From a virus: a DNA stretch of 64,000 bases. Shown piece by piece: positions 1 through 64,000 of this stretch (within the stretch, counting starts at the first letter, position 1; each line of letters starts with the position of its first letter). The notes beneath the pieces are model-generated. The model ran no database searches. It saw only the letters and a list, made by a program, of their open reading frames with translations, and was not told the DNA's origin. A program made the position numbers and the translations under genes. The DNA lies in the IMG/VR virus record IMGVR_UViG_3300045988_076436, one strand, 5' to 3'.

Positions 1-127
1 TCGAGCGTATCACTTCATTCAACGACAAGGTGTCAATATCCTCATCGCTGATGAGCTGCTCACTGGTCTTGTTCTCGTCTATGGCGATGCGAACATCTTG
101 CTCCACGACTTCGATTTTGTACACCAT
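1..127 (-). CDS. hypothetical protein, N-terminal part only (ORF runs off the left edge)
   Basis: ATG at 127 (minus), 11 nt after the stop of the 139-831 gene. The frame stays open to nt 1 (MVYKIEVVEQDVRIAIDENKTSEQLISDEDIDTLSLNEV...). Same strand and tight spacing as the head module. Confidence 0.4.
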   Translation of the reverse strand, partial: MVYKIEVVEQDVRIAIDENKTSEQLISDEDIDTLSLNEVIRS

Positions 128-138
128 ATCGTCATTCC

Positions 139-831
139 TTACTTCTCGTTGACAAACGTGATTTTCACTCCGTAGGTCGCGCCAACGGCCTTGATGTCCT
201 CACGGTTGCGCATCGAGCCGGGCTTCACGCCAAAGTTCTTGAAGATGTAGTCCTTGGCCTCTTGGTTGTCGGTGAACTCCACCTCGGTCTTGCCCTCTGC
301 CGTATTGTCCTCGGCTGCGGTTTCTTCGCTTGTGGTGTCCTCTTCGGCCTCCTCTTCTGTGATGTCAGCCACCTCGTCCTCGATAGTTTCCGCATCTGCC
401 TCGTCCGTTGGTGTTACAACACCTGCGTTTACCTCCTCTGTCGGCTCGTCTGCCGTTTCCTTGGTGTCAGCGTCCTCCGTCACAGGCGTAGTATGGCTTG
501 AAAAGGCTTCAGTAGGCTTATTGTCAATCACAGCCTTTGCCGCAACCTTTGCCGTCCGTGTGCTCGGCTTGGCAGGGTTGCGCTCAATATGCAGCTCCTC
601 GTCAAGCTCAATGGTGCTCACCACATGTATGCGGCCTTTCTTGAAATCGCTGCTGTTCTCTATCGCGTGCTGCACGATGAAGTCGCTTGTCGTGTACTGT
701 GCAGGGTTCTGTCCCATGGCGGTAATGGAGCCGTCCGTGAACATTACTTTGAGTGTGGCTCTGCCTATCTTGATAATGGCTTGGTATTCCATCATGCCGT
801 ACACTCCGTAGGTTATTCTCTTCTTTTTCAT
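139..831 (-). CDS. hypothetical head-module protein with acidic E/D/T-rich central tract
   Basis: ORF-track frame 139-870. I prefer ATG 831 (MKKKRITYGV...) because ATG 870 lies inside the loop of the hairpin that follows the capsid gene. No recognisable catalytic motif; the call rests on position after the capsid candidate. Confidence 0.55.
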   Translation of the reverse strand: MKKKRITYGVYGMMEYQAIIKIGRATLKVMFTDGSITAMGQNPAQYTTSDFIVQHAIENSSDFKKGRIHVVSTIELDEELHIERNPAKPSTRTAKVAAKAVIDNKPTEAFSSHTTPVTEDADTKETADEPTEEVNAGVVTPTDEADAETIEDEVADITEEEAEEDTTSEETAAEDNTAEGKTEVEFTDNQEAKDYIFKNFGVKPGSMRNREDIKAVGATYGVKITFVNEK

Positions 832-844
832 TTTTGTTGTCTGA

Positions 845-886
845 TTATTATAAATAAAGGCGGACGGCATTGCTACCTATCCGCCT
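845..886 (-). terminator. hairpin plus T-rich tail after the capsid candidate (terminator/attenuator)
   Basis: Minus strand AGGCGGA(886-880)...TCCGCCT(864-858): 7-bp stem, 15-nt loop, followed by TTATTTATAATAAT. Confidence 0.5.
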
Positions 887-921
887 CTATTGGTTGATGA
901 TTGGTTTAATTAAACTTCGGA

Positions 922-2439
922 TTACTCGGTGGCCATCACATCACCTGCATACTCCACCCATGCTGCGCTCTTGTACTGCCACATCTGGCCGCACACGGCT
1001 TCCGCGTTGATGGCAGGGCAGTCCTGCAACAGATAGTACACGCCACCCTCAACAGGGCTTTCGGGTGCTTCCGCGCTGTCCCAAAGGTGGATTTGCGTTG
1101 CGCTGGTGTTCTCGCTGTCACCCTCACCGTTGATCCAGATATGGCACGAGCCTTTGAGTGCGAGTGCGTCCCACACAAGCATCGACTCGCGTGTTGCCTC
1201 CTCGCCCTCCATGCGGTCTTTCGATGAGTGCTCGGCCGAGTACTGGTAGTGTACGAGGCGGTCGGGCGCAACGATGAACGCAGAGTTGCTCCACTTCAAG
1301 CGGTCAAGTGTCGGGTCGTGCTTGAACTCGATGTCTCCGAACACGGTGTGGAAGTTGGTCACTACCCAGCCTACAGGGTTGGTCTTGGTCGAAATCTGAA
1401 TTTCCGGGTGCTTAGAGTAGTCGATGCACTGGATGTTCTCCAAGAAGTTCTTGCCTGCAAGGGCTATCACGCTCTTGGGCACGTCCTCGCCTGTAAAGGT
1501 CATCTTCGCCAAGGCGATGATTTCCTCAATCGTCCACTTGCCTGTGTGCTGGATTTCCTTCTTCACTTGGTAGCGCACACCCTCGGTACAGTACACATAC
1601 TGCACTCCTGCCTTTTCGGTCTGCACCTTGAACTTGCCCTTGCGTCCTGCGTAGAGCGTGCGGTTGCCGCGCACCTTGAAGTTGGTGATGGCGGCCTCTG
1701 CAATCACAGCCTTGCCGAATGGAATTTTCTTCTTCTGCGCCTCGTAGTAGTCAGATACAATCTGGTTCATGCCGCGCTTCTGAAGATACACCGTCTGTCC
1801 CTGTGGAACGATGAGGTCGGGGTCAACCTCTTTCTGCGTCTCGTAGAGGGCGTTGGAGAGGATGATGAATGTTGTGCCCTGCGGAATTTCGGGCGTAGTG
1901 CAATACTCGTCCGTGCTGTTGGTCTTCGGACCGTTCACGGCTCTGCAGATGGGGTTGCCCGATGCAGGGTCGTGGCCTGTCACGAACAGCATGAGGTCTT
2001 TGCCCGGTGTCTTGGTCGTTCCGTCCTCGGCATAGCCGTCCACGCCCTTGGCGAGCAGCGTGCCGTAAGGTCTGGGAATTTCCGCATCGTTGGAGAGCAA
2101 CGGCAGGATGAACTGCTTGGCTGTTCCTGCGGTCACCTTGGTTGTCGATGTCACGCTGGAGCGCGGCTCGTCAATCATGTAGTGCTCCACCTCGGGCGAA
2201 TTCACCTTTACTTTCTTCGCTTTCAGCATGAGCTGCATAAGCGGTGTGTCGTCACTCTTGAACTTGTAGAGTTCCTGGTCGAGGTCGCTCTGTACGAGGT
2301 TGCCCGGACCGACTCCGCCAGTCGCATCTGCCACTCCGCTGATGGTAGTGGGTGCTCCCGACACTTGGCTTGCTACACCGGCTGTGCCCGGTGTTGGGGT
2401 GAGATTTTTACCACCTACTTGTACGGTTTCTCCGTCCAT
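922..2439 (-). CDS. major capsid protein candidate
   Basis: 505-aa ORF with ATG at 2439. It lies downstream of a scaffold-like gene and upstream of a hairpin terminator, in the same block as portal and terminase. Call is by size and synteny only, with no motif-level proof. Confidence 0.6.
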   Translation of the reverse strand: MDGETVQVGGKNLTPTPGTAGVASQVSGAPTTISGVADATGGVGPGNLVQSDLDQELYKFKSDDTPLMQLMLKAKKVKVNSPEVEHYMIDEPRSSVTSTTKVTAGTAKQFILPLLSNDAEIPRPYGTLLAKGVDGYAEDGTTKTPGKDLMLFVTGHDPASGNPICRAVNGPKTNSTDEYCTTPEIPQGTTFIILSNALYETQKEVDPDLIVPQGQTVYLQKRGMNQIVSDYYEAQKKKIPFGKAVIAEAAITNFKVRGNRTLYAGRKGKFKVQTEKAGVQYVYCTEGVRYQVKKEIQHTGKWTIEEIIALAKMTFTGEDVPKSVIALAGKNFLENIQCIDYSKHPEIQISTKTNPVGWVVTNFHTVFGDIEFKHDPTLDRLKWSNSAFIVAPDRLVHYQYSAEHSSKDRMEGEEATRESMLVWDALALKGSCHIWINGEGDSENTSATQIHLWDSAEAPESPVEGGVYYLLQDCPAINAEAVCGQMWQYKSAAWVEYAGDVMATE

Positions 2440-2467
2440 GTCTTGAAATTTTAGTTTGTGAATAATG

Positions 2468-2638
2468 TTATTTGCTATCGGTCTGTGCGAGGTTGCCGGG
2501 GGCTATACCGCCTGTCGCGCTCGCGAGATTGCTTACTGATGCCATTGCGCCCGGCAATTGGGTGCAAAGTCCTGCGCTACCCTTGGTGGAGCGCAGCGTC
2601 TTTCCCTCCGGGGGAAACTTCACGACTTCTCCTTTCAT
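2468..2638 (-). CDS. small ORF (56 aa) between scaffold and capsid genes
   Basis: Not in the ORF track (<60 aa). ATG 2638 is 3 nt after the scaffold stop, TAA at 2468-2470. Sequence MKGEVVKFPPEGKTLRSTKGSAGLCTQLPGAMASVSNLASATGGIAPGNLAQTDSK. Its C-terminus mimics the capsid N-terminal segment ATGGVGPGNLVQSD. Confidence 0.4.
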   Translation of the reverse strand: MKGEVVKFPPEGKTLRSTKGSAGLCTQLPGAMASVSNLASATGGIAPGNLAQTDSK

Positions 2639-2641
2639 GGG

Positions 2642-3382
2642 CTACATCGCTTCATTAGCAAGGTCAAATATGCTCTGTTGCTTCTTCTGCTGTGTGGGTG
2701 AGCCTCCGTTCTTTCCGTTGAGCGGTGCTGTGCCGTCTCCCTTGTCGCGCTTGCGCAGTCCCTCCACAATCTTGTCGTTTCGTCCTGCCACACGTCCCTC
2801 CTCGCCAGCGTTGGCTACATCGGCATCATGGTTGATGGCATTCACAAACAGCTCCAAGGTCTCGCGTGAGAACTTGCCCATCACTCCGTCCTTGACAACG
2901 GTGAGCATAGCATTGGCCACCTCGTCTATCTGCTCGTCTGTCATGCCGCGCTCCTCTTGGAACTGGCGCAGGGTCTCAAGCGTTGCGTCCATGTTCTTCT
3001 CATACTCTTCATCGAGCTGTTTCGACTTGGCCACACGCTCCACATACTCCTTGTTAGCCTCGGCTATCTTGTCCTGCATCTCGGGGTCGTCAAGCACGTC
3101 CTTGATGTCCACTCCGAAATTCTTCACAAGGCCGAGCACAGGGTCTTGGCCGTTGTGCATGTCGGCAAGAAACTGCGCACTCCTCGGGTCTGCGGCAAAC
3201 ATGTCGGACATGGCTTTCTCCCTGCCCTTGTAGCCGTCAAGGTCGTGCTCGTATTGGTCGTAATCATCGGAGATCTGACCATAGATTTCCTCATCGTCCT
3301 CGAACTTCTTGTCGGGGTATTTCTTTCTCAGCCGCTCCAGCTGCTGGTCGCGTCTGCTCTTAACTCCATTGTTTTCAGCCAT
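2642..3382 (-). CDS. head scaffolding protein candidate
   Basis: 246 aa, highly acidic and helical (EEYEKNMDATLETLRQFQEERGMTDEQIDE...), with a basic Q/K-rich tail. It sits just upstream of the capsid candidate. Confidence 0.55.
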   Translation of the reverse strand: MAENNGVKSRRDQQLERLRKKYPDKKFEDDEEIYGQISDDYDQYEHDLDGYKGREKAMSDMFAADPRSAQFLADMHNGQDPVLGLVKNFGVDIKDVLDDPEMQDKIAEANKEYVERVAKSKQLDEEYEKNMDATLETLRQFQEERGMTDEQIDEVANAMLTVVKDGVMGKFSRETLELFVNAINHDADVANAGEEGRVAGRNDKIVEGLRKRDKGDGTAPLNGKNGGSPTQQKKQQSIFDLANEAM

Positions 3383-3475
3383 TATCTTAACTTTCTTATG
3401 ATTGTGTAATATTCGTATGCAAAAATAGCCATATAAGAGGTGGACTGACTTTTAACTTTTGTGAGTTGCGTTGAG

Positions 3476-3483
3476 TACCTTTG
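3476..3483 (+). promoter_or_regulatory. Bacteroidota-type -7 box TAccTTTG
   Basis: Perfect TAnnTTTG 24 nt upstream of ATG 3507, in the divergent intergenic region 3383-3506. A conserved 16-mer GACTTTTAACTTTTGT lies just upstream (3447-3462). Confidence 0.45.
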
Positions 3484-3506
3484 TATAGAACAGAACCGTG
3501 ATTTTT

Positions 3507-3956
3507 ATGAAATACTTTGGCAGCATATTGGATTTTACAAGGGAGCGCAATGCCGACCTTATGAGGGTGTACCGCGACAGACTTGCCGAGGCAAGCATCA
3601 TCATCATGCCTGTTATCTTTCAGTTGGTGGCCGACTCTCCAGCTTCGCGTTTCTGGGTGAGCGAGGAGCGCGCGGCCATTGTCATTTCCGCTATGGCGGC
3701 AGGAAAGCCCATGCCGCGAATGAGGAGCAACAAGCGTGAGATGTTCGAGGAGATTTACCGCAGATACCTCCTCATGCGTGAGGATTATCCCGACAAGTCG
3801 GTCTATGAGTTGGTTACGAAGATAGTCAATCAACCTGCGCCCAAGTTCTACCTCACGCCTCGCACGGTCGGGGAGTTTATTTACCGCATAAAGAATGGAT
3901 GGTATGACAACCAATACGATAGATACAGAGATTGCCGCACTGCTTGCGGAGAATGA
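3507..3956 (+). CDS. small DNA-binding protein (small-terminase or Mor-like late-activator candidate)
   Basis: ORF-track 3498 is a GTG; the first ATG is 3507 (MKYFGSILDF...). C-terminal helix-turn-helix-like FYLTPRTVGEFIYRIKNG. Located directly upstream of, and overlapping, the large terminase. Confidence 0.5.
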   Translation: MKYFGSILDFTRERNADLMRVYRDRLAEASIIIMPVIFQLVADSPASRFWVSEERAAIVISAMAAGKPMPRMRSNKREMFEEIYRRYLLMREDYPDKSVYELVTKIVNQPAPKFYLTPRTVGEFIYRIKNGWYDNQYDRYRDCRTACGE

Positions 3957-6024
3957 CAGGCGCAATGAAATCATGTTCGCCAAGTTTGACCCTGTTACTG
4001 GTGAGGGGTCTATTGGTAAACGTGTCCGTGTCAGCATTGCCGACTTTGCCATTCCTGTTCAGTGGTTGCCTGTGGAGATGATGGATATTCCGCTTGTCAA
4101 GAAGTTGGTCAAGGCTGGCTCTATCGACAAGTTTCTCTCGTCCGTGATGCACGTTGAGCCGAATGACGATGACTTCATCAAGGTGTCGCGCACGCTCATA
4201 CGCTTGCGCTACAAGCACGACTTTCCTTTTTGGACGGCTACGCTCGTCTATATCCACAACAAGGATGCAGGAAAGGACGTGCTTTTTCGTCTGTGGTATC
4301 CGCAGCGCATCCTCGTGTCGCGCTTTGAGGCGAAACGAAAGGCAGGATTACCTATCCGTCTTATTCTCTTGAAAGCGCGTCAGTGGGGCGGCTCCACGAC
4401 TGTGCAGCTCTACATGGCATGGTTGCAGTTCTTCCACAAGAAAGGTCTCAACTCACTCATCATCGCCCACCAAGGCACGGCATCGGACGAAATCAAGGAT
4501 ATGTTCGACCTCATGATTAAGAAACACCCGGTGGAATTTCTTCACAAGTTGGGTGAGGTCTATTCGGAGAACGAGCCTAAGTTGGTCGGTGTCGGCAAGT
4601 CGGGTTCTACGTACCGTGTGCCACAACGAGACTGCAAGATTAAGGTGGGTACTGCCGAGCGTCCTAACGGTTGCCGTGGCGGTGCTTACTCGTTGGTGCA
4701 TCTTTCCGAGGTAGGTCTGTGGAAAAAGACGGAGGGCAAGTCGCCCGAAGATATTGTGCGTTCCGCTTGCTCTGGTATTCTTGCACGACCTTACACAATG
4801 ATTGTCATGGAAAGTACTGCCGATGGTGTTGGCACTTACTTTGATGCAGAATATACGGCCGCTGCTGACCCTACTGTCAAGTCACAGTTTGAGGCACTTT
4901 TTATTTCTTGGTTTCAGATTGAGCATTACTCGCGTCCTTTCGACTCTGCCGAAGAACTACGCGCCTTTGCCAAATGGCTTTGGGAGAACCGCAACAATGC
5001 CTACACTCCGTCCAATCGTGAGGAGAGTGGACGCTATCTGTGGTCGTTGTGGGAAAAGGGGGCTACACTGGAGGCTATCCATTGGTATATATACGAGCGT
5101 GCTGGTAAGAATGACTTTGCGGTGATGGCTGCGGAGTTTCCGTCTGACGATGTGGAGGCGTTTGTTCATGCAGGTACAATGGTGTTCGACAAGTATCTTG
5201 TCAAGCAGTTTGAGCCATATTGCCGCAAGCCTAAGTTTGTTGGCGAGGTCTATGCCGATGCCGACGAGGGCGAGGAGGCTCTTTCCAATCTCCGTTTCCG
5301 TGAGGACAGGCAGGGCTTACTTTCCATTTGGGCTATGCCCGAGAAGTTTGACGATTACGAGGTTACCGACCGCTACCTTACCGTGGTCGATGTGGGCGGA
5401 CGCTCCAACAAGGCGGACTGGTCTGTCATCGTGGTGTTCGACCGTCTGAGCATGATTGACGGCAGTGAGCCTCCGTCTGTCGTGGCGCAGTGGTACGGCC
5501 ATTGCGACATCGACCGCCTCGCATGGCGTGCCGCGCAGATTGCTGCTTTCTACAACGACTCGCTGTTGGTCATCGAGTCCAACACCTTGGAGACGCACGA
5601 CAAGGAGCGACAGGTGGAGGGTGGCGACCAGTCGCAGTATATCCTCAATCAGATTTCAGACATCTATCCCAATCTCTACGCTCGCAAGCAGTCCGAGGAC
5701 GAGATACGCGAGGGTGCGCCTCGCAAGTATGGTTTCCACACGAATGTGGCCACCAAGCCGATGATTATCTCTACCTTGGTCAAGGTCATTCGCGAGCGTC
5801 TGTATATCGAGCGCGATAAGCGGTGTCTTGACGAGTACGACACTTATGAGCGCAAGCCGAATGGCGCGTATGGTGCTATTGTCGGCAAGCATGACGACTT
5901 GCTTATGACGCGTGCCATCGGTCTGCACATCTGCTATCGCGAAATGGAGATGCCCGAATTTGTGCCTATCACAAACCGCACACTCCGAAAAGACAGAAGC
6001 CCCGTCTCCGAGGCTTCCATATAG
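3895..6024 (+). CDS. terminase large subunit
   Basis: 709 aa. ATPase P-loop variant ILLKARQWGGSTT typical of TerL, and a C-terminal RNase-H-like nuclease region (YLTVVDVGGRSNKADWSVIVVFDR, LLVIESN). The true start may be ATG 3973, 17 nt after the upstream stop. Confidence 0.85.
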   Translation: MDGMTTNTIDTEIAALLAENDRRNEIMFAKFDPVTGEGSIGKRVRVSIADFAIPVQWLPVEMMDIPLVKKLVKAGSIDKFLSSVMHVEPNDDDFIKVSRTLIRLRYKHDFPFWTATLVYIHNKDAGKDVLFRLWYPQRILVSRFEAKRKAGLPIRLILLKARQWGGSTTVQLYMAWLQFFHKKGLNSLIIAHQGTASDEIKDMFDLMIKKHPVEFLHKLGEVYSENEPKLVGVGKSGSTYRVPQRDCKIKVGTAERPNGCRGGAYSLVHLSEVGLWKKTEGKSPEDIVRSACSGILARPYTMIVMESTADGVGTYFDAEYTAAADPTVKSQFEALFISWFQIEHYSRPFDSAEELRAFAKWLWENRNNAYTPSNREESGRYLWSLWEKGATLEAIHWYIYERAGKNDFAVMAAEFPSDDVEAFVHAGTMVFDKYLVKQFEPYCRKPKFVGEVYADADEGEEALSNLRFREDRQGLLSIWAMPEKFDDYEVTDRYLTVVDVGGRSNKADWSVIVVFDRLSMIDGSEPPSVVAQWYGHCDIDRLAWRAAQIAAFYNDSLLVIESNTLETHDKERQVEGGDQSQYILNQISDIYPNLYARKQSEDEIREGAPRKYGFHTNVATKPMIISTLVKVIRERLYIERDKRCLDEYDTYERKPNGAYGAIVGKHDDLLMTRAIGLHICYREMEMPEFVPITNRTLRKDRSPVSEASI

Positions 6025-6090
6025 AATCAGTAAAGCCCCACAACGTCCCTTTGGCTTAGTCGCCTAAGGAGGCTTAGTGAGGCTTATTTT

Positions 6091-8103
6091 TTATGTCGGT
6101 TGCATCATCTGCTGTGCCTGGTTCACGGCTTGCATGTTCGCTCCCTGCTGAACCTGCTGTGCAAGTTCTGGCGACATTCCGTCCGGCACTTGCCCTTGCT
6201 CCAACTGCTCCCTCTGCGACTTGATGCTCTGCAGCAACTCGTCTGCAAATGGGAAATCTCCGTGTTCAAGCAACTGCTCCACACTGATTGCCTTGGCTTG
6301 CCACAACTGCATGAGCATGTCGTTGGTCAAGGCGCGGTAGGCTGGCGTGGCGGTGCTTTCCACAATGCTTAGGTCAAACTCCACATCGCGTATCTTCCGT
6401 GGATCGTACTCCACGATGGTGGAGTTCTTTCCTGCAATGTTGAATACGCGCGGTGTGTCGTAGAACTGCTGTATGTTCTTCACGTCCTTGTACGCTCCGT
6501 CTCTGATGAATGCCGAGAACGTGTCGAGCAGGTCAAGCAGCGAGGTGGTGGCGTTCTGCGCCTGTTGGTTATACAGACTGGCTGACATGCCCGAATAGCC
6601 GGGCTTGCCCTGCAACGCTCCGTTCACGCCCGATATGTCCTCGAAGAACTTCAGCTGCATGTTCAGCAACTCCGAGATGCCTATCTGCGTGCAGTTGTTG
6701 GCTATCTGCTGCGGCAGTGCCTGTCCTGCCTTGGGCTGCTTTATCATGATGATGCCGTTGAACCTTGCCCACTCGTCCGCAACATCTTCCATCGACATGC
6801 CCTTGGGCAGACATTCTTCCGGGAACAGCAGCACACCCTTGGCTGACGCTCGCATTATCCAGTCGTACATCGTTATCAAGCGGTTGGTGTACCGCTGCTG
6901 GTCTATCACGTTGCTCACAAACGAGTGTATCTCTCCGTCTATGAATGGGTATGCCTTGAACACATAGGGGTGGCTCTTGTGCTCGTAGGGTGTCTCGCCC
7001 TCTTCAAGTATGTCTCCGAATGGGGTGAGCATGTAGTAGTACCAGTATGAGTCCATGAACCACTCATAGCGGATAAGCGGCACATCGTCCTCGCTCATGC
7101 CCAACTCTCGCGCCTGTTGCAGTCGCTTCTCATTCTCGTCAAGCACAAGTTCCTTGAAGTCCTCCATGTCCACCTTGAACACGTCTCCGTTGTTCACGTC
7201 ATGGCAGCGCACTCTCTCCTTGCTTTCCTTGCGCCACACCTCAATTACCCTGCATCGGCTCTGGTCGTAGGGCACGAGGAAGTCGTAGTAGCCTTGCAGG
7301 GGATAGCCGAAGTTGTCATACATGGCACTGAGATACGATTTGTCCTTGGCATACTTGTATATCTCGGCCAGTCGGTCGTAGTCGGCCTTGCTGTGGGCAA
7401 AGCGTCCGCACAAGTCCTCAAACGAGATGTCGTGTATCTCGCCCAAGCAACTGCAATCCCAACCTCTAAAGTCCCTCATGTTGTTGTCGATGAAGAAATT
7501 GTTGGGCTGCACATAGTCCGTCCAGCAGTCCAGCTTGTTTTCTCGCCAGCCGTACCACTTCCGCTGCACCACAAATCCCGATATGAGGAACTCTTCCATG
7601 CACCTTGCGTTTATCTCGGTCATGCGGTTCAGCTGCATGTTGCATTGCAGCACGGTACTCATGGTTTCGCCATACCGTTGCTCGTCTCTGTCTCTTGCCG
7701 TGCAGGTCGGCTCTTTGGCTTGGCTGCGGTACACGCCAAGCACGGCTTGCACCATGCGTCTGATGAGGTTGTTCTTCAGCGGCACGTTGCCTTGTTTCTT
7801 GATGAGTTCCTCTTCCTTCATCATCTTGCCGTTCACGCATACATAGTCATCCCACTGTCTACCGTAGGTGTAGTTTTTGTTCCTCTCACGGTCTCTGCGG
7901 AATGTCTCCATCGCAAGCCAATACTGCTGTGCTTGCCACAACACCTCAAAGGCACGGTTATTGCCCATCGTGCGCCTTGCATGGCTCACGCTGTCCAATT
8001 CCTTTTGCGGCATCACACGGCTCATTCTATGTAGTTTCTTTGTTGCCATATTCATTGTGTAATTTGGGACGATGCAAAGGTAATCCCTTGCACCGTCCCT
8101 CAT
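6091..8103 (-). CDS. portal protein candidate
   Basis: 670 aa. ATG 8103 is 7 nt after the stop of the giant ORF, and the gene is convergent with the terminase. It has YTYGRQWDDY near the N-terminus and a Q-rich C-terminus. Call rests on size and synteny. Alternative starts at 8055 and 8049. Confidence 0.65.
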   Translation of the reverse strand: MRDGARDYLCIVPNYTMNMATKKLHRMSRVMPQKELDSVSHARRTMGNNRAFEVLWQAQQYWLAMETFRRDRERNKNYTYGRQWDDYVCVNGKMMKEEELIKKQGNVPLKNNLIRRMVQAVLGVYRSQAKEPTCTARDRDEQRYGETMSTVLQCNMQLNRMTEINARCMEEFLISGFVVQRKWYGWRENKLDCWTDYVQPNNFFIDNNMRDFRGWDCSCLGEIHDISFEDLCGRFAHSKADYDRLAEIYKYAKDKSYLSAMYDNFGYPLQGYYDFLVPYDQSRCRVIEVWRKESKERVRCHDVNNGDVFKVDMEDFKELVLDENEKRLQQARELGMSEDDVPLIRYEWFMDSYWYYYMLTPFGDILEEGETPYEHKSHPYVFKAYPFIDGEIHSFVSNVIDQQRYTNRLITMYDWIMRASAKGVLLFPEECLPKGMSMEDVADEWARFNGIIMIKQPKAGQALPQQIANNCTQIGISELLNMQLKFFEDISGVNGALQGKPGYSGMSASLYNQQAQNATTSLLDLLDTFSAFIRDGAYKDVKNIQQFYDTPRVFNIAGKNSTIVEYDPRKIRDVEFDLSIVESTATPAYRALTNDMLMQLWQAKAISVEQLLEHGDFPFADELLQSIKSQREQLEQGQVPDGMSPELAQQVQQGANMQAVNQAQQMMQPT

Positions 8104-8110
8104 TGTTTAA

Positions 8111-11100
8111 CTATTGTTGCTTTCCGTTCCTTATCTCATTCACGGCATCCACAAGTTCTTTCTTCTTCTCATTGAGTTCGGCTTCAAGTTCCTTACGTTC
8201 ATCGTCCCTCAAAGTCTGGTCTTTCAACTCCTCGTTGATGTCGTCAATGTCACCCGAATACTCCTCGTAGGTTTCCAAGATGCGGTACTCTGGCGAGTTG
8301 TTCAGCCATGCTATCTTGTCGGCATAGTCAAACACTCCGTCTGCCGTATCGTTCTCGTAGTGGTTCAACCGGGTGCGCAACCGCTCGCTTTCGTTCTTTA
8401 TTCTGAAATACTCGTTGTTGATTGCACGGTACTCTGTACGCTCGTCACCACTCTTGACAAGTCGGTTCAGCAACAGGAAACTGCGAGGGTCATACTCTCG
8501 GTCGCCAAAGACGGTTTCTCCCATCTTTGTGAGTTTGTCAACCGTTGACGATACTCCGCCAAAGACACCGTTCAGCAGGTATTCCACCTGCGCAGGGTTT
8601 ATGTCAATCTTGCCGCTTGTATAGGCATCGCCACCAGTGGCTTCGTTCAGAGCCTTTGAGAGTCCTACCAAATATTTGTTGGCACTCTTGTACGCCTTAG
8701 TCCATTCGGGCATTTCCTTGTTGAAAGGAGTGTCCTTGTATATCGGCATACCAGTCCATCCCTCGTTGGTCATTACTTCCGCAACAGGCTTGACGGCACT
8801 CGGAATGAAAGACTTGAAGCTGCCGCCTCCCTCCATGAAGTCGATAGGCAACATCTGGCTCACTTGACTTGCAATTTGATTGGCAAGTTCACCTGCGGTG
8901 TAGTGTTCCTTGCCGCTCATCGCGCTCACCATCAGCTCACCCATGCCATACATGGCTCTGTATTCCACAGGGAGAGGAATGCTTATCCACGACTCTTTCA
9001 TGCCCGGTGTGCGGAATACGATATTGCTCCTGCGCACATATTCGGGCAAGTTATAGTAGTCGTTCTTGTTCTCATCGTCTCCATCATCACCGCCAATTCC
9101 TGCCATCAATGCACCGAGCAGGAACATTGTGGCGGCTCCTGCAACCGCTTTCTTCGGGTGTCGCTTTGCTTGCCGTCCGAAGTTGGTTGTGCCTTGTATG
9201 GCGGCATTCCAGAACACATAGAAACTGCGGCCAAGTCCCGAGGTGAATGCGGCTACATTGCCGACCTTTTTCTGACCATTCGCACCCATGAACTTTGCGC
9301 CACTGCCTTTCTTGTTGAAATTCACGCTTATCTCCTTGGCATCATAGATGCTGCGGTCAATGGAGCGTTTCATCTGCCGTGAGGTCATAAAGGCGACAAA
9401 ACGTGCGCAGTTCTCCACTGCCCGGTTGTACTCGTCAAGACGCTCACCCAACAAGTCCCAAGCCTTTCTGACTGGCATCTGTCCGCTGTTCTTCTTCAAC
9501 TCACGCTTGATGTCGTTCTTGCGCTGCTCAATGTCACGGATGTTGGCATAGCCTGTCTCACCGCCATTCATCATGAACTGGTGGAACATCTTTTCCGTAT
9601 CATCGTTCATGTCAAGTGTGCCATTGCGCAACTTGGCAAGGAGCGACTTCATCTTGGCAGGGTTCACCTTGGCAAAGTTCTTGTGGAAACGCCATGCGTA
9701 GTTTGGGCTTTCCTTTACCCATACCATTGTGTTGGCATAGAGCGCATCCCTTACAAAGTTCGACACCACGAAGTCGGGGTTTCGTGTGGTGTAGAATGCG
9801 GACAACTGGCGGTTTATGGTTTCTCCCACACGCAGGATTGCACCGATTGCGCCCGATGTGTCATTGTCGGGGTTGGTCTGTCCGTTCAACGCTTGCGCGG
9901 CTCTCGGGTTGCCATTGATGGTGAGGATGATGTCCCTGCCGTTTCTTTTCACAAGCACTTGGTGCTGTCTGAGGTCGCGGCTCTCCAAGACTCTGTACGG
10001 AAATTCGGGATTGTCCTTCTGTTTCTTGAAGTGCGCGGGGTCGTTATATGCGGCTTGCCGTATTGCGTCCTCGAAGTCACGCATCTTGCGCTCCACATCG
10101 CGAGGGCTGTCGTCCTCCTCAATGCGCTCCGTGCCTTGCAGGTCACCCGAGTTGATGGGTTGCCACTCGTCAGTCGCGTCATTGTGCCACAGCCACAAGT
10201 CGCTCACACTCACAAGGTCGCTCGGGTGGTTTAGCGCGAAGTTCAAGAATTTCTGCTTCACTAATGTATTGCGGTTGCCCTGCATTATCGCGCTCTCGGC
10301 CATCGCCTCCATGTTGGCAAACGGGTCGTCGGCCTTGCTCTTGCGTCCCTTGGCGGTTTTGATGGGAGCGTTGAATGCGCTGTGCTTGTCAGAAAGATAG
10401 GCATACGCCTCGTCACTCGTCTTGTCGTCAAAGCCACGCAACGGTATGTAGTTCTTGTACATTCCGCTGATGTCATTGTATGTGGCCTTGCTGATAAGTC
10501 CGCTCTCGTAGGTTTTCAGCAAGGTGGCATAGTTCACTGCGTTCACCTTGTCCCACAAGTCGTTTGTGGCGTGCCGTCCCTCGTAGTCCGTTACCATGCG
10601 CTGTGCCTCATTCTCCGCGTCCACAACATTGTCAGTACCTGTCAAGGCGGTAAGTCCTGCATAGTCGCGTCCTCGGTTCTCAAAGTATAACTCCTCCTCA
10701 CGGTCGTGTTTGCGCTGCTTCACATCGTCAAGCGTGTCTGCCGCATCTTGATCGAGTGGGTCTATGGCTGCGGCTCGCTCAGCCTTGCGCAACTCTATCC
10801 TAAACTCCTCACCAGCTTGCTTCTCGGCTGATCTGCGTGCCATTACCTCGTTACGCTCCAATCCGTGCTTAGCCATCATATAGTCAGTCAACTCAGCACG
10901 CTCGTCCGCTGTCTCAGCAAGTTTCGCCACCTCCTCAAGCATAGGTTTGAACAATGTCTGCGCAAATGCTGTACACTCTGCTTGGTTTACAGAAGAAAGG
11001 CGATTTTCACCAAGATAGGCGTTCTCATATCCAGCTACGTCCTCTATGTAAGCCTTTTTGCCCTCTGCTTTGAGTATTGCGTCCATAGCCTCTTTCAGAC

Positions 11101-14100
11101 CGAGCATACTATCTTGCAGAGCCTCCTGCGTCTGGTACATTCCACGGCTCACACGCTGCTCGTATATGTCACGTGCCATTGCCTTGTTGTACTCCACACT
11201 GTCGCCATCGCGGAACTTCATGCCCCCATCGGGGTCGGTCTCTGGACTATGGTTGTCCTTTGCAAGTCCTGTCTTGTCGTGATACTCGCCAGTATCAAGC
11301 AAATCAGAAATACTTTCTGCAATGGCACTCAATGTTCCCGCAGGTGCTTTGCGAATATCCTCTTTGAAGTAAACATACTCGTTTGCAAACTTCCCATCTT
11401 CTGCATGAAATCTGTTAGGACTTCGTTTAGTCTTGATAACAATGCTTTCGACAGGCTCATCACCGACATTTGCTGCGTTGATGTTATGGTTGCTCACTCT
11501 GATAGTAAACACCTTGCCATTGGGCGTTTCAAATGAGCCATACCCACTTCCAGTGCTGCCTCTTGTCAGACCAAGACTATTGCTTAAATCTGATATAAAG
11601 CCCTTGCTGTCAGTTGTATTCTTGTATGTTTTTGCAACATTTGCAAGTGCTTCTTTGGCTTTCTCACGTTTTTGCTGTACCTTTGCAGCGTGTTCAACAT
11701 CAGTAGGCTCTAAGTGCTTAAGTGCTGCCTCATTGAGTTGGGCACTTTTTTTATGTCCATCACTGAACTTCGTCTCACCAAACCCTGTCTTTCTCCGCAT
11801 TACCTCGGTATCGGCTGCGTCAAACACATCGGGCTTACCTCCGTTCTTTTTGCGCTTGTATGCTTCGTGCAGGACAAACGCCCATTCCTTATCACCCCAT
11901 TTCTTCTTGCCAGGGATTTTCAATCCGTCAAGCAACTTTTGAAGGGCTTTTTGGAGCATGGACTTCAACTTGCCCCAGAACGTAAGTTCCTCGGCACTCA
12001 TCTTCTCAAAGCCTTTCTCACCGATGCGCCCTGCAAGGTCTGCTCCGTATTCCTCCGTGGCATCACGTTTGAACTGCTCGCGCTTCTTGCTTGCCTCGGC
12101 ATGAGCCTCTGCCATGTCCGCATAGTAGGAGGCGTTGCTGTCCTCGCCATTGGCCTCATGCTCCTTGCGCTTCTTCTCGCGGAGTCTGTCCACCTCGGCA
12201 TCGTACATCTTCTGCGCCATGCGGTCAATGCTGTTCCGTATCTCGTCTTTCGACACGCGGTAGAGTTCATCGAGCGCATTGTTCAGTTTCTCCTCTTCGG
12301 GGAACAGCACACGCAGTCCGTCATGCCCCACAACCTCATGGATAAACGTGTTCTCCACATCTGCCATGTTTGCGTTGTTCGGCACAACAATGGTTACTTC
12401 ACCAGTCAAAGGATTAAAGCTGCCTTTCATTCTGCGCTGGCGTGTACTCGGCAATGCGGCCACCTCCTCGTCCGTGCGGATAATGCGCACAGGTGTATGG
12501 AGCCGCTCTGCCAACTCGTTCACACGCTCGGCCATCGCATTGTTCATCGCCTCCTTGGGTTCGCCCACCCACTTGCCAGACATCTTGGCATTGATGCGTG
12601 CAATGTCCTCGTTGGTCATGAATGGTGCGTGTCCCTCGCGTCCGGGGATAACATCACGGTTCTCCATATTCTGCCTGTCAAGTGCAAGGCTTTCTTCGGG
12701 AGTGAGTTCTTTACCGTCCAACTCAAAGCGGTAGCCCATCTTCTCCAACTCTCTGCGCACCTGCGGCACAAAGCGGTTGTAGTCGCGGTGGCTCTTCAAT
12801 GCCTCACGCTTGCCGGGGTGTTTCTTCCAATATTCGTCAATGAGTTTGGCTTCCTCCTCGCGCGTGAGCACTTTGTCTATCTTGCTCCAGCGTGAGAGGT
12901 AGAGCGTGCGGCCGTTGTTCCACTGATGCGCTCCTGTGGGCAGTAGGGCATAGTCGGTATGGAATGGTTCGTCAATCTCCGATTTCGGAATGAGGCTGCG
13001 CACCACAACAAGGTTCGGACGCTTGTACGCCTCGCCAAACTGGGTGTTAAGCGGTGTCTCGATGGCATGGTCATAGGGGTCGTATGCCGCCCACAAGCCT
13101 TTGTCCTCGGGGTTCTTCTTCAAGAAGTATTGCAGCTGTGCGTCCTTGGTCTTGGGTTTCACGAACTTCAATCCGTCATTTATCTGCAACTCTGTGGTTT
13201 TCTTGCCGTCCACCACGATGTAGCCGTTCTTGTTGAGTTCGTCCAACTTGCGCTGCTGCTCCTCGGTGAGTTCCACCTTTGGAGGTGCAGAATAGTTCCA
13301 ACGTCTGCCTTCCAATGTTCTGCGCTCGCCTGTCTCGGCATCGGTAAATGCCATAGGTGAACCCAGTGCATCATCCTCAAAGGCTTGCACATTGCGATAT
13401 ACAGGCACAAGCTCGCTGTCGGGCAATGCCTCCAATTCCTGCGCCTTTGGATCATCGTCCTCAAGCAAACGGAACTTGGTCTTGTCTTCCGTTGTATCGT
13501 CCTCATCGTCTGTGACAATATCGGTTGCTGCCTCCACACTTGCGTCCATCTCGGCATACTTCTTTTCCTTTTCTGCCAACTCCTGTTTCATGGCCTCGGT
13601 GTATTCCTCCAACTGACGCTCGGCTTCTTCGAGTTCCTTACCAAACTCAAACGGTTTGCCCTCACGTGCTTTCAGTTGTTCCAACTCTGATTTGCCACGT
13701 TTCGCCATGCGTGCGGCAATGTCAAAACGCTCTGCGAAGTCCTTACCTGTGATTACATTCTCGGTGATGTCCTCCACGGCATTGCGCAAGAGGGACTGCT
13801 TGACAGGTATGTCGGTCAGTCCGAGTTCGGGGCATGAGTAGGTCATTTTGCGGTGTACCTCGGCAAAGAGCGAACCGCCATTGTTCACCGTTTCACGCGA
13901 CATCTCGGTCTTGACAACGAAGTCATAACCGCCCAACGACAGGGTGAGCGTGTTGGTCTGTGCCGAATTGCCGGGGTTCTCTTTCATGGCCTTTACCGCA
14001 TCGAGGATTTTCTTGTTGTGTTCCTTGATGAAGTCTGCCATGCCGTCCACGGAAGTGAATTTCTGCTTGCCGATGGTTATGTCCGTAAACTTGCCACCAG

Positions 14101-17100
14101 GGAATGCTTTCTGCACGGCAAGCAGATGGGCATTGGCTTCCTCGGCACGCTGCTCTGCCGTCTTTATCTTTCCCTCCAACTTGGGTTTGGCATTGTGGAT
14201 ATAGGTCTGGTCGGCCTCCCACTGCCTCCTGCGGCTCTCGTACTTGCGCACGTTCTTCTCCGCGTTGTTCTTCAGCAGGGCATACTCACTGCCCGAAAGC
14301 TGCGCCACGGTATCACCGAACACATCTTCTTCCTCTTCAAGCACACGGTTGTTCATGCTGTCCTGCATGAGGCGGTCGCCCTCCATCACGCTGTCGGCAA
14401 TCGCTCCCTTGGTTTTGAGTCGCTGATAGGCGGTTACGTCAAGGCTGTCCTCCACACCAAAGCGAAGAACACGCACAGGCTTTCCCCATTTCTTGTGCAG
14501 GTTGCCTTGTCTGAGGATACGTCCGTTGCGCTGCGTGTAGTCCATCGGTCTGTTGGGCGCGTCAAGGTGGATAAGGGTGTGCAGACGCTCCTGAATGTTC
14601 ACGCCTGTACCGAGGGTGGCGGTACTGCCGAGTACCACACGCACCTCGCCACGGTTCACCTTGTCGAAGATGTCAAGTTTCTGCTTTATCTTCATACCTG
14701 CTTTCATTACAACCACTTCATTGGCTGGCACACCCTGCTCAATGAGTTTCCGCTTGATGTCCTCATACAGGTTGAAACCGCTGCGCTTATTCTCGTAGTT
14801 GTCGGCAAATATGGCCACCGTTCCCTTGTAGTCGTTCGTTTCTTTCAGCGAGCGCAGAGTTTGGCGCACGGCCTCGTTGGTCTTGCTCCTTGGGTCATCC
14901 TCCGCATCCACCTGTACCAACCGTGCATCCACTGCCGCTCTTTGCGCTATGCCATACATGGTGAGGGGGATGCTGCTGTTCGCCTTTTTCTCCTTGCCGC
15001 TCATTTCATCAAAGCGTTTGAGTTCATCGCGCACATACTTCATCACGCTGCGCAGGGCGCGTGTCTGTGGCAGATAGATGTCTTGTGCCTTGCCGCCCTC
15101 CATTTCGGGTATTTTCTTCACCAACTCGGTTTGCTCCTTGGTCAGCGCAGTGTCTGAAACACTTGACCAGATACGCACCAGTTCGGGCATATTTGTATAT
15201 CCTGCAAAACGGTTCACCTCCTCAAATCTGCCACTTGTCTTGAATTCGGGCATCTGCTGTATGTTGCCGAAGTTGCGCACGAAGTCGTCAAAGTAGTAGA
15301 TACCGTACTCCTTCATGGTGTCCTTTGGCATGAGGTAGCGCATGAAAGTCCATATCTCTGCGGCTGTGTTGCTGATAGGCGTACCAGTGGCGAAGATGAC
15401 GTTACGTCCGTTGTTCTTCTCCAACACGGCCTGTGTCTTTAGATACACGCCTTGCGACTTCTTGCTGTACGATGGGTCAACGCCTTTCACACCGTGCTGC
15501 ATGGCTGTGGCAAATCCGAGGTGCTTGTATTCGTGCGCCTCGTCAATGAGCAGTGCGTCAATACCCATATCGTCAAAGTTCTCCACATCGTCCGTCCTGC
15601 GGTCGAGCATTTCCTGTGCCTTGACTGCCGCATTTTGCTTGGCTACGGCTTTCTTCTTCTCGTTGTTGGCGGTGCGCTTCTTCGATATGTCGTCCGACAA
15701 TGCGGCCATTTCCGCTTGCAGGTCGGCCAACTCCTTTTCGGCTCGTCTCGTTATCGGGTCTCTGCCGCTGGTGTCTGCTTCACGCATCTGTTCAAGCACA
15801 AGCATCTTCTCGTCTATCTTGTCTTGGATAAACTGCATCTGACGCTCATCGCTGTCGGGGATTTTATCCAACGTACTTTGTGGAATGATTACCATGTCCC
15901 AATCATTGTACTTTATCTTGGCATAGAAATTCTTTCGTCCCTCCGCGTTGCGGTCATTATCATCAAGCACAAGCACCTTGGCATTGGGGTATAGTTCCTT
16001 GGCCGAGGCAGCAAACTGGCCTACGGTGGCGTTCTGTACCACAATCATAGGTTTGTGTGCCGTGCCGAGTCTGCGCATCTCCATAGCGGTGGAGATAAGG
16101 GTGAAGGTCTTGCCCGTGCCTACCTCATGGGCGAGCAACAGCGGCTGCATGGTGCCGCGCACGATGGCCTTGCCTTGGTGTGGGCGCATCTTGAACTTGT
16201 GGGTCGCGCCTCCGAAGTATTCGGGTACGAAGTCATCGGGGATGCTCATTGGCACATAGTTGTTGAAGCGGTCGTTATACTCTTGCTCCATGCGTGCCGA
16301 CAAGTCCGCATCGCTCTGCATCTTCTGTCGTGCCCAGTCCTTGAAGTCCTGCCGTATCTCGTCTATCTTGGCGGCACACGCTGATGTGGCCTCGCGGTCG
16401 GTGATGGTCTCCGTTGTGCCGTCATAGTGTTTCTCTGTGCGTGATACGACAATCGTTTTGTTCTGTATGGCGGCTCCGATGAGTTCATGTCCCATGACGG
16501 TTTTCTTCAGCATCTCGCTCACCACACCCATTGCACGGTTCTTCTCTCCGCTCACATCGTAGGACAGTTCTTTCATGAACCATGTGCCGCCAGCTGCCGT
16601 AAACTGCACGTCTATGTCGGTGCGGTCTTTCACATACTCGTTATAGAGTTTGGGGTCAAGCCATGACGAGCCGAGCGTGAAGTCTATCAAGTGGGCAGGG
16701 ATATTCATCGGCACGACTTCCTGCAATGCCTTGATATTCTTGTCATACTCGCCATTCTCGTTGTTGGCCTCTGCCTGTTTCAGTTTCTCGCGCACATTAC
16801 CGCTCAGATACTGATACGACACTTCCATCTGACGTGAGGTTGGGTCTTCAAAGCCAAGGCCGCTTTCGATGATTTCACGTTTCACCGCATCCTCGCCCAT
16901 ACCGAGCTGCCCGGCAATGTAGGGTACATCAATGCGTCCGTTCTTGAACATGCTCACAACAACTCCGTCCTTGACGTTTTCGGGATGCGGCTCGTTCTCT
17001 TTCTCCACGACACGGCCTTTCATCACGTCTGCCTTGTCGTAGGTCTTGACAACACCGCCCTTACCGTCTCCCTGCTCGTTGTACACTTCCAACGAGAACA

Positions 17101-20100
17101 CGTTAGGATAGTCCACATCGTTGCGCAGCCATGCCAACTGGTTGTTCTTGGTGAAGTGGCCGTAGGTGTTCACAAAGTTGTCGTATGCCTTGTTGAGTTT
17201 GTCTATCAGCGGCCTAAGTCCTGCATCGCCCTCGTTCTCGGTCTGATACTTCATCACATCGGTCAAGGCGGTCTTGATGGCTGAATAGGCGGTGAAACAC
17301 TCCTGCTTGGTGTGTCCCTTTATCTTCTTGTCGTTCACATCAAGCGGATAGTAGCCGCCAAAGCCAGCGGTTACGAGTTTGCCGTCTTTCAGATACATCT
17401 CGCCCAATCGCTTGCCGTCTGCCGAGGCATCATTTACATAAGATGTCTTGTGGCTGTCTGTGGTCTCCACACTGCCGCGTTCTTCTTCCTTGAACGACTG
17501 CACGAAGTCCGTCAGCATCTTGCCTTGGTCTTTACCGCTTACCGGGTAGAGTCCCTTGCTCGTTGGTCTGAACGTGTCGCCCTCCTCAAAGGCAAAGCGC
17601 ATTTCTCCTGCCATGTGGTCGGGGTACTCGATGAAATACTTGTTGTAGTCCATTGAGAGCGGCTTGGCCCTGCGTGCGCCTGGCTCTTGGTATTCTGCTG
17701 TGCGCTCTCCGCTGATGGTGCTTACGTCTATGGCGTTGGCAGACTTCTGACCGTTTACGCGCTTGCGGATAACGATGATGTCCGAGGTTACGGTAGTGCC
17801 GCCAAAGGTCTTGTTGTTCATGCGGAATGCTCCGATAAAGTCCGAACCTCCCTCGTTCACCACCCAGTCACGCAGTGCCTTGCTGTTGTCGAGTGTGCCG
17901 TTTGAGGATATGAAGATACCTAAACCGCCCTCGCGCAACTTGCGCACGTTCTTGGCAATGCAGAAGTCATGGATATTGTGGAACTTCTTTGAGAGGTCGC
18001 TGTCGCCTGTGGTATCGTTCACGCGCAACCCGGTAACGAATGGCACATTGGTGATGGCCAAGTCCACACTGCCGTTGGGTATGCGTGTCTGCTCAAAGCC
18101 TTGTATATCCACCTTGGCATCGGGATAGAGCAATGAGAGAATGCCGCCCGATGTGCCGTCTATCTCGATGGCGTGAATGTCGCTGCGCTCGCTCATGTCG
18201 GTAGGCATCTGGCCGAGGATATTGCCGATACCTGCCGAACCCTCCAAAATGTTGCCGCCCTTGAAACCGAGTTTTCCTGCAATGTCCCAAAGGGTATCGA
18301 CAACATAGGCAGGGGTGTAGTATGCGCTGTTGGCACTCATCACGGCTTGCTCGTAGGCTTCCTCACCAAGCAACTCGCGTATTTTCTTGTTGCGCTCACG
18401 CTGTTTCCAGTCGTAGCCTCCGTCACTGAAAGCGGCTCCAAGTCCGCCCCAACCGCTGAATTGTCTGAGCACACTCATCTGCTCGGAAGTGGCTGTCTCA
18501 CCGCTCTCAAGTAATTCGTGTGCCAACTCAATGGCCTTGATATTGGCTTCTATGCGTCCACCTACTGATGTAGGGGCATGGTCTGCACCGCGTTCCGAAT
18601 GGTTGTTGCGCGTGTTCTTAGGCTCTGTCAGTCCATGAAGTCCAGCGGACTCAGCCCGATTTGTGCCAGTGCCTTGTCCTCCTCGGCCGCCGTCAGGTCT
18701 TCCACTTTCTTGTGCAGCAGCTTTGCGAGTCGCTCTTTCGCCTCTTCGTAGTCCTTGCTGTTGTCCACTATTGTCGGCTTGCACCCCTTGGGAGCGTACC
18801 GCATCATCATTTCGTTGTAATCCATTTTCTTCTGTTTCATCGAACAGCCCGGCAAACAAGTTGCCCACCGTCTGCTCTGGTTTCACTTTCTTCTTCGATG
18901 TCTTTTTCTTCGTTGCTGGTTTTGGCTGCTCTGCCGATGCTGGAGTAGTGGTAGGCTCTGTTGTAGCCTTGGCTGCATTTTTCTCTCGCGCTTCCTTGGC
19001 AATGCGCTCCGCCTTTTGGAAGATGTCCTCATTCTGCGGCTCTGCTTGCGTCTTGTGTCGCAACTGGTCGGGGTGAGCATTTACCCACATGACAGGTGCT
19101 TGGCCTGTGTCTATGCGTATGCCGTCCAACTCGTTAGGCTGTGCCACTACCGCATCATGCCATGTATTGCCATCTGAAGAATACTGCACCTTGTCGCCAA
19201 CTTTGTATTCACCCTTTTTGACATCGCCACGCTCGGGGATATACTTGTATGTGGCACGCTGCACATTCTTCAGCAAGTCGTCATAGGTAACATCTTCTGC
19301 AAACCACATGTTTTGTCCGTAGCGGTCATTACCGCTTGCGTTCGGGTTCTCCACACGGCACATGATACCTGTCACTTCAAGATTATCACCTCTTCTGTCT
19401 GTATCGCCCTTATCGAAAGCTGGTTCAAGTTGGATATTCACATACAACTCCCTGCCCTCGGCCAACGGCAAGTGTATGGTTACATCGCCTCCTGCCGGGG
19501 CAATGTTCGCTACTGCCAACGGCTTTGCCTTGCGGTTGCCTTTCTTGTCGGTCTTGTCGGAATGGGTAGCCTCGTACAGGTCAAGTCCGAGGTCGTCCAC
19601 CAACTGCCCGGCAAGTCTGGCGGCATCGTTCACTGCTTTCTTCTCGGCATTGCGCATATAACCGTATGCCTCGTTGAAGTCTTTCTCCACATGGTCGGCC
19701 TCATAGTAGCCAAGCAGGGCAAGCTGTTCGTTCACCTCTTCGAGGCTGTCATCTACTCTCTCTGCGGCTGCGCTGAGTTCGTGTCTGTCGCTTGAAGTTC
19801 CTGCGAGAGTTTCTGCTTCGCTTGCAGTAGCCTCTGCTTTTTCTGCAACAGCAGCTGTATCTGCTTCTGTTTGCTTGTCATTTTCTTTTCGTTGCTCATT
19901 TCTTATTGCTTTGAGTTCGTTATTTGCTTTGTCGGCTGCGGTCTGTGCCTTGCCCTCCTCAACAATCATGTCGGCTTGGGCAAGCACATCGTGTTGCGGT
20001 TTGTCGAAGTTCTCCACATCAAAGGCTTTCACCTCCTCGTATGTGGTAAGGGCATATTTATCGTAACCGGGAACATACTCCAATCCACCATAGAAAGCCT

Positions 20101-23100
20101 TTAACCACGGACGCACCTTGTCGCCAAGTGCCTTTACCATCATGGAGGCATAGTCACCGAATGACTCGTTGCCACGCTCCACCATTGCCATAGCCAGACG
20201 CTGACCAACGGACATGAGTTTCTGACGCTGCTCTGCGGTCAGTTCTTCGGGATCACGGAACTTCAGCCCTGCATCGCCCTCGTCTGCACCAATGCCGAGA
20301 ATATCACGGATGTCATTCATCAATCCGTTCATTTCCTCGTCACTCACCTCATACTTAGGCTTTTCTGCCTCCTTGGTCGGCTGTTTGGGTTCTTCCTTGG
20401 TTGGCTCTGTCGGCTTTTGTTCTGTCACATCGGCCACCTCAACCTTGTTGGCAGGTTTCTTAGCTATGGTTTTCTTCCGTGTTGCAGGCTTCTTCGGCTC
20501 TACGGCATCGCGCAACTCTTGTGCGGTCAGTGGCTGTGCGTCTGCCACGGCATCGGCATTGCCCACCATGTCTGCTGCTTTCTTCGCGTCCTCCTCACTG
20601 CGGAACATCCAGCCTCCGCTCTTGCGGTCTTTCCAACCGCGTGCAGGAGAAAAGCGTCCCTCGCCAAGTCTCTCCTTGGCAAATTCACTTACGGCACGCT
20701 CTTGGTCGGCTGTCAGTGCGCCATCAAACGTAAGCAGGGATACATCGCTCGCCTTACCTTTCTTATTAGTATAGGTGGTAGGAGTGATGGTATAAGCTGC
20801 ATTGTCTGCATTTCCCGTTGTCGGTGCTGCCGTATCTTCCTTTGCAGGAGAACTTGCCACGGTCTCTTTCTTCACCCCGGCATACTCCGCAAACGGCTTG
20901 GTCTTGCGGTGGCTGCTGTCTATCCACTTCTCGAAATCTTCGAGGTTCGTTGTGGACACGATAATCCTGCGCCCATCTTCCCAACCTTTCTCATAGTTGG
21001 CCAGATAGTCGCTCTTCGCCTCGTCCATGTCGTTAAAGCCAAGCATCACCTTGTGCTCGTCAAACGTGCCATCGGGATTGTACTGGTCCACCACATACAC
21101 CTTGCGCCCGTTCCAACCGTCAATATCATTGGAGAGGAACACATCTATGTGGTCTCCGTCCACGCCCACTGCACCACGAATGTAGCCGTAAGTGTTGTTC
21201 ATCTTGCTTTCCCATTGTTTGCCGTTGGCATCCGTGCCTTTGCGCACACTGCCCTCTGGCTGCTCAATGGTAATGTCGAACGTGCCGACCTGCACATGAC
21301 CTTTCTTGTAGTTGCCGGCCTCTTTCTGTGCCTCGGTGGGTTCGGTGTTCACATCGGCTGATGCGGTCTTTATCTTGGCTGACAACGGCTGCTCCGCTCC
21401 GTCAAGGTGTTTGACAACCTCTTGGAGGTCGCCAAACTGCTTGCCGTCCACCTCATAGTAAGTACCGGGATAGTTCTTGCTCTCGTCTGGAGCGTCCACT
21501 TTGATTACTTCCTTGCCGTCAATGAGGAGTTTCTGCTTGTAGATGTCGCCATTTGCGCTTGGCTCTGTCCACTCCTCATCGGTTTCGGTAATGCGCTTGC
21601 GCAATGCCTCTTCCTCTGCCTCGGCAAGTGTGTCAGTATTTGGTTCTTCTGCCTGTGGAGTATTATCCTGCTTGGCAGGTTCGGTCTCGGCTACTGCTGG
21701 CTGTTGAGGCTCTGCACTGCGTTGTACAGCATCCGCAGTTTGTTCAGTTGCCTCGTTTCCTCCACGCTGTTCTGCCTCGGCTTCTGCGGTGCGCTTGCGT
21801 TCTGCAATGGCTGCATCGACGAGGGCTTGTTGTTCTCTTGGTGTTGCATTTCTGAATAATTCATTTACGTCATTAAGTATTTGTTCCTTGGAACGTACAT
21901 CGCCAGTAAACATATCCAACTGACCACCAGCTGGAGCTACTGCGGCACTATTATAGGTAGAGAGTACTTTGCGCAGGTCACTTGGCTTACCGCTGTTCAG
22001 TATGTCGGCAAGCATCAATACCGTGCCGTCCGTCACTCGGCTGTCTCCGTATTCATCATCAAACAGACCTTGCTCCCTGCCGAATGGCGACACAGGCATT
22101 CCGTCCTTGAAGATGTCGGGGTGTGCGCTCTTGGCTCTTGCCACGAGGTCAACGGCTGCACCCAACTCATTGCTTAGGTCGTAGCCACTTTTGGCGAGTG
22201 TGCGGTTATGGGCTATCTCGTTCAAGCCCATAATGACCGACTGGCGCAATGTGGGTGTACTGATGATATGGCGCACGGCATCGGGCGAAGTCTGAAAGAC
22301 CTTGCCTATAAGCGTGTTCTCGATAAGTTCCTTTCCTGCTGCCGACAACGAATTGCCTGTGCGCATTTCGGGCAGCTGCATCTCGTTGATGACTCCTGCA
22401 CCGAGCAACTGACTGATAGCCGAAGATACTGCCTTGTCGTCTGCGTAGTAGTCTGAAAGGCGGTCAAAGCGGCTTATGTCATTGGTGATGCTCGTGAAAA
22501 CATTGTCGGGGACAATCTTGCCGAGTTTCACCGCGTGCTCTGGCTTGCTCTGTTTCTTCTGCTGTTCAGCGTTGAAACGTGCGAATGTGGTTGCATCGTA
22601 GGGCAGTTGCTCGTCCGGGACAAACACCACACGCGGATGTTTCATACCGTCTATCTGCTCGGGAGTGAAACCGTACATCTGTCCGAACTCGCGCAGATGG
22701 TCGATATACGCCTTGTCTGTTCCCTGCTGAGCTGCAATGTCGCCCGACATGGTGCGGTTGTTGCCCGAAAGCACTACACCGTCCTTGCTCACGATGACAG
22801 GCGACTGCAAGGCGCGGCTGTCGTAATTGTTGGCAATGTCCCTCACTATCCGCTGTGCGTCCGTGTCGCGCTTGTAGTCGCGGTCGTTCACGCTCTCTCC
22901 GTTCTCGTCAATGGGGAAACCCTCGGTCGGTTCAAAGGCGTTGTTGATGTCGTGGCTTGCTGACGCGGCTCCTGCCTCGGTGAGGACGTAATGCCCACGA
23001 ATGGTAGAACCGTCCGCAAGGGTGAGTGCGTTGGGATTGCCCTCCACCTTGGCGGCACCGTTCCACTTGGCCTTTATCTTCGGGTTCACGGCATGAGTGC

Positions 23101-26100
23101 CTACCTCGGCTTGCTCGGCAGCTTTCTGTGCCGCAATGCGTTTCTGCTCCCCGACCTGCGCCACGGCTGCATCGTGCATCTGCTTGTCGCGCTCACGTTG
23201 CTCTGCCTCACGCTGTTCACGAATTGCACGCTTACGCTCGTTCATAAGGGCGTAAATCCTCGACCATGCGCCCAGTGTCTCCTCTGCCTCCGCCACTTGT
23301 GCGTTGTACTGCTCCATGGCGGCATTGTAGTTGGCATCGGCCTCCTGCTGTGCCTTGACCATCGCCATAGGCGAACCTTTGAGGGACGGTGCTTTCTTGG
23401 TCGGCTGTTTCTTCTTCAGCGCATCGAGTGTCTTTTGCGCTTGCTCCACCTGCGCATTGACAATGGCGGTGGTGTTGGCCTCGTTGCCGCCTGTAACCTC
23501 GTTGAGCGCGTCAAGGGCAGTCTCCTTGTCGGCCTTCTCAAACATGGGTTCGCCAGTCTCCTCATTAAGAGGAACACGCTCCAGTGCAGTCGGCTGGCGG
23601 TTGGCCTCTTTCCACTGCACGCCTTGCGCTTCAAGTTGGTGCTGGGCAAGCTCATTTCCTCCACGCGCCATCTGTACAAGTTCTTCAGTTGTCGGAGAGG
23701 CAGGAGCAACAACATCATTGTCTTGCGGTGCGGAATTATCTGAAGCCTCCTCGGTCGCATCCGCATCTTCGGCATATTCTCTCGTCCATACCGGATTACC
23801 ATCCGCATCATTAATGCTCTCGACCATATTCTCAAACTCCTCGACAGGGATAATCTGCACACGCTTTCCGTTTAACGGCTCGTCTGTGCGTATCTCTACA
23901 CCGTCATCGCTGATATTCTGCACCTCGCCATGAACGTTTGCACCATCACCGTCAAGGAGTGTAAAGGTGTCATTCACGCCATATTGTACACCCTCGAGCG
24001 TTTTTTGTACACTTTCGCCATCATTCTGTACATTTTCATCCGATTTTGGTACGCTTTCACCATTTTCCATACCACCAAGCACGGCCTCATGCTCAGCTTG
24101 AATGTTGGCATAAGCCTCGTCAAGTTCGGCTTGTGGGTCAATGGCATCACCGAGATTGAAGATTTGGTCGGGACTGGTAAACTTGTATTCGCCTGTCTCG
24201 GCATCGCATATCACAATGCTTTGGTCGGAGTTCTGTGTGTCTATGCCTGTACCATCGGGAAGTACTGCGACATTACCTTTTACAATGTACACAGGCTTGT
24301 CGTCCACCTTCATGGTAGCTGGTTGCACCATGCCGTTGTCCTTGTGGGTGTGTCGCTCCACATTGGCGGCTACCTCCCTGCGCTTATTCTCCATCGCATC
24401 GTTGGACGCATCCTGCACACCGTCCATCGCTGCCTTGGCATTGATGTAGTAGAGTACCGCATTCTGCTGGTCTTCCGTCAGTTCGGGGTCGTTGGCCAAT
24501 GCCCACGGATTATCCTGTATCTCGGCCATGCGCATTTCTGCGTCCGTGCCGAAAGCGTCCTCACATTCCTGCAAGGCTTCTTTCATGCGAATGGATATGG
24601 CATCAATATCGGCTTTCGCGTCCGCGTCTCCTTGCTCCATTTTGTCCCACAACAGGCGAGACTGGTCGTAAACGGCTGAGGCTCCTGCCTCCTCGTCCGA
24701 CATGGGTTGCTCGGCTTCCTTGCTTTGCTCCGGGAACAACCGCTCTATGTAGTCCTGCACAGCAGCCTTTTCAGGGTCAGTACGCTTGCTCGGCTCTTTT
24801 TTGATGGCCGCGTCCACATCTACGCCTGTCTCTTCCTTGATGGCTGCACGGATAGCCTCTGGACGTTCTGCGTCTGCCATGCCTCTGTTCTCTTCCATGA
24901 ACTTGTCAATGGCATCGACCATCTGCCCATAGTTGGCGATTGCGTCCTTGTCGCCCTCCTTTGCAGCTTGGTAGTTGCGCTTGACGGTTTCGGGGTCAGC
25001 ACCGGGGGCAACGGCTTCAACAGCTGCGTCCCACACCTTGTTGTCGGCTTTAGCCTCGGTGTAACGCTCACCTACATCAACGCTGTTGAGTTCGGCCTGT
25101 CGCATGATTTTGTCCTGCTCCCTCTTGGCTGATGCCTCGTCTGCAAAGCGTCTGTTCGTTACGACCTCGCCATTGGCTGTAACGGACTTCACGAAGATAT
25201 TGCCGTGTTCGTCCTTTTCGGTGGTGTACCCGGTAACAGTACCCATCGGCAACTGATGCCCGGTGAGGATATAATATGCCTTGGCTCTTGCGCTCTGGCT
25301 CACATTCGGGTCTTGCATGAGGCGTTCCATAGTCTCGTAACCGTCAAACTCGGGGTGTGTCTTGAGCCACTGCTTGCCCAAATCCTCAACCTCGGCTTCG
25401 GGAATGTCAAAGTTCATTACCTTTCCGTCCGTGGTTGTCGGCTGTTTTGCCTTGGCTTTGGGCTGCTGTTTTGGTGTACGCGTGAAGAGTGCCGCAAGGT
25501 CGCCATAGCCGTACTTCTGCAACTCCTCGCGCTCTTCCTTGGTGAATACCATGTCGCGCGGACTTGCGTCCAACTGCTTACGCAACAATTCACCAAAACT
25601 CATGCGGTTGTGATTGCGCTCCTGCATGGTCTTGGGGTTCTCGATAGGGCGCAACCCTGCAATAACCCTCGGAGCGGACTTCACCATGTGCTGACCCTTG
25701 AAACCGAGCATCATCGCCATGTTGTCCGTCCACACGTCCCATGCACTGCGCTTATTGGGATTGCCATCTTCCAACTTGGAATTTTCAATCCATTCGGGAG
25801 TAGAGAAGATTGTCCCCTCGGCAACGGTTGATGTCGCAAGTTCTCCAAAACGGATACCTCCCTTACCATACACGTTTGATGTACTTTTTACCCATTTGTC
25901 GGCAACATTGCCCAACAATGGGGAGATAGTGCCAGTTACAGAGCCAAGGATAGTGCCTCGTCCTGTCGATTTCAAGATGTCCTCTGCCGAATATCCCTCA
26001 TTCTCGCCTGTCTGCGGATTGATGTGTCCGCCATGCAGCCACTGGCTCTCGCCCTCCTTGATGCCCTCGTATGTGCCGAAGTTCAAGCCTCCACCAACCG

Positions 26101-27457
26101 AGCCAGCCACGACACGCCCTGCCAATGTGTTGCCGAACAACCGTGCACCCACATTGGTGGCTGCTTTCTTTGCAACAATGCGACCTCCTTCATTCAAGGC
26201 CATCTTGCCGCCAAATGAGCCGATACCGCCCGAAATGTAGGTGGTAGGGTCGAAGAACATACCTGCTACCGTGCCGCCCACCTGCGCCCAGCGGTGGTTC
26301 TTGCCGTAGTCGCTCATGGCTCTCTCATACGCATCAAGGTCTCCAGTCGTTCCTGCCTCGCTCCGTGCCAATCCCTTGGTGATGGTGCGCAACAGGTTCA
26401 TGTCGGCTGCGGTCTTGGCGAAGAACTCCAAGGTGCTCTTGGGCGTGTTCTTTGCCACGGCATACTTGTACACGGCATTGTCAGATAACTGACGAGCCAT
26501 AGCCGATGCCGAGTTCTGCAACTGCTGTTCGCTTGCGGTTGGGTATTGCTTTTTCAACTGCTGATAGCAAGATGTGGTCATCTGCTTGCCGACACGTCCC
26601 CACGCATTGTCCATCATCTTTTGCAGGTCAAAGCGTGTGAGGCGCGACACCTCATTCTTGTGCGAGTTGGTGGCTGCATCGACAATGTGCATCTCACGCC
26701 CTCCATGTAGCCACGGATTGCCACTGTACACTTCCTCCGCGTTCTTGTTGCGGTCGGCCGCATAATTCGCCTCAGCCTCTTTCCACAAGGCTGCAACAGC
26801 TGCACTGGCTGGTTTCTGTGCCGCATCAACCTGCTGGTCGTTCATGTTAAGGCCAAGAGGCTTGCTTGTCTCCTGCCGAAAGCGCGTACTTTCCATGTCT
26901 GCCAACGCCTTGCTGCTATATCGGTTGCCTGTCGGTGTAATATAGGTCCGCTCGAACTTCTTTGTGCGAGGATTGTACTTTATACCACCTTTCTTTGTCT
27001 GACCGAAGCCAAGCCCGAACCCATACTGCTTCATGTTCTTCATGCGCTCGTTGTTGTCGGCTATCATGGCTTGCGTCTGCTGCTGCATCTGCTGCACTTG
27101 GTCAATCATCGCCTGTCGCTGTGCCGGGGTGAGCGGCTTGTCTTTCTGCTGTGCAGGAGCCGCACTTGGCGCACTTGCAGGTTTCTGTTGCAGTGTTGCC
27201 GCCTGTGGCTTTTGCTGCTGAGGCTTGGGTGCAGGTGCGGTGTTTACCGCATGAAGTCCCAACCGTTTGCCAAACTCCTCATAGGTAGGACTATCAATGG
27301 CTCCGTCCGCTTTCAGTGCATTGTATAACTGCAAGCGGTTCTGATAGCCCTCCTTTCCGGGAGCAAGCATCTTACTGCGAAAATTCTCTCGGCTCTTGCT
27401 GACTGCACCGTCTTTTTTCAGTGCGTCATAGAGTTGGTCTATTTTATCGTATGGCAT
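8111..27457 (-). CDS. giant polyvalent protein (6,448 aa): ParB-like + pyrophosphatase-like + N6-adenine MTase + SF2 helicase + zincin metallopeptidase + C-terminal membrane module
   Basis: Single uninterrupted ORF from ATG 27455-27457 to TAG 8111-8113. The motifs are listed as separate sub-features. K/P/E/T-rich linkers separate the modules. The gene is packed 4 nt after the upstream gene and 7 nt before the downstream one. Confidence 0.9.
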   Translation of the reverse strand: MPYDKIDQLYDALKKDGAVSKSRENFRSKMLAPGKEGYQNRLQLYNALKADGAIDSPTYEEFGKRLGLHAVNTAPAPKPQQQKPQAATLQQKPASAPSAAPAQQKDKPLTPAQRQAMIDQVQQMQQQTQAMIADNNERMKNMKQYGFGLGFGQTKKGGIKYNPRTKKFERTYITPTGNRYSSKALADMESTRFRQETSKPLGLNMNDQQVDAAQKPASAAVAALWKEAEANYAADRNKNAEEVYSGNPWLHGGREMHIVDAATNSHKNEVSRLTRFDLQKMMDNAWGRVGKQMTTSCYQQLKKQYPTASEQQLQNSASAMARQLSDNAVYKYAVAKNTPKSTLEFFAKTAADMNLLRTITKGLARSEAGTTGDLDAYERAMSDYGKNHRWAQVGGTVAGMFFDPTTYISGGIGSFGGKMALNEGGRIVAKKAATNVGARLFGNTLAGRVVAGSVGGGLNFGTYEGIKEGESQWLHGGHINPQTGENEGYSAEDILKSTGRGTILGSVTGTISPLLGNVADKWVKSTSNVYGKGGIRFGELATSTVAEGTIFSTPEWIENSKLEDGNPNKRSAWDVWTDNMAMMLGFKGQHMVKSAPRVIAGLRPIENPKTMQERNHNRMSFGELLRKQLDASPRDMVFTKEEREELQKYGYGDLAALFTRTPKQQPKAKAKQPTTTDGKVMNFDIPEAEVEDLGKQWLKTHPEFDGYETMERLMQDPNVSQSARAKAYYILTGHQLPMGTVTGYTTEKDEHGNIFVKSVTANGEVVTNRRFADEASAKREQDKIMRQAELNSVDVGERYTEAKADNKVWDAAVEAVAPGADPETVKRNYQAAKEGDKDAIANYGQMVDAIDKFMEENRGMADAERPEAIRAAIKEETGVDVDAAIKKEPSKRTDPEKAAVQDYIERLFPEQSKEAEQPMSDEEAGASAVYDQSRLLWDKMEQGDADAKADIDAISIRMKEALQECEDAFGTDAEMRMAEIQDNPWALANDPELTEDQQNAVLYYINAKAAMDGVQDASNDAMENKRREVAANVERHTHKDNGMVQPATMKVDDKPVYIVKGNVAVLPDGTGIDTQNSDQSIVICDAETGEYKFTSPDQIFNLGDAIDPQAELDEAYANIQAEHEAVLGGMENGESVPKSDENVQNDGESVQKTLEGVQYGVNDTFTLLDGDGANVHGEVQNISDDGVEIRTDEPLNGKRVQIIPVEEFENMVESINDADGNPVWTREYAEDADATEEASDNSAPQDNDVVAPASPTTEELVQMARGGNELAQHQLEAQGVQWKEANRQPTALERVPLNEETGEPMFEKADKETALDALNEVTGGNEANTTAIVNAQVEQAQKTLDALKKKQPTKKAPSLKGSPMAMVKAQQEADANYNAAMEQYNAQVAEAEETLGAWSRIYALMNERKRAIREQREAEQRERDKQMHDAAVAQVGEQKRIAAQKAAEQAEVGTHAVNPKIKAKWNGAAKVEGNPNALTLADGSTIRGHYVLTEAGAASASHDINNAFEPTEGFPIDENGESVNDRDYKRDTDAQRIVRDIANNYDSRALQSPVIVSKDGVVLSGNNRTMSGDIAAQQGTDKAYIDHLREFGQMYGFTPEQIDGMKHPRVVFVPDEQLPYDATTFARFNAEQQKKQSKPEHAVKLGKIVPDNVFTSITNDISRFDRLSDYYADDKAVSSAISQLLGAGVINEMQLPEMRTGNSLSAAGKELIENTLIGKVFQTSPDAVRHIISTPTLRQSVIMGLNEIAHNRTLAKSGYDLSNELGAAVDLVARAKSAHPDIFKDGMPVSPFGREQGLFDDEYGDSRVTDGTVLMLADILNSGKPSDLRKVLSTYNSAAVAPAGGQLDMFTGDVRSKEQILNDVNELFRNATPREQQALVDAAIAERKRTAEAEAEQRGGNEATEQTADAVQRSAEPQQPAVAETEPAKQDNTPQAEEPNTDTLAEAEEEALRKRITETDEEWTEPSANGDIYKQKLLIDGKEVIKVDAPDESKNYPGTYYEVDGKQFGDLQEVVKHLDGAEQPLSAKIKTASADVNTEPTEAQKEAGNYKKGHVQVGTFDITIEQPEGSVRKGTDANGKQWESKMNNTYGYIRGAVGVDGDHIDVFLSNDIDGWNGRKVYVVDQYNPDGTFDEHKVMLGFNDMDEAKSDYLANYEKGWEDGRRIIVSTTNLEDFEKWIDSSHRKTKPFAEYAGVKKETVASSPAKEDTAAPTTGNADNAAYTITPTTYTNKKGKASDVSLLTFDGALTADQERAVSEFAKERLGEGRFSPARGWKDRKSGGWMFRSEEDAKKAADMVGNADAVADAQPLTAQELRDAVEPKKPATRKKTIAKKPANKVEVADVTEQKPTEPTKEEPKQPTKEAEKPKYEVSDEEMNGLMNDIRDILGIGADEGDAGLKFRDPEELTAEQRQKLMSVGQRLAMAMVERGNESFGDYASMMVKALGDKVRPWLKAFYGGLEYVPGYDKYALTTYEEVKAFDVENFDKPQHDVLAQADMIVEEGKAQTAADKANNELKAIRNEQRKENDKQTEADTAAVAEKAEATASEAETLAGTSSDRHELSAAAERVDDSLEEVNEQLALLGYYEADHVEKDFNEAYGYMRNAEKKAVNDAARLAGQLVDDLGLDLYEATHSDKTDKKGNRKAKPLAVANIAPAGGDVTIHLPLAEGRELYVNIQLEPAFDKGDTDRRGDNLEVTGIMCRVENPNASGNDRYGQNMWFAEDVTYDDLLKNVQRATYKYIPERGDVKKGEYKVGDKVQYSSDGNTWHDAVVAQPNELDGIRIDTGQAPVMWVNAHPDQLRHKTQAEPQNEDIFQKAERIAKEAREKNAAKATTEPTTTPASAEQPKPATKKKTSKKKVKPEQTVGNLFAGLFDETEENGLQRNDDAVRSQGVQADNSGQQQGLRRGERATRKAAAQESGRPDGGRGGQGTGTNRAESAGLHGLTEPKNTRNNHSERGADHAPTSVGGRIEANIKAIELAHELLESGETATSEQMSVLRQFSGWGGLGAAFSDGGYDWKQRERNKKIRELLGEEAYEQAVMSANSAYYTPAYVVDTLWDIAGKLGFKGGNILEGSAGIGNILGQMPTDMSERSDIHAIEIDGTSGGILSLLYPDAKVDIQGFEQTRIPNGSVDLAITNVPFVTGLRVNDTTGDSDLSKKFHNIHDFCIAKNVRKLREGGLGIFISSNGTLDNSKALRDWVVNEGGSDFIGAFRMNNKTFGGTTVTSDIIVIRKRVNGQKSANAIDVSTISGERTAEYQEPGARRAKPLSMDYNKYFIEYPDHMAGEMRFAFEEGDTFRPTSKGLYPVSGKDQGKMLTDFVQSFKEEERGSVETTDSHKTSYVNDASADGKRLGEMYLKDGKLVTAGFGGYYPLDVNDKKIKGHTKQECFTAYSAIKTALTDVMKYQTENEGDAGLRPLIDKLNKAYDNFVNTYGHFTKNNQLAWLRNDVDYPNVFSLEVYNEQGDGKGGVVKTYDKADVMKGRVVEKENEPHPENVKDGVVVSMFKNGRIDVPYIAGQLGMGEDAVKREIIESGLGFEDPTSRQMEVSYQYLSGNVREKLKQAEANNENGEYDKNIKALQEVVPMNIPAHLIDFTLGSSWLDPKLYNEYVKDRTDIDVQFTAAGGTWFMKELSYDVSGEKNRAMGVVSEMLKKTVMGHELIGAAIQNKTIVVSRTEKHYDGTTETITDREATSACAAKIDEIRQDFKDWARQKMQSDADLSARMEQEYNDRFNNYVPMSIPDDFVPEYFGGATHKFKMRPHQGKAIVRGTMQPLLLAHEVGTGKTFTLISTAMEMRRLGTAHKPMIVVQNATVGQFAASAKELYPNAKVLVLDDNDRNAEGRKNFYAKIKYNDWDMVIIPQSTLDKIPDSDERQMQFIQDKIDEKMLVLEQMREADTSGRDPITRRAEKELADLQAEMAALSDDISKKRTANNEKKKAVAKQNAAVKAQEMLDRRTDDVENFDDMGIDALLIDEAHEYKHLGFATAMQHGVKGVDPSYSKKSQGVYLKTQAVLEKNNGRNVIFATGTPISNTAAEIWTFMRYLMPKDTMKEYGIYYFDDFVRNFGNIQQMPEFKTSGRFEEVNRFAGYTNMPELVRIWSSVSDTALTKEQTELVKKIPEMEGGKAQDIYLPQTRALRSVMKYVRDELKRFDEMSGKEKKANSSIPLTMYGIAQRAAVDARLVQVDAEDDPRSKTNEAVRQTLRSLKETNDYKGTVAIFADNYENKRSGFNLYEDIKRKLIEQGVPANEVVVMKAGMKIKQKLDIFDKVNRGEVRVVLGSTATLGTGVNIQERLHTLIHLDAPNRPMDYTQRNGRILRQGNLHKKWGKPVRVLRFGVEDSLDVTAYQRLKTKGAIADSVMEGDRLMQDSMNNRVLEEEEDVFGDTVAQLSGSEYALLKNNAEKNVRKYESRRRQWEADQTYIHNAKPKLEGKIKTAEQRAEEANAHLLAVQKAFPGGKFTDITIGKQKFTSVDGMADFIKEHNKKILDAVKAMKENPGNSAQTNTLTLSLGGYDFVVKTEMSRETVNNGGSLFAEVHRKMTYSCPELGLTDIPVKQSLLRNAVEDITENVITGKDFAERFDIAARMAKRGKSELEQLKAREGKPFEFGKELEEAERQLEEYTEAMKQELAEKEKKYAEMDASVEAATDIVTDDEDDTTEDKTKFRLLEDDDPKAQELEALPDSELVPVYRNVQAFEDDALGSPMAFTDAETGERRTLEGRRWNYSAPPKVELTEEQQRKLDELNKNGYIVVDGKKTTELQINDGLKFVKPKTKDAQLQYFLKKNPEDKGLWAAYDPYDHAIETPLNTQFGEAYKRPNLVVVRSLIPKSEIDEPFHTDYALLPTGAHQWNNGRTLYLSRWSKIDKVLTREEEAKLIDEYWKKHPGKREALKSHRDYNRFVPQVRRELEKMGYRFELDGKELTPEESLALDRQNMENRDVIPGREGHAPFMTNEDIARINAKMSGKWVGEPKEAMNNAMAERVNELAERLHTPVRIIRTDEEVAALPSTRQRRMKGSFNPLTGEVTIVVPNNANMADVENTFIHEVVGHDGLRVLFPEEEKLNNALDELYRVSKDEIRNSIDRMAQKMYDAEVDRLREKKRKEHEANGEDSNASYYADMAEAHAEASKKREQFKRDATEEYGADLAGRIGEKGFEKMSAEELTFWGKLKSMLQKALQKLLDGLKIPGKKKWGDKEWAFVLHEAYKRKKNGGKPDVFDAADTEVMRRKTGFGETKFSDGHKKSAQLNEAALKHLEPTDVEHAAKVQQKREKAKEALANVAKTYKNTTDSKGFISDLSNSLGLTRGSTGSGYGSFETPNGKVFTIRVSNHNINAANVGDEPVESIVIKTKRSPNRFHAEDGKFANEYVYFKEDIRKAPAGTLSAIAESISDLLDTGEYHDKTGLAKDNHSPETDPDGGMKFRDGDSVEYNKAMARDIYEQRVSRGMYQTQEALQDSMLGLKEAMDAILKAEGKKAYIEDVAGYENAYLGENRLSSVNQAECTAFAQTLFKPMLEEVAKLAETADERAELTDYMMAKHGLERNEVMARRSAEKQAGEEFRIELRKAERAAAIDPLDQDAADTLDDVKQRKHDREEELYFENRGRDYAGLTALTGTDNVVDAENEAQRMVTDYEGRHATNDLWDKVNAVNYATLLKTYESGLISKATYNDISGMYKNYIPLRGFDDKTSDEAYAYLSDKHSAFNAPIKTAKGRKSKADDPFANMEAMAESAIMQGNRNTLVKQKFLNFALNHPSDLVSVSDLWLWHNDATDEWQPINSGDLQGTERIEEDDSPRDVERKMRDFEDAIRQAAYNDPAHFKKQKDNPEFPYRVLESRDLRQHQVLVKRNGRDIILTINGNPRAAQALNGQTNPDNDTSGAIGAILRVGETINRQLSAFYTTRNPDFVVSNFVRDALYANTMVWVKESPNYAWRFHKNFAKVNPAKMKSLLAKLRNGTLDMNDDTEKMFHQFMMNGGETGYANIRDIEQRKNDIKRELKKNSGQMPVRKAWDLLGERLDEYNRAVENCARFVAFMTSRQMKRSIDRSIYDAKEISVNFNKKGSGAKFMGANGQKKVGNVAAFTSGLGRSFYVFWNAAIQGTTNFGRQAKRHPKKAVAGAATMFLLGALMAGIGGDDGDDENKNDYYNLPEYVRRSNIVFRTPGMKESWISIPLPVEYRAMYGMGELMVSAMSGKEHYTAGELANQIASQVSQMLPIDFMEGGGSFKSFIPSAVKPVAEVMTNEGWTGMPIYKDTPFNKEMPEWTKAYKSANKYLVGLSKALNEATGGDAYTSGKIDINPAQVEYLLNGVFGGVSSTVDKLTKMGETVFGDREYDPRSFLLLNRLVKSGDERTEYRAINNEYFRIKNESERLRTRLNHYENDTADGVFDYADKIAWLNNSPEYRILETYEEYSGDIDDINEELKDQTLRDDERKELEAELNEKKKELVDAVNEIRNGKQQ
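9090..9148 (-). other. predicted transmembrane helix in the C-terminal module of the giant ORF
   Basis: AVAGAATMFLLGALMAGIGG followed by the acidic stretch DDGDDENKND. This is the only clearly hydrophobic helix I noticed in the last ~900 aa. Confidence 0.5.
12200..12480 (-). other. domain of giant ORF: zincin-like metallopeptidase (HExxH)
   Basis: TFIHEVVGHDGLRVLF; HEVVGH is encoded at 12323-12340. Domain bounds are approximate. Confidence 0.6.
14450..16200 (-). other. domain of giant ORF: SF2 (SNF2/DEAD-like) helicase
   Basis: Walker A AHEVGTGKTF (GTGKT at 16106-16120), DEAH box LLIDEAHEY (15533-15544), FATGTPISN, and motif VI YTQRNGRILRQGN (14501-14536). Confidence 0.85.
17760..18470 (-). 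other. domain of giant ORF: gamma-class N6-adenine DNA methyltransferase
   Basis: Motif I NILEGSAGIGN (18221-18253) and motif IV DLAITNVPF (NVPF at 18038-18049). Upstream LRQFSGWGGLG is typical of DarB/Eco57I-like MTase N-termini. Confidence 0.8.
20915..21330 (-). other. domain of giant ORF: inorganic-pyrophosphatase-like (approximate bounds)
   Basis: NNTYGYIRGAVGVDGDHIDVFLSN (about 21130-21200) matches the family I PPase signature (YG.IP.T..DGDP.DVLV). Confidence 0.55.
22650..23005 (-). other. domain of giant ORF: ParB/sulfiredoxin-like fold (approximate bounds)
   Basis: RALQSPVIVSKDGVVLSGNNRTMSGD (SGNNR at 22754-22768) resembles the ParB-type 'PI.V...y.ii.G.hR' core. It is preceded by HYVLTEAGAASASHD. 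Confidence 0.45.
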
Positions 27458-27461
27458 ATCC

Positions 27462-28697
27462 TTATAATCCTAATGCTTTTGTATTCTTATATGATGACCC
27501 CTGCTGCGGTCTCGGTGCTGGTTTTGTGGCAGGTTTCGCCTGTGGCTGCGCTGCGGCAGGTTTCTTCCTAATTCCGGGATAGAACACCTTCTTTGATGTT
27601 GTCTTCTTAGTATTCTTCTTCTCGCCCGTAACTTTACCACGACGCACCACATCGCTGTCTGTGCTGTCCGTTGTGTCAACAGTCACGCTATCAAGTGTTC
27701 CATGCTGGCGAGCCTTGGTAATAGCTTCGCTTTCGGTCTTGGCATAATGCATGTTTCCGTTCTCGTCCCACCACTGGAAACGTCCACGTGCATTAGTACG
27801 ATGTTCTTCAGCCGAAGCGTAAGAGTTAACCGCTGATGCATGGCTTGCTTCTGCCGATGCAGCCGCTGCCTTGCTACGGTTTCTCTCCGTGTTTACCTTA
27901 GCCTTGTAGAGGTCAGGAGCATTGTCTGCTTCCGCCTTTGCGGTAATGCCTTCTTGCTCGGCTTTCGTGGCCTTTCCTGCTTGCTCACGCAGTTTGTCGG
28001 GTTGCAATGCAGCAAGCCAACCGTGCTCCTCCTGCTCTCGCTGTGCCTTTTCCCTAGCCAGTTTCCTACGCTCCTGCTCGGCCTCCATTTCGCGGAGTGT
28101 CTTGGCTCTGTCGTTCTGTAGGTCGCCTATTTTGAGGGAATACTGCAAATACTTGTCGGCATTGGCCTCACGCTCGGCTTTGAGTTTGTCGAGCTGCGCT
28201 TGCAGCGGTGTCTGCTGGCTCATGGTCTTGTGGTCGTACATGTTGGGCGCACCTCGTGTCGTGAAGTAGAGGTTGCTCAACGCCATCAGACCGTCACCAA
28301 CGGCTGCGATTATCTTCTTCGACTTCTCCCTGCGCTCGCGTTTCTTGCGCTCCTCCTCGGTTTCGGGCTTGGTTTTGTTGGCCGCCTCCTGCAATGCCGC
28401 TATCTGTTGGTCGTAGCCCATGACGGCATCGGCATTGTTCTGTGGCGACACGCCCAAGCCCTTGTCGGCAGGTGGGGCGACATCTGTCTGCGGTGTCGGC
28501 TTGCTCTCTGTCGGTGCAGGGGCGTTCTCTCCGCTGTGCTGCTCCGTCCATGCCTCCGTACCTTTCGGTGCAGGTTCGGGCTGTGGAGGCTGCTCCGTCC
28601 ATGCTTGCGTACCTTTGGCAGGTGGAGTGGTGTTGTCCGCTCCGTCCTGCTCTGCAAGCCAGTCGGCACTGCCTTTAGGTGGATTTCCTGTGCTCAT
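27462..28697 (-). CDS. hypothetical low-complexity/coiled-coil protein (411 aa)
   Basis: ATG at 28697 and stop 4 nt before the giant ORF ATG. P/Q-rich N-terminus with a 51-nt tandem duplication (KGTQAWTEQ / KGTEAWTEQ), a long charged helical middle and a basic tail. Confidence 0.6.
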   Translation of the reverse strand: MSTGNPPKGSADWLAEQDGADNTTPPAKGTQAWTEQPPQPEPAPKGTEAWTEQHSGENAPAPTESKPTPQTDVAPPADKGLGVSPQNNADAVMGYDQQIAALQEAANKTKPETEEERKKRERREKSKKIIAAVGDGLMALSNLYFTTRGAPNMYDHKTMSQQTPLQAQLDKLKAEREANADKYLQYSLKIGDLQNDRAKTLREMEAEQERRKLAREKAQREQEEHGWLAALQPDKLREQAGKATKAEQEGITAKAEADNAPDLYKAKVNTERNRSKAAAASAEASHASAVNSYASAEEHRTNARGRFQWWDENGNMHYAKTESEAITKARQHGTLDSVTVDTTDSTDSDVVRRGKVTGEKKNTKKTTSKKVFYPGIRKKPAAAQPQAKPATKPAPRPQQGSSYKNTKALGL

Positions 28698-28715
28698 ATT
28701 CGTTGTGCTTTAAGT

Positions 28716-29195
28716 TTAGAACGGCATGGACGATGCCGCGCTTGCCACACCCTGCACGGCTCCTGCAATGGCTTGTGCCTTGCCTTGCTCGATGGCGTTG
28801 AGCTGGTTCACATACTCATCGTCCTTGGCTCTGTACGTCTGTTCTATCTGGTCTTTGCGTGCGTCCGCATTGACGGCAATCTGCGATGTGGCGTCTGCCA
28901 AGGCTTGGTTGTTGGCGGCTTTGGCCGCTGCCATACTCTCGTCCGTGCCACCCATCACGGCTTGCGCTCCTGCCGCCTGTTGGTTGCGGTTCTTGATGCT
29001 CTGCTCCGTCTGGGTGAGTATCCTCTGCGCGTCAGCCCTCTGTGTGGCGTCCTCGTTATACCTGCGGTCATACCAGTCTTGGTTGGCCTTGCGCTGTGCC
29101 TCGACATTCTTCTTCATGCGCTTCATCGCCTTGCTCGCGCTGATGCCACCGAAGATGCTTCCTGCGGCTCCTACCGCTGCTCCTATCAGTCCCAT
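28716..29195 (-). CDS. hypothetical protein with Gly-zipper N-terminus (159 aa)
   Basis: MGLIGAAVGAAGSIFGGISASKA, then a Q/A/N-rich helical region. First gene of the minus-strand operon that continues into the giant ORF. Confidence 0.6.
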   Translation of the reverse strand: MGLIGAAVGAAGSIFGGISASKAMKRMKKNVEAQRKANQDWYDRRYNEDATQRADAQRILTQTEQSIKNRNQQAAGAQAVMGGTDESMAAAKAANNQALADATSQIAVNADARKDQIEQTYRAKDDEYVNQLNAIEQGKAQAIAGAVQGVASAASSMPF

Positions 29196-29243
29196 AATCG
29201 TTTGTATTTCAAAAGTTATAATTCGTGCGCTAAATTAATAAGG

Positions 29244-29251
29244 TATCTTTG
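29244..29251 (+). promoter_or_regulatory. Bacteroidota-type -7 box TAtcTTTG
   Basis: Perfect TAnnTTTG in the divergent intergenic region 29196-29333, followed by the same 16-mer GACTTTTAACTTTTGT (29257-29272) seen at 3447-3462. Confidence 0.4.
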
Positions 29252-29333
29252 CCCACGACTTTTAACTTTTGTATCACAAGGCCGTGGACGCTCCATCAAC
29301 GCCCACGCCACAACAAGATAAGAAGAATAGAAC

Positions 29334-29672
29334 ATGAAAGGTATGAAAACAGGAGGGCGCAAGAAAGGCACGCCCAACAAGGAGAACCCTCTGAAAGGGT
29401 TTATCCGCGCACATTCTTTGAGTTACTTCGAGCCTAAGAACGTCAAGTTCAACGGAAAAGCCACAATCATGTCCGACTTTGAACTTGACATGGCGGAACT
29501 CGCCCCGGACGACCGTGTGAATGCCGAACTGCGCTTGCTGGAGTTCCACACACCGAAGATGAAAGCCGTTGATGTGGATATGTCTGCCAAAATCAACGTC
29601 CGCACCATCGAGGACAAACTTTCCGCCCTCTGTGGCGAGGACGCTGACGAAGATGATGACGAGGACGACTGA
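29334..29672 (+). CDS. small protein with basic N-terminus (GGRKKGTPNK) and poly-acidic tail
   Basis: 112 aa with an ATG start. AT-hook-like basic motif at the N-terminus and C-terminal GEDADEDDDEDD. Function unknown; a DNA-binding role is a candidate. Confidence 0.55.
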   Translation: MKGMKTGGRKKGTPNKENPLKGFIRAHSLSYFEPKNVKFNGKATIMSDFELDMAELAPDDRVNAELRLLEFHTPKMKAVDVDMSAKINVRTIEDKLSALCGEDADEDDDEDD

Positions 29673-29784
29673 CCCCTCACCACACCTCACCGTCTATCAC
29701 ATCTACTTTTAGACCCGACTATTCGCGATTTTCACTCATAGTTTTAGCGACCCATCCGCGAGGACAGGCCGCTATTTTTATACC

Positions 29785-30170
29785 CAAACCTAACCTCAAC
29801 AAAACCTCAAAGCGCATTTTCAAAAACCTCAAAGAAACCCCAAGGGGTTTTATTTCAAAACCCTAACAAAACCCTATGGGGTTATTAAACAAAACCTCAA
29901 AGGGTTATAAAAACAGCATAAAAACGACCCTAATTTTAACCTCACTTTTTCTCCGTTTTCCTCTGACACCCTTAGAAAACTCGTTGAAAAAGGCTTATTC
30001 AAACTAATCGGAAAGCGATAAAGAACGGAAAAGTACAGTAATTTTGTTTTACCCTTATATTCAATGGATTACAACATTTTCAAAACCTCAACAAAACCCT
30101 AACAAAGCCCTATGGGGTTTCTGAAATGTAGAAAACTCGAAACCTCAACAAAACCTCAAAGGGTTTTCTC
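29785..30170. repeat. cluster of short direct repeats (AAAACCTCAA family, a 26-nt and a 21-nt repeat) with small palindromes
   Basis: AACCTCAACAAAACCTCAAAG at 29792-29812 and 30141-30161. AAAACCCTAACAAA(A/G)CCCTATGGGGTT at 29857-29882 and 30093-30118. ACAAAACCTCAAAGGGTT at 29889-29906 and 30148-30165. Palindrome AAACCCCAAGGGGTTT at 29836-29851. An AT-rich tract follows at 30180-30300. Confidence 0.85.
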
Positions 30171-30394
30171 GCGCGCGTAACGATGACAATATATAGAATA
30201 TGGAATAAGGATAAGGAATATATATTTACTCCTAACGTCGTAAATATAGACGACGACAACGACAAAAAACGACTTCGGATTTTGATTTTCTTTTTTTTGT
30301 TTTGGAGAAAAGTAGAGAAGAAAAGTTGGGGCGAAAAGAAAGCCCGACCTTGCGGAGTTGCAAAGCCGGGCGTGTCGCAAAAGATAAATGGTAG

Positions 30395-30646
30395 TTGAAG
30401 TTCTTGTTTGATACCTTTGCCGTGAATTCAAATTACGAAAACATTGCCATGCTTTTGCAGAATGGCACGTCTGTGAAAATTTATGCGGACAATTTCTCCG
30501 TTTCAAACATTAGACTGCTGGCACAAACTGCTGTCAAGCATGGAGCGGTATTGCATCTTGTTGTCAATCCCGACAACATTCTTGCAGACAACCTCAAGCT
30601 CATTTCGCAGGATGGACGCAAAAACATCTTTGTTGAGTTTGTCTAA
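30395..30646 (+). CDS. hypothetical small protein (weak call)
   Basis: The ORF-track start is a TTG; the first ATG gives MLLQNGTSVKIYADNF... (30449). Convergent with the integrase, overlapping its stop by 4 nt. The composition looks protein-like but nothing else supports it. Confidence 0.3.
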   Translation: MKFLFDTFAVNSNYENIAMLLQNGTSVKIYADNFSVSNIRLLAQTAVKHGAVLHLVVNPDNILADNLKLISQDGRKNIFVEFV

Positions 30647-32136
30647 AACCCTTTACCCTTAGTTCTTTCGTACACCGCTTCTCTGTCGGTGTCCACGTTC
30701 TTGATGCGGAACTGCACGGCACACCTGTCCGGGATAGTGTCGGGCAGTTTCGCTGCAAGTCGGACAATCACCTCATCAATGTTGCTGAAACCAATGTCGC
30801 TCACCTCGGCCAACACCTCACCACGGAAGTACGCCCTTGCATAAATCATGTACTTTGGCGCAATACGGAACATCGTGTCCTTGCGTTCTTCCACATCGTG
30901 CGCCAAGCCCTGCTTGCTCTTTGCCGTGCTGAAGAAGATGAAGTCAATCACTTTTGCGTTCAGTTCCCATGCAGGGGAGAAGTCCAGCTTGATGTAGCCG
31001 CGCGTGATGGTGCGTCCGTGCGAGTGGTTCATGGCAAAAGCCACCTCGTCAATGGTCGCTCCGCAGTCGTTCTGCGCCACCGTTCCCCAAGTATGGCGGA
31101 ATGTGTACGCCCTGTATTGCTTTTCCTTGGGTATGCCCAGACTCCTGCAAATCTGCTTGATGCCGTTGTTCACACCTGCACAGAACGAGTCGCTGTCGCA
31201 AAAACGCTTGTGGAAACGGAACAGGTAAGGGTCGTTAGGCTCTGCCAAGTATTTCTCCACCAACGGCTGTATCACTGGCTCAACCCTCATTTCGATGTAC
31301 GCATCATCGGTGCGCGTCTTTTTCGTCTTGGCTCTGTTGTAGCACAAGCAGCCGTTTCGGTAGTTCTCTTTCCGCATCTCGAAAAGGTCAACCGTGTTGA
31401 TACCTGCAAGGCAAAGTATCATCTTCGACACGTCACGCCCAATCTCGGGCAATGGATCAATCATTTTCGTCTCGGGCAATGGGGCAGCGAAGAACACGCG
31501 GCACTCCTCTGGGCTGATGGCAATCTTTGCCGTGCGGTCAGCCTGTGGTATCTTCACCTTGCCCCAAGGGTTCGTCTTGATGCGGATAACTCCGTTGTCG
31601 TAGTCGTTGTATTCCGCCACGGCAGCACGGAACACCTGCCTCATGCATACCGGGTACATCTCCTTTGCCCTGTGCGTCTGTTCCAACGACTGCACCCACA
31701 GGTTCACGAAAGTGGAGGTGAGTTGCCCGAACATCACCCTCGTTGTCACTGCAAACCGCTCCATGTGCTGGAGTGCCAGCTTGTAGTTCTTCGCATTCCT
31801 CAACTGTCCGTTGTCAATCATGCGGTTTATGTGCAGGTGCGCATAGTCCGAAAAGCACAAGTCCTCGTCCTCCTTGGTCACATACTCGATTATCTGCTTG
31901 ACCGTCCACTTTGAACTATCCACACGGTTGAGCAGTTCTGTGAAACGGAGTATGCGCCTCATGCAATACTCGTTCACGAAAGGGTCGGTGATGTCATTGT
32001 TCTTGTCGAGATAGTCTTTCGTAACAACCTTGTCGGTCTTGATGTATCCGGGCTTGCGGTTCTGCATCACCCGAATGTACACTTGGAAGAAACCGTCTTT
32101 GCGCGGTCTCCTGGTTACTGGTTTGAACATTGCCAT
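30643..32136 (-). CDS. tyrosine recombinase / phage integrase
   Basis: C-terminal catalytic region AYTFRHTWGTVAQNDCG...MNHSHGRTITRGYIK (HxxR, H, Y). Length ~500 aa with an N-terminal arm/SAM-like region as in Bacteroidota integrases. ORF-track 32163 is a TTG; ATGs at 32136 and 32130. Confidence 0.88.
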   Translation of the reverse strand: MAMFKPVTRRPRKDGFFQVYIRVMQNRKPGYIKTDKVVTKDYLDKNNDITDPFVNEYCMRRILRFTELLNRVDSSKWTVKQIIEYVTKEDEDLCFSDYAHLHINRMIDNGQLRNAKNYKLALQHMERFAVTTRVMFGQLTSTFVNLWVQSLEQTHRAKEMYPVCMRQVFRAAVAEYNDYDNGVIRIKTNPWGKVKIPQADRTAKIAISPEECRVFFAAPLPETKMIDPLPEIGRDVSKMILCLAGINTVDLFEMRKENYRNGCLCYNRAKTKKTRTDDAYIEMRVEPVIQPLVEKYLAEPNDPYLFRFHKRFCDSDSFCAGVNNGIKQICRSLGIPKEKQYRAYTFRHTWGTVAQNDCGATIDEVAFAMNHSHGRTITRGYIKLDFSPAWELNAKVIDFIFFSTAKSKQGLAHDVEERKDTMFRIAPKYMIYARAYFRGEVLAEVSDIGFSNIDEVIVRLAAKLPDTIPDRCAVQFRIKNVDTDREAVYERTKGKGF

Positions 32137-32170
32137 TGTCTCTGTATTTTTTTTGTTATTCAAAAATCAT

Positions 32171-32222
32171 GTGTAAGCATTGGTAAGCGCATCATGCCGA
32201 TTTGGTGTAAGTTTTGGTAAGC
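32171..32222. repeat. two 18-nt direct repeats GTGTAAG(C/T)(A/T)TTGGTAAGC upstream of the integrase
   Basis: Copies at 32171-32188 and 32205-32222 (15/18 identical). A third TTGGTAAGC lies at 32413-32421. Confidence 0.7.
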
Positions 32223-32227
32223 AAACC

Positions 32228-32264
32228 CTGCACATTCTGCACGATAATCATGCAGAATGTGCAG
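32228..32264. repeat. perfect 14-bp inverted repeat CTGCACATTCTGCA / TGCAGAATGTGCAG
   Basis: Arms at 32228-32241 and 32251-32264 with a 9-nt spacer, about 90 bp upstream of the integrase start. Confidence 0.8.
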
Positions 32265-32269
32265 ACCCC

Positions 32270-32322
32270 CTAAAAACAACTTAGGCGGCAAGCCTCTTTA
32301 TTGTCAGAGACTTACCGCCTAA
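32270..32322 (-). terminator. rho-independent terminator candidate
   Basis: Arms 32281-32292 and 32311-32322 pair at 11 of 12 positions. On the minus strand the hairpin is followed by GTTGTTTTTA. It lies downstream of the 32573-32944 gene. Confidence 0.5.
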
Positions 32323-32334
32323 CTCGTTAGTTAC

Positions 32335-32407
32335 GAGGGCTTATCGTGTTATTCCTCAACCGCAGCCTGCGCAGCAGTTCGTACCCTCTTATTTTGAGGG
32401 CTTATCG
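32335..32407. repeat. 12-nt direct repeat GAGGGCTTATCG x2
   Basis: Copies at 32335-32346 and 32396-32407, 61 bp apart. An 8-bp palindrome CTGCGCAG lies between them. Confidence 0.7.
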
Positions 32408-32572
32408 GAATATTGGTAAGCCTTACACTATGGCATGGCAAATTCCTCTGCTTTTATATCTTTTCTTGTTCGTCTAATTTTATATTTTCGCTACTCTTGT
32501 CGTCATCGTTAAATACCAAAATAAGCCATTTCTTTGCCCCTCTGACGGATTTTCTATACTCCGATGAGGGTT

Positions 32573-32944
32573 TTATTGTTTTGAAGAAATAACGCCCTCC
32601 AAACGCTTTATTTCGCGCTTTGCCTCAACAAGCAGGTCGTAGAGTTCCACCGACCGCTCCGTGGCGAAGTATTCTGCCCAATCCCGAAACGTGTAGCACA
32701 AATCCGTTATGCCATCATCATAGCCCATGCTGTCCCACCAGTCGGATAATTCCGCAAAGACTTCTGGAGGGTTCGTGCCGAGTGCGTCCACAACTTCGGT
32801 CGGATATTGCTCGATGAGCATCATCTTCCAATTCTCCAAATCCGTATCTGGGTTCTCATGGAGAATGTTCCATGCAGCTTCTTTCAGTTCGGCATTGAAT
32901 TCGTCCTCCGTGCAACCACCATTCCAAAACTTAAAATCGTTCAT
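32573..32944 (-). CDS. hypothetical strongly acidic protein (123 aa)
   Basis: About 28 D/E against about 10 K/R and rich in W/F/Y. Located between the lysogeny cassette and the integrase. Confidence 0.6.
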   Translation of the reverse strand: MNDFKFWNGGCTEDEFNAELKEAAWNILHENPDTDLENWKMMLIEQYPTEVVDALGTNPPEVFAELSDWWDSMGYDDGITDLCYTFRDWAEYFATERSVELYDLLVEAKREIKRLEGVISSKQ

Positions 32945-33172
32945 AATTCTATTTCTGCTAACTTTGTCCGCATGAAGAATTTACTCAAACACATACGGAA
33001 TTGGCATTATCGCAGATTGTACACACGGTTGGTCTTTGCTTATCTGAAGCACGAAAGTACCAGTTGCGGTGCGTACAATTATGCAGAAGATGCATTCAAG
33101 GCAATCACTGGTCGTTGGTATTATGAAATTCGCGACGAGTGATGTCCTTATGCCTTTCTCCGTCTTTTACTA

Positions 33173-33754
33173 CTACTTTATTTTCTTACGCAATAGTTCC
33201 AACATTTTATTGAAATCATCTGTTCTCATTGTTGTTGGCACAAGTTCCAAAGTGCGAATGTTGTCTTCTGCCTTTTCTTTATCGTAAGGAATTGCGTCAT
33301 CCCATATTGCAAGAAAATTTCTAATTGCAGACTCCATCATTTGATATGCTTTTAATTCAGAACACATTTCAATCTCAAAAATTCGATAAGTAATGGAAGC
33401 GTAATAGTCAAGACTTTCACCTGCCAACTTATCAGAATATCTGATAGCAAAGAAATCTGCGAGTCCATGATTTGTATGCATCAAATTATATTTAGATTGC
33501 CGTAACATTTCTTCTTTTGCACTTACGGTCTGTTCCTTAATTTTTTCCAATTTTATGGCATTGTATATTTGCCACCCAATGAGCACTGCGGTTGGTATAG
33601 AAATAACAGTAGCAATGCTAACTAATAAAGCAGAGTCAAAATCAATTGTAAATGGATTGTTTCTTACTGAACAACCTAAAGCAATTCCAGAAAGTATTAA
33701 TGCAACCCCAGAAATGCCCATATTGATTTTTTGCCACACGTTCACGTCTTTCAT
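33173..33754 (-). CDS. 2-TM membrane protein with helical cytoplasmic domain (superinfection-exclusion/abortive-infection candidate)
   Basis: TM1 INMGISGVALILSGIALGCSV and TM2 LLVSIATVISIPTAVLIGWQIY. ATGA overlap with the upstream XRE gene. Visibly low-GC DNA. Confidence 0.7.
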   Translation of the reverse strand: MKDVNVWQKINMGISGVALILSGIALGCSVRNNPFTIDFDSALLVSIATVISIPTAVLIGWQIYNAIKLEKIKEQTVSAKEEMLRQSKYNLMHTNHGLADFFAIRYSDKLAGESLDYYASITYRIFEIEMCSELKAYQMMESAIRNFLAIWDDAIPYDKEKAEDNIRTLELVPTTMRTDDFNKMLELLRKKIK

Positions 33755-34113
33755 TTGCTCAACACTTGAATAACCTTATCCTTTAATCCCATTTTGATGA
33801 ACTCATCGGGAGTAACATCAAGTTCAACCACAACTTTAGTGGACTTTCTCTGATTGTCCAATAAAGTTTGAAGCCGCTTAATTTCTTTCTCATAGATATT
33901 CAAGTTCTCATCGTTGACATCATTGTCAGCACCAAAGAACACGCTTGGACTAACCCCAAGTACATTAGAAAGGCTTTCAATCGTAGAAATCTTAATGTCA
34001 GCACCATTCAGCGCATTATCAAGCGTAGTTCTCGAAATCTTAGCCATCTCAGCAATCTGAGCCTTGCCCATTTTACTTTTCTCGACAAGCGAGTTTAATA
34101 GACTGAAATCCAT
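33751..34113 (-). CDS. XRE-family HTH regulator (CI-like repressor candidate)
   Basis: KAQIAEMAKISRTTLDNALNGADIKISTIESLSNVLGVSPSVFF is a classic HTH_3/XRE pattern. The gene is divergent from the early plus-strand operon. Confidence 0.75.
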   Translation of the reverse strand: MDFSLLNSLVEKSKMGKAQIAEMAKISRTTLDNALNGADIKISTIESLSNVLGVSPSVFFGADNDVNDENLNIYEKEIKRLQTLLDNQRKSTKVVVELDVTPDEFIKMGLKDKVIQVLSK

Positions 34114-34153
34114 ATACTTACAAATTTTACGTTCATTAAACTTTAATTTTCTT

Positions 34154-34161
34154 CAAAAATA
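34154..34161 (-). promoter_or_regulatory. -7 box (TATTTTTG on minus strand) for the repressor operon
   Basis: Plus-strand CAAAAATA equals minus-strand TAttTTTG, 41 nt upstream of ATG 34113. Confidence 0.4.
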
Positions 34162-34197
34162 ATGCCCAATAAACTTGTATATTTGTCCATTAAACAC

Positions 34198-34205
34198 TAC
34201 CTTTG
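34198..34205 (+). promoter_or_regulatory. -7 box TAccTTTG for the early operon
   Basis: Perfect TAnnTTTG 32 nt upstream of ATG 34237. Flanked by 15-nt direct repeats GT(T/C)CATTAAAC... at 34131-34145 and 34185-34199 (operator candidates). Confidence 0.45.
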
Positions 34206-34236
34206 CACAATAAAGTTATAAATAAATATCGAAACA

Positions 34237-34443
34237 ATGAACGAAACATCTAAAAATCAGCGCAAAAAGTCTCTGCTCGGGCAACTTTCAAACCTTGCAG
34301 TTGGCGAAGAACTGACAGTACCTGTTAGCCGTTCCAGCTATCTCAAATCAATCTGCGTCAGTTTCGGCTTGCAATGGGACAAGAAATTTTCAACATCGAC
34401 AAACCGCGAACAGCGCACAATCACAGCAACAAGAATTTTATAA
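34237..34443 (+). CDS. small basic protein, first gene of the early operon (Cro-like role possible)
   Basis: 68 aa with an ATG start. The call rests on its position opposite the repressor; no clear HTH was read. Confidence 0.45.
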   Translation: MNETSKNQRKKSLLGQLSNLAVGEELTVPVSRSSYLKSICVSFGLQWDKKFSTSTNREQRTITATRIL

Positions 34444-34456
34444 CGCTTACACTACA

Positions 34457-34702
34457 ATGAGAAAATCAATCATCACCTCCGTACTCCTCCTTGCAAGCCT
34501 CATCAGCTGCAACACCACAACCCAATTGTCTAACGAGGAACTCGACCGCATCAGTTGGTCGGCATTCTGCAAGGACTTCGGCTATAACGAACTGGCCGAC
34601 CGCAACAACGAGCAAGCCATCAACGACTATCTCGATGCTTGGCGCGGCTCCGTGTCCGAAAAAGAGGCATTTGCAAAACTCGGTATCACGCAAAGCTACT
34701 AA
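34457..34702 (+). CDS. lipoprotein (81 aa)
   Basis: Signal peptide plus lipobox MRKSIITSVLLLASLISC. Confidence 0.65.
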   Translation: MRKSIITSVLLLASLISCNTTTQLSNEELDRISWSAFCKDFGYNELADRNNEQAINDYLDAWRGSVSEKEAFAKLGITQSY

Positions 34703-34705
34703 GCC

Positions 34706-34840
34706 ATGCCCAACCAGTTCTGCAAATCCTGCAAGCAGTCATACAACGCCCTCAACGGCTGTTACTGCACGCTGCTCAATCGTTATGTCGAGCACGCAAA
34801 CACCCCTCCATGTTCAACCCCTAAAACAGAAAAGAAATGA
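34706..34840 (+). CDS. Cys-rich mini-protein (44 aa)
   Basis: Not in the ORF track. MPNQFCKSCKQSYNALNGCYCTLLNRYVEHANTPPCSTPKTEKK. Starts 3 nt after the previous stop and shares an ATGA overlap with the next gene. Confidence 0.4.
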   Translation: MPNQFCKSCKQSYNALNGCYCTLLNRYVEHANTPPCSTPKTEKK

Positions 34841-35073
34841 AAAAAGCAATCTCAATTTTCCGCATTGCCATTCTCGCCCTCATGGGCAGTGTTGGCGTAC
34901 TCTTCCTCCTCGGTGAGGAACAGGACGAAGCACCCTTCACGTTCTTCCTGCACTTCCTTTTCGACAAAGTGTTTGCCTTTGCCATGCTTGCGGCCATGGT
35001 ATATCTTGCAGCCCGGTGGATAGATAAAGACAAATGGCTCAAAGCCATTGTAGAATGGTGTTGCGCTGATTAA
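34837..35073 (+). CDS. small membrane protein (78 aa, 2-3 TM)
   Basis: IFRIAILALMGSVGVLFLL and FAFAMLAAMVYLAARW. TAATG overlap with the next gene. Confidence 0.55.
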   Translation: MKKAISIFRIAILALMGSVGVLFLLGEEQDEAPFTFFLHFLFDKVFAFAMLAAMVYLAARWIDKDKWLKAIVEWCCAD

Positions 35074-35345
35074 TGGACTACCTCAACTTCTCTGACATGT
35101 GCGTCAAGTATTCTACATTCCTCGATGATGTGGCCGCAAGGGTCGTGCATCTGCTCAAGCAGGATGCCAACGACCCGGAGTTCATCAGCCAGAACAAAGC
35201 ATTTGAAATGTTCGGGCGCGGAAATGTGGAGCGTTGGCGCAAGCAGGGAAAGGTAACAGCCTACAAGCGTCCGGGCAAGGTCGAATACCGAACAGCCGAC
35301 CTGCGGCTCTTGCAGCGGATACAGCAAGATTATCTTGGCAAGTAG
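35073..35345 (+). CDS. excisionase/MerR-like HTH DNA-binding protein candidate
   Basis: ISQNKAFEMFGRGNVERWRKQGKVTAYKRPGKVEYRTADL resembles excisionase-family HTH proteins of Bacteroidota elements. Confidence 0.5.
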   Translation: MDYLNFSDMCVKYSTFLDDVAARVVHLLKQDANDPEFISQNKAFEMFGRGNVERWRKQGKVTAYKRPGKVEYRTADLRLLQRIQQDYLGK

Positions 35346-35477
35346 CCTCAACTGCCGCAGATAGCGTGCTAATCGGATAGGTACGAACGATAAAGCGTAG
35401 GACATTAGGTAGGTTCAACTCCTCCCTGCGGCTCCAAAACTGAATAAAAATTTAATCACATTCAATTTCATACAACT

Positions 35478-36485
35478 ATGAGTCAAATAGAAATTACAGT
35501 CAAGCTGCTCAACGAATTGCAGCCGACAGAAATCGTCCGCAACGACAACGTGCGCGACAAGTTCATTCAGATTTACGATGCCATGTGGTCGCAGTCCACT
35601 GGCGTGTCGGGCGAAGCTGCCTACGAGAAAGAGGCTCGCAACTTCAACCGTCTGCTTTCCGAGAAAGAGGACGTGCGCAAGAAATGCAGCCATTTTTCCC
35701 TCTTCACCTCGTTTCTTGATGTGGCTATCTCTGGCCTCACCCTCGACCCCGGCACCAAGGCGCAAGCCTACCTCCTCGCACGCTCCATCGCTGTTGACTC
35801 CTATGTGGACGACCACGGACAGAAGAAGAACCGCTACGAGACGCAGTGCGTCCTCACCGTCAGCGGCTATGGCGAGTTGGTGTTTCGCGCTCGTTGCGGT
35901 CAGATACGCCATGCCGACAACCCTGTCATCGTCTATGAGGAGGACAGCTTTGAGTTTGGCGAGCGCAACGGACAGAAGTTCGTCAATTACACCTGCCGTC
36001 TCCCTCACCAGTCCGGGCGTATCGTGGCTTGTTTCATGAAGATTACACGTGCCGATGGCTCTGCCGACTATGCCGTCATGCAGCCCGAAGATTGGGCGCG
36101 GCTCTCCAACTACTCCGCTCGTCAGAACTCAAAGTTCAACTATCAGACCAAGCAGTGGGAGAACGGCAAGCCCAACGCCCTCTACACCGCACAGGGCGGA
36201 CAGATAGACCCCGGCTTTCTCGTTGCCAAGTGTATCAAGCACGCTTTCAAGACTTATCCCAAGGCGCGTATCGGCCATGCCACACAGTTGGAGTCACAGC
36301 AGGTTGACGAGACAGAAATCTCTGACGACATCTACGGCATCACCGACAATGGCGAACAGGTAGATACTGCCACAGGCGAGATTATTACCGACCGTCAGCC
36401 CGAACAATCCTTTGCTCCTGCCGACAACACAGCGGCTGGCGTAACCGTTGATCCTGCGGCAAATGATGATGACGACACTTTCTAA
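35478..36485 (+). CDS. recT: RecT-family single-strand annealing protein
   Basis: FTSFLDVAISGLTLDPGTKAQAYLLARS plus VSGYGELVFRA are RecT-like. It is followed by an exonuclease partner. Acidic C-terminal tail. Confidence 0.7.
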   Translation: MSQIEITVKLLNELQPTEIVRNDNVRDKFIQIYDAMWSQSTGVSGEAAYEKEARNFNRLLSEKEDVRKKCSHFSLFTSFLDVAISGLTLDPGTKAQAYLLARSIAVDSYVDDHGQKKNRYETQCVLTVSGYGELVFRARCGQIRHADNPVIVYEEDSFEFGERNGQKFVNYTCRLPHQSGRIVACFMKITRADGSADYAVMQPEDWARLSNYSARQNSKFNYQTKQWENGKPNALYTAQGGQIDPGFLVAKCIKHAFKTYPKARIGHATQLESQQVDETEISDDIYGITDNGEQVDTATGEIITDRQPEQSFAPADNTAAGVTVDPAANDDDDTF

Positions 36486-36504
36486 TCCCTAACAACCGAC
36501 AACT

Positions 36505-37731
36505 ATGAGTGAACAAGCAACAAATACCGATTTGACCATCGTGCGCAAGGAGAACGTGCAGATGATAGCGCAGACTGCGCCCGAGGTGTACAAGAACAAC
36601 ACCATTTCTTGCCAGAAGTGTACCGACTTCGGCAAGCGGCTCCTCGCCCAAATCAAGGAGCACGGCATGACTGACGAACTGGATATGCAGTGCGCCACCT
36701 ACATCAACAAGGCTCGCAACACGGTGAAGAAGATGAACACCAGCCGTTCTGCCATCACTAAAATCTTTGACCAGATACGCTCGGAGTTCACAGGCATGGA
36801 GAATGCCATCGACCCCACCAAGACCAACTCTGTCCCTTACCAGATACAACAGGCTCGCAATGTCTACGCTGCACAGAAACGTGCCGAGGAGGAGCGCAAG
36901 CGCAGGGAGGAGATGCTGCGCCAACAGCGTGAGCAAGCCCTCGCTCGCTACAAGGCTGACGTGGAGGACGACTACAAGCGGTCATTCAACACCCACACCA
37001 CCAATGCCATCAACTCCCTTACCGAACTTAACGCTGCCATCACGCTCGACAACTACGAGGCGCAGTGCAAGGCTATCAAGCAGTTTCCTGTCAAGCTGCC
37101 CGATGATTGGGCTGCAAAGACTCCCTCCAATGTCCGCATTCCTGCCGAACTTGCCGACATGCAGGACAAACTCCGTGAGGTGCGCACATCTATCGCCCTC
37201 AAACTCATGGAGCAGTTTGCCAAGCAGTACGAGTTTGAGGTGGGCGACTACCGCGACAACATTCTCGACACACTACCGTCCAAGAAAACCGAATTGGAGC
37301 GTATGCAGAAAGCCAATGAGGAAGAAAAGGCTCGCATGGCTGCTGAACTGAAAGCGCGTGATGAGGCCGAGGCAAAACGCATTGAGGCTGAACGCAAGCG
37401 CAAGGAGGAGGAAGAGACGGCAAAGAAGAAGATGCAGCAGGAAGCGGCCGAAGTGGGCAACCTCTTTGGACAACAGGCCATCGTTACCCCTGCCGGGTAT
37501 CAGCCCAAGACTTCCGTCAAGAAACGTCTTGTGTTCCACGATGCGCAGGGTGTCCTCGCTGCCTTGTCTCTTTGGTGGTCAAAGGAGGGACAATACCAGT
37601 CTGTCGAAGACCTTTCCAAGGTGTTCAAGAAACAGATTACCTACTGCGAGAAACTCGCAAACGACAAAGACCACCCCGAATTTATCAGTTCAACATCTGT
37701 CTCTTACGAGAACGAAGTTAAAGCAAAGTAA
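36505..37731 (+). CDS. hypothetical protein with long charged coiled coil (408 aa)
   Basis: Clean ORF in the operon. K/E/R-rich central helix (EEERKRREEMLRQQREQALARYK; EAKRIEAERKRKEEEE). No catalytic motif seen. Confidence 0.6.
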   Translation: MSEQATNTDLTIVRKENVQMIAQTAPEVYKNNTISCQKCTDFGKRLLAQIKEHGMTDELDMQCATYINKARNTVKKMNTSRSAITKIFDQIRSEFTGMENAIDPTKTNSVPYQIQQARNVYAAQKRAEEERKRREEMLRQQREQALARYKADVEDDYKRSFNTHTTNAINSLTELNAAITLDNYEAQCKAIKQFPVKLPDDWAAKTPSNVRIPAELADMQDKLREVRTSIALKLMEQFAKQYEFEVGDYRDNILDTLPSKKTELERMQKANEEEKARMAAELKARDEAEAKRIEAERKRKEEEETAKKKMQQEAAEVGNLFGQQAIVTPAGYQPKTSVKKRLVFHDAQGVLAALSLWWSKEGQYQSVEDLSKVFKKQITYCEKLANDKDHPEFISSTSVSYENEVKAK

Positions 37732-37737
37732 ACGATT

Positions 37738-38049
37738 ATGTACGAAAGTGGATATTACCCGGCTGGCGCGGAGTACGACCCTCGCGCCCCATGGAATGAG
37801 CGTGAGCCTACAATGATTGAGTGTGCGGCTTGTGGCGGCAAAGGCTATCACTGGCACGCCTACGACTTTGAGGCCGACCGCGAAACGGAATGTACCGAGG
37901 AAACGTGGGAGTTGCTCCCCGAAACGGAAGAGGAGGCCATTGCCAAGCGCATGCACTTCATCAAGGGCGAAAAGGAGACCTGCGAGGTGTGCAATGGTGA
38001 GGGCGAAGTGGAATATGAACCCGATTACGATGATTATGACGAAGATTAA
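37738..38049 (+). CDS. acidic zinc-finger protein (two CxxCxGxG DnaJ-type knuckles)
   Basis: CAACGGKG and CEVCNGEG, with a C-terminal EYEPDYDDYDED tail. Confidence 0.6.
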   Translation: MYESGYYPAGAEYDPRAPWNEREPTMIECAACGGKGYHWHAYDFEADRETECTEETWELLPETEEEAIAKRMHFIKGEKETCEVCNGEGEVEYEPDYDDYDED

Positions 38050-38713
38050 GCCTATCATCAACCCGGACGAATACTATCAGCGCAGTGAGGTCAGCAATTC
38101 TGACCTTACTGAACTGAAGAACCAGCTCCACCCACACATGCAGTATGGCGACCGTGAGGCGGCATTCCGCTTTGGCTCTATCGTGGATGCCATCATCACC
38201 GAACCCTCGCGTGTGGACTTCCTCCACATGACGATTGATGGTGAGCAATGCTCCGAGGAGGAGTTTCTCCACGCTCGCGAAATGCAGCGTGCGCTCCGTG
38301 CCGAGGCTCGCAGAGACCCATTCCTTGCCAAGGTGCTGGAGTTGTCCGAGACGCAGTGCTTTATGGTCAACAAGCAGCAGCCTTTCGACAATGGCGGTTT
38401 CCATTTCACGCTCGACACGCGCTGCAAGTGGGACTGGTGGCTACCGTCCTGTCATTTCGGTGGCGACCTAAAGACCACATTCGCCTCCACACAGGCTGAG
38501 TTCGACAACGCTGTCGATTTCTTCGATTGGGACAGGTCGCGTGCCTGGTACATGGACATAGCCCATTCCGACCGCGATTTCATCTATGCCATCAGCAAGA
38601 AGAACTGCCGCATCTTCAAGAAGTTCATCAAGCGTGGCGATGATACTTATCTCCGTGGTTTCGACAAGTACAACGAACTTGCTTTCCAGTATTGGGCTTT
38701 CTCTCTCGCATAA
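38030..38713 (+). CDS. RecE/ExoVIII-like PD-(D/E)XK exonuclease
   Basis: FRFGSIVDAIITEP ... CKWDWW ... GGDLKTT ((D/E)xK). The ORF-track start 37817 overlaps the previous gene out of frame, so I prefer ATG 38030 or 38036. Confidence 0.6.
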   Translation: MIMTKIKPIINPDEYYQRSEVSNSDLTELKNQLHPHMQYGDREAAFRFGSIVDAIITEPSRVDFLHMTIDGEQCSEEEFLHAREMQRALRAEARRDPFLAKVLELSETQCFMVNKQQPFDNGGFHFTLDTRCKWDWWLPSCHFGGDLKTTFASTQAEFDNAVDFFDWDRSRAWYMDIAHSDRDFIYAISKKNCRIFKKFIKRGDDTYLRGFDKYNELAFQYWAFSLA

Positions 38714-38732
38714 TCACATAAAGAACAAAGTT

Positions 38733-38993
38733 ATGACAAAGATACTTTCACCGACCGCACAAATCAATCTGCTCAAACGCCTCAGACGTATGTGTCCCTT
38801 TGCCGTCTGGTCGGGACAATACGGCTACACCTGTGGCGGCATGAAGAATGGTGTGCGCTCGTCCTCTGGTATGGGGGCGCAGACAAAGGAGGCTCGCCAC
38901 TGCCATTTGAATTGCATTTACCTGCGCAAGGCTGCGTTTCGCAATGGCTACGACATCACACTATCAACCCACAAACTCAATGCGTATGGCTGA
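38733..38993 (+). CDS. hypothetical small protein (86 aa)
   Basis: ATG 38733 lies inside ORF-track frame 38586-38993. Its stop overlaps a candidate helicase start (ATGGCTGA). Confidence 0.4.
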   Translation: MTKILSPTAQINLLKRLRRMCPFAVWSGQYGYTCGGMKNGVRSSSGMGAQTKEARHCHLNCIYLRKAAFRNGYDITLSTHKLNAYG

Positions 38994-40449
38994 AACACTC
39001 CAACATCACCTCCGTGTCGAACCCTACGACTACCAAAAGGAGGGCATTCTTGCCGGGCTGCGCTGGCATCGTTTCCTCATCGGTGACGAGCCGGGGCTTG
39101 GCAAGACGCTCCAAAGCATCGGTGTCGTGGATTGTGCCAACGCTTACCCCTGCTTGGTCATTTGTCCGTCCTCGCTCAAAATCAACTGGCAGCGTGAGTT
39201 CGAGAAGTTTACCGACAAGCACGCTCTTGTGCTCGACAACTCCGTGCTTACCACATGGCCGTACCTCCTCAAAATGGGTATGCAGCAGGTGACCATCGTC
39301 AATTACGAGTCCCTGCGCAAGTATTTCGTGTGGGACATCAAGGGCGGCTCGCGTGGCGGTTTCCGCTTGAAAGATGTTGTGTTTACTCCCGACATCAAGT
39401 TGTTCAAGTCTATCATCATTGACGAGAGTCACCGTGTCAAAGACCCGTCCGCACAGCAGACCATCTTTGCGCGTGGCATTGCCGAGGGAAAGGAATACCG
39501 CATCTTGCTGTCTGGTACGCCTGTGGTCAATCGCCCTGCCGACCTCATCGCGCAGCTCTCCATCATGGGACGCTTGCCCGAGTTCGGCGGACGATCCAAG
39601 TTCCTTGCCGAGTATGGCGGTGGAGAGATTACTAAGGAGAGGCGCAACAAGGAGGAGGAAGATGCTCCGCGCAACCTCGAGCGGCTCTCTGCCGAACTCT
39701 ACTCGCGCTGCATGATACGCCGCGAAAAGGCTAAGGTGCTTACACAGCTGCCCGACAAGACGCGCACCGACCTCATCGTGGATATTTCCAACCGTGACGA
39801 GTATATGCTTGCAGAACACGACCTTGCCGAATACCTGCGCCAGTACACCGAGTGCGACGACCTCGATATTCGCAGGAAGATGCGCATGGAGGCTTTGGTC
39901 AAGTTCATGACGCTGCGCTCGCTCTCTGCCAAAGGCAAGGTGAAACAGGCTATCGACTTCACGCGCACATTCCTCGCCAACGGCAAGCCGCTCATTCTCT
40001 TCTGCTCCCTGCATGAGATTGTGGACGAGATTAAGAAAGCGTTCCCCAAGGCGGTCTCCGTTACTGGGCGCGACTCCATGATGATGAAACAGGCGGCTGT
40101 CGATGCTTTCCAGTCGGGCAAGGCGCAACTCATCATCTGTTCCATCAAGGCGGCTGGCGTGGGTCTCACGCTCACGGCATCTTCCAACGTGGCTTTCGTT
40201 GAGTTTCCATGGACTTATGCCGACTGCTGCCAGTGCGAAGACCGTGCCCACCGCATCGGGCAAAAGGACAACGTTACGTGCTACTACCTGCTTGGCCGCT
40301 CCACCATCGACAGCACGCTCTATTCCATCATCCACAAGAAGAAGTCCATCGCCAACCAGATAATGGCCACCGATGACGACATTCCGCAAGATGAAATGTA
40401 CTTCGATGAACTTGCAAGTCTGTTCCTCAATCCTGTGCAAGATGGCTGA
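38944..40449 (+). CDS. SNF2-family helicase
   Basis: DEPGLGKTLQSI (motif I), IIIDESHRVKD (DExH), LLSGTPVVNRPADL, and C-terminal GGVGLTLTASSNVAFVEFPWTYADCCQCEDRAHRIGQ. The start may be ATG 38986. Confidence 0.88.
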   Translation: MATTSHYQPTNSMRMAETLQHHLRVEPYDYQKEGILAGLRWHRFLIGDEPGLGKTLQSIGVVDCANAYPCLVICPSSLKINWQREFEKFTDKHALVLDNSVLTTWPYLLKMGMQQVTIVNYESLRKYFVWDIKGGSRGGFRLKDVVFTPDIKLFKSIIIDESHRVKDPSAQQTIFARGIAEGKEYRILLSGTPVVNRPADLIAQLSIMGRLPEFGGRSKFLAEYGGGEITKERRNKEEEDAPRNLERLSAELYSRCMIRREKAKVLTQLPDKTRTDLIVDISNRDEYMLAEHDLAEYLRQYTECDDLDIRRKMRMEALVKFMTLRSLSAKGKVKQAIDFTRTFLANGKPLILFCSLHEIVDEIKKAFPKAVSVTGRDSMMMKQAAVDAFQSGKAQLIICSIKAAGVGLTLTASSNVAFVEFPWTYADCCQCEDRAHRIGQKDNVTCYYLLGRSTIDSTLYSIIHKKKSIANQIMATDDDIPQDEMYFDELASLFLNPVQDG

Positions 40450-40606
40450 CCTCTGCAAGACCGACCTGCAAAAGGTCATTTCCTACCTCGATGAGGCTGC
40501 GAAGATTTACGATGCGCTGCCCATGCAGAAGTGCAAGTGCCGCGCTTACATGATAACTCAATTAACAAACAAATTAAAATCAAAACTCAATCATGACAAA
40601 AAATGA
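40442..40606 (+). CDS. hypothetical small protein (54 aa)
   Basis: ATG 40442 forms an ATGGCTGA overlap with the helicase stop. MADLCKTDLQKVISYLDEAAKIYDALPMQKCKCRAY... Confidence 0.35.
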   Translation: MADLCKTDLQKVISYLDEAAKIYDALPMQKCKCRAYMITQLTNKLKSKLNHDKK

Positions 40607-40892
40607 ATTGGCAAAGGAGGTTGCGGTTTCCGAGAAACTCCACCTCTCCACTACGTTCCAAGCCGTTGACGGCATTCTCCGTGTCATCAAGCAGACACTC
40701 GCCAAGGGTGAGCCTGTTATCATCCGTGGTTTCGGCACGTTCCAACCCACCGAGTGCAAGGAGCGTCCTGCACGCGATTTCAAGACTGGCAAGCCTGTCG
40801 TTATCCCGGCACACAAGTCCGCAAAGTTCCGTGTGAGCAAGGACTTCATCAAGTTTCTCAACGCTGAAGCAGGAAAGGAGGCTACCGTATGA
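40593..40892 (+). CDS. HU/IHF-family DNA-binding protein
   Basis: MTKNELAKEVA...IIRGFGTFQPTECKERPARDFKTGKPVVIPAHKSAKFRVSKDF is a canonical HU pattern. Confidence 0.85.
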   Translation: MTKNELAKEVAVSEKLHLSTTFQAVDGILRVIKQTLAKGEPVIIRGFGTFQPTECKERPARDFKTGKPVVIPAHKSAKFRVSKDFIKFLNAEAGKEATV

Positions 40893-41335
40893 TGCTCTAT
40901 GAATGTGGTGTCCGCTACGAGCGGACTATGGAGAACGGCATGACAAAGAAAGTCACCGAGCTGTACCTTGTCGATGCACTTTCCTTTGCCGAGGCTGAGG
41001 GACGCATCACAAATGAGATGGAGCCGTACATTTCGGGCGACTTCGATGTGGTTACTATCAAGCGCACCAACATTTCCGAGATTGTAGAGGGGCTGTCCAC
41101 TGCCGACAAATGGTTCAAGGCTAAACTCATGTACATCACCATTGACGAGAAAACAGGCAAGGAGAAGAAACAAGCGGTTCACTTCATCGTCCGTGCCTCC
41201 GACATCAACAACGCCCACATCTGTGTTGTCGAGCACATGAAAGGTTCTGTGATGGACTACGAGATTGCCACGCTTGACGAAACCAAGATTATGGATTTGT
41301 TCCGCTACAAGGTTAATACAAGCGACAATGGCTAA
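40889..41335 (+). CDS. hypothetical protein (148 aa; resembles the DUF4494 type often found next to HU in Bacteroidota phages)
   Basis: ATGA overlap with the HU gene. The family assignment is from memory of the sequence style only. Confidence 0.55.
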   Translation: MMLYECGVRYERTMENGMTKKVTELYLVDALSFAEAEGRITNEMEPYISGDFDVVTIKRTNISEIVEGLSTADKWFKAKLMYITIDEKTGKEKKQAVHFIVRASDINNAHICVVEHMKGSVMDYEIATLDETKIMDLFRYKVNTSDNG

Positions 41336-41711
41336 GTTTTCTTCATTTGCTTTCCAAGGCCGGAATAAGTACGGCAACGAGCGTGTGGGCGGTCATGCCT
41401 CCAAAAAAGAGCACTACCGCGCTGCCCAGCTCCGCCTCATGGAGCGTGCCGGACTTATCTCCGACCTGCGGGAGCAGGTGTCCTACGAGTTGATACCTGC
41501 CCAGTATGGCGAGTGTGGCAAGGATTTCAAGGGGCGCGACACGCGCGTTCTCCTCGAGCGTCCCTGCCGTTATGTTGCCGATTTCGTCTATACCGACCGC
41601 GCGACAGGGCAGACCGTTGTCGAGGACACGAAAGGCGTTCGCACTAAAGAATATATCATCAAGCGGAAACTCATGCTCCACGTTCATGGCATCCGCATAA
41701 AAGAGGTTTGA
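41328..41711 (+). CDS. DUF1064-like PD-(D/E)XK nuclease
   Basis: SKKEHYRAAQLRLMERAGLISDLREQ...YVADFVYTD...VVEDTKGVRTKEYIIKRKL matches the DUF1064 pattern (ADF..ED.KG). ATG 41328 lies within ORF-track frame 41265-41711. Confidence 0.6.
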   Translation: MAKFSSFAFQGRNKYGNERVGGHASKKEHYRAAQLRLMERAGLISDLREQVSYELIPAQYGECGKDFKGRDTRVLLERPCRYVADFVYTDRATGQTVVEDTKGVRTKEYIIKRKLMLHVHGIRIKEV

Positions 41712-41713
41712 TT

Positions 41714-42307
41714 ATGGCACGAGACAGTTTTGTTTTCTATCGCAGTTTCTTTGAGGCTATCAGCCTTATGCCGCCAGAAGTACAGACAGAGGTCTATCCT
41801 GCGCTTGTTGAGTATGCGCTTAACGGCAAAGAGCCGAAAGGACTTACCGACATCGCCAAGGGCGTGTTCATTCTCATCAAGCCCAACATTGATGCAAGCA
41901 TCACACGCTATGAGAATGGGAAGAAATGTGCCAAATACGGCAAACTTGGCGGTCGCCCTGCTAAAGAACGCAAGACTGCCTCATCTGCCGAGCTGCCGTC
42001 CAATCCCGAATACACCTTGTCATTTGAGGAAGAGATTGAACAGATGCGTTCCGACCGCTCTTGGAATGAGCCTGTCTGCATGAAGTTCCACCTCTCTGCC
42101 GACGACCTCTCCAAGCGGCTGTCCGATTTTCTCACCCATTGCAAGAGTGAGTATGTGGGCAAGTCTCATTCCGACATCAACGATGCCAAGCGTCATTTCT
42201 GCTCATGGATGCGCAAGGCTTACGCGCCTGTCGAGCATGACAGCGATGCGGAGCTGCCGCCTCCCTCGTATGAGTTCAACGGTGGCTTTGGCGGTCAGGA
42301 CATTTAA
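41714..42307 (+). CDS. replication-organizer-like protein candidate
   Basis: N-terminal FVFYRSFFEAISLMPPEVQTEVYPALVEYALNG resembles phage replication/replisome-organizer N-termini. It sits directly upstream of the DnaC-like loader. ORF-track 41708 is a TTG. Confidence 0.45.
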   Translation: MARDSFVFYRSFFEAISLMPPEVQTEVYPALVEYALNGKEPKGLTDIAKGVFILIKPNIDASITRYENGKKCAKYGKLGGRPAKERKTASSAELPSNPEYTLSFEEEIEQMRSDRSWNEPVCMKFHLSADDLSKRLSDFLTHCKSEYVGKSHSDINDAKRHFCSWMRKAYAPVEHDSDAELPPPSYEFNGGFGGQDI

Positions 42308-42319
42308 TCTGTATGAGTT

Positions 42320-43177
42320 ATGAACAATAAGCCATATCCCAAGACTCTCGTCACCGAACTTGCCAAGTTCGGCAAGCGGCCTACTGGCGATGCCGAATGG
42401 GACGCTTGCATCTTGCAGGCGTGCCGCAACAATCGCAAGAGTGCTCCTACATGGCTGTCGCTCCACGATGCTGCCCTGCGGTTTCGCGAGGAGGCGGAGA
42501 AAGTGCGTAAGCAAGCCTACAATCTTGCCGACCCCGATGTGTATTCAGCACACAGCGCATTCGTCATGCACATTGCCAACAACATTGTGCTTGCTCCGCA
42601 AAGGCGCAAGTTCATCGTTGACGACAACAACCGTGATGTGCTGCGTTTCCTGCTTTACTATTTCAACAACTGCCCTCTGGCAGAGGAGGTCTTTCCCGGT
42701 CGTGGCTACAAGCTGCACAAGAGCATCCTCATACAGGGCGGTGTCGGTGTGGGCAAGACGCTCCTCATGCAAATCTTCAGCGAGTATCTCCAGCGCACCA
42801 ACAACCCTCGTTTCTTCTGGAACTTGTCGGTCACTCAGATGGTCAACTACTACACCATTCACAACAACCTCGACCGTTTCACCTACAACGAGGAGGAGTG
42901 CCGTGGTTTCAAGTGCAACCCTCAGAACGTGTGCCTCAACGACATCGGCATACAAGACCGCACATTCTTCGGCATGGACACTGGTCTCCTCACAGATGAG
43001 TTCCTGCACGCTCGCAACGAGATTTGGACGCAGTACGGCAAGTTTGCCCACCTCACCACAAACCTCGACAACAACGAACTTCAAAAGCGTTTCAAGCGCA
43101 ATGACGGTTTCGGCCGTCTCGTTGACCGTTTCAAAACTTACAACGTAATACCCCTTATGGGAAAGAGTAGAAGATAA
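42320..43177 (+). CDS. DnaC/IstB-like AAA+ helicase loader
   Basis: Walker A ILIQGGVGVGKTLLMQIF and Walker-B-like VCLNDIG. Confidence 0.7.
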   Translation: MNNKPYPKTLVTELAKFGKRPTGDAEWDACILQACRNNRKSAPTWLSLHDAALRFREEAEKVRKQAYNLADPDVYSAHSAFVMHIANNIVLAPQRRKFIVDDNNRDVLRFLLYYFNNCPLAEEVFPGRGYKLHKSILIQGGVGVGKTLLMQIFSEYLQRTNNPRFFWNLSVTQMVNYYTIHNNLDRFTYNEEECRGFKCNPQNVCLNDIGIQDRTFFGMDTGLLTDEFLHARNEIWTQYGKFAHLTTNLDNNELQKRFKRNDGFGRLVDRFKTYNVIPLMGKSRR

Positions 43178-43178
43178 T

Positions 43179-43346
43179 ATGGACGCAAAATCATTTTTCA
43201 TGCTTGTGCGTGAAATGCGTACTGTGCAAAAAGAATATTTCCGCCTCCGTTCACATGAGGCATTGACTAAGAGTGTGGAGTTGGAACGGAAAGTTGATAC
43301 AGAAATTCACAGAGTGGAGGACATCCTTGGACTTGACTCTCTATAA
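43179..43346 (+). CDS. hypothetical small protein (55 aa)
   Basis: Not in the ORF track. ATG 43179 is 2 nt after the previous stop. MDAKSFFMLVREMRTVQKEYFRLRSHEALTKSVELERKVDTEIHRVEDILGLDSL. Confidence 0.35.
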   Translation: MDAKSFFMLVREMRTVQKEYFRLRSHEALTKSVELERKVDTEIHRVEDILGLDSL

Positions 43347-43357
43347 AAATGTAGAAT

Positions 43358-43723
43358 ATGAAATACAGACATAGAACAACTGGAGAAATAATCAATGTTC
43401 TCCGACATAACGAGAGAGGCGATTTTGCCGAATGTACAGACAACAACGGCAAAGTGTATGGTTTGCAAGCAAACCTGTTCAGAGATTATGAGCAGGTCAT
43501 TGAGGACAAAACCATCAATTGGGAGCAGCGTAGATACGAAATTGCCAAAGCAATGCTCCCTGCAATCTATATGGACGATGGCAATGCACAACGTGCAGAC
43601 CACTCGCCAATCAATGGCTTTGAGTACAAAACGCCACAAGGCTGTGCAAAAGAGGCAGTCAGTTTGGCTGATGCACTAATCAACGAACTTCAAAAGAAAG
43701 GAGCAAGCAATGAGAACAATTGA
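43358..43723 (+). CDS. hypothetical protein (121 aa)
   Basis: ORF in the operon with an ATG start, in the low-GC island. Confidence 0.5.
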   Translation: MKYRHRTTGEIINVLRHNERGDFAECTDNNGKVYGLQANLFRDYEQVIEDKTINWEQRRYEIAKAMLPAIYMDDGNAQRADHSPINGFEYKTPQGCAKEAVSLADALINELQKKGASNENN

Positions 43724-44096
43724 TTTTCGTGGTAAAGCCGTAGGCAGTGGCCGCTGGATACATGGTGATTTGGTTTGGAATGGTCGCACTCCTGCCATTT
43801 TTGAAGATGCCAATCAAGAAAATGGTTGCATCACCGTAAAGGAAAGCACGCTCGGCATGAACACCGGGCTGAAAGACAAGCACGGCCACGAAATATACAA
43901 TGGCGACATTCTCGCCCATGGAGCAAACATCATCGGTCATGTGGTCGATGGCGTGCGTGGCTACTGCTTTGATGTGGTCTATATAACGCCAGAAGGAGAA
44001 AAATCATGTCCACTTTTCGAAATGGTTACCAACTTTAACGATAAGTTGGAGATTGTCGGAAACATACATGATAAAGGAAATGGAGGTGCAGTATGA
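43710..44096 (+). CDS. YopX-family protein
   Basis: MRTIDFRGKAV...NTGLKDKHGHEIYNGDIL...LEIVGNIHDKG is typical of YopX. Confidence 0.7.
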   Translation: MRTIDFRGKAVGSGRWIHGDLVWNGRTPAIFEDANQENGCITVKESTLGMNTGLKDKHGHEIYNGDILAHGANIIGHVVDGVRGYCFDVVYITPEGEKSCPLFEMVTNFNDKLEIVGNIHDKGNGGAV

Positions 44097-44290
44097 ATAA
44101 TGTAATTCCGAAACTCTCGGTCTTGTTAAGATTACTACTTGTTGCTCCTATTTACATTGTTGCTCTCGTTCTGTTTGTTCCATACGGAATATTCAGAGGT
44201 CTTACAGAGTCTGACATAATCCGAGATTACTTAGACCTGTTTGATGAGTTCCTTGGTAAAATATACTTTCACTATTTCAAGAAAAAGTAA
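44093..44290 (+). CDS. small membrane protein (65 aa)
   Basis: LSVLLRLLLVAPIYIVALVLFVPYGIF. ATGA overlap with the previous gene. Confidence 0.45.
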   Translation: MNNVIPKLSVLLRLLLVAPIYIVALVLFVPYGIFRGLTESDIIRDYLDLFDEFLGKIYFHYFKKK

Positions 44291-44293
44291 AAG

Positions 44294-44566
44294 ATGCGTT
44301 CCCGACAAGCAAGAAAAATCTTCAAGGCATATTACAGCCCTAAGAAGAACTATTGGAATAAATACCAAGGTTTTACTCTTGGAACGTGCTTTATTTGTTT
44401 CGCTTACAAAAACCCACGTTTGCTTCATGCTCTGAATATAGCATACAAATATGAGAAGCGGTATGTGCCAATACCAACAAAACCAAGAGCAATACAAGGT
44501 ACAACTTCCATACGTCATCCCCAATATGGCCTTTGGGCTATTTTGGAAAGCAAGAATAATATTTAA
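44294..44566 (+). CDS. hypothetical basic protein (90 aa)
   Basis: ORF in the operon, low GC, no motif. Confidence 0.4.
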   Translation: MRSRQARKIFKAYYSPKKNYWNKYQGFTLGTCFICFAYKNPRLLHALNIAYKYEKRYVPIPTKPRAIQGTTSIRHPQYGLWAILESKNNI

Positions 44567-44578
44567 TCAACAAAGACA

Positions 44579-45019
44579 ATGAAAACTTACATCGGAACAA
44601 AACAGGTAAAGGCCGAACCTATGGACGAATTGGCCGCAGTTGAGAAAGGCTACGCTCGTAAGAACGAGGACAGCCACGAATGGCGGCAGGGCTACCACGT
44701 TCAGTACGCCAACCCGGACGGTAGCACCTACGACTCATGGTCTCCCAAGGACGTGTTTGAGCGTTCGTACAACGTGTGTGATGAGGAACAGATTGCAATG
44801 GTATGTTTTCCTCTGACAAATCGAAGCATCAACAAGGCTGTATCGCTCCTAACTATTGGAGGTGCAGATGACAAGACTTTGGAAGAGGTCGCAGCCAAGA
44901 TGGAGGATTTGAAAAAGAAAGGGTTTGCAATTGTGCCCTCAAAAATATACAACACTGGCGATGAGGGACAGCAATTTGAAATGATGGTGCCATTATTAGC
45001 ATTAGGCATCAGCTTGTAA
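44579..45019 (+). CDS. hypothetical protein (146 aa)
   Basis: ORF in the operon. The N-terminal GYHVQYANPDGSTYDSWSPKDVFERSY style is seen in small phage proteins. Confidence 0.5.
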   Translation: MKTYIGTKQVKAEPMDELAAVEKGYARKNEDSHEWRQGYHVQYANPDGSTYDSWSPKDVFERSYNVCDEEQIAMVCFPLTNRSINKAVSLLTIGGADDKTLEEVAAKMEDLKKKGFAIVPSKIYNTGDEGQQFEMMVPLLALGISL

Positions 45020-45021
45020 GT

Positions 45022-45198
45022 ATGCGCCAACCCAAACGCAGGGCTAACCTGCTCTACAAACTCCGTAGGAGAGGTATCCGATGCGACACCAAGCAGCGTT
45101 GCATCTACCTCCCCTATATGGAGTCTCCTAAGAAGTATCCACAAATACCACGGCTCTGCCGTGAGTTCCACTTCTATGTTCAATTCATCATCACATGA
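45022..45198 (+). CDS. hypothetical basic mini-protein (58 aa)
   Basis: Not in the ORF track. ATG 45022 is 2 nt after the previous stop, with an ATGA overlap onto the methyltransferase start. MRQPKRRANLLYKLRRRGIRCDTKQRC... Confidence 0.35.
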   Translation: MRQPKRRANLLYKLRRRGIRCDTKQRCIYLPYMESPKKYPQIPRLCREFHFYVQFIIT

Positions 45199-46271
45199 GC
45201 AACAATACAATCCGTGTCTTTGAAGCCTTTGCAGGTTACGGCTCGCAGTCTATCGCCCTCCAACGGCTTGCCAACGATTTTGCCGACTTCCGCTTTACGG
45301 TGGTCGGCATTTCCGAGATTGACAAGCACGCCATCGCTGCCTACCGTGCCATTCATGGCGACCATGCCCCCAACTTCGGAGACATCATGCACATTGACTG
45401 GCTGCAAGTTCCCGACTTCGACCTGCTCACATACTCTTTTCCATGTCAAGATATATCCTCGGCTGGCCGTCAGCGTGGCTTTGCGCAGGGTAGCGGCACG
45501 CGCTCTTCCTGTCTGTGGGCTTGTGCCGACGCTATCTCTGCCAAGCATCCCAAGTGGCTGCTCATGGAGAATGTCAAGGCTCTCACACAAAGGAAGTTTG
45601 CCAAGGACTTCTACAAGTGGCGCGAATGGCTTTCCGACCAAGGCTATACAAGTTACTTCCAAGTCCTCAATGCCAAGGAGTACGGCATACCGCAAAACCG
45701 TGAGCGTGTCTTTATGGTGTCCTGCCTGGGCGAACACCCTCGTTTCTTCTTTCCCAAGACGTTCCCTTTGGAGTACCGACTGAAAGATATTCTTGAGGAC
45801 AATGTGGACGAGAGTTATTACTTGAAGCCTCAGCAGGTGGAGAGTATCATCAGGCATTGCGAGCGCAAGGTGGCAGAGGGGTGCGGTTTCAAGGTAAACT
45901 TCCAGTCGCCCGATGACATCAGCGGTGCAATCAAGACCAAGGAGGGGCAACGTGAATACGACACCTACATCAAGGAGCCGCTCAACACCGATATGCAGGG
46001 CAACTCTCGCACCATCACTGCCCATTACCATAAGTTGGGCTACACCGACTTTTCAAGCGACCTCTGTCCGCATACTGGTGTCATGGAGTATTCGCCTCTC
46101 TTCTTGGGCTACACTCGCGACCACAAGGGCAAGGTGGTGTCCCACAACCTAAAGGACATCAGCAACACAATTGTCGCATCCAACCATGGGCGCAATGGCA
46201 GCTCAGCGCAGTATCTCGTAGAGCCGATGATTTACAGCAGTCCTCACGGGTTTAATTTCGGGGGGGGGTAA
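45195..46271 (+). CDS. DNA (cytosine-5)-methyltransferase, N-terminal 357 aa (motifs I-VIII plus TRD), truncated by a frameshift
   Basis: Motif I FEAFAGYGSQ, motif IV FPCQDISSAG, motif VI ENVKAL, motif VIII QNRERVFMV. The frame ends FNFGGG* inside a G9 run. Confidence 0.85.
   Translation: MSNNTIRVFEAFAGYGSQSIALQRLANDFADFRFTVVGISEIDKHAIAAYRAIHGDHAPNFGDIMHIDWLQVPDFDLLTYSFPCQDISSAGRQRGFAQGSGTRSSCLWACADAISAKHPKWLLMENVKALTQRKFAKDFYKWREWLSDQGYTSYFQVLNAKEYGIPQNRERVFMVSCLGEHPRFFFPKTFPLEYRLKDILEDNVDESYYLKPQQVESIIRHCERKVAEGCGFKVNFQSPDDISGAIKTKEGQREYDTYIKEPLNTDMQGNSRTITAHYHKLGYTDFSSDLCPHTGVMEYSPLFLGYTRDHKGKVVSHNLKDISNTIVASNHGRNGSSAQYLVEPMIYSSPHGFNFGGG
46260..46268 (+). repeat. G9 homopolymer at the frameshift point of the C5-methyltransferase
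   Basis: g at 46260 plus gggggggg at 46261-46268. Removing one G fuses the two halves of the gene. Confidence 0.9.
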
Positions 46272-46551
46272 AAATTTAGCACCTACCGTAACTTCTTCCG
46301 CCTATGCCGACAATAACTTTCTCGTCAAGGACTTCCGCATCCGCAAACTCACGCCTCGCGAGTGTTTCCGTCTTATGGACGTGGCCGACTCCGACATCGA
46401 CAAGATACAGCAAGCGGGCATTTCCAAGACGCAGCAGTACAAACTCGCTGGCAACTCAATCGTGGTCTCCTGCCTCTACCATGTGTTCCGCAAGATGTTC
46501 ATCGACCATTCCAACGAACAGAAAGGATATGTGCAGCTCTCACTCTTCTAA
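46270..46551 (+). other. out-of-frame C-terminal segment of the C5-methyltransferase (motifs IX-X)
   Basis: +1 frame reads KNLAPTVTSSAYADNNFLVKDFRIRKLTPRECFRLMDV...QQYKLAGNSIVVSCLYHVF, ending at TAA 46549-46551. Confidence 0.8.
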
Positions 46552-46581
46552 ACTTAAAACATCAACAATGTCTCAACTTTA

Positions 46582-46589
46582 TATCTTTG
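46582..46589 (+). promoter_or_regulatory. -7 box TAtcTTTG only 4 nt before ATG 46594
   Basis: Perfect TAnnTTTG. The spacing implies a leaderless or near-leaderless transcript if it is functional. Confidence 0.3.
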
Positions 46590-46593
46590 CAAC

Positions 46594-46962
46594 ATGATAA
46601 AACTTTTGGAACGTACACGCCGCCCCGACATCACATTCTGCCGCAATGGACGCATATTCATCACGGCAAGGGTGGTGCGTCTCCTCTCGCTCCAGCCGGG
46701 TGACAGCATCAACATTGCTTTTCATCTTGGCGAGTGCTACCTGCTGGCATCCCGACATGAGAATGCCATCGGTCGCCACATCGCCCAATGTTACCCCACG
46801 AAGAAAGGCTCACGCAACTATTGCGCCAACTCCGTAATGCTCTGTCGGCTCATGCTCGATAACTGCCGCATCCGTGAGCAGCGTGCCTCTTTCATGGTGG
46901 GCAAGGAGGAAATGCGGAATGGTGAAGTGTACCTCCCCATAATCTATAAAATGCCGTTATGA
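46594..46962 (+). CDS. hypothetical protein with AbrB/SpoVT-like N-terminus (candidate regulator)
   Basis: ITFCRNGRIFITARVVRLLSLQPGDSINIAF resembles the swapped-hairpin AbrB/MazE motif. ATGA overlap with the next gene. Confidence 0.45.
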   Translation: MIKLLERTRRPDITFCRNGRIFITARVVRLLSLQPGDSINIAFHLGECYLLASRHENAIGRHIAQCYPTKKGSRNYCANSVMLCRLMLDNCRIREQRASFMVGKEEMRNGEVYLPIIYKMPL

Positions 46963-49646
46963 ACCAAGAAATCAAATACAGCGGATTTTCTGCCGTGCCG
47001 TCCGACTACGAATGTTCTGACGGCTCTCTTGCCGTGTCCATCAACCTGCTGCCCGAAGATGGTGCTTTGCAGCCAGTCCTGCCTCCGTCTGTTGAGGTAC
47101 AGCTTGCTGCCGAAACAGGCAGTTGCGTGTACATTCACGAGACGTCAAGTTTCACACATTACATAGTGGCCAATGGCAACACTTATAGTTGGTTCGACAA
47201 AGGAAAGCCAGATACGATTGTCTCTATTGGCAATGTTTCCAGTTGCATAAAGATTACATCAGTTGGCAATACGCTAATTTTTCTTACCGGGAATGGTATG
47301 CAATACTACCTGTGGAAAGGCGGCTCCACAGGCTACCTGTATCTTGGCTCGCATATTCCAGAATGTCCGCTGTCATTTGGTTTGCAGGGAGAATTAGTCC
47401 GCACAGACGAGTTCTCTATCAGTTTCAACGGCATCAGCGAGGGCGACATTTGGAAAGAGTTTTCTGACGACAACAAGACTAAGATAACAGACCAAGTATT
47501 GGCCAAGGTCAATAAGTTCATCGCAGAGGAGAGCACCAATAAGGGACGGTTCATCTATCCGTTCTTTGTCCGTTATGCCTATCGCCTGTATGACGGCACA
47601 CTGACTATGCACTCCGCACCCATTCTAATGATTGCATCTTCCGACCTCTCACCACAGGTTTTTTGGAACCATATCAAGGGTAAGGGGTCTTACAAAGATG
47701 CTACGATGCGTGTTGTCGGCATGGTGCATAAGTTGGATTATGCGGTTATTGAACAGTCCTACATAGACAATCTCTCCAATTGGAAAGACATTGTGCGCTC
47801 CGTTGATATTTTTTGTTCTAAGCCTATCTACACCTACGACCAGAACGGAAAGTGTGAACGGTTTGCACAATCATCCGACATTGACTCTTATTGTGTGTGC
47901 AAGCATACCAATCAAGCAGCATCTACCACTACATATCCATTGCGCTATCAAAAGCATACGTTCAACAAACTTTATGCGTTCACTTTCGACCCTACAAACC
48001 TCACTTATCCTGCCGGGCGTTTGATTTTGCCGCGTAGGTCGGTTGATGCTGTAAAGGAGGACATCAAATCTACATCGCAGTTTTACCTGCTCGAAAGCAT
48101 AAAGATTGAGGCACTCACCACCACACGCACATTGCTCAACATCGAAGAGGATTATCTTCAGTCATTGGTAACTCGCGAGGTTATGACTGACGATTATGAC
48201 AGCCACGACACGCTCATTCCTCGCTATGCGTTTGCCTACAACTCACGCCTCAACATTGCGAACATGAAGAAAATGTTGTTTGCTGGCTACAATGCGGCAT
48301 CTGTATTTTGTTATACAGATGGATATGTCGTCAATTGGAATGATGACCACATGACCCCTACATACTTTGACGACAAAGCTGCCTATTCTGTATACATTTA
48401 CATCAAGCAGGACGGCAGGGATATTATTGTAAGAGGGGATGCATATCAAATGGGCAACTATGATGCTCCAATGCTGTTCATATTCTATCCGAATGTCAAT
48501 GCTTACAAGGCTGTTATTGTTAAGTGGTTCGTTTGGGGTATGCCATACGAGGTGCAACTTGAACAGCATGGTTTCCTTAATGGTTCATTCTATTTTGGCG
48601 GTTGGGACAATCCCGAACAGAAAGGTTCTGTTCCAACGGTATCAAATATTGTCGACCGTATGATTGACGTACCCAACAAAATCTACACCTCCGAAGTCAA
48701 CAACCCTTTCTATTTCCCTCTTCTCGGCATCAACACCGTTGGTACAGGCGAGATAAAGGGCATCTGTTCCGCAGCCAAGGCTCTCTCGCAAGGTCAGTTC
48801 GGCCAGTTCCCTCTCTACGCTTTCACCACCGAGGGCGTATGGGCGTTGGAGGTGTCAAGCACAGGCACTTACTCCGCTCGCCAACCCATCACGCGCGATG
48901 TCTGCATCAATCCCGATGGCATCACACAACTCGACTCTGCCGTTCTCTTCCCAACCGACCGGGGCATCATGCTCATCAGCGGCTCGCAGACGCAGTGCAT
49001 ATCCGAGGCTATCAATTCCGAATATCCCTTTGACGCTACGCAGTTGCCGGGCTTCACTAAGCTGCACGCCATGCTCGGCCATGAGCCAGCCACCGACAAG
49101 TGCTTGCCAACACTGCCTTTCACGGAGTTCCTCAAAAAGTGTCAGATGATTTACGACTATGTACATCAGCGTGTCATCGTCTATGCGCCCTCCATCACTT
49201 ACGCTTATGTGTATTCGCTCAAGACGCAGCAGTGGGGCATGATATTCTCTCGCATTGCCTCGCACCTCAACTCCTATCCCGATGCGCTGGCGGTGGACGC
49301 AGACAATGCCGTCCTCAACTTCTCCGTGCCAAAGGCGGAGGCTGTCAAGTGCCTCTACACTACGCGCCCTCTCAAACTCGAAGCGGCCAATGTCCTCAAA
49401 ACCATCGACTGCATCATTCAGCGTGGTTTCTTCTGCAAAGGCAATGTCGCCACGGCTCTGTATGGCTCGCGCGATTTGGTCAACTGGCATTTGGTATGGT
49501 CAAGCAAAGACCACTATCTGCGCGGTTTTCGTGGATCACCCTACAAGTATTTCCGCATTGCAGGTGTCGCCACCCTCAATGCCGATGAAAATATCTTCGG
49601 TGCGTCCGTGCAGTTCACTCCACGACAGAACAACCAGCCACGCTGA
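46959..49646 (+). CDS. large hypothetical protein (895 aa; virion/structural candidate)
   Basis: Clean ORF, beta-rich and aromatic-rich, with no enzymatic motif found. Last gene of the plus-strand operon. Confidence 0.65.
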   Translation: MNQEIKYSGFSAVPSDYECSDGSLAVSINLLPEDGALQPVLPPSVEVQLAAETGSCVYIHETSSFTHYIVANGNTYSWFDKGKPDTIVSIGNVSSCIKITSVGNTLIFLTGNGMQYYLWKGGSTGYLYLGSHIPECPLSFGLQGELVRTDEFSISFNGISEGDIWKEFSDDNKTKITDQVLAKVNKFIAEESTNKGRFIYPFFVRYAYRLYDGTLTMHSAPILMIASSDLSPQVFWNHIKGKGSYKDATMRVVGMVHKLDYAVIEQSYIDNLSNWKDIVRSVDIFCSKPIYTYDQNGKCERFAQSSDIDSYCVCKHTNQAASTTTYPLRYQKHTFNKLYAFTFDPTNLTYPAGRLILPRRSVDAVKEDIKSTSQFYLLESIKIEALTTTRTLLNIEEDYLQSLVTREVMTDDYDSHDTLIPRYAFAYNSRLNIANMKKMLFAGYNAASVFCYTDGYVVNWNDDHMTPTYFDDKAAYSVYIYIKQDGRDIIVRGDAYQMGNYDAPMLFIFYPNVNAYKAVIVKWFVWGMPYEVQLEQHGFLNGSFYFGGWDNPEQKGSVPTVSNIVDRMIDVPNKIYTSEVNNPFYFPLLGINTVGTGEIKGICSAAKALSQGQFGQFPLYAFTTEGVWALEVSSTGTYSARQPITRDVCINPDGITQLDSAVLFPTDRGIMLISGSQTQCISEAINSEYPFDATQLPGFTKLHAMLGHEPATDKCLPTLPFTEFLKKCQMIYDYVHQRVIVYAPSITYAYVYSLKTQQWGMIFSRIASHLNSYPDALAVDADNAVLNFSVPKAEAVKCLYTTRPLKLEAANVLKTIDCIIQRGFFCKGNVATALYGSRDLVNWHLVWSSKDHYLRGFRGSPYKYFRIAGVATLNADENIFGASVQFTPRQNNQPR

Positions 49647-49751
49647 CAACCGTCCCCACGGCTTAGAAAGGCTTAGTGAGGCACAGCAAGGCTTATCAAG
49701 ATATTATTAGGTTAGTTTTTAGGTCAAGATTGTTTTTTAGGTAACACTTAA

Positions 49752-49793
49752 AGAGCCGGGATGCGTGATGCACCTCGGCTCTTGTCTTTCTTA
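49752..49793. terminator. hairpin between convergent operons
   Basis: AGAGCCG(49752-49758)...CGGCTCT(49776-49782) followed by TGTCTTTCTT on the plus strand. It separates the 895-aa gene (+) from the paralogue array (-). Confidence 0.4.
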
Positions 49794-50318
49794 TTCTATC
49801 CAGTGCTGCTTGATGCGTGTCCGTGCCAAGCGGCTCTGAATGGCGGTTCTTATCTCTGTCTCGGCCTCCGCTGCCTTGGCAAGCCATGTCTCGCTCTTGG
49901 CAGGGTTCGTGATGCTTAGCCAGTCGGCCACACCTCTGCACACTAAGTATTCGTGTATCAGCCTCTCCACCAATGTGAGCGTGGTCTGCGAGAATGTGGT
50001 CGGCACGTTCATCACGATTACATACTGTTGCCGCTCTTTCAGCGTGTCGTCAAAGTCCGTGTTCTCTATCTCTTTCTTCGCCCACGGATAGAGCAGCTCA
50101 CGGCACATCGACACGCCCAAGTCTATCACCCTTGTCATGCGGTCCACATTGCCGTCCTCGCCCACATCGGCCACCATGTGCTTGGCGTGTTCCGTCTCGG
50201 CTGGCATCACATGGCTCTCCACATAGGCGTAGTTCTTGATGTCGTACAGCAGTTGGTCGCGCTTGAATGTGAGGGTTACTTTTAGTGTCCCTCCGTCATT
50301 TTCCACACAGCAACTCAT
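49791..50318 (-). CDS. hypothetical protein, paralogue 3 of a tandem triplet
   Basis: 175 aa. Shares N-terminal (TLKVTLTFKRDQLLYDIKNY) and C-terminal (MNVPTTF...LIHEYL...ADWL) patterns with the two upstream genes. Confidence 0.6.
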   Translation of the reverse strand: MSCCVENDGGTLKVTLTFKRDQLLYDIKNYAYVESHVMPAETEHAKHMVADVGEDGNVDRMTRVIDLGVSMCRELLYPWAKKEIENTDFDDTLKERQQYVIVMNVPTTFSQTTLTLVERLIHEYLVCRGVADWLSITNPAKSETWLAKAAEAETEIRTAIQSRLARTRIKQHWIE

Positions 50319-50331
50319 AGGCTTCTCCTCC

Positions 50332-50838
50332 TTAGTCCGCAGGACGCTTCGGGCGGCTCCGCTTGCTCACGGCTTGCTGTATGCTCACAAGGCTCTTCTG
50401 TGCGAGTGCCACATACTGCTCCGCGTCTGCCTTGTTTGTCACCATGTACCACTCCGCAATGGCGGTGTTCTTCAGATAGTCGTGTATGGCCTCGCCAACG
50501 CCTGTCGTGGCGGCCTCATTGAAGTTGCTTGGCATCTGGAGTTTCAGCAACAGGTCGTCGCTGCCGTCATAGTGGCTGTTGTCGGTCGATGTACCATCCT
50601 CATCAAGGTATTCAGCAAGTTCGGTCTTTACCTCGGCAAAGCCTTTCTTGATAGAGCGCAGTATCTTCTCGCGGTTCTCCTCGTCCTCCGAGGCGAACAT
50701 GCTGGCCACTTCCTTGTGGTTCTCCTTGTTCTGTATCGTGCGTCCGCGAAGAAAGGTCTCGTTCATGATGTCGTACAGCAGCCAGTCTATCTTGATGGTT
50801 GCTGTTACCTCTTTCTTTGCACCTAATGTTTCTGACAT
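50332..50838 (-). CDS. hypothetical protein, paralogue 2
   Basis: 168 aa. VTATIKIDWLLYDIMNE ... LQMPSNF ... AIHDYL ... AEWY ... SKRSRPKRPAD. Confidence 0.6.
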   Translation of the reverse strand: MSETLGAKKEVTATIKIDWLLYDIMNETFLRGRTIQNKENHKEVASMFASEDEENREKILRSIKKGFAEVKTELAEYLDEDGTSTDNSHYDGSDDLLLKLQMPSNFNEAATTGVGEAIHDYLKNTAIAEWYMVTNKADAEQYVALAQKSLVSIQQAVSKRSRPKRPAD

Positions 50839-50858
50839 ATTCTGTTTCTTTTTGTTGG

Positions 50859-51395
50859 TTAATCACTTGGGCGTGTCGGTTTCTTCCTGCTGTACAGCAG
50901 TCGTTCCGCTCCGTCCATCATTTCTCCTGCTTGGTTGAAGTAGTCGGTGGCCTCGCCCTTATTGGCCAACTTGAACCATTGGCCGATGATTGATGTGATG
51001 AAGAAGTTGCGCAGGGCTGACTGCACATTGCTTGTCAGTTCCTTGTCAAACGACTTGCTCACTTCCAGCACTGCTTCGTATGCGGTCCTCATGATGACAG
51101 GCTTGATTGGCAGACCTATGTTAGGTTGTGCCAAATCCTTTGTACCCCATATATCGGTGGACACCTGTACATCTTTGGTCGTTCCCGACACAAGCATTTC
51201 TTTCAGTCGCTCGTTGGTGGCAAGCACCGACTCTTCCCAAAATCTGCCAAGGTCGCTCAGCTCGTTGTCGGTGGCGAGTATGCGGTCTCGCGCTTTCTCG
51301 TCTCCGTCTATGAGTTTCGCACCTGTGTAGTCCGTGGCTTTTGCCACTTCCTCATACACATCGTCCTTGAATACTTGTATGGTTATCGTCTCCAT
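50859..51395 (-). CDS. hypothetical protein, paralogue 1
   Basis: Start moved to ATG 51395 (METITIQVFKDDVYEEV), which gives an ATGA overlap with the upstream gene. Ends SRKKPTRPSD. Confidence 0.6.
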   Translation of the reverse strand: METITIQVFKDDVYEEVAKATDYTGAKLIDGDEKARDRILATDNELSDLGRFWEESVLATNERLKEMLVSGTTKDVQVSTDIWGTKDLAQPNIGLPIKPVIMRTAYEAVLEVSKSFDKELTSNVQSALRNFFITSIIGQWFKLANKGEATDYFNQAGEMMDGAERLLYSRKKPTRPSD

Positions 51396-51952
51396 CAGAA
51401 TGAAATGATTGAATAAGTTAATCCTATGCCCACATACGGCTGCATTCCTTTCGTGCCTATGCCGTACCCGGTCGTTATGCCTATGTGCCACCGCTTAGGG
51501 GGCTGCTTCTCCTTGATGGTTACCACCTCATGCAGCGGATACACAAAGATGCTGTCGAGCCGTGCGTGTACGCCACTGACGTATGCCTTGTAGTCCGCGC
51601 TCTCATACACGCTCTGCATGATGGGCAGCTCTATTGTCGCGCTGTCCGAACCGTTGGCGGCAATGCCTTTTGCATAACCCTTTGCCGTGTCGGTGTCGGC
51701 TCTGATGGGTGGCAGTGCTGCATCGCCCATCTTGATGCAGTCCGTTGGCACTCTCACCTCGGCAGTTCCGACTGGCTGCTCGCTGGTGTACTTAGGTTCT
51801 CCCGGCACGTCTCTTACCGTGTCGCGCTTTATGATGGTGTCGGTTTGGATCACGATGTTGTGGCCGTTCCCTGCCTTGGGTTCGGGGTAGAGCAGTGCCA
51901 CAAGCAGGAGCGTGAGCAACACGCCTCCTACAAAACTCAATGCGTGTTTCAT
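51395..51952 (-). CDS. membrane-anchored protein of the lysis cassette (spanin-like role possible)
   Basis: Start moved to ATG 51952 (MKHALSFVGGVLLTLLLVALLY signal/anchor). Overlaps the amidase stop. The C-terminus GITTGYGIGTKGMQPYVGIGLTYSIISF looks beta-strand-like. Confidence 0.55.
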   Translation of the reverse strand: MKHALSFVGGVLLTLLLVALLYPEPKAGNGHNIVIQTDTIIKRDTVRDVPGEPKYTSEQPVGTAEVRVPTDCIKMGDAALPPIRADTDTAKGYAKGIAANGSDSATIELPIMQSVYESADYKAYVSGVHARLDSIFVYPLHEVVTIKEKQPPKRWHIGITTGYGIGTKGMQPYVGIGLTYSIISF

Positions 51953-52602
51953 GCTTTCGTGTGTTTGATGTAGTCCGTAATGCCTTTGTAGTGCAACTGC
52001 ACGATGCTCCGCACGCCCTCCTCGCTCAACAGATATTCCACGTCTGCCTTGTTGTCTTGGAAGAGGTTCTCCGTCAGCACGGCTGCGCACTTGGTATGCA
52101 GCAGTATGTAGAAGCGTGCCTCATAGTCGGGGTCTTTGTCGCTCCAGTCGGCACGCATGGGTTTCTGCTTGCTGTCGTAGTCGCCCTTGGCCTTGTGCAC
52201 GTCAAAGCTGCCGATGTAGTCTTTCAGGCTTTCCTCGGCTGCGTTCCACAGGTCGGTGGCAAGCAGGTCGGCACTCGTCTGGCCGGGCGAGGTATATACG
52301 CACCAGCCTCCTGCGCTCTTCCACTGGCCGTCAGCTCCTGCGGCATTGTGGTGTATCGACACGAGGAGCACGTTCTTCGCTCCGTACTTGTCGCAGTACT
52401 TGTTGGCTCGCTTGCATCGCTCGGCAAGCGACACATCGGTCTCTTCGGGTACGAGCAGGTGTGCCTCCACTCCGTTGCTCAGTAGGGTGTTCACCAACCT
52501 GCGTGCTATCTCTCTCGCTTTCTTGTATTCGCGCAACCGCTTGTCGGGGCTGCACTTGCCCGGTGTGTTCTCACCGTGGCCGTTGTCAATCAACACTATC
52601 AT
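51949..52602 (-). CDS. N-acetylmuramoyl-L-alanine amidase (endolysin)
   Basis: MIVLIDNGHGENTPGK ... LLVSIHHNAAG ... TENLFQDN is the Amidase_3 pattern. Confidence 0.85.
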   Translation of the reverse strand: MIVLIDNGHGENTPGKCSPDKRLREYKKAREIARRLVNTLLSNGVEAHLLVPEETDVSLAERCKRANKYCDKYGAKNVLLVSIHHNAAGADGQWKSAGGWCVYTSPGQTSADLLATDLWNAAEESLKDYIGSFDVHKAKGDYDSKQKPMRADWSDKDPDYEARFYILLHTKCAAVLTENLFQDNKADVEYLLSEEGVRSIVQLHYKGITDYIKHTKA

Positions 52603-53107
52603 CTTTCTCTTCTTTTAGTTTGTTAAGGTTCACGTCAAAGTGTCTTGCCGTCTTGTCCACCATCACTTGCTGCAATGCTTTCCAAAAGCGGTGCTCTGCC
52701 TCTGGTCGGCAGCTGCTCTCGTTCTCCAGTATCGACCATGCCTGTTCAAAGCATATCACGCCTGTAAGGATATACGACAACGGCACTTGCATGTGTATGA
52801 ACACCCAATGCTCCGCCAAGTATGCCAGCACTATCAGCCACAACCGCTTGGGTATGGTCTGTTTCACCACCTTGCCAAAAGCGAATGAGGTAAACTTTGC
52901 TTTCTTCCTGTCGGTCTTTTCGGGATAGGCTGCGTGTACGCGCTTGTCGAGCTTGAAAGCGGTGTATGCGTCATACAATATAAAGATGATGGCTACCGCT
53001 ATCAAGGGGAATGTCGGTCTGAATTCTGCCACAAGCCAGCCTACCATGCCGCCCACGGCCATGGCCGCGAACTTCCAAAGTTTGAATACTACTGCCATAC
53101 TGCCCAT
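52586..53107 (-). CDS. holin candidate (3-4 TM)
   Basis: Start moved to ATG 53107. TM segments FAAMAVGGMVGWLVA, FPLIAVAIIFILY, LWLIVLAYLAEHWVF and LSYILTGVICF, plus an EQAWSILENES motif as in LL-H-type holins. Directly upstream of the amidase. Confidence 0.6.
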   Translation of the reverse strand: MGSMAVVFKLWKFAAMAVGGMVGWLVAEFRPTFPLIAVAIIFILYDAYTAFKLDKRVHAAYPEKTDRKKAKFTSFAFGKVVKQTIPKRLWLIVLAYLAEHWVFIHMQVPLSYILTGVICFEQAWSILENESSCRPEAEHRFWKALQQVMVDKTARHFDVNLNKLKEEKDDSVD

Positions 53108-53328
53108 CTTATTAAGCGTCCTACAACTACTCCTGCCACCGTGCAGCCGAAGTCTATCCAATCCCACTTGCCGCCCCACAACTCATCTTTGAGTTCCAAG
53201 GCTGCGGCTACGCCCACTCCTGCATACGCTGCGCAATAGGTGCTGTTCGCTCCAAGTCCTATCACCACACCGCCAACAAAGTGCTTGTATCGGTTGCTCG
53301 CTCCGAGCCATTTGATAATCTTCTTCAT
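53089..53328 (-). CDS. small membrane protein (79 aa; second holin/antiholin candidate)
   Basis: FVGGVVIGLGANSTYCAAYAGVGVAAAL and FGCTVAGVVVGRLI. Confidence 0.5.
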   Translation of the reverse strand: MKKIIKWLGASNRYKHFVGGVVIGLGANSTYCAAYAGVGVAAALELKDELWGGKWDWIDFGCTVAGVVVGRLIRWAVWQ

Positions 53329-53401
53329 GTCAATAAGAATTTAGTTCATGGCAAATTTACTTACAGGCATGGTTCTTTCCCTTTTATCTGTTGTGGCACA
53401 C

Positions 53402-53436
53402 TAAAAAAGGGACACAAGATTGCTCCTGCGTCCCTC
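53402..53436 (-). terminator. rho-independent terminator candidate
   Basis: Minus strand AGGGAC(53435-53430)...GTCCCT(53413-53408) followed by TTTTT. Confidence 0.45.
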
Positions 53437-53455
53437 TGATAGGTTCTCGTTTCCC

Positions 53456-53929
53456 TTACTGGAGGTCAAACACGCTCCAGTCTATGTTGTCTTTTTCTTT
53501 CCAACCGTCCATGATGGCGTTGAGAATGTAGGCTGATGCCTCCTTGCTGAACTTGATGAAGTCCTCTCTTGTCTCAAAGGTGTAGTACACTGGCGTTGCG
53601 TCCGCCTCCTCGTTGAGTTTCAGCGTGAGCGGATAGGCTATGCTCTCGTTGTTTTCCAAAGATGCGTAGTTGCGCTGCTTCTCGTCCGACAGCCATACCT
53701 TGATGCCGTCATACTCAAAGCGGTTCACAATCTTGTCCTTGGTCTCTGCGTCTATCGTGTCTCTGACAAGCTGCTTTATCTCGTCCATCGTGGGCTTGCG
53801 GCTGAACGTGTGGCGGTATTCATAGTTGCCGTCCTCGGTCTCGTAATAGCCGAAGTAGAGCAGCCATTTGTTCTTGCCTATGCGTTGCAGTCCATCTTGC
53901 CGTTGGGTTGTGCCGTATATCTTCTCCAT
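53456..53929 (-). CDS. hypothetical protein (157 aa) downstream of the RT
   Basis: Clean ORF, mixed alpha/beta style, with no resemblance to an Avd four-helix bundle. Confidence 0.55.
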   Translation of the reverse strand: MEKIYGTTQRQDGLQRIGKNKWLLYFGYYETEDGNYEYRHTFSRKPTMDEIKQLVRDTIDAETKDKIVNRFEYDGIKVWLSDEKQRNYASLENNESIAYPLTLKLNEEADATPVYYTFETREDFIKFSKEASAYILNAIMDGWKEKDNIDWSVFDLQ

Positions 53930-54004
53930 GTCGTTATGAATTTGTTACGCTGCAAAGATACACCGACACACCGCACATCGCCTTTTATCTTTAGTGAGCT
54001 GCCA

Positions 54005-55495
54005 TTAAGTGAAGTTATACTTGCGCTTGCTGCCGTCAAACACCTCACACTTGATGATGGTCTCGAATGGAAAGCCGTCCTCTATGTCGCTTATCTGGTC
54101 AAGTATGCCTTTCATCTCCAACGAGGCGGTGAAGAACTTGCCCCATTCCGAGTTGGCTGGATTGCGGAATGACACCAAATAGCGGTCTTCGCCCTCTTTT
54201 GTGTCTATGCCTGTCTCAAAGTCGTGAATTTCTATCGGTATGTTCACGATGTCACCGAGGCGTGTCACCTTGCCGGGAAAGCGTTTCTTGCCGTCAGCAG
54301 GTGTATAGGTTACGCCCATTTCTGAAAACTTCTTCATGTGTTTACCTGTTAATGTATAATATAGATGTTTACAATCTGCGTGGCAAGCCATTCCCTTGAA
54401 TGACCCTATTATCTGTTGCCGCCTCTTGCGCGACTTTATCTTGGCGAGTTTCCGTGCAGCGTTCACCTTGGTACGCTTTCTCAGCAGGGAGTAGTCCCCA
54501 TAATCAACAAAGCCGAGTGCGTCCATTCCTGCACTGATGGGTGCAACTTTCTCACTCGGCTTTATTATCAGATTGTAGGGTTTGCATAGTCTATGCAGGG
54601 TGTCCCTGTGTTTCCACAACTCTTTCTTGTTGTCTCCAAGTATGTATATGTCGTCACAAAAGCGGTTGTAGTTGTCTTTTCCACATTCCTCTATCATGGC
54701 ATGGTCTATGTCGTTGTGGTACAGGTTGCCGAAAAACTGCGAGGAGCGTAGTCCCTTGCTGATGCCTACGTTGTCATTCGGGTGCAGAGCCTTTACAAAG
54801 TCTATGAGTATGGGCAGCAGCACTGGGTCGGCAATGTAGCGTTTTATTATCTCTATCAGTCGGTCATGCAGTATGTGGTCGTAGTAACCTTTGTAGTCGC
54901 TTTGATAGTAGTATATGAGTTTCGGATTGTTCCGCCTTGCCTCCTGCATCTTGTGATACAATCCGTGTGGCCCTCTTCCCTCTATCGAGGCTGCGGTGTT
55001 CTCTATCAGTATGGGCGCAAGGTGTTTTTCCACTATCTCCATGATGGCGTTGCTGCCCACACGCTCTATGACGGACGGTGCTTGCACGGTTCTTATCTTC
55101 GGGCCGTCTGCCGTCTCAAACGATTTAAGGTGCTTGATGCGGAATGTGCCGTTGGCTATCTGTGCCTTTAGCATGGCGATGATGTCCGCCTTGCGTTTCA
55201 TGTAGCGCACCATGCGTGGCGTGCATTCCACTCCGTCTATAACAATATTCTCCCTCCACCGTAGGCCGTTGCGAGTATCTGCGTTGTGCAGGTTCGACAT
55301 GACGCGCTTGAACGAGCGTTCCATGTTCTCGTCCGCTATGATTTCGGGGATAAGGTCTAATAACGGAAAACAGATAGAAGTCTTTTCTTCTACCTGCCCC
55401 AATAGTTCTTCCAATGTATTGACAGCCTTCCTGTCCTGTGGGGAGATACTTGCGCACTCCCCACATGTGGTTAATGTCGTGTTCCGGCTTTCCAT
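54005..55495 (-). CDS. DGR reverse transcriptase (496 aa from ATG 55495)
   Basis: RT motifs YYYQSDYKGYYDHILHDRL (motif A region), ISKGLRSSQFFGNLYHNDIDH (the SQ..N motif typical of DGR RTs) and YNRFCDDIYILG (YxDD variant). A cognate TR lies immediately upstream. ORF-track start 55558 is a GTG inside an RNA hairpin. Confidence 0.88.
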   Translation of the reverse strand: MESRNTTLTTCGECASISPQDRKAVNTLEELLGQVEEKTSICFPLLDLIPEIIADENMERSFKRVMSNLHNADTRNGLRWRENIVIDGVECTPRMVRYMKRKADIIAMLKAQIANGTFRIKHLKSFETADGPKIRTVQAPSVIERVGSNAIMEIVEKHLAPILIENTAASIEGRGPHGLYHKMQEARRNNPKLIYYYQSDYKGYYDHILHDRLIEIIKRYIADPVLLPILIDFVKALHPNDNVGISKGLRSSQFFGNLYHNDIDHAMIEECGKDNYNRFCDDIYILGDNKKELWKHRDTLHRLCKPYNLIIKPSEKVAPISAGMDALGFVDYGDYSLLRKRTKVNAARKLAKIKSRKRRQQIIGSFKGMACHADCKHLYYTLTGKHMKKFSEMGVTYTPADGKKRFPGKVTRLGDIVNIPIEIHDFETGIDTKEGEDRYLVSFRNPANSEWGKFFTASLEMKGILDQISDIEDGFPFETIIKCEVFDGSKRKYNFT

Positions 55496-55589
55496 ATTTA
55501 TATGCTGTTGCCGAGGCTCTAATCCCTCGGAGTATGTTTGTGGCAATCCTCGTGCCACGTCAGAGACCTCCGATTAAACTTAACCAAGA
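55496..55589 (-). ncRNA. DGR spacer RNA between TR and RT (structured)
   Basis: Two 6-bp hairpins on the coding strand: GTGGCA-N7-TGCCAC (55540-55558) and CCGAGG-N8-CCTCGG (55511-55530). Confidence 0.5.
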
Positions 55590-55705
55590 GAATTTCAGCC
55601 GCCCACCGTAGTTCGTGTTCGAGTTCGAAGAAGCGTTGTTCGCGTTCGCATAGGCGAGACCGCTGTTCGCATTCGAGTTGTTGCCAGACCGCAGAACACA
55701 GCGGC
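55590..55705 (-). repeat. DGR template repeat (TR)
   Basis: 116 bp aligned without gaps to 56545-56660 (offset 955). All 19 mismatches are T on the plus strand, i.e. A on the coding strand, of this copy. It encodes an AAC-rich frame: RCVLRSGNNSNANSGLAYANANNASSNSNTNYGGRLKF. Confidence 0.95.
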
Positions 55706-55736
55706 GCGTGGGATTTTCTGCCTTTTGTTCCTTTGC

Positions 55737-56039
55737 TTACATAATCGGACGCACTATGTCCACTTTCAGACCAAGCGCATCAATGATGCGGAAGAACATG
55801 CCGACACCCGGCTCTATCACGCCTTTCTCTATGCGTGAGATATAGGTTTTGTCTGTTCCCACTTTCTTGGCAAGGTCTGATTGCGTCATGTGCTCTTGCT
55901 TTCTTGCGTCAAGGATTATCTGACCTACACAATAGTTGGTTGCCTCCTTTCTGAACGCTTCTCTTTCTGCAGTTCCTACTGCGCCATACTTGGCATCAAG
56001 AATGGCATCGAAACTGCTAATGTCATTTCTTTGCTGCAT
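55737..56039 (-). CDS. XRE-family HTH antitoxin (HigA-like)
   Basis: QIILDARKQEHMTQSDLAKKVGTDKTYISRIEKGVIEPGVGMFFRIIDALG. ATG 56039 (ORF-track 56060 is a TTG). Overlaps the toxin gene by 17 nt. Confidence 0.8.
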   Translation of the reverse strand: MQQRNDISSFDAILDAKYGAVGTAEREAFRKEATNYCVGQIILDARKQEHMTQSDLAKKVGTDKTYISRIEKGVIEPGVGMFFRIIDALGLKVDIVRPIM

Positions 56040-56358
56040 AATATTCCTTTTTAAGTTCAAGTGCTTTCTCTATCTCCTTTGAGGGCGTCTTTTGGGTTTT
56101 CTTCTGAAAGCCGTTGAACAGCATCACGATGTTGCCCTCATCAAAGATGAAGAATGCACGGTATATATTCCCATTGTAACTGGCTCTAATCTCATAGAGT
56201 CCGTCCTTGATGAACTTCACAAATTTCTCACTCACTCTCTCCTGCATCTTCAGCACATCAAGCACATAGTCTATCTTCTTCTGTGCGCCCATTTCCAAAG
56301 AGCGGTAGAACGTGAGGAAGTAGTCTTTGTAAAGTAATATCTTCCTCTCTGAATTCAT
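56023..56358 (-). CDS. Gp49/HigB-like (RelE-superfamily) toxin
   Basis: FLTFYRSL...KKIDYVLDVLK...KFIKDGLYEIRASYNGNIYRAFFIFDEGNIVMLFNGFQKKTQKTPSKEIEKA matches the Gp49-like (DUF891) pattern. The toxin-first gene order is as in HigBA. Confidence 0.8.
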   Translation of the reverse strand: MNSERKILLYKDYFLTFYRSLEMGAQKKIDYVLDVLKMQERVSEKFVKFIKDGLYEIRASYNGNIYRAFFIFDEGNIVMLFNGFQKKTQKTPSKEIEKALELKKEYYAAKK

Positions 56359-56362
56359 GCTG

Positions 56363-56370
56363 CAAAGGTA
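56363..56370 (-). promoter_or_regulatory. -7 box TAccTTTG (minus strand) 4 nt before the toxin ATG
   Basis: Plus-strand CAAAGGTA at 56363-56370. It lies downstream of a terminator-like hairpin, so the TA pair seems to have its own, nearly leaderless promoter. Confidence 0.4.
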
Positions 56371-56423
56371 ATACTTAAAGTTGATATATCCTACAACTTT
56401 TGCAATTATTTTGCATCACTCAT

Positions 56424-56443
56424 AAAAAACTCGCTTACGCGAG
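56424..56443 (-). terminator. small GNRA-loop hairpin plus T6 after the DGR target gene
   Basis: Minus strand CTCGC-GTAA-GCGAG followed by TTTTTT. Confidence 0.45.
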
Positions 56444-56452
56444 AAAGCAGGG

Positions 56453-56487
56453 AGAGGGAGCAGCCTCCTATCGTCGGCTCTCCCTCT
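56453..56487 (-). other. 12-bp (one bulge) GC-rich hairpin downstream of VR
   Basis: AGAGGGAG(C)AGCC / GGCTCTCCCTCT with a 10-nt loop. It begins about 30 nt after the target stop codon and about 57 nt after the VR 3' end. Confidence 0.7.
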
Positions 56488-56517
56488 GACGCTTTTTTCG
56501 TGGCTGCGCTTGCCGCT

Positions 56518-59500
56518 TTATCCGACTATTACGAATTTGCCGCGGAAGGCCAGCCGCCCACCGAAGCCCGTGAGCGAGAACGAAGAAGCGAAGTTCGCGA
56601 CCGCAAAGGCGAGACCGCTGTTCGCATTCGAGACGCCGCCAGACCGCAGAACACAGCGGCCTCTGCTGCCGGGAAACCACAAACCTGCCGCATAGTGGGT
56701 GGTGTACTTGCTCGTGTCGGTCTGATGCACCTTGCTTGGCAAGATGTCGCACTTCGCTCCATGCACCACTCTCACAACGCAGTTGCCGTTAGAGTTCACA
56801 CTCTGCACCACACGCTCGGTTTTCTTCACCGGGTCATAGATGTGGAATTTGTAGTCTATGGGGTCATCGTTGGTCTCCACACAGCGGTTCTTGTAGAACG
56901 TCTCGTAGCTCTGCACGTTTCCTGCTATGTAGTCCATCCATTCCGAGTCGCAGCCCACATAGTGTTTGAGTCCCATGATGGAGTTCATTGCGTTGCCCAC
57001 ATACGAGGTGTCGGCCATACCTATGTTGTCGAGGCTGTTCAGCGTGGCATCGTGTGCGCCATTGCCAACAACAGACTGCTCGTTGGTCGTGCCGTGGGTC
57101 GCCCACCACAGGTTGCTGATTTCCTTGTGCTGCTCGTAGTCTTGGAGCTGGTAGCCCTCTCCGCGCATGTGCGCACTGTTTTGGAAGTCCTTTGCCGTGT
57201 AGTGTATCGTCCCGGTCGGTGTCTCTGTCGGGTTGCCGTCAGTGTCGTATGCCCATTCTGCCGAGGTCTGCGAAGTGCCGTCTCCCTTGCGTGAGCGCAC
57301 CGCGCCCGATATGCTCCTTGGTCGTTTCAGTCCGTCTATGGTGATGGGGTATGTTCCCAAGAGGCTGTCGTTCTCGCCAACGGTGTGCTCCGTCCATTCG
57401 GGTTCTATGGCCTCTATATGCTCGCTATCAACGGCAAGACACAGGCTGTCCTCTATGTCGCGGTACGAGGTGAAGTACATCCACTTCGCTCCGCCAGGCA
57501 CATCGCAGAACACGTAGTTGCCTATCGAGAAGTCGAAGTAGGTGTGGCTCACCATCATGTTGAACTTGCCTACTATCTGTCCGTTCTCGTCCGTGAACAC
57601 GGCTCCGAGCCTTGCGTGGTTCAGTCCCGGCCATCTCACCTGCTTCATGCCCTCCACGTCCATGCGGTAGGCGTTCACGTTGGCAGCGGTGGTGATGATG
57701 TTCTCGTCTATCACCGTGCCTACCTCTGCCTCGTCAGCATACACGCCTGTGTTCTCCGCATAGAGCAGTGCCGATAGCATGGCCTCGCGCTTGTTGTTCA
57801 CGGTGGATAGCGGCTCGTTCTCCGTGGTCGAATAGACGATGTACTTCTGTTGGTTCTTGTAGTCGTTCACGCCCTTGTACCAGTGGTGGGGCAGATGGTG
57901 GAAGATGTCAAAGCCCTCTCCTGCGCTATCGCCCACATCGAAACTCTCGCCTGTGGCAAGATAGTTGAAGTCGCTGTCGCTCAGTTGCACGCCCTCCATC
58001 TGTTTGAGTTTGGAGTTGTAGGTACACTTGTAGGCGTGGGTCTCCTGCAATATCTTCAGTGTGTGTCCGCTCGCCACAAAGGTCTTGTCGTAGTCCGAAC
58101 CTGTCTTGTTTTCGGGGTTGCTGTATCGCTCACAGAAGTCTCCGCTCACGATGTCGTCTATCTTCACCACCGAGAACTGCGAGTTGATGACGGTCAGTTT
58201 CGGGAAGTATTTCTGCAATGCCTCCACCTCGCTGTCCTCCACAAGTTCTGTCAGTATCCATCGGCCGATGATGCCGCTGCACTGCCCGGTCTCATCGTAG
58301 GTGCTGCCGTTCGCGTCTATGCCCACGGCTTCGCTCTGCATGATGCCGCGCAGCATCTCCACGCTGGCGGTGGCGTTCACGCCCGGTATGCGCACGCTCT
58401 TCAGCTGTCCTGCCGTGGTTATCTGCCGCAGCAGGGTCATGGTGTCGATGTGCGGACACTCGTCAAGGAACATTTTCTTCACGTTCGTCATTCCTGCTAT
58501 GGTCAGTCCGCCAGGATAGGTCAGCTTGGGCAGGTTCTTGAAGTAGAGCGTGGTCATGGTGGCTGGCAGTTCAAGGGTCTCTATCGGGGCTGTCTCGGCA
58601 AGGTCTATGCTCGACAGTTGCGAACCGCTCGCCAACACCTCTTTCAGTCTCGGGCAGTACGAGGCGATGATGCTTGTTACCTTGGTGTTGCGTGCGTCTA
58701 TGCGTCTGAGGAAACTCTTGTTGCCCATGTTGAGCTGCGTGATTGCTCCGCTTTCCTCGGCTGGCGTGTAGTCCGCTCCGCCAAGTATCAGTTCTTGCAG
58801 CATCGTGCAGTTCGAGATGTCCCAACCCTCGGCTTTCGGGGTGCAGCCGCTGATGTCAAGACTGGCAAGGCGTGTCGCTCCGAACACGTAGAGCATCGTT
58901 CCTGCGCCTGTGGCGGTCATGCCGCTCTTCAGCGTGTAGCTTTCTCCTGCTTTCAGATAGCAGCTGTCCACACAAGCGTCCGCACGGTCCACTCCTAATC
59001 CGAAGAAGCCGTCCTGCACTGCCGTTATCTTGATGCTGATGTCCGTACCCACGGCACGCATCTTGAACGGATTAGTGTACAGCTCGCCCACTTGGTAGTA
59101 GCCGTCACGGTAGGCAAAGCGTTTCTCAAACGTCACGGGCAAGTCCTCATATCGCAATCCGTGTACGGCATAGTAGTAGTTTGCACCTGCCTTGGAGTTC
59201 TCGATGTACTTGCGCTCTCCGTCAAACGAGCTGGTTATCTTCGCCCACTTCGCTATGCGGTCGGTGATCCAGAGTTTCTTGCAGCCGTCTGCGGAGAATA
59301 TCTTGATGCCGTCTGCCTCCGCGCTGCGCATATCGCCCGCTATGTCGTGCAGCGTGATGGTGGTCTTGCCCTCATCTTCAAGCCAGAACTTGTCAGCTGC
59401 ATAACCTTGCTTGAACATTACAGAATTCCAACCTTGGTAATAATGCTTAGTGTCTGTCACGCTGTCCAAATCCCATGGCACAGTAATACCGCAGTCATTG

Positions 59501-62500
59501 TCAGCAAGCCAACAACAGTCTCCGTCATACCAATGGTTGAAGTAGGCGCGTATGCTGCCGTTGATGTCAAGATAGAACGAAATCATCATGTTCTTGCTTC
59601 GTTGGTCAACAGCAAGCACATAATCAGTACCTATAATGTAACAACCCGTAGAACGAACGTTGGCATAAAGGTAGAGTTCCTCGCAGAACTTTTTCAATCG
59701 GTTCTCCTTTGTTCCTGCCACGCTCTTGCCGTGCAGGGTGATGTTTCCGTCTGCCTCGGTACGGTCTTGCGAGCATTGCTGTGTCCATAGCAGCCACTTG
59801 TATAGGTTGTACGGCACTTTCTTTCCCTTGGCGTAGAGGTCGTTCAAGTCGTCATCGTCGGGGTATCGGCTCTCGTAGTAGCCGAGCCACACGGGTTCGC
59901 CTGTCGATTGGTCTATGCGCATGAGGTCGTCCACGCTGTTCACGCCTTGCAGCCAACAGAACGAGTCGTATTTCAAGTACTCAAAGCACTCTACCGGGTT
60001 CAGCACCCTGCCTGTCACGCCCCATTTCTTGGTGCTCGTGTCATACTGCATCTTGCCTGTGGTGTCTTTCCACTTGCCTCCGCTGTATTTCACATACTTG
60101 TAGTCGTTCGTCAGGTACACCGTTCCCCAGTCGTAGTTGTTCACATCGTCTGCCAGCACCTCGGCAAGGCTCTTGTCCACTTCCGTGGGGTCGGCTGTGG
60201 CGGTGGTCTCCTGCATCGTGCCTGTGCCGTCATTCTCCAAGAAGATGTGCTTCTCTCCGCAGTTTTCGCTCAGCATGTAGATGTTCGAGGCTATCAGCTC
60301 TTCGCTCTTCGCCAAGGTCTGCACCTTGAAGATGTTGAGGTCTTGGTTTTTCTCGGCCACGAGTTCCACAAAGTCGCCATAGTTCAAGCAGTCGCTGTTG
60401 TAGCCGCTCACTTTCTCGAAGCCGAAGAACGATGGGTTGCCCTTGTCCACGTTGAAGTTGGCCTTGGCATGGAAGTAGGCGTAGGTCTCGTTGGTCGCGT
60501 CCACGCTCTGCTGGTCGGTGCGGAATAGGGCGCACGTCACGCTGTCGATGCTGGTGTTCATCGTGTCGCCTCCGTTGTAGGCATTCTGCGCTGGGGTCAT
60601 GTAGTCCGCTCCCATGGCTCGCTGGGTCTTGTTCATCAGCTCCATGGTCGCTCCGTTGTTCGCGCCTGTCGAGTCGGAGTAGTCCACCTTGATGGTGATG
60701 GTCTTTACCCACAAGCCTCCGTCTATCACCTGCACTTGGCTCTTCGCGGCCATCTTCTTGGCCTTTTGGAACTTGGCCAGTGCCACTGGGTCGTTCTTGA
60801 AGTCCTCCTCTGTGTGGAGCATCTCTATCTTGCAGCCTTTGAACTTGCCTTTCTTGTTCTTCACGGGCCGCAGCGATGAGGTCGTGCCTTGGTTTGTGGT
60901 CGGCACGTTGTACACCTTGCAGTCCTGCCATGGCCTGTCGGGGAAACGGATTACCCAGTCAAAGTATGCCTTGGTCTTTTTGTCTCCGTCCAGCTTGTCG
61001 AGGTAGCCGGGGTAGCTCTGCTCGATGTCGGGGGTGTCGGCATTCTTCAGCAGGGTCACGCAGCATAGTCCTGCGTTCATGCACGCTTGCATGGTCGGCC
61101 TGTCCTTGGTTGTTCCCTCTGCGGTCTGCGAGGCCATCACTTGGTTCTTCTCGTACTCCGTCAGCATGGCTGCGGTGTCTTTCTGTCCCACCAAGTAGTT
61201 GTTGAATGCCTGTCGGTAGTTGTAGTAGGTGGCCCAGCCGATGGCACGGTACAGGTAGATGTCGGCTTTCGTGCCGTCAAACTTTATCTGCATGTCGTTG
61301 TGGGCAAACTTCCCGGCATTGTAATAGGTGGCTGCGGCCTCGTCTCCGTTCACATATATCTTGATGGAGCCTATGCCGCTGTATGGGGCTATGCTGGTCG
61401 GCTCTATCACAATGTCGAAACGTGTCTCCTTGTCAGTGGCATACAGGGCTACGGCTGTCTGCTGTGCGCCCAAGTCATCGGGGTTGGCTGCGGTTGCTCC
61501 ATCACAGGTGAACACGAGTTTCTCGCCTGTCAAGTAGAAGCCGAGCTGGTTGTCGCCCAGGCAGTCGATGATGCGTGCCGTGCGGTCTTCCACATTTTTC
61601 ACCTTTACCGTGAAACTCAGTGCCATGCCGTTCTGTTCGATGCTGGTGTTGGCGAATGGCTTGAACGAGCACACGGCTTTCATGTCCTCGGCTATGCGGA
61701 GTGCCATGCGTCCCTTGTCGTTCTCCGTGCCGTAGGTGGGCGTGCCGTAGGTGTCCTTGACAAATCCGTTGCTCGACCAGTTGCAGTTCTCAACGGTGAT
61801 TTCCACTCCTCCGTCCTTGATGGTCTTGTCGGTCTCTCCGTTGCTGCGTGAGTCCATCGTGATGTTGAACTCGCGCATGGTAGTCACTTCCTCCACATCT
61901 ACAAGCGAGCCATCAACAATGAATGTGGCGGTTTCTGATGCGCTGTCTCCGCACGTCACTTTCACCGACACGCTCTTTGTGCCGTCATGCACGCTCTCCT
62001 GCACTTGCTTGGTGAACGTGTTGGTCTGTCCCCGGTAGGCCACAGTGGTGGTCTCCTGCGCTCCGTCATACCACACCACGGCTTGCGGCTCGTCCGTGTC
62101 GGCTGCATACACGGCATAGTCCACCTCGATGTTCTCATAGAGTTTTCTCTTGCCTTGCAGCTGCTCGGTGTACCAGCGCATGCCCACTATCGGGGTGTTG
62201 TTGCCGCTCTCCACCACCATGACGGCAGTGTGGAGGTAGTTGCCCACCACGCCCGAACCTACATCTTCTCCGTGTATGCGCAGGGGGTATGCGCCATGTG
62301 TCAGTGTCTCGCCCAAGCAGCTCTTCGGGTCTATGGTGATGGAGTGCGAGTAGGTGTCGAGAACTACGCTTGTGCCGAGTGTCTGCCACTCTCCGTTTAT
62401 GTATATCTCGGTTACTACCTTGATGCCTTTGTCCGATGCGTTGTTGGCAAACTTGTACATCGGTATGCTCTTGGCGGCTCCTCCTGCGGCAAGGGCGGTG

Positions 62501-64000
62501 CTTGCCGTGTAGTTGAGGGTCTGCACACTGCTGATGGTAACATCTACACCGCTCACGTTGATGTTCCTGCTGCCTGTGTTTCCTGCATCATCATAGGCGA
62601 TAAGTTGGAAACGCTTGGTGGTGGCGGTTACGAAGTAGCTGCTCACGTCCATTTCGAAGTCGTAGGTGTCTCCGCTTGCCGATGACGCTCTGTTGAACAT
62701 GAATGTCTCCAAGGTCTGCCCGGTGTCGCGATCTTTGAGCAGCACCTTTTCTATCATGTTGCTCAGTTCTTGGCTGCCTTGTGTGGTAACGCTTCGTACA
62801 GCAGCTTTCATCACCACGCTGCCGCCAGCCTTGGCATACAGCGGACTCTGCTCGAATTGTATGCTCACAATCGTACCTGTGCTTTCTCCGCCTCCTCCGC
62901 CTACGGCAAACTGCACCTCGTCGCCCACGGCTTCCTGCCCGGCATTCTGCAGTTGCAGCTTCACCACGCCCTGCGTCTCGGTGTCAATGTGCAGTGTGGT
63001 GGGTATGTTGGCGTATGCACCTCCTGTGGAGAATGCCTCCTTGCCGTCCTTTTCGGGGGTGTCCGAGGTCGGCACGGCATTGTTGCCGCCTCCTCCGAAC
63101 TCCACCCAAGGTTTCAAGTCTGCCGGGTTGATGTCGTCCACGGTGCGTGTGAACTGGTAGGCTTCCCACTTGGGCGAGCCGTTGCTGGTCACATCGGCTG
63201 TCTTATAGGTCAGCACGACACCGCTCTTCATATACGATAGTCCGCTTTCTTTCTCCTTGTCCTGCACAGCTTTGATGGCGGTCGAAAGGGTGTACTCGGT
63301 GTCCTCGCAGATGTCGTTCACGTTCACCGTGTTGCCTATGGCACTGCCGTTCGAGCCGAAGTCTGTCCAGTTGGCTTCGTTTTTCCAGTCGGTCTCGGTT
63401 TCCTTGCCGTAGTTCGTCCACTGCTTGTTTTGTATGCCTGTCTCCGAAAGAAACGACAGCACGATACCGGGTTTCATGTATCTTGCTTTGTTCTTCAAAT
63501 CGAAGATTTTTTCAAGCACCACGGAGAACGACACTTCACGGTCGCCCAACGACAACAGCACATTGGCGTTGATTGTGTTGCGGTTCAGCAACTCCGCGCT
63601 GTTCTCGTCTATCAGTTGTCGGCTGATGGTTGCCGTGCTCTCTGCCTCGCTCATGCGCTCCTGCAACTCCGCTCCCTCGTCACCGGGGAATGCCGTGCCG
63701 CTTTTATGACCGAGTGCCAAGTCCGAACCGATTACGACCAATTTCGTACCACCCCAACGGTAAGTCTTGTTGGTGGTTACGTCCATGAAGATTTTGCCGC
63801 TGTGGGGCTTGCGTCCCTGCATCGCCCCATCACCAAAGAGGTCTCCGTCCAACCAATTATTATAATAGGTAACGGTCGGACGCAGGTCAAAGTCTGACTC
63901 TGAGGGCTGCGAGTAGCACAATACAAACGTGTCGGAGTCTTTGTCGTACACTACGCTGCAATTCTCGTCCGTTGAAGATTTGCTGATTGACTGGTATTGC
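56518..64000 (-). CDS. giant fibre/receptor-binding-like protein, DGR target (>=2,477 aa; 5' end probably outside the window)
   Basis: Stop at 56518-56520. The ORF-track 'M' at 63951 is a GTG and the frame stays open to nt 64000. Leucine-rich-repeat stretch (LASLDISGCT...LQELILGG...LKEVLASGSQLSSIDL...). C-terminal C-type-lectin-like VR scaffold (GLKHYVGCDSEWMDY ... GGRLAFRG). Confidence 0.85.
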   Translation of the reverse strand, partial: QYQSISKSSTDENCSVVYDKDSDTFVLCYSQPSESDFDLRPTVTYYNNWLDGDLFGDGAMQGRKPHSGKIFMDVTTNKTYRWGGTKLVVIGSDLALGHKSGTAFPGDEGAELQERMSEAESTATISRQLIDENSAELLNRNTINANVLLSLGDREVSFSVVLEKIFDLKNKARYMKPGIVLSFLSETGIQNKQWTNYGKETETDWKNEANWTDFGSNGSAIGNTVNVNDICEDTEYTLSTAIKAVQDKEKESGLSYMKSGVVLTYKTADVTSNGSPKWEAYQFTRTVDDINPADLKPWVEFGGGGNNAVPTSDTPEKDGKEAFSTGGAYANIPTTLHIDTETQGVVKLQLQNAGQEAVGDEVQFAVGGGGGESTGTIVSIQFEQSPLYAKAGGSVVMKAAVRSVTTQGSQELSNMIEKVLLKDRDTGQTLETFMFNRASSASGDTYDFEMDVSSYFVTATTKRFQLIAYDDAGNTGSRNINVSGVDVTISSVQTLNYTASTALAAGGAAKSIPMYKFANNASDKGIKVVTEIYINGEWQTLGTSVVLDTYSHSITIDPKSCLGETLTHGAYPLRIHGEDVGSGVVGNYLHTAVMVVESGNNTPIVGMRWYTEQLQGKRKLYENIEVDYAVYAADTDEPQAVVWYDGAQETTTVAYRGQTNTFTKQVQESVHDGTKSVSVKVTCGDSASETATFIVDGSLVDVEEVTTMREFNITMDSRSNGETDKTIKDGGVEITVENCNWSSNGFVKDTYGTPTYGTENDKGRMALRIAEDMKAVCSFKPFANTSIEQNGMALSFTVKVKNVEDRTARIIDCLGDNQLGFYLTGEKLVFTCDGATAANPDDLGAQQTAVALYATDKETRFDIVIEPTSIAPYSGIGSIKIYVNGDEAAATYYNAGKFAHNDMQIKFDGTKADIYLYRAIGWATYYNYRQAFNNYLVGQKDTAAMLTEYEKNQVMASQTAEGTTKDRPTMQACMNAGLCCVTLLKNADTPDIEQSYPGYLDKLDGDKKTKAYFDWVIRFPDRPWQDCKVYNVPTTNQGTTSSLRPVKNKKGKFKGCKIEMLHTEEDFKNDPVALAKFQKAKKMAAKSQVQVIDGGLWVKTITIKVDYSDSTGANNGATMELMNKTQRAMGADYMTPAQNAYNGGDTMNTSIDSVTCALFRTDQQSVDATNETYAYFHAKANFNVDKGNPSFFGFEKVSGYNSDCLNYGDFVELVAEKNQDLNIFKVQTLAKSEELIASNIYMLSENCGEKHIFLENDGTGTMQETTATADPTEVDKSLAEVLADDVNNYDWGTVYLTNDYKYVKYSGGKWKDTTGKMQYDTSTKKWGVTGRVLNPVECFEYLKYDSFCWLQGVNSVDDLMRIDQSTGEPVWLGYYESRYPDDDDLNDLYAKGKKVPYNLYKWLLWTQQCSQDRTEADGNITLHGKSVAGTKENRLKKFCEELYLYANVRSTGCYIIGTDYVLAVDQRSKNMMISFYLDINGSIRAYFNHWYDGDCCWLADNDCGITVPWDLDSVTDTKHYYQGWNSVMFKQGYAADKFWLEDEGKTTITLHDIAGDMRSAEADGIKIFSADGCKKLWITDRIAKWAKITSSFDGERKYIENSKAGANYYYAVHGLRYEDLPVTFEKRFAYRDGYYQVGELYTNPFKMRAVGTDISIKITAVQDGFFGLGVDRADACVDSCYLKAGESYTLKSGMTATGAGTMLYVFGATRLASLDISGCTPKAEGWDISNCTMLQELILGGADYTPAEESGAITQLNMGNKSFLRRIDARNTKVTSIIASYCPRLKEVLASGSQLSSIDLAETAPIETLELPATMTTLYFKNLPKLTYPGGLTIAGMTNVKKMFLDECPHIDTMTLLRQITTAGQLKSVRIPGVNATASVEMLRGIMQSEAVGIDANGSTYDETGQCSGIIGRWILTELVEDSEVEALQKYFPKLTVINSQFSVVKIDDIVSGDFCERYSNPENKTGSDYDKTFVASGHTLKILQETHAYKCTYNSKLKQMEGVQLSDSDFNYLATGESFDVGDSAGEGFDIFHHLPHHWYKGVNDYKNQQKYIVYSTTENEPLSTVNNKREAMLSALLYAENTGVYADEAEVGTVIDENIITTAANVNAYRMDVEGMKQVRWPGLNHARLGAVFTDENGQIVGKFNMMVSHTYFDFSIGNYVFCDVPGGAKWMYFTSYRDIEDSLCLAVDSEHIEAIEPEWTEHTVGENDSLLGTYPITIDGLKRPRSISGAVRSRKGDGTSQTSAEWAYDTDGNPTETPTGTIHYTAKDFQNSAHMRGEGYQLQDYEQHKEISNLWWATHGTTNEQSVVGNGAHDATLNSLDNIGMADTSYVGNAMNSIMGLKHYVGCDSEWMDYIAGNVQSYETFYKNRCVETNDDPIDYKFHIYDPVKKTERVVQSVNSNGNCVVRVVHGAKCDILPSKVHQTDTSKYTTHYAAGLWFPGSRGRCVLRSGGVSNANSGLAFAVANFASSFSLTGFGGRLAFRGKFVIVG
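56545..56660 (-). repeat. DGR variable repeat (VR) at the 3' end of the target gene
   Basis: See TR. Encodes RCVLRSGGVSNANSGLAFAVANFASSFSLTGFGGRLAF, 8 codons before the stop. Confidence 0.95.

Follow-up and report, generated by a model that had tools for sequence, protein, structure and literature searches.

A 6,448-residue DarB-like polyvalent protein encoded beside the portal gene of a temperate Bacteroidales phage

The window analysed here, a stretch of 64,000 nucleotides of viral DNA (IMG/VR record IMGVR_UViG_3300045988_076436), includes one gene that takes about 30% of the phage genome and lies among the head genes. The locus raises the question of whether so long a frame is a single gene, and if so, what kind of protein it encodes and where that protein would act. 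An earlier note, made from the letters of the DNA, had read it as a multi-enzyme polyvalent protein.

The open reading frame and its relatives

The single minus-strand frame of the earlier note holds: it starts at 27457, ends at 8111, encodes 6,448 aa and includes no internal stop codon over 19.3 kb, a run of 6,448 random codons without a stop having a computed probability of ~1e-134. The edges given for it were exact, with 4 nt between the TAA of the upstream gene and the ATG, and 7 nt between its own TAG and the ATG of the portal candidate, which was recognized as such by profile. The genes concerned are the following:

28716..29195, minus strand: upstream 159-aa gene, weak match to the T7 internal virion protein gp14 family
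27462..28697, minus strand: upstream 411-aa gene without family match, kept in relatives
8111..27457, minus strand: giant ORF, 6,448 aa, 719 kDa, pI 5.3, DarB-like phage-type polyvalent protein
6091..8103, minus strand: portal gene (phrog_156, 5e-97), starting 7 nt past the TAG of the giant ORF

The order of gp14-like gene, 411-aa gene, giant gene and portal, with an SU10-type capsid gene and TerL nearby, was found also in the phages BKO1-TP3 and BS-TP4 and in a B. ovatus prophage. The gp14-family match (PF24072, E=8.4e-6) reached 26.2 bits, 0.8 below the Pfam cut-off of 27, and the related locus L002 gave the same weak match. Relatives carry ORFs of ~400–440 aa upstream of the giant gene. The gene belongs to a temperate Bacteroidales phage that encodes an integrase and a DGR and whose portal and capsid protein are of the P22 and SU10 types, respectively.

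The same gene was detected in the same position in 82 related gut-virome contigs, assembled independently in several studies. Complete ORFs were present in 22 of the 82 and ranged from 3,260 to 6,757 aa, seven of them exceeding 6,448 aa; 42 more contigs had open frames of at least 5,500 aa reaching the end of the retrieved sequence. A scan of metagenome genome contigs produced three MAG loci only, with unreliable bin names. The earlier view of the protein as an extreme member by size was not borne out, as the size is typical of the clade, and such lengths are usual in a common group of temperate phages of gut Bacteroides. In 2016 the rank of second-largest phage gene was given to one of 14,256 bp (PMC5062602). 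Reaching 6,757 aa (20.3 kb), the complete ORFs of this clade would rank among the largest phage genes on record.

Comparison of the giant ORF with nine full-length relatives indicated purifying selection, with dN/dS of 0.03–0.3 in the estimable windows. The enzymatic core and the C-terminal module had values of 0.03–0.07 and the other estimable windows values of 0.1–0.3, the methylase–ATPase core (0.03–0.06) being among the most strongly constrained parts. Each 150-aa tile of the protein had homologs in 22–77 related contigs, and the best identity per tile was 83–100%.

In-frame stops were rare in the relatives and all located in or beside inter-module linkers. L002 has an in-frame TAG and a TAA and another locus, L003, an in-frame TAG, the homology running on across the stops, and the same in-frame TAG was present in two contigs from different IMG/VR datasets. 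The N-terminal module is split off by the stop as a gene of 1350 aa in L002 and 1268 aa in L003. An in-frame ATG follows the TAG in L002 (GSPMAMAQ), where the gene was called 76 nt downstream, and the equivalent Met residues are kept in the giant ORF (GSPMAMVK). Recoding or suppression of the TAGs is unlikely because no tRNA genes were found within the 64-kb window, all but one of the 22 complete ORFs use TAG as their own stop, and one of the interruptions is not TAG but TAA. A 1,644-aa 'helicase-related protein' of B. ovatus, considered as a split variant, is instead a truncated copy in a decayed prophage.

Modules of the giant protein

The motifs quoted in the earlier note were all found, once each, no more than a few nucleotides from where it had placed them. 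From the N-terminus, the module order is leader, N-module, ddrB-ParB, InPase, small unassigned domains, methylase and SWI2/SNF2 ATPase, HExxxH module and C-terminal module. Also the K/P/E/T-rich linkers described in the note were recovered, as five K/P/E/T/A/Q-rich linkers between modules.

27248..27457, minus strand: conserved ~70-aa leader, with an A/P/Q-rich linker after two tandem ~25-aa motifs
23558..27457, minus strand: N-terminal module, aa 1 to ~1300, with a Gly-rich region at aa 380–560
22634..23014, minus strand: ddrB-like ParB domain, aa ~1482–1608 (PF18763)
20921..21334, minus strand: InPase domain, type I inorganic pyrophosphatase-like, aa ~2042–2179 (PF18823, E=1.1e-52)
17762..18556, minus strand: DarB-type N6-adenine DNA methylase, aa 2968–3232, with motif I ILEGSAGIGN and motif IV NVPF
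14504..16195, minus strand: SWI2/SNF2-type SF2 ATPase, by Pfam and homology to P1 DarB and Bcep22 gp75, with GTGKT, DEAH and QRNGRILRQGN
11747..12562, minus strand: HExxxH module, ~270 aa, putative variant zincin peptidase, with HEVVGH at aa 5040–5045
8114..11233, minus strand: C-terminal module, mostly helical, ~1,040 aa, with LPD38, a TM-like helix and an IPLRGF motif
10430–10447, minus strand: IPLRGF motif, inside the C-terminal module
9092–9148, minus strand: TM-like helix, aa 6104–6122
8495–9067, minus strand: LPD38 (PF18857, E=1e-42)

The ParB-like domain proposed earlier matched ddrB-ParB above the Pfam cut-off (E=2.4e-7, 31.3 bits against 27.6), and P1 DdrB matched the giant protein in blastp (E=1.7e-5). 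The proposed pyrophosphatase-like signature was recovered as InPase. LPD38 was a further domain found by Pfam. The N6-adenine methyltransferase was confirmed by homology: aa 2968–3232 aligned with residues 47–274 of P1 DarB (blastp, E=4e-22) and the segment matched phrog_11801 'DNA methyltransferase' (1e-56), with no direct Pfam match, also none at E≤1. The Pfam matches of P1 DarB itself, N6_Mtase at 145–290 and Eco57I at 166–244, overlap the region aligned to the methylase of the giant protein. The two lobes of the claimed SF2 helicase were both detected by Pfam (E=5e-12), a ResIII/SNF2-related N lobe at aa ~3755–4047 and Helicase_C at aa 4207–4318, and the ATPase aligned with P1 DarB 662–1200 (blastp, E=3e-20). 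A PDB search with the methylase–helicase block as a single sequence returned INO80 helicase motifs only. At the level of the whole protein, phrog_10089 'DarB-like antirestriction' matched with up to 3e-267 per tile.

The HEVVGH segment had been called a zincin. A discrete conserved module is indeed present, with the H, E and H of the motif and a TEEY ~95 aa downstream invariant in an alignment of 17 sequences, but the motif is HExxxH and not the canonical HExxH, and a metallopeptidase profile or fold match was absent. No peptidase model matched in a Pfam scan of the 17 members, nothing credible was found for the region by Pfam at E≤1 or NCBIfam, a PDB profile search with the module was empty, and hhalign against the peptidase region of P1 DdrB gave a probability of 0.1. 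The AF2 model (pLDDT 82.7) shows a helix, three strands and then the motif-bearing helix, and Foldseek of this model against the PDB found no fold match (best E=0.56). Because of the missing profile and fold matches, the module is called only a putative zincin peptidase, and cleavage of the giant protein by its own zincin module is hypothetical. Around this module the relatives exchange cargo, including MuF_C, PBECR3, LPD3, an S8 peptidase and ART.

The N-module (aa 1 to ~1300) had no match in Pfam, PHROGs or NCBIfam. Together with aa 2200–2960 and 4400–4960 it accounts for ~2,500 aa without a family match in these scans, and Pfam at E≤1 and NCBIfam gave no credible family for aa 2190–2960, 3330–3760, 4380–4700 and 5250–6130. 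The tract near the N-terminus described as Gly-rich and hydrophobic is Gly-rich (19% Gly) but only weakly hydrophobic. The two motifs of the leader, ..LY..L...G.......F.. and ..Y..L...G.....YEEF.., are kept in relatives even where the adjoining N-module differs, and the leader is a candidate assembly or capsid-targeting signal.

The TM helix claimed for the C-terminal module corresponds to the sole strong TM-like segment of the giant protein. The module was present in 336 phage records, is common to Stx-converting phages and phages of Vibrio, Ralstonia and Burkholderia, and fold-matches the terminal fragment of 68 viral polyvalent proteins. It is a shared 'chassis' of phage polyvalent proteins. 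The C-terminal model had no fold match in the PDB, T7 gp15 and gp16 included, and a PDB search with the C-terminal 1,769 aa as a single sequence returned nothing. A likeness to T7 gp15/gp16 was not supported by the fold comparison, and since the module resembles neither these nor any solved structure, a delivery role for it is a conjecture.

Comparison with known systems

The earlier assignment to the DarB-like polyvalent proteins of the head module stood, with the profiles, the homology to P1 DarB, P1 DdrB and Bcep22 gp75 and the gene context all in agreement. More than one effector or enzymatic domain is present in the same chain (ddrB-ParB, InPase, N6A-MTase, SNF2 ATPase and LPD38), the N6-adenine methylase and the SWI2/SNF2 ATPase form a fusion homologous to DarB, and late packaging genes surround the frame, the portal 7 nt downstream and TerL, the SU10-type MCP and the gp14-like gene nearby. 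The concept of polyvalent, DarB-like, capsid-borne effectors is already established and the family already named, as PHROG 10089 'DarB-like antirestriction', its domain set having been catalogued by Iyer et al. 2017.

Phage-type polyvalent proteins with these domain combinations were described by Iyer, Burroughs, Anand, de Souza and Aravind (2017, J Bacteriol; PMC5512222). Like them, the giant protein carries numerous enzymatic and LPD domains on a single polypeptide, is encoded beside portal–terminase packaging genes and varies in cargo among orthologs, and it shares their vocabulary of the N6A-methylase and SWI2/SNF2 dyad, DdrB-ParB, InPase and LPD38 (PMC5512222). InPase, DdrB-ParB and LPD38 are reported to be confined to phage-type polyvalent proteins predicted to be packaged, and a HEXXXH-type MPTase also belongs to the vocabulary (Iyer et al. 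2017, PMC5512222). Outside that set stand the 70-aa leader and the ~1,300-aa N-module, neither of which matches a Pfam family from the paper, and the HExxxH module falls below every Pfam metallopeptidase model. A term search of the main text of the study (PMC5512222) found no figures for the lengths of these proteins.

P1 DarB is a component of the virion head and protects DNA in cis (PMC5512222). The giant protein, ~2.9 times as long as DarB (2,255 aa), has a homologous methylase and SNF2 ATPase, and its gene adjoins the portal. P1 spreads the functions over separate Dar proteins, whereas the giant protein holds a DdrB-type ParB in the same polypeptide. Of the accessory Dar proteins with which DarB works in P1 (DarA, Hdf, DdrA and Ulx), DarA was compared with the giant protein and gave no blastp match at E≤1e-3. 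The tail of P1 is contractile. Unlike P1, the phage with the giant gene has genes of the P22-portal and SU10-capsid type.

Burkholderia phages have likewise giant single genes in the virion module, Bcep22 gp75 and JC1 gp69, with which the 'PLxRFG' proteins of Klebsiella phages are grouped. Residues 1586–3166 of Bcep22 gp75 aligned with aa 2970–4616 of the giant protein (E=2e-157, 28% identity over 1,700 aa) and residues 3679–4463 with aa 5409–6306, the LPD38 module (E=6e-34). The giant protein is 1,850 aa longer and differs in its N-terminal third. Of the two, Bcep22 gp75 alone starts with an SLT transglycosylase and carries LPD3, the SLT lytic transglycosylase, known also from T7 gp16, being absent from every tile of the giant protein in Pfam; Bcep22 gp75 in turn lacks Pfam matches to ddrB-ParB and InPase, which the giant protein both has. 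The JC1 homolog (4,515 aa) was detected with 51 unique peptides in CsCl-purified virions (PMC9144972).

The cultured Bacteroides phages BKO1-TP3 (gp55, 5,553 aa, PQ571269) and BS-TP4 (gp3, 5,391 aa, PQ571277) carry proteins of the same type, with 70% identity over the methylase–helicase core and the gene likewise beside the portal. These versions are shorter and divergent in the N-terminal half (24–35% identity). In GenBank the gene is labelled 'DarB-like antirestriction' or 'hypothetical protein' and nothing more, and the paper describing the two phages does not mention it.

Proposed role of the protein

The observed domain identities, homologies, gene context, purifying selection and modular mosaic structure are best explained by a phage-type polyvalent protein like DarB and Bcep22 gp75, packaged, injected with the DNA and acting in anti-restriction, to which we assign a probability of roughly 0.7. 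By analogy with the virion proteomics of the distant JC1 homolog and with P1 DarB, the protein probably rides in the head and is delivered along with the DNA. It would be made late with the head proteins, and a few copies would go into the capsid and be ejected into the cell together with the DNA. Like P1 DarB, the methylase–ATPase pair would then act in cis to shield the entering DNA from restriction, and the ParB-like and pyrophosphatase modules may target nucleic acids and nucleotides of the host or its defences. Incorporation, envelope passage or both could be the task of the C-terminal module, perhaps together with the leader, and the polypeptide might be cut at the linkers, possibly by the HExxxH module.

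An assembly artefact, either a chimeric join or a hidden frameshift, has practically no probability left. Nothing was found for it beyond the a-priori concern of the earlier note, and chimeric assembly was rejected on the same architecture, order and neighbours in the 82 independent contigs and the two cultured phages, on the tile coverage and identities and on the purifying selection in the estimable windows. It is also very improbable that the continuous frame is incidental and that several proteins are translated separately from internal starts. Such translation would suit the stops of the relatives, which split the frame into two to three ORFs in or beside linkers, and the ATG after the TAG of L002 with its counterpart Met in the giant ORF. 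However, a single open frame of at least 5,500 aa is kept in 60 of the 82 related virome contigs, and the 21 complete ORFs ending at TAG have the portal just after it wherever downstream DNA was retrieved. Continuity over 19 kb would not persist otherwise, which argues for selection for a single polypeptide.

The two other alternatives concern the place of action. That the protein is in the first place a structural ejection protein of the internal core, a counterpart of T7 gp15/gp16 forming a conduit through the Bacteroides envelope with the enzymes as secondary passengers, is unlikely, and this overlaps with the packaged DarB-like protein rather than excluding it. The position after a gene weakly matching the gp14 family and before the portal is consistent with such a core protein, as are the sole TM-like helix, the retention of the C-terminal module across many phage groups, several described as podoviruses, and the resemblance of the N-terminal SLT domain of Bcep22 gp75 to T7 gp16. 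Against it, the C-terminal module has no fold or sequence likeness to the solved T7 core proteins or to any other PDB entry, no gp15/gp16 Pfam match was found in the giant protein, a transglycosylase domain is missing, and the dN/dS of 0.03–0.06 in the methylase–ATPase core implies that the enzymes are not mere passengers. Still less probable is a protein that is not packaged and acts in the producing cell, methylating or remodelling progeny DNA or hitting host defences late. The very large size (719 kDa) and the silence of the paper on BKO1-TP3 and BS-TP4 would agree with this, and a methylase–helicase pair could equally modify DNA before packaging; but the gene lies within the head cluster just upstream of the portal in all the relatives too, the JC1 homolog was found in virions (PMC9144972) and P1 DarB in the head (PMC5512222), and InPase, DdrB-ParB and LPD38 have been reported solely from phage-type polyvalent proteins predicted to be packaged (PMC5512222).

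A bolder extension of the DarB-like reading is doubtful. Together with the ~1,000-aa C-terminal module, which has no structural precedent, the leader might form an undescribed packaging-and-delivery chassis, by which a Bacteroides phage of short-tailed type would inject a ~720-kDa polyprotein; its atypical HExxxH peptidase would cut the linkers, and the linker stops of the relatives would mark the module boundaries.

The phages with the giant gene are temperate and common among those of Bacteroidales in the human gut, and the spending of about 30% of the genome on one gene implies that a ready-made set of tools brought in at infection is under strong selection. The cultured relatives BKO1-TP3 and BS-TP4 make the system experimentally tractable, and it could show how a phage packages, ejects and processes a protein of >700 kDa and against which Bacteroides defences this protein works.

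Reading frame and genomic setting

The minus-strand ORF runs from the ATG at 27457 to the TAG at 8111 and covers 30% of the window, its 6,448 codons being free of internal stops (a stop-free stretch of this length is expected by chance at ~1e-134). The predicted giant protein has a mass of 719 kDa and a pI of 5.3. The 5' junction consists of the TAA of the upstream gene, GGAT and the ATG, and the 3' junction of the TAG, TTAAACA and the ATG of the portal gene, both exactly as described, together with the ORF, in an earlier note made from the sequence alone. Each motif quoted there was found once in the ORF, with coordinates exact or a few nucleotides off. The surrounding features were the following.

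Genes and elements of the window
30643-32163 (-), tyrosine integrase
28716-29195 (-), putative T7 internal-virion-protein gp14-family gene, 159 aa (E=8.4e-6, 0.8 bits under the Pfam cut-off)
between the gp14-family gene and the giant gene (-), 411-aa gene with no assigned function
8111-27457 (-), giant gene
directly downstream of the giant gene (-), portal gene (phrog_156, 5e-97)
between the portal and capsid genes, opposite strand, large terminase gene
beyond the portal gene (-), SU10-type major capsid protein gene
54005-55558 (-), reverse transcriptase ORF (RVT_1, E=1e-11)
55596-55705 (-), template repeat (TR), 110 nt
56551-56660 (-), variable repeat (VR), at the 3' end of the target ORF
56518-63951 (-), target ORF, 2,477 aa (phrog_14959)

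The gp14-like, portal, SU10-type capsid and integrase genes place the giant gene in the head/virion module of a temperate phage, the head-module position having been proposed already in the note. The weak gp14-family match, two genes upstream, hints at a T7-like internal core/ejection cluster. The integrase gene adjoins a low-GC stretch (32000-34000; 40.5% vs ~53% elsewhere). In two related loci, L002 and L003, a pyruvate-phosphate dikinase gene borders the prophage and probably marks an attachment locus. The last four features form a diversity-generating retroelement (54005-63951, minus strand), in which TR and VR differ at 16 positions, every one of them a template adenine.

Domain composition and distant relatives

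Tiles of the giant protein searched against Pfam gave the following matches.

Pfam domains of the giant protein
aa ~1482-1608, ddrB-ParB (E=2.4e-7, over the curated cut-off)
aa ~2042-2179, InPase (E=1e-52)
aa ~3755-4047, ResIII/SNF2-rel
aa 4207-4318, Helicase_C (E=5e-12)
aa ~6131-6321, LPD38 (E=1e-42)

The ParB, pyrophosphatase and SF2 helicase elements read from motifs in the earlier note correspond to ddrB-ParB, InPase and ResIII/SNF2-rel plus Helicase_C. The methylase region gave no direct Pfam match, even at E<=1. Its segment aa 2968-3232 aligned with residues 47-274 of P1 DarB (E=4e-22), overlapping DarB's own matches to N6_Mtase (145-290) and Eco57I (166-244), and the region also matched the PHROG 'DNA methyltransferase' (1e-56). 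Because of this transitive homology and of motifs I and IV, the segment is accepted as a predicted methylase, in agreement with the N6-adenine methyltransferase proposed before.

PHROG 10089 'DarB-like antirestriction' (profile length 4,647) matched tiles over aa ~1900-6440, with a lowest per-tile E of 3e-267, and PHROG 14770 spans the C-terminal ~1,000 aa. No match in Pfam, PHROGs or NCBIfam was obtained for the first ~1,400 aa. Composition analysis confirmed linkers of the suggested kind, five in number and rich in K/P/E/T/A/Q (aa 63-132, 1871-1973, 2320-2380, 2503-2562 and 2796-2880). It showed only one strong TM-like segment (aa 6104-6122), a helix that matches the TM helix of the note. 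The tract described as Gly-rich and hydrophobic (aa 380-560) is indeed Gly-rich (19%) but only weakly hydrophobic. The N-terminal leader (aa 1-70; 27248-27457, minus strand) contains two tandem ~25-aa motifs. This ~70-aa leader is kept across the clade, even with a different N-module behind it, and may act as a signal for assembly or for targeting to the capsid.

The methylase-helicase block was found in 134 phage records, 16 of them from Escherichia phages; other carriers were Bcep22-like Burkholderia, Ralstonia, Klebsiella ('PLxRFG protein'), Erwinia, Vibrio, Agrobacterium and Sinorhizobium phages. Bcep22 gp75 (4,602 aa) aligns with aa 2970-4616 (E=2e-157) and aa 5409-6306 (E=6e-34). The C-terminal module was present in 336 phage records, Stx-converting phages included. 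Its AlphaFold2 model (pLDDT 78) is mostly helical and had no fold match in the PDB; in BFVD it matched 68 viral polyvalent proteins in their terminal fragment (E<=0.001). These record and model matches identify the module as a shared 'chassis' of polyvalent proteins.

Polyvalent proteins were defined with 2-15 domains by Iyer et al. 2017 (PMC5512222), who confine InPase, DdrB-ParB and LPD38 to the phage type and take DarB as the archetype of the methylase-SWI2/SNF2 dyad. The domains, the P1 DarB homology and these descriptions agree with the DarB-like polyvalent class to which the protein had been assigned. Whether its combination and size had been described was left open in the note; the literature already describes both the combination and the phenomenon in general (PMC5512222, PMC9144972).

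Close relatives, conservation and interrupted copies

At the DNA level, similarity was found to one phage record only, Bacteroides phage BKO1-TP3, which has a syntenic gene beside the portal (16,662 nt, 5,553 aa, annotated 'DarB-like antirestriction'). BS-TP4, likewise a cultured phage, has a gene for a 5,391-aa 'hypothetical protein' at this position. The giant gene is nowhere discussed in the paper on these two phages.

Three scans of IMG/VR, merged by contig coordinates, yielded 82 related contigs. Complete ORFs (3,260-6,757 aa) were present in 22, of which 18 were at least 5,500 aa and seven longer than that of the window; 21 of the 22 end with TAG, and a portal-sized gene (~650-700 aa) lies a few nucleotides behind them where downstream DNA was fetched. 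A further 42 contigs had an open frame of at least 5,500 aa running past the fetched DNA. These lengths show that ~6,400 aa is a normal size for the clade, and the protein is not the 'extreme member' it had been taken for. Gene length, 19.3 kb in the window, reaches 20.3 kb in the clade, above the 14,256-bp gene called second largest among phages in 2016 (PMC5062602).

Every 150-aa tile had homologs in 22-77 of the 82 contigs (best identities 83-100%), so the giant protein is built as a mosaic from modules that it shares, and no segment is unique to it. Pairwise comparison with nine full-length relatives revealed purifying selection, with dN/dS of 0.03-0.07 over aa 3200-5200 and 5600-6400, and 0.1-0.3 elsewhere where estimable, dS often being saturated. 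The first ~1,200 aa are strongly diverged between subclades. A chimeric assembly is excluded by the related contigs, the tile coverage and the dN/dS values.

Matches to parts of the protein in the protein database did not exceed ~2,500 aa, in contrast to the ORFs of 5,500-6,757 aa on DNA contigs. Many of the contigs that encode these database proteins are just a few kb long, so giant genes of this sort would be under-reported in surveys of that collection at the protein level. A decayed prophage copy (L127, 9150-14935) is present in Bacteroides ovatus (GCA_024788605.1, 6.0-Mb contig), retaining the last 1,644 aa (Helicase_C and LPD38) and a 278-aa helicase fragment beside integrase fragments; genes for the portal and an SU10-type capsid protein lie downstream.

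In a few relatives the frame is broken by single in-frame stops, across which the homology runs on. L002 has a TAG at 14051 (window aa ~1337) and a TAA at 17231 (aa ~2291), and L003 a TAG at 13805 (aa ~1280). The loci L019 (11294) and L020 (15425), on contigs of two different IMG/VR datasets, have one TAG in common, which in the alignment stands opposite a CAG (Gln) of the window at aa ~2808. The stops may have originated by fission with re-initiation, as nonsense polymorphism, or be passed by read-through. Stop-codon recoding is unlikely, the window having no tRNA genes and the ORFs themselves ending at TAG. Since all the stops lie in or beside inter-module linkers, they suggest that the modules tolerate existence as separate polypeptides, and they fit a protein that is ordinarily cleaved into fragments.

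The HExxxH module and the proposed role

Homology searches delimited a discrete module at aa ~4966-5237 around HEVVGH, and the flanking cargo varies among relatives (MuF_C, PBECR3, LPD3, S8 peptidase, ART, methyltransferase). The putative zincin motif named in the note is present and invariant: its H, E and H, and a TEEY ~95 residues downstream, are conserved in all 17 aligned sequences (identity down to 28%). The motif is HExxxH, however, with four residues instead of three between the histidines, a variant reported among polyvalent-protein MPTases, the zincin-like metallopeptidases proposed to process these proteins (PMC5512222). In the AlphaFold2 model (pLDDT 82.7), an N-terminal helix, a three-stranded sheet and then the motif helix follow in an order that agrees with the zincin core of Iyer et al. 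None of the 17 members reached a Pfam peptidase model, a PDB profile search found nothing, Foldseek against the PDB gave a best E-value of 0.56, and hhalign against P1 DdrB, which contains a predicted MPTase, a probability of 0.1. A peptidase is plausible but unproven, because all direct profile and fold tests failed.

DarB is a component of the P1 head and, acting in cis, guards DNA against type I restriction (PMC5512222). The DarB-like protein of Burkholderia phage JC1 (4,515 aa, 22% of the genome) was identified by 51 unique peptides in virions purified with CsCl (PMC9144972). By analogy with such homologs, the giant protein would be built into the capsid and ejected along with the DNA. Its methylase and ATPase would together guard the entering DNA against restriction, and further early functions would come from the ParB-like and pyrophosphatase modules. 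Conjecturally, the C-terminal module, perhaps with the leader, could mediate incorporation or envelope passage, and the HExxxH module may cleave the chain at the linkers. This overall picture is given a probability of about 0.7; the identity of the protein is held with more confidence, and the details of processing and delivery with less.

The giant gene is real and well conserved, and its product is a phage-type polyvalent DarB-like protein of ordinary size for its clade. What is noteworthy in it are the uncharacterised N-terminal third with the conserved leader and the structurally novel C-terminal chassis, and the cultured relatives make the gene experimentally tractable.

Follow-up and report, generated by a model that had tools for sequence, protein, structure and literature searches.

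The window analyzed here, a 64,000-nucleotide stretch of viral DNA (IMG/VR record IMGVR_UViG_3300045988_076436), carries on its minus strand, in order, a gene for a giant target protein with a C-terminal VR repeat, a toxin and an antitoxin gene, a TR repeat, an RNA of the Rfam family RT-3, a reverse transcriptase (RT) gene and a small CH1-like gene (Table 1). The preliminary description of this DNA read the locus as a complete diversity-generating retroelement (DGR).

Table 1. Positions of the genes and other features at the locus
Feature	Position	Strand	Details
Target gene	56518..63951	-	2477 aa from GTG at 63951; VR in last ~40 codons
VR core, 110 nt	56551..56660	-	GC block 56551-56562, IMH-like 3' boundary
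Strong hairpin, terminator or DGR target-site hairpin	56451..56491	-	From folding; after target stop codon
Second hairpin, terminator-like	56424..56443	-	CTCGC-GTAA-GCGAG then T6; only in spacers with toxin-antitoxin pair
Bacteroides-type -7 box TAccTTTG	56363..56370	-	Pattern scan, consensus match only; 5 nt before toxin ATG
Toxin, Gp49 / RelE-HigB family	56023..56358	-	111 aa; PF05973, 80.9 bits (cut-off 23.9)
Antitoxin, HTH_3 (XRE/HigA-like)	55737..56039	-	100 aa; PF01381, 52.1 bits (cut-off 23)
TR core, non-coding	55596..55705	-	AAC-rich, 24 A; GC block 55596-55607
RT-3 RNA (Rfam RF03068)	55430..55575	-	61.7 bits (gathering score 40.5); model positions 1-148 of 148
DGR reverse transcriptase	54005..55495	-	496 aa from ATG; RVT_1; phrog_1423 at 302 bits
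CH1-like accessory gene	53456..53929	-	157 aa, pI 4.80; phrog_19239; no family above threshold
Terminator-like hairpin and T run	53406..53437	-	After CH1-like gene

The repeat pair and its variation among relatives

TR and VR align without gaps over 110 nt at an offset of 955 and are 85% identical. The preliminary description had given an ungapped alignment at the same offset, and also the shared GC block, the AAC-rich non-coding TR and the position of the VR at the end of the 2477-aa ORF; all of these were borne out. Each of the 16 internal mismatches lies at a T of the plus strand, and so at an adenine when the TR is read on its minus (coding) strand, and the probability that all 16 would fall on the 24 A positions of the core by chance is about 1e-13 (hypergeometric). 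The earlier figure of 16 mismatches among 24 coding-strand adenines is thus right, but the total of 19 adenine-specific differences is not. The three additional ones are at positions 55593-55595, beyond the GC block, where the TR has AAA and the VR GCC; among 62 related pairs the VR triplet is GCC in 60 and the TR triplet AAA in 58. This is a fixed flank difference across relatives and no product of adenine mutagenesis, and the true count is 16. By position, it would be the analogue of the difference between IMH and IMH*. The GC block itself (GGTGGGCGGCTG, 12 nt) is common to TR and VR in the window, and the 12-mer is the same in both repeats in 54 of the 62 pairs; the locus has an IMH-type 3' boundary, a common GC-rich block after which the flanks of TR and VR diverge. 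A BLAST search of the entire window with the TR as query, proposed earlier as a check for further VR copies, returned no second VR.

The relatives extend this pattern. Over the 62 TR/VR pairs, drawn from IMG/VR, 674 of 713 mismatches were at TR adenines, and 45.1% of A sites differed compared with 1.0% of unconstrained non-A sites (the DNA search pattern used to find relatives fixed 23 non-A positions, which were left out of the statistics). These pairs comprised 62 distinct VR cores and only 15 distinct TR cores. Eight loci have the window's own TR: among their VRs, all different, 23 of the 24 A positions vary, as against 5 of 63 others (Fisher P 3e-15), so that near-identical phages combine an invariant TR with a different VR in every case. 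In one relative (L085), a 6-nt in-frame insertion in the TR is also found in its VR, which indicates transfer of the whole repeat. The same A-only TR/VR pattern recurs in over 30 distant relatives from Bacteroidales genomes, across an ORF-free spacer of 275-346 nt. This evidence for activity is comparative and comes from assembled contigs.

Over its full length the target matches phrog_14959 (2569 bits), a family of unknown function, and it has no match in Pfam, NCBIfam or PDB sequences; starting instead at the ATG at 63822 would shorten it to 2434 aa. Its VR domain, a candidate for a C-type lectin fold, likewise had no Pfam or PDB sequence match. AlphaFold modeled the last 450 aa at a pLDDT of 64, falling below 50 across the VR, with no significant fold match in PDB, and the target's top structural neighbors in BFVD bear the name 'spore coat protein'. 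The target is probably a host-binding protein, with a role in the virion or in receptor binding. As all 24 TR adenines fall in codon positions 1 or 2 (mostly in AAC codons), 14 codons of its presumed C-terminal ligand-binding tip could be randomized without creating stops.

The strong hairpin that follows the target's stop codon lies ~57-61 nt beyond the GC block on its 3' side and is conserved across all spacer classes; in two distant relatives (L038 and L066) its place is taken by another hairpin, just as strong and just as far from the block. We found no BPP-1-like hairpin directly abutting the GC block: the conserved one is ~60 nt off and has the look of a terminator as well.

Reverse transcriptase, structured RNA and accessory gene

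The best PDB sequence match of the RT is bRT, the RT of the Bordetella phage BPP-1 DGR (8ub7, E 1.6e-19), with ISKGLRSSQFFGNLY aligned to IGSLTSQLFANVY of bRT, and its best fold matches are 8ubd and 8ub7 (E ~2e-16, TM 0.75). It exceeds bRT by ~100 residues at the N terminus and by a conserved, beta-rich stretch of ~95 aa at the C terminus. It retains the catalytic Asp residues and the SQ motif of domain 4, and D200, S252-Q253 and C280-D281-D282 are invariant in 36 RT homologues; in motif C, FCDD takes the place of the usual YxDD throughout the clade. Genomes hosting this RT family belong to Phocaeicola, Bacteroides, Alistipes, Prevotella, Muribaculaceae and Barnesiella.

We weighed these matches against another history, namely an ordinary duplication whose copies grew apart through point mutation or recombination, next to an RT from another system such as a retron, a defence system or a group II intron. 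The RT does match generic and defence RT models, but weakly, and its defence and intron scores are far under the cut-offs (for example, 50.6 bits against 300 for group II), while its best PDB match is bRT. Such a duplication is also at odds with the restriction of mismatches to adenines, both in the window and over the 62 pairs, and with an invariant TR facing a variable VR; equal variation at A and non-A sites is contradicted. We regard this explanation as having practically no chance of being correct.

The RT-3 RNA begins 21 nt 3' of the TR's GC block and extends 66 nt into the RT gene. Ten relatives were tested, and nine of them also exceeded the threshold (53.5-74.5 bits). It sits where BPP-1 has its spacer RNA, which there is RT-10 (PMC5737381). 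The finding of an RT-3 RNA at this position in a DGR with verified A-mutagenesis is modestly new.

Downstream of the RT, the CH1-like protein has only a sub-threshold match to DUF4376. Among genomic loci with enough sequence beyond the RT to hold such a gene, 47 of 47 have a homologue, which in 46 follows the RT immediately and in the other (L123) is ~3 kb away; it also follows the RT in those viral-contig loci that are long enough. The hairpin and T run behind it likely mark the end of the transcription unit. No cassette protein matched the Avd or HRDC families, and neither did any of the 98 ORFs of 85-210 aa that lie outside the window's two giant ORFs. Relatives with a spacer of 275-346 nt between VR and TR have no room for Avd there.

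The lack of Avd, together with the unusual FCDD motif, might suggest a fossil element, one whose VR was diversified in the past and whose DGR is now inactive in this genome. A toxin-antitoxin cassette lying between promoter and TR, and so disrupting the TR leader, could be taken the same way, as could the existence of decayed or collapsed relatives (L002, L043, L022, L150 and L151). FCDD and the absence of Avd are, however, common to the whole clade, in which mismatches are A-only throughout. Relatives with an RT 96-100% identical, an identical TR and the same toxin-antitoxin pair have VRs that all differ, and only at A sites; moreover, the window has an intact RT, RT-3 RNA and CH1-like gene. 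We therefore consider inactivity of the window's element very unlikely.

A toxin-antitoxin cassette between VR and TR

The two genes between the repeats are adjacent, the toxin first, with the antitoxin gene overlapping the toxin's stop codon. In addition to its Pfam family, the toxin matches TIGR02683 and two PHROGs annotated as 'toxin' (phrog_2523 and phrog_3445). Family membership and gene layout identify a putative type II toxin-antitoxin pair, RelE/HigB-like plus HTH_3. The box at the toxin's start is the sole TAnnTTTG on the minus strand from the VR to the end of the RT gene, and two palindromes (TGCAA-N5-TTGCA and AAGTTG-N10-CAACTT) lie just upstream of it. No terminator was found between the antitoxin gene and the TR, and we infer that the TR-RT unit is co-transcribed with the pair.

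Relatives carry three different alleles of this one toxin-antitoxin family in the same slot. In a relative whose RT is only 49% identical (L160), the pair in that slot is nevertheless ~80% identical. Conversely, most of the wider family, as well as close relatives with RTs ~86% identical, lack the pair and still exhibit A-only diversification. We conclude that the pair entered the leader of the TR-RT transcription unit at a later time and is not a core part of the DGR. The nesting of a toxin-antitoxin cassette between VR and TR, together with its horizontal exchange, is modestly new; PMC5758913 describes ORFs nested among DGR parts in general terms, and we found no mention of toxin-antitoxin pairs there. 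Modestly new as well is the collapse of VR and TR into one copy by recombination, which has occurred naturally in three relatives.

The same observations permit another reading, in which the pair is integral to the DGR, either supplying and autoregulating the promoter for TR RNA and RT or stabilizing the interval between VR and TR. The solitary promoter-like box with its upstream palindromes, the uninterrupted run from antitoxin gene to TR, the three alleles in one slot, the similarity of the L160 pair despite its divergent RT, and the reality of VR x TR collapse in nature all speak for it. Against it stand the many relatives that diversify without the pair; in addition, homologous exchange of whatever lies between the conserved VR and TR sequences explains the recurrence without any function, and the collapsed lineage of the cultured phage BKO1-TP3 descends from a parent that had the pair, which thus failed to guard against loss. 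We judge an integral role improbable. Under it, the cassette would bring the sole recognizable promoter and operator for a transcript spanning toxin-antitoxin pair, TR, RT-3 RNA, RT and CH1-like gene; either mutagenesis would come under toxin-antitoxin autoregulation, dependent on stress or on the ratio of the two proteins, or the cassette would be an addiction module guarding a recombination-prone interval; and its repeated capture by DGRs with 49%-identical RTs would reflect selection, beyond convenient homology arms.

Proposed mechanism and relation to known DGRs

Judged by sequence comparison, the locus is in all probability a functional DGR of the Avd-less type found in Bacteroidales phages. 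In the mechanism we propose, the RT would bind a transcript of the TR and the adjacent RT-3 RNA, the latter presumably serving for priming and positioning as the BPP-1 spacer RNA does, and the small acidic CH1-like protein would probably assist in place of Avd. The RT would then copy the TR into cDNA, inserting random bases opposite template adenines, and this cDNA would replace the VR at the 3' end of the target gene. The GC block would set the 3' limit, beyond which the flanks of TR and VR differ. The window would thus encode an apparently active phage device for hypermutation, directed at the end of a very large protein that probably binds the host. It also offers inexpensive experimental handles on the poorly understood Avd-independent mechanism: the position of the RT-3 RNA, the linkage of the CH1-like gene, the conserved additional C-terminal domain of the RT, the swapping of toxin-antitoxin cassettes in and out of the DGR leader, and natural VR x TR collapse.

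Similarities to the BPP-1 DGR (mtd-avd-TR-brt) are considerable. Both have, on one strand, a target with a C-terminal VR, then a non-coding TR and then the RT; adenine-only differences between an AAC-rich TR, with A in codon positions 1 and 2, and its VR; a GC-rich block that closes both repeats on the 3' side, with diverging flanks beyond it; and a structured RNA between TR and RT, bRT being the nearest solved homologue. The preliminary description was correct in calling the element a DGR, in view of the RT's affinity to bRT, the RT-3 RNA and the variation of VRs at TR-A positions under an invariant TR, but it overstated the likeness to the BPP-1 paradigm: there is no Avd in the window, and the interval between VR and TR holds a toxin-antitoxin pair or, in relatives, nothing. 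Further differences are the RT (496 aa versus 328, extended at both termini, and with FCDD where bRT has YMDD), the spacer RNA (RT-3 versus RT-10), the hairpin (~60 nt from the GC block versus adjacent to it) and the target (2477 aa, with no similarity to Mtd).

Among the closest published systems is Lineage 3 of Wu et al. 2018, which has no avd, a CH1 protein of 160-169 aa with a pI of 4.7, and targets of ~2000 aa (PMC5758913). The window resembles Lineage 3/3a (Architecture E1, CLec3 category f1) in having no Avd, HRDC or MSL gene, in its association with Bacteroides and relatives and with phages, in a target above 2000 aa, and in the C-terminal extension of the RT. Its CH1-like protein, of similar size and pI, lacks known motifs and flanks the RT as CH1 does, a match made by published description only. 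The same holds for the f1 targets, whose length class fits the 2477 aa found here; CotH and Laminin_G_3, of which f1 targets carry weak motifs, gave no Pfam match in the window's target even at an E of 5. Also close is what Macadangdang et al. call 'domain group 3' (bioRxiv 10.1101/2024.11.15.621889). The preliminary description was also right that the class is not new. Since this lineage of Bacteroidales phages has been described already (PMC5758913, PMC12694917 and the bioRxiv study), the window's DGR is well supported and not new in kind, and its main value is as a clean, well-evidenced annotation.

Two cultured temperate phages of Bacteroides provide the nearest comparisons, BS-TP4 (PQ571277), whose DGR was reported in 2025 (PMC12694917), and BKO1-TP3 (PQ571269). 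Both share the gene order, a homologous target (2645 and 2638 aa, respectively), the RT (72-74% nucleotide and 73-74% amino-acid identity) and a CH1-like gene. In BS-TP4, TR and VR differ at 9 sites, all of them A, and the slot between them likewise holds a toxin-antitoxin pair, although that pair is another allele, ~35% identical to the window's; BKO1-TP3 retains a single repeat copy, a VR x TR recombinant, without the pair. No phage record matched above 80% across the 5-kb locus queried, and the window's phage is a distinct species-level relative. The hosts of the two cultured phages are B. salyersiae and B. koreensis, and such phages are prevalent in human guts, the sister phage BS-TP4 having been detected in 31% of 930 viromes (PMC12694917).

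Template and variable repeats

The repeats at 55596-55705 (template repeat, TR) and 56551-56660 (variable repeat, VR) of the window share a 110-nt core with 85% identity, and realignment confirmed the ungapped match at an offset of 955 reported in the preliminary description. Base-by-base comparison gave 16 internal mismatches, all at plus-strand T, i.e. minus (coding) strand A, of the 55.6-kb copy, or 16 of the 24 adenines in its core, as first counted. The probability that 16/16 mismatches would land on 24 of 110 positions is ~1e-13. The initial total of 19 adenine-specific differences also included three at the boundary, where 55593-55595 reads AAA beside the TR and GCC beside the VR. These letters lie past the GC block GGTGGGCGGCTG, which, as described, forms the shared 3' end of the repeats. 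Because the VR flank is GCC in 60 and the TR flank AAA in 58 of 62 related pairs, the three constitute a fixed flank difference rather than mutagenesis, and the count is 16.

In agreement with the original reading, the VR falls within the last ~40 codons of the 2477-aa minus-strand ORF (the target), and the TR is outside every minus-strand ORF. Translated in the VR frame, the TR reads ..GNNSNANSGLAYANANNASSNSNTNYGGRL.., with 24/24 adenines at codon positions 1 or 2, mainly in the AAC codons already noted, so that stop codons cannot arise from their randomization. The possibility of additional VRs had been raised; a BLAST search of the whole window with the TR as query found none.

To survey variation across samples, we scanned IMG/VR for the repeat pattern with A positions wild-carded, recovering 119 stretches with the same cassette. 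A total of 62 complete TR/VR pairs were analyzed: 60 from the scan, that of phage BS-TP4 (PQ571277), and the window's own. TR adenines accounted for 674 of 713 mismatches, and 45.1% of A sites differed versus 1.0% of other sites, a comparison that leaves out 23 non-A positions fixed by the search pattern. All 62 VR cores were distinct, compared to only 15 distinct TR cores. In a close set of eight loci including the window (TR ≤1 nt from the window's), TR cores were identical and VRs different in 8/8; polymorphism affected 23 of 24 A positions in the VR versus 5 of 63 unconstrained non-A positions (Fisher P 3e-15). RTs of the IMG/VR members of this set with the gene in view were 96-100% identical. 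The polymorphism check proposed at the outset, run here on assemblies instead of reads, shows a VR that varies at TR-A positions and a constant TR, evidence from other samples for DGR activity. In one locus (L085), a 6-nt in-frame duplication in the TR recurs in the VR together with A-site substitutions, as copying of the entire repeat would predict.

More than 30 distant loci (RT identity 42-64%) have a TR 100-280 nt upstream of the RT gene and a VR 275-346 nt upstream of the TR, with an ORF-free spacer and mismatches on A only. The distant loci indicate an ancestral target-TR-RT layout with neither a toxin-antitoxin pair nor Avd, the accessory protein of the Bordetella phage BPP-1 diversity-generating retroelement (DGR).

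Some TRs appear to have changed themselves. Two loci with RTs 100% identical to the window's (L073 and L036) keep 10 and 18 TR adenines, respectively, versus 24, and hold their TR substitutions in common with their own VRs, a pattern indicative of conversion from VR to TR or of self-targeting. The TR of L150 equals its VR, with just 6 A left, and in L114 the VR equals its A-rich TR at 110/110 positions. Either true gene conversion or chimeric assembly of short reads could explain such erosion or resetting in the four loci.

Reverse transcriptase, RT-3 RNA and relation to known DGRs

All parts of the DGR lie on the minus strand, in the order in which they are tabulated, with the RT gene following the TR as first noted.

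Features of the DGR cassette, in order along the minus strand
Feature	Position	Strand	Remarks
Target gene	56518-63951	-	phrog_14959 match, full length
Hairpin after target stop codon	56451-56491	-	
Second hairpin after target stop, then T6	56430-56443	-	
Promoter-like Bacteroides-type -7 box TAccTTTG	56363-56370	-	Pattern scan
Toxin, Gp49/RelE-HigB family	56023-56358	-	PF05973, 80.9 bits
Antitoxin, HTH_3, overlapping toxin gene	55737-56039	-	PF01381, 52.1 bits
TR	55596-55705	-	
RT-3 RNA	55430-55575	-	Rfam RF03068, full-length match, 61.7 bits vs gathering score 40.5
RT, 496 aa from ATG	54005-55495	-	
CH1-like gene, 157 aa	53456-53929	-	Acidic, pI 4.80
Terminator-like hairpin after CH1-like gene	53406-53437	-	

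The best match to the RT over all PDB sequences was the BPP-1 DGR RT, bRT (8ub7, E 1.6e-19); in the alignment the bRT motif IGSLTSQLFANVY pairs with ISKGLRSSQFFGNLY, and YMDD with FCDD. An AlphaFold model (pLDDT 75.5) likewise found its best fold matches in the BPP-1 cryo-EM structures 8ubd and 8ub7 (E ~2e-16, TM 0.75 on target), with group II intron RTs ranking behind. Residues D200, S252-Q253 and C280-D281-D282 are invariant across 36 homologues (down to 55% identity). A role as a defence RT was rejected: PADLOC yielded generic RT matches only (≤77 bits), and the protein scored far under the thresholds of defence-RT and intron models. The kinship to bRT, the adenine-restricted differences in 62 pairs and the RT-3 RNA together support the DGR interpretation.

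Motif C of the RT (54656-54667, residues 278-281) reads R-F-C-D-D, not the usual Y-x-D-D. The Arg, the Cys and both Asp are constant in 36/36 homologues, and the consensus retains Phe at the Tyr position; this constancy makes FCDD compatible with A-mutagenic activity. At E ≤1e-5, the protein collection contains 1376 members of the RT family, which was found in Phocaeicola, Bacteroides, Alistipes, Prevotella, Muribaculaceae, Duncaniella and Barnesiella genomes. Five RT-bearing contigs (L122, L134, L145, L163 and L169), two of them with RTs 94% identical to the window's, were assigned to MAGs labelled Eggerthellaceae, Sphaerochaetaceae, Anaerovoracaceae, Eubacteriales and Oscillibacter; they are most likely mis-binned contigs of Bacteroidales phages.

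The preliminary description had called the element complete and of the BPP-1 paradigm. It is a DGR, but not of the BPP-1 (Avd) type: no Avd/HRDC match was found in the cassette proteins (Pfam, NCBIfam) or in the 98 ORFs of 85-210 aa outside the two giant ORFs of the window (Pfam). A homologue of the 157-aa CH1-like protein was present in 47/47 loci with room after the RT, directly downstream in 46 and ~3 kb away in one (L123). The role of Avd is presumably filled by this protein, by extra domains of the RT, or by both.

A C-terminal extension of ~95 aa (54005-54290, residues ~405-496) in the RT is very strongly conserved in 36 homologues (motifs include WGKFFTAS and DGFPFET) and predicted to be beta-rich (pLDDT ~80-86). 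It had no Pfam match, and the whole-chain fold search covered the RT core only; it does match phrog_19665, a family of stand-alone phage proteins (105 aa) without known function. This domain is a candidate for the Avd role or for nucleic-acid binding. Beyond the CH1-like gene, a match to the Rfam family BjrC68 (53400-53449, minus strand; 23 bits vs gathering score 39) coincides with the terminator-like hairpin and is most likely due to chance.

The mode of action of the BPP-1 DGR is established (structures 8ub7-8ubf). By analogy, the RT would bind a TR-RT-3 RNA, begin cDNA synthesis from the 3' side of the TR and incorporate random bases opposite A; replacement of the VR by this cDNA would extend to the GC block.

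In BPP-1, RT-10 lies between the TR and brt according to Weinberg et al., who speculated that further DGRs make use of other RT motifs (PMC5737381). RT-3 occupies exactly the place of RT-10, here in an element whose A-mutagenesis pattern verifies it as a DGR; a literature search found no paper linking RT-3 with DGRs.

The claim that this element class is not new was correct, since the lineage has already been described (PMC5758913, PMC12694917). Wu et al. 2018 distinguished Architecture A, without an accessory gene, from Architecture E, in which a motif-free protein of 160-169 aa and pI 4.7, CH1, occurs in Avd-less DGRs only; their Lineage 3 is without avd, Lineage 3A being confined to Bacteroides and relatives (PMC5758913). 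The same study described CLec3 category f1 targets of ~2000 aa, C-terminal extensions in ~20% of DGR RTs and, in general terms, ORFs nested between DGR parts (PMC5758913). Variable proteins of >2000 aa in Bacteroides form 'domain group 3' of Macadangdang et al. (bioRxiv 10.1101/2024.11.15.621889). A 2025 study covers the DGR of the sister phage BS-TP4, whose target is gp14 (PMC12694917). By description, the window element agrees with these accounts, its match to CH1 being one of size, pI and lack of motifs and that to f1 one of target length, and it counts as a new member of a lineage already known. Three points deserve attention beyond the DGR itself: its leader contains a toxin-antitoxin cassette, collapse products occur naturally, and its structured RNA is assigned to RT-3.

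An exchangeable slot between VR and TR

VR-to-TR spacing falls into three classes. Spacers of ~954 nt contain a toxin-antitoxin pair with 94-100% identity to that of the window or, in phages with RTs 96% identical, a variant allele (68%/80% identical). Over L098, L119, L076 and L134, with RTs 94-96% identical, the variant is 66-68%/80-85% identical, and its breakpoint falls within the antitoxin gene. Spacers of ~1010 nt, the BS-TP4 type (L001, L123 and L128), encode a ~35% identical pair from the same two families, and those of ~316-347 nt are without the pair. Spacer alignments have in common the target 3' end and first hairpin on the left and ~20 nt before the TR on the right; everything between, promoter region included, is replaced. 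In a Duncaniella MAG (L160, 2967-3588), the same slot holds a pair 79-80% identical to the window's beside an RT only 49% identical, indicating horizontal movement of the cassette from one DGR to another, distant one. Most simply, the conserved VR and TR sequences would serve as homology arms through which the intervening DNA, whatever it is, is swapped.

The minus strand of the window has a single TAnnTTTG box from the VR to the end of the RT gene, located at the start of the toxin gene, and has no terminator-like site from the antitoxin gene to the TR. These features make co-transcription of the toxin-antitoxin pair with the TR and RT plausible. Just upstream of the promoter box, two palindromes (TGCAA-N5-TTGCA and AAGTTG-N10-CAACTT; 56375-56415, minus strand) are kept in L098 and absent from spacers without the pair; they are candidate antitoxin operators.

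Collapsed loci and the target protein

Three loci, phage BKO1-TP3 (PQ571269, 12706-12842), L043 and L022, are collapsed DGRs with a single repeat copy, which has a VR-type 5' flank, a TR-type core with all adenines and a TR-type 3' flank, so that the target gene passes directly into RT-3 RNA and RT. In BKO1-TP3 and L043 the repeat equals a VR flank plus the TR of a toxin-antitoxin-bearing relative (L025); that of L022 is a chimera of three VR-type substitutions followed by TR sequence. The collapse is a homologous recombination of VR with TR that removes the spacer, with its toxin-antitoxin pair where present. RT and RT-3 RNA are intact in the collapsed loci, one of which is a cultured isolate genome. 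The parent of the BKO1-TP3/L043 lineage had the pair and that of L022 did not, a parentage that supports neither side of the question of whether the pair guards against collapse.

The target had no Pfam, NCBIfam or PDB sequence match, and neither CotH nor Laminin_G_3 was detected (Pfam on four 600-aa pieces; phmmer vs PDB). The VR domain was checked for a C-type lectin fold: the AlphaFold model was of low quality in the VR itself, and comparison with the PDB by fold and by profile gave nothing significant. In annotated relatives, the target gene lies among structural and lysis genes, weak structural neighbours of the C-terminal model are phage tail-fibre-like and 'spore coat protein' predictions, and tail or head-tail roles have been suggested for such targets (PMC12694917, PMC5758913). 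On these observations, a virion or receptor-binding role is probable for the target.

Elsewhere in the window, an uninterrupted minus-strand ORF of 6448 aa (8111-27457) is extraordinarily large for a ~64-kb phage. Small ORFs matched DUF4494 (E 6.5e-53), HU/Bac_DNA_binding, DUF6291, DUF7833, YopX, DUF1064 and a second HTH_3 in Pfam, and one resembling the T7_gp14 internal virion protein (E 8e-6) hints at podovirus-like ejection proteins.

Follow-up and report, generated by a model that had tools for sequence, protein, structure and literature searches.

A mobile HigBA-type toxin-antitoxin cassette probably replaced the promoter segment 5' of the template repeat in an Avd-less phage DGR

Here we describe a hypermutation element (DGR) of a Bacteroides phage that carries a toxin-antitoxin (TA) cassette between its variable repeat (VR) and its template repeat (TR). 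The window, that is the whole 64,000-nt stretch of viral DNA analysed here, was compared with 105 relatives that carry both VR and TR and whose reverse transcriptase (RT) is 42-100% identical. From the comparative anatomy of these loci, we consider it likely that a mobile TA cassette replaced the native promoter segment and that TR and RT are now co-transcribed from the TA promoter. A TA cassette within an Avd-less DGR is a new architectural variant, Avd-less DGRs themselves being already known.

Results

A HigBA-type pair lies between the two repeats

Judged by their family signatures, the two ORFs in the VR-TR interval are a genuine HigB(Gp49)/HigA(XRE) type II TA module (all features below are on the minus strand). 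The toxin ORF (56358-56023) encodes a 111-aa protein with a pI of 9.5, which matches Pfam PF05973 Gp49 with an E-value of 7e-23 (80.9 bits, cut-off 23.9) and S. pneumoniae HigB (PDB 6af3) with an E-value of 5.6e-5. It also bears a weak resemblance to M. tuberculosis HigB1 (E 0.16-0.2), belongs to the PHROG family phrog_3445 'toxin', and is under purifying selection with a dN/dS of 0.06; the ORF is whole in every TA-bearing locus except L006. The antitoxin ORF (56039-55737) comes second and overlaps the toxin ORF by 17 nt. Its 100-aa product carries an HTH_3 domain (Pfam, E 6e-14), finds HipB, SinR and an Xre antidote in the PDB, and is under strong purifying selection (dN/dS 0.02-0.08). The HigB/Gp49-like toxin and XRE antitoxin named in the first-pass annotation are thus confirmed by PF05973, HTH_3 and the 6af3 match, and the landmarks that it had listed around them, namely the target stop, two hairpins, a -7 box, both ORFs and TR, are all found in place.

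The antitoxin is built of a C-terminal HTH and an N-terminal part that varies jointly with the toxin. The allelic variants L012-14 and L055 show this: toxin identity drops to 63-65% and antitoxin residues 1-35 have diverged, but residues 40-100, which hold the HTH, are unchanged, as is the DNA upstream. The N-terminal ~35 residues are presumed to be the toxin-neutralising region, and the family membership of the 111-aa protein suggests that it acts as a toxin. PADLOC reported no known defence system for the pair, and matched the toxin to the NsnC C-terminus and the antitoxin to generic HTH families.

The cassette is preceded by two hairpins and a Bacteroidetes-type promoter box

The DGR target gene (56518-63822) encodes 2434 aa from its ATG, or 2477 aa from a GTG at 63951, and its stop codon has its last base at 56518. 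The product, probably a tail or receptor-binding protein, is conserved over its C-terminal 400 aa beside the RT in relatives; a Pfam search of the last 499 aa for a C-type lectin or Ig fold returned no domain. VR (56660-56551, 110 nt) occupies part of the last 47 codons and is 85% identical to TR over 110 nt, and each of the 16 mismatches falls on a TR adenine.

Two hairpins follow the target stop. A GC hairpin with a bulged G (56488-56452; -27.1 kcal/mol, z = -3.7) is found 40-80 nt past VR in most relatives, whether or not they carry the TA pair, and its stem variants GAGGGAG, GAGTGAG, GATGGAG and GGTGGAG are compensatory; it may be a terminator, the DGR target-site hairpin, or both. The smaller hairpin CTCGCGTAAGCGAG, followed by T6 (56443-56424), was terminator-like by terminator scan and folding, and is kept at the left junction in relatives with the TA pair and in many of those without it. 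Such a hairpin with its T-run would shield the cassette from transcription of the target gene.

The cassette head comprises an inverted repeat, AAAGTTG-N10-CAACTTT (56400-56377), a -7 box and the toxin ATG. The box, TACCTTTG (56370-56363), has the form TAnnTTTG, which we take to be the Bacteroides -7 promoter element, and it is the sole exact TAnnTTTG on the minus strand between 56362 and 53961. The toxin ATG lies 4 nt past it, which suggests a leaderless toxin mRNA, and this box-N4-ATG spacing is constant in all window-type cassettes examined, inside and outside DGRs. A sigma-70 promoter scan found matches no commoner than in shuffled sequence, the sigma-70 model being irrelevant for Bacteroidetes. 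The inverted repeat overlaps the -33 region and is a candidate HigA operator. Its arms are conserved and its spacer is variable in L019, L047 and L111; similar repeats stand 5' of the same cassette in the non-DGR loci L185, L198 and L199, and Bacteroides phage BS-TP4 has a different antitoxin and a different repeat at the same position. These features point to binding of the repeat by the antitoxin, but the operator assignment is weakened by L156, where the antitoxin is 95% identical yet the upstream region is different.

TR, a structured spacer RNA, RT and an acidic gene follow the cassette

TR (55705-55596) starts 31 nt past the antitoxin stop. The linker between them (55736-55706) is unstructured on folding, with no TAnnTTTG in the box scan and no terminator-like site in the terminator scan, in agreement with the earlier remark that no promoter-like box separates antitoxin stop and TR. 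The right junction, GGCAGA(A/T)AA(T/C)CCC, is common to the window and the TA-less relatives. Between TR and RT lies a structured RNA (55575-55430) that matches Rfam RF03068 RT-3 RNA over its full length (E 4.9e-12; 61.7 bits, gathering score 40.5) and probably corresponds, by analogy, to the spacer RNA of BPP-1.

The 496-aa RT (55495-54005; Pfam RVT_1) matches the BPP-1 RT (bRT, 8ub7) over residues 105-380 with an E-value of 1.5e-19, and contains the GxxxSQ motif of DGR-clade RTs, in which GLRSSQFFGNLY aligns to GSLTSQLFANVY of bRT. It ends in a beta-barrel domain of ~110 aa (54352-54005), the best-conserved part of the protein; the AF2 model of this domain has a pLDDT of 92.4, and Foldseek against the PDB gave only weak OB-fold/SSB-like matches. 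Many 110-aa database entries exist, and the domain might also occur as a free-standing accessory protein; the one context inspected, L207, is a collapsed DGR whose RT is interrupted by an in-frame stop.

Directly 3' of RT is ORF157 (53929-53456; 157 aa, pI 4.80), which is found downstream of RT in nearly all relatives, almost always adjacent, down to 27% identity. Its AF2 model (pLDDT 94.5) shows an alpha/beta fold; Foldseek against the PDB found nothing significant, and Pfam only a sub-threshold DUF4376. A strong terminator-like hairpin (53437-53406), with a 14-pair stem and then a T-run, probably ends the higB-higA-TR-RT-ORF157 unit.

The cassette is polymorphic among relatives that diversify equally well

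Whether the insertion is conserved among related phages, as the first-pass annotation had asked, has a divided answer. The TA pair recurs in 41 of the 105 relatives, with a VR-TR gap of 823-928 nt, and is absent from the other 64, where the gap is 94-261 nt. Since the same layout is seen in 41 related loci, the arrangement is not a product of chance. TA-bearing and TA-less loci interleave among RTs more than 95% identical (average-linkage clustering), and no other gene type occupies the gap in any of the 105 loci.

VR/TR mismatches fall almost solely at TR adenines in TA-bearing and TA-less loci alike, so the DGR works without the TA pair and without Avd. Among loci with the same TR nearly all VRs differ; the 11 loci with an identical TR have 10 different VRs among them.

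The promoter boxes are distributed along the same divide. A single exact TAnnTTTG stands 16-41 nt before TR in 54 of the 64 TA-less relatives. Among the TA-bearing relatives, all 41 have their sole box immediately ahead of the toxin ATG, and an exact match within or past the cassette was found in 0 of 41, a count that is phylogenetically inflated because independent insertions are few, perhaps two to four. The junctions, as read from the sequence, show that the native box was lost in both of the cassette types described below. One-mismatch boxes do occur inside the antitoxin gene, at positions that are not conserved across cassette variants. The remaining 10 TA-less relatives carry no exact box yet are apparently active, and the consensus scan is therefore an incomplete promoter detector.

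The cassette moves, and the interval that holds it can collapse

The distribution of the cassette indicates that it is a generic mobile module with its own promoter, spread horizontally. No RT is present within 3.5 kb at 41 of the 80 closest toxin loci, and the head of inverted repeat, box and ATG accompanies the cassette in non-DGR contexts too. L111, L178 and L179 have the window-type cassette in this slot too, with an RT identity of just 49-51%; between L047 and L111, the toxins are 86% identical and the RTs 49%. A second HigBA-type cassette, with toxin and antitoxin 36% and 32% identical to those of the window, sits in the same slot in BS-TP4, L073, L075 and L078. Where the RT has been deleted (L156-161, L183), the cassette persists. 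The presence of the cassette family at many RT-free phage loci speaks for the alternative offered in the first-pass annotation, a moron that landed in the DGR. The conserved VR and TR repeats may have served as recombination handles for transfer of the cassette between DGRs.

The same repeats can recombine with each other. Collapse by VR x TR recombination was found in L002, L059, L063 and L207, and probably in L086 and L087, so the DGR's own direct repeats are a liability. In the phage BKO1-TP3, such recombination removed the TA pair together with one repeat; this phage, whose RT is 99.8% identical to those of L075 and L078 (both with the TA pair), is temperate and was viable on isolation despite the loss. 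About one collapse arose from a TA-bearing background and 4-5 from a TA-less one, ~6 events in all, which are too few for rates.

[quoted passage not shown]

We profiled 37 small ORFs of the whole window against Pfam and NCBIfam for PF05635 and TIGR02436, which we take to be the Avd families. No Avd match was present among the best 25 families listed, which reach down to ~E 0.06 in Pfam and ~E 0.09 in NCBIfam, and none of the 105 relatives with both repeats has an Avd gene. The absence of an Avd-like gene, noted earlier for part of the window, thus holds across all of it. The further suggestion that the TA pair sits in the place usual for Avd does not hold, as the RT lineage, one of Bacteroidales phages, is Avd-less and the ancestral VR-TR gap of 94-261 nt, as in TA-less relatives, leaves no room for any Avd gene. 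Two candidates for a cryptic Avd were rejected on their AF2 models, ORF157 being an acidic alpha/beta protein and the RT C-terminal domain a beta-barrel, neither of them a four-helix bundle. Nor is the layout atypical for its missing Avd, as had been thought, because Avd-less DGRs are already published: they make up 29% of the DGRs surveyed by Wu 2018 (PMC5758913), including a Bacteroides lineage.

The TA promoter as the likely source of TR-RT transcription

The reading that we favour is that the short promoter-bearing segment which TA-less relatives have just 5' of TR gave way to a HigBA cassette, and this cassette comes with an inverted repeat, a -7 box and, 4 nt on, the toxin ATG. Given the target-gene terminator 5' of the cassette, and no promoter or terminator before TR, co-transcription with higBA is most likely, and TR, the spacer RNA, RT and ORF157 would form the distal part of the higBA message. 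DGR expression would thereby come under the control of the TA promoter, and that control, by analogy with other type II systems, would be autorepression by the antitoxin. The TA pair itself is most readily seen as a selfish or defensive moron that recombination carries from one related phage to another, perhaps by way of the flanks, VR/hairpin and TR, which are conserved. Read-through from the TA promoter, as proposed in the first-pass annotation, is thus the best reading of the comparative anatomy, with the sole box before the toxin in 41 of 41 TA-bearing loci, and a regulatory coupling of the DGR to the TA pair is plausible.

We weighed this reading against others. TR and RT could instead be transcribed independently, from an unrecognised promoter in or after the antitoxin gene, the TA pair being a separate passenger. 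The 10 apparently active TA-less relatives without an exact TAnnTTTG and the one-mismatch boxes within the cassette would fit such a promoter; yet there is no exact box in or after the cassette in any of the 41 TA-bearing loci, the near-matches shift between cassette variants, the linker is just 31 nt long, and the native box is gone in both cassette types, so that we regard an independent promoter as unlikely. We place at about the same low level the proposal that the cassette was selected in this position as an adaptive switch, such that stress-responsive control by the antitoxin makes hypermutation conditional. The sole promoter box before the toxin in all 41 loci is what such a switch would predict, as is the convergence of two unrelated HigBA cassettes, and of one horizontally transferred cassette, on exactly one slot of a gap that holds no other type of gene in 105 loci. 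However, TA-less relatives diversify VR to an equal extent, the cassette is equally common away from DGRs and outlasts deletion of the RT (L156-161, L183), BKO1-TP3 is viable after losing it, and recombination via the highly conserved flanks can explain the slot bias.

A cassette placed exactly within the deletable interval between two 110-bp direct repeats might also guard the DGR against collapse, in that VR x TR deletion would cost a lysogen its antitoxin and the resulting penalty would keep the DGR working. TA loci stabilise neighbouring DNA, for example in integron arrays and ICEs, and VR x TR collapse is real in this DGR family. We nevertheless hold such a guard to be improbable, more so than the adaptive switch: the collapsed BKO1-TP3 is viable with an RT 99.8% identical to those of the TA-bearing L075 and L078, the counts of ~1 versus 4-5 collapses are too small for rates to be compared, and deletion during lytic replication would evade the penalty. 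Least credible of all is the idea that HigB and the XRE protein assume the role of Avd in cDNA synthesis or homing. Nothing but the location of the pair between the repeats and the toxin's basic pI would suggest it, while it is effectively refuted by the 64 relatives that lack both TA pair and Avd and still show adenine-specific diversification; moreover, both proteins bear ordinary TA family signatures and the cassette is common outside DGRs. By this comparison, the TA pair is no Avd substitute, and mutagenic retrohoming does not need it.

Discussion

The DGR described here shares with that of BPP-1 (mtd-VR, avd, TR, spacer RNA, brt) a homologous RT including the GxxxSQ motif, a tail-type gene whose 3' end holds VR, with adenine-specific mismatches, and a TR directly 5' of RT with a structured spacer RNA in between. 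The gene that BPP-1 carries between its two repeats is co-transcribed with TR. The window DGR differs in having no Avd, an RT that is longer by 168 aa and has an additional beta-barrel domain at its C-terminus, the acidic ORF157 after RT, and, as the genes 5' of TR, a TA module that is dispensable for diversification. It also resembles the Avd-less DGRs that Wu 2018 (PMC5758913) describes as Architecture A, Lineage 3/3A in Bacteroides, which likewise have no avd inside or outside the DGR, Bacteroidales hosts, the order target gene, TR, RT, and a small acidic RT neighbour. That neighbour may be CH1, given there as an accessory gene of 160-169 aa with a pI of 4.7, motif-less, RT-adjacent and found in DGRs without avd, HRDC or MSL (PMC5758913); ORF157, likened to CH1 by this description, resembles it in size, charge and context. 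The survey differs from our set in that its main text mentions no TA genes between DGR parts, the word 'toxin' being absent from it (PMC5758913).

Compared with HigBA systems of the Gp49/DUF891 type (S. pneumoniae 6af3, M. tuberculosis HigB1, phage N15 gp49), the pair in the window has the same toxin family and XRE-HTH antitoxin, the same toxin-first order with overlap, an inverted repeat at the promoter and a co-varying antitoxin N-terminal part. In contrast to them, it sits within the leader of what would be a retroelement operon, with no terminator of its own before TR, and the distance from box to ATG points to an mRNA without a leader, as is typical of Bacteroidetes. The pair also resembles phage morons and prophage TA or defence cassettes, which bring a promoter with them, are present in some near-identical phages and absent from others, are exchanged horizontally and turn up in many unrelated phage contexts. 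Unlike these, the cassette in the window is not simply placed between transcription units: it has taken the place of the promoter native to an essential DGR part, and cassettes of two different types share this one slot.

The Bacteroides phages BS-TP4 (PQ571277) and BKO1-TP3 (PQ571269) are of the same phage family and carry the same DGR as the window. BS-TP4 is annotated in the order target, 'Addiction module toxin RelE', XRE regulator, RT, its TA pair being the merely 36%/32% identical one, whereas BKO1-TP3 has no TA pair. DGRs were noted in these temperate phages (Gut Microbes 2025, PMC12694917); the TA pair is undiscussed in the main text of that paper, where 'toxin' occurs 0 times. In the full-text literature on DGRs and toxin-antitoxin systems, no account of a TA pair placed between the two repeats came to light, though a tabular mention is possible.

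A general caution follows the Avd analysis: a missing Avd or an odd gene in the VR-TR interval should not be taken for a functional replacement unless relatives have been checked.

The main interest of the arrangement lies in regulation. Natural regulation of DGR hypermutation is, to our knowledge, largely unknown. Here, in a gut-phage DGR that is widespread, TR RNA and RT appear to depend on a TA promoter in ~40% of the relatives sampled, and close TA-less relatives have a simple dedicated promoter at the same place, which together amount to a natural pair of constructs for testing conditional DGR activity. Cultured phages cover two of the states, BS-TP4 with a cassette and BKO1-TP3 collapsed. 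We think it doubtful that the repeated recruitment of HigBA cassettes into the VR-TR interval reflects a benefit to the retroelement, whether by gating its expression or by penalising its collapse. If gating were true, degradation of the antitoxin would switch on hypermutation of the receptor-binding protein via a leaderless promoter; and in either case no natural module for regulation or maintenance would have been described for a DGR before this cassette.

Layout of the DGR locus

On the minus strand, sequence, ORF, fold and profile checks recovered every element that the first-pass annotation had listed at this diversity-generating retroelement (DGR). The target ORF (2434/2477 aa in the ORF lists) ends at 56518 and is followed by a GC hairpin (56488-56452; -27.1 kcal/mol, z = -3.7), a small hairpin with a T6 run that is terminator-like in the terminator scan (56443-56424), and a Bacteroides -7 box, TACCTTTG (56370-56363), the sole exact TAnnTTTG on this strand down to 53960. 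Then come the toxin (111 aa; 56358-56023), the antitoxin (100 aa; 56039-55737) and, starting 31 nt past the antitoxin stop, the template repeat (TR; 55705-55596). The variable repeat (VR; 56660-56551) matches TR at 85%, with 16 of 16 differences at TR adenines. The reverse transcriptase (RT; 55495-54005) matches the Bordetella phage bRT (E 1.5e-19), SQ motif included. Rfam RF03068, 'RT-3 RNA', was matched at full length at 55430-55575 (61.7 bits, E 4.9e-12), spanning the TR-RT spacer and the initial 65 nt of the RT ORF; in the window's lineage this element probably serves as the DGR spacer RNA.

The GC hairpin, with its conserved bulged G, lies 40-80 nt 3' of VR in the window and its relatives, and is kept whether or not the toxin-antitoxin (TA) pair is present. 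Its stem variants are compensatory (GAGGGAG, GAGTGAG, GATGGAG, GGTGGAG), with unrelated sequences in loci L111 and L119. It could be the target-gene terminator, the DGR target-recognition hairpin, or both.

The window belongs to a temperate Bacteroidales phage, and its genes encode an integrase-like protein (497 aa, SAM-like N-terminal domain; 30643-32136, minus strand), a P22-like portal, an SU10-like capsid protein, RecT and an amidase endolysin. Its 37 small ORFs include one HU/IHF-like DNA-binding protein and one second HTH_3 protein, which, together with the integrase-like protein, fit a temperate lifestyle. A single 6448-aa ORF (8111-27457, minus strand) adjoins the portal gene and, with the 2434-aa DGR target, takes up about 40% of the 64-kb window.

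Identity of the TA module

Judged by its sequence, the pair forms a genuine TA module. As the first-pass annotation had proposed, Pfam assigns the toxin to Gp49 (E 7e-23) and the antitoxin to HTH_3 (E 6e-14). Toxin matches were S. pneumoniae HigB (E 5.6e-5) and, at a weak level, M. tuberculosis HigB1 (E 0.16-0.2), while the antitoxin matches the HTH proteins HipB, SinR and Xre-antidote. The toxin gene precedes the antitoxin gene, overlapping it by 17 nt; purifying selection on both is strong (dN/dS 0.02-0.08), and the toxin is intact in all but one TA-bearing locus. Most telling is an allelic pattern in five loci (L012-L014, L055 and L084) whose RTs are 94-96% identical. Here the toxin is 63-66% identical to the window's and the antitoxin diverges over its first ~35 residues, while its HTH (residues 40-100) is identical to the window's, as is the upstream/promoter DNA in the two read, L012 and L055. 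Such a pattern would be expected if a cognate toxin-binding region were paired with a DNA-binding domain and an operator that stay fixed.

Overlapping the -33 region is a 7+7 inverted repeat, AAAGTTG-N10-CAACTTT (56400-56377), with conserved arms and a variable spacer. The cultured relative BS-TP4 has a different antitoxin and, in the corresponding place, another repeat. We regard the window's repeat as a candidate operator, with the caveat that locus L156 has a 95% identical antitoxin yet a different upstream region. The spacing box-4 nt-ATG is invariant in all window-type cassettes examined, which suggests a leaderless mRNA.

Gap classes and promoter placement

RT-led sampling yielded 69 loci from IMG/VR and 55 from Bacteroidales genomes, and gap classes were scored in the 105 relatives with both repeats locatable. 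The VR-TR gap measures 94-261 nt in 64 TA-less relatives and 823-928 nt in 41 TA-bearing ones; no gene type other than the TA pair was seen in it among the 105. Of the two cultured relatives, BS-TP4 and BKO1-TP3, the former shares the window's layout, with an 'Addiction module toxin RelE' and an XRE regulator annotated between target and RT (36%/32% identity to the window's pair).

TA-less gaps run from target stop through GC hairpin, usually the small hairpin, a single -7 box and GGCAGA(A/T)AA(T/C)CCC to TR, and in 54/64 an exact TAnnTTTG ends 16-41 nt 5' of TR. The 41 TA-bearing relatives each have a single box between VR and the RT start, directly upstream of the toxin; no exact TAnnTTTG occurs inside or 3' of the cassette, and the near-match boxes within it are not conserved in position. 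Comparing the closest pair without and with TA, L049 and L047 of the same 64% RT clade, a promoter-holding segment of ~34 nt is swapped for ~790 nt consisting of inverted repeat, -7 box, toxin and antitoxin, with both flanks kept.

In the window, terminator scan and folding found no terminator-like site and no structure in the antitoxin-TR linker. The next strong terminator in the scan lies 3' of ORF157, the gene after RT (53437-53406, minus strand). The most economical reading would be a single transcription unit of higB, higA, TR, RT-3 RNA, RT and ORF157. The earlier proposal that TR-RT may be read through from the TA promoter is supported by strong comparative anatomy across the 105 relatives.

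Mobility of the cassette

Several comparisons mark the cassette as a generic, mobile module. In IMG/VR, a scan led by the toxin found 254 relatives; of the best 80, which were inspected for RT within 3.5 kb, 41 lack an RT of any DGR type in that range. Cassette neighbours in representative loci are a putative integrase, lipoprotein-like ORFs and other Gp49/XRE pairs, and most of these loci share such an inverted repeat before box and ATG (exceptions L156 and L171). At two non-DGR loci (L162, 5034-5677; L171, 4139-4429) a window-type cassette adjoins more Gp49/XRE pairs or a single XRE antitoxin-like gene; clusters of this sort resemble small TA islands of other Bacteroidales phages. In seven further loci (L156-L161 and L183, about 3400-4300) the cassette has outlived the DGR: toxin (88-89% identical) and antitoxin (95%) are of window type, RT is gone, and a truncated TR remnant, read in L156, lies 3' of the cassette. 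The segment upstream of the L156 toxin is duplicated in tandem and carries another palindrome.

Within the DGR family, cassette and RT trees are discordant. L047 and L111 have 86% identical toxins and 49% identical RTs, the closest RT relative of L111 (L113, 85%) has no cassette, and TA-bearing and TA-less loci are interleaved among RTs >95% identical. Between the window and L111, 75% nucleotide similarity covers promoter head, cassette and TR and stops short of RT. Recombination via the conserved flanks (VR/hairpin and TR) may exchange cassettes between loci, which would explain both the spread of the cassette and its confinement to the VR-TR slot.

Absence of Avd

The first-pass annotation had the TA pair occupying the slot of the usual accessory protein Avd. 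This cannot be upheld, as none of the 105 relatives has room for Avd in the gap. Its report of no Avd-like gene was borne out, with no Avd-family match among the 37 small ORFs across the window, within the families listed. VR/TR mismatches fall almost solely at TR adenines in TA-bearing and TA-less classes both, and loci with an identical TR nearly always carry different VRs (10/11, 13/13 and 13/13 in three TR groups); the DGR of this family is therefore active without TA and without Avd. We also rejected the TA pair as an Avd stand-in, since the DGR is active without it and Avd absence, on this comparative evidence, is ordinary for the lineage.

DGRs without an accessory gene make up 29%, an avd-less lineage occurs in Bacteroides, and a profile search for avd elsewhere in that lineage's genomes found none (Wu et al. 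2018, PMC5758913). Confined to avd-less DGRs is CH1, an acidic protein of 160-169 aa and pI 4.7 (Wu et al. 2018, PMC5758913). ORF157 (157 aa, pI 4.8; 53456-53929, minus strand) resembles CH1 by description, in size, acidity and avd-less context, rather than by sequence comparison. It lies 3' of RT in nearly all ~120 relatives, almost always directly after; its model has a confident alpha/beta fold with no PDB match, and its Pfam match, DUF4376, is sub-threshold. The RT C-terminal domain (~110 aa, residues 382-496; 54005-54352, minus strand) is the best-conserved part of RT. In its model the domain is a beta-barrel (pLDDT 92), for which the OB-fold/SSB-like matches are weak. It matches phrog_19665, and many metagenome contigs have it annotated as a 110-aa protein of its own. 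Speculatively, ORF157 or this domain might supply Avd's role. Locus L207 carries an in-frame TAA immediately before the C-terminal domain, and translation of the L066 RT meets two stops; recoding or pseudogenes could account for these.

VR-TR collapse and possible roles of the cassette

BKO1-TP3 has no TA pair and no separate TR: the target gene ends in TR-type sequence and leads straight into spacer and RT, a VR x TR recombinational collapse (6700-6870). Because its RT is 99.8% identical to those of two intact loci with a BS-TP4-type cassette, the cassette was very probably deleted in the collapse event. A single VR/TR hybrid repeat was read directly in BKO1-TP3 (L002) and L207; collapse of L059, L063, L086 and L087 is suggested by a short target-to-RT gap and no second repeat. 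Such recombination, between direct repeats of the element itself, destroys the DGR, and we hypothesize that an addiction module in the VR-TR interval may protect it from such loss. This idea is weakened by BKO1-TP3, which lost its cassette and is still viable. A second hypothesis is that the TA promoter would make DGR activity stress-responsive.

The literature searched contained no prior description of a TA cassette between VR and TR, although supplementary tables might list such genes, and the layout is, within that literature, a previously undescribed architectural variant. The cultured phages already offer a clear experimental path for the TA-DGR question.
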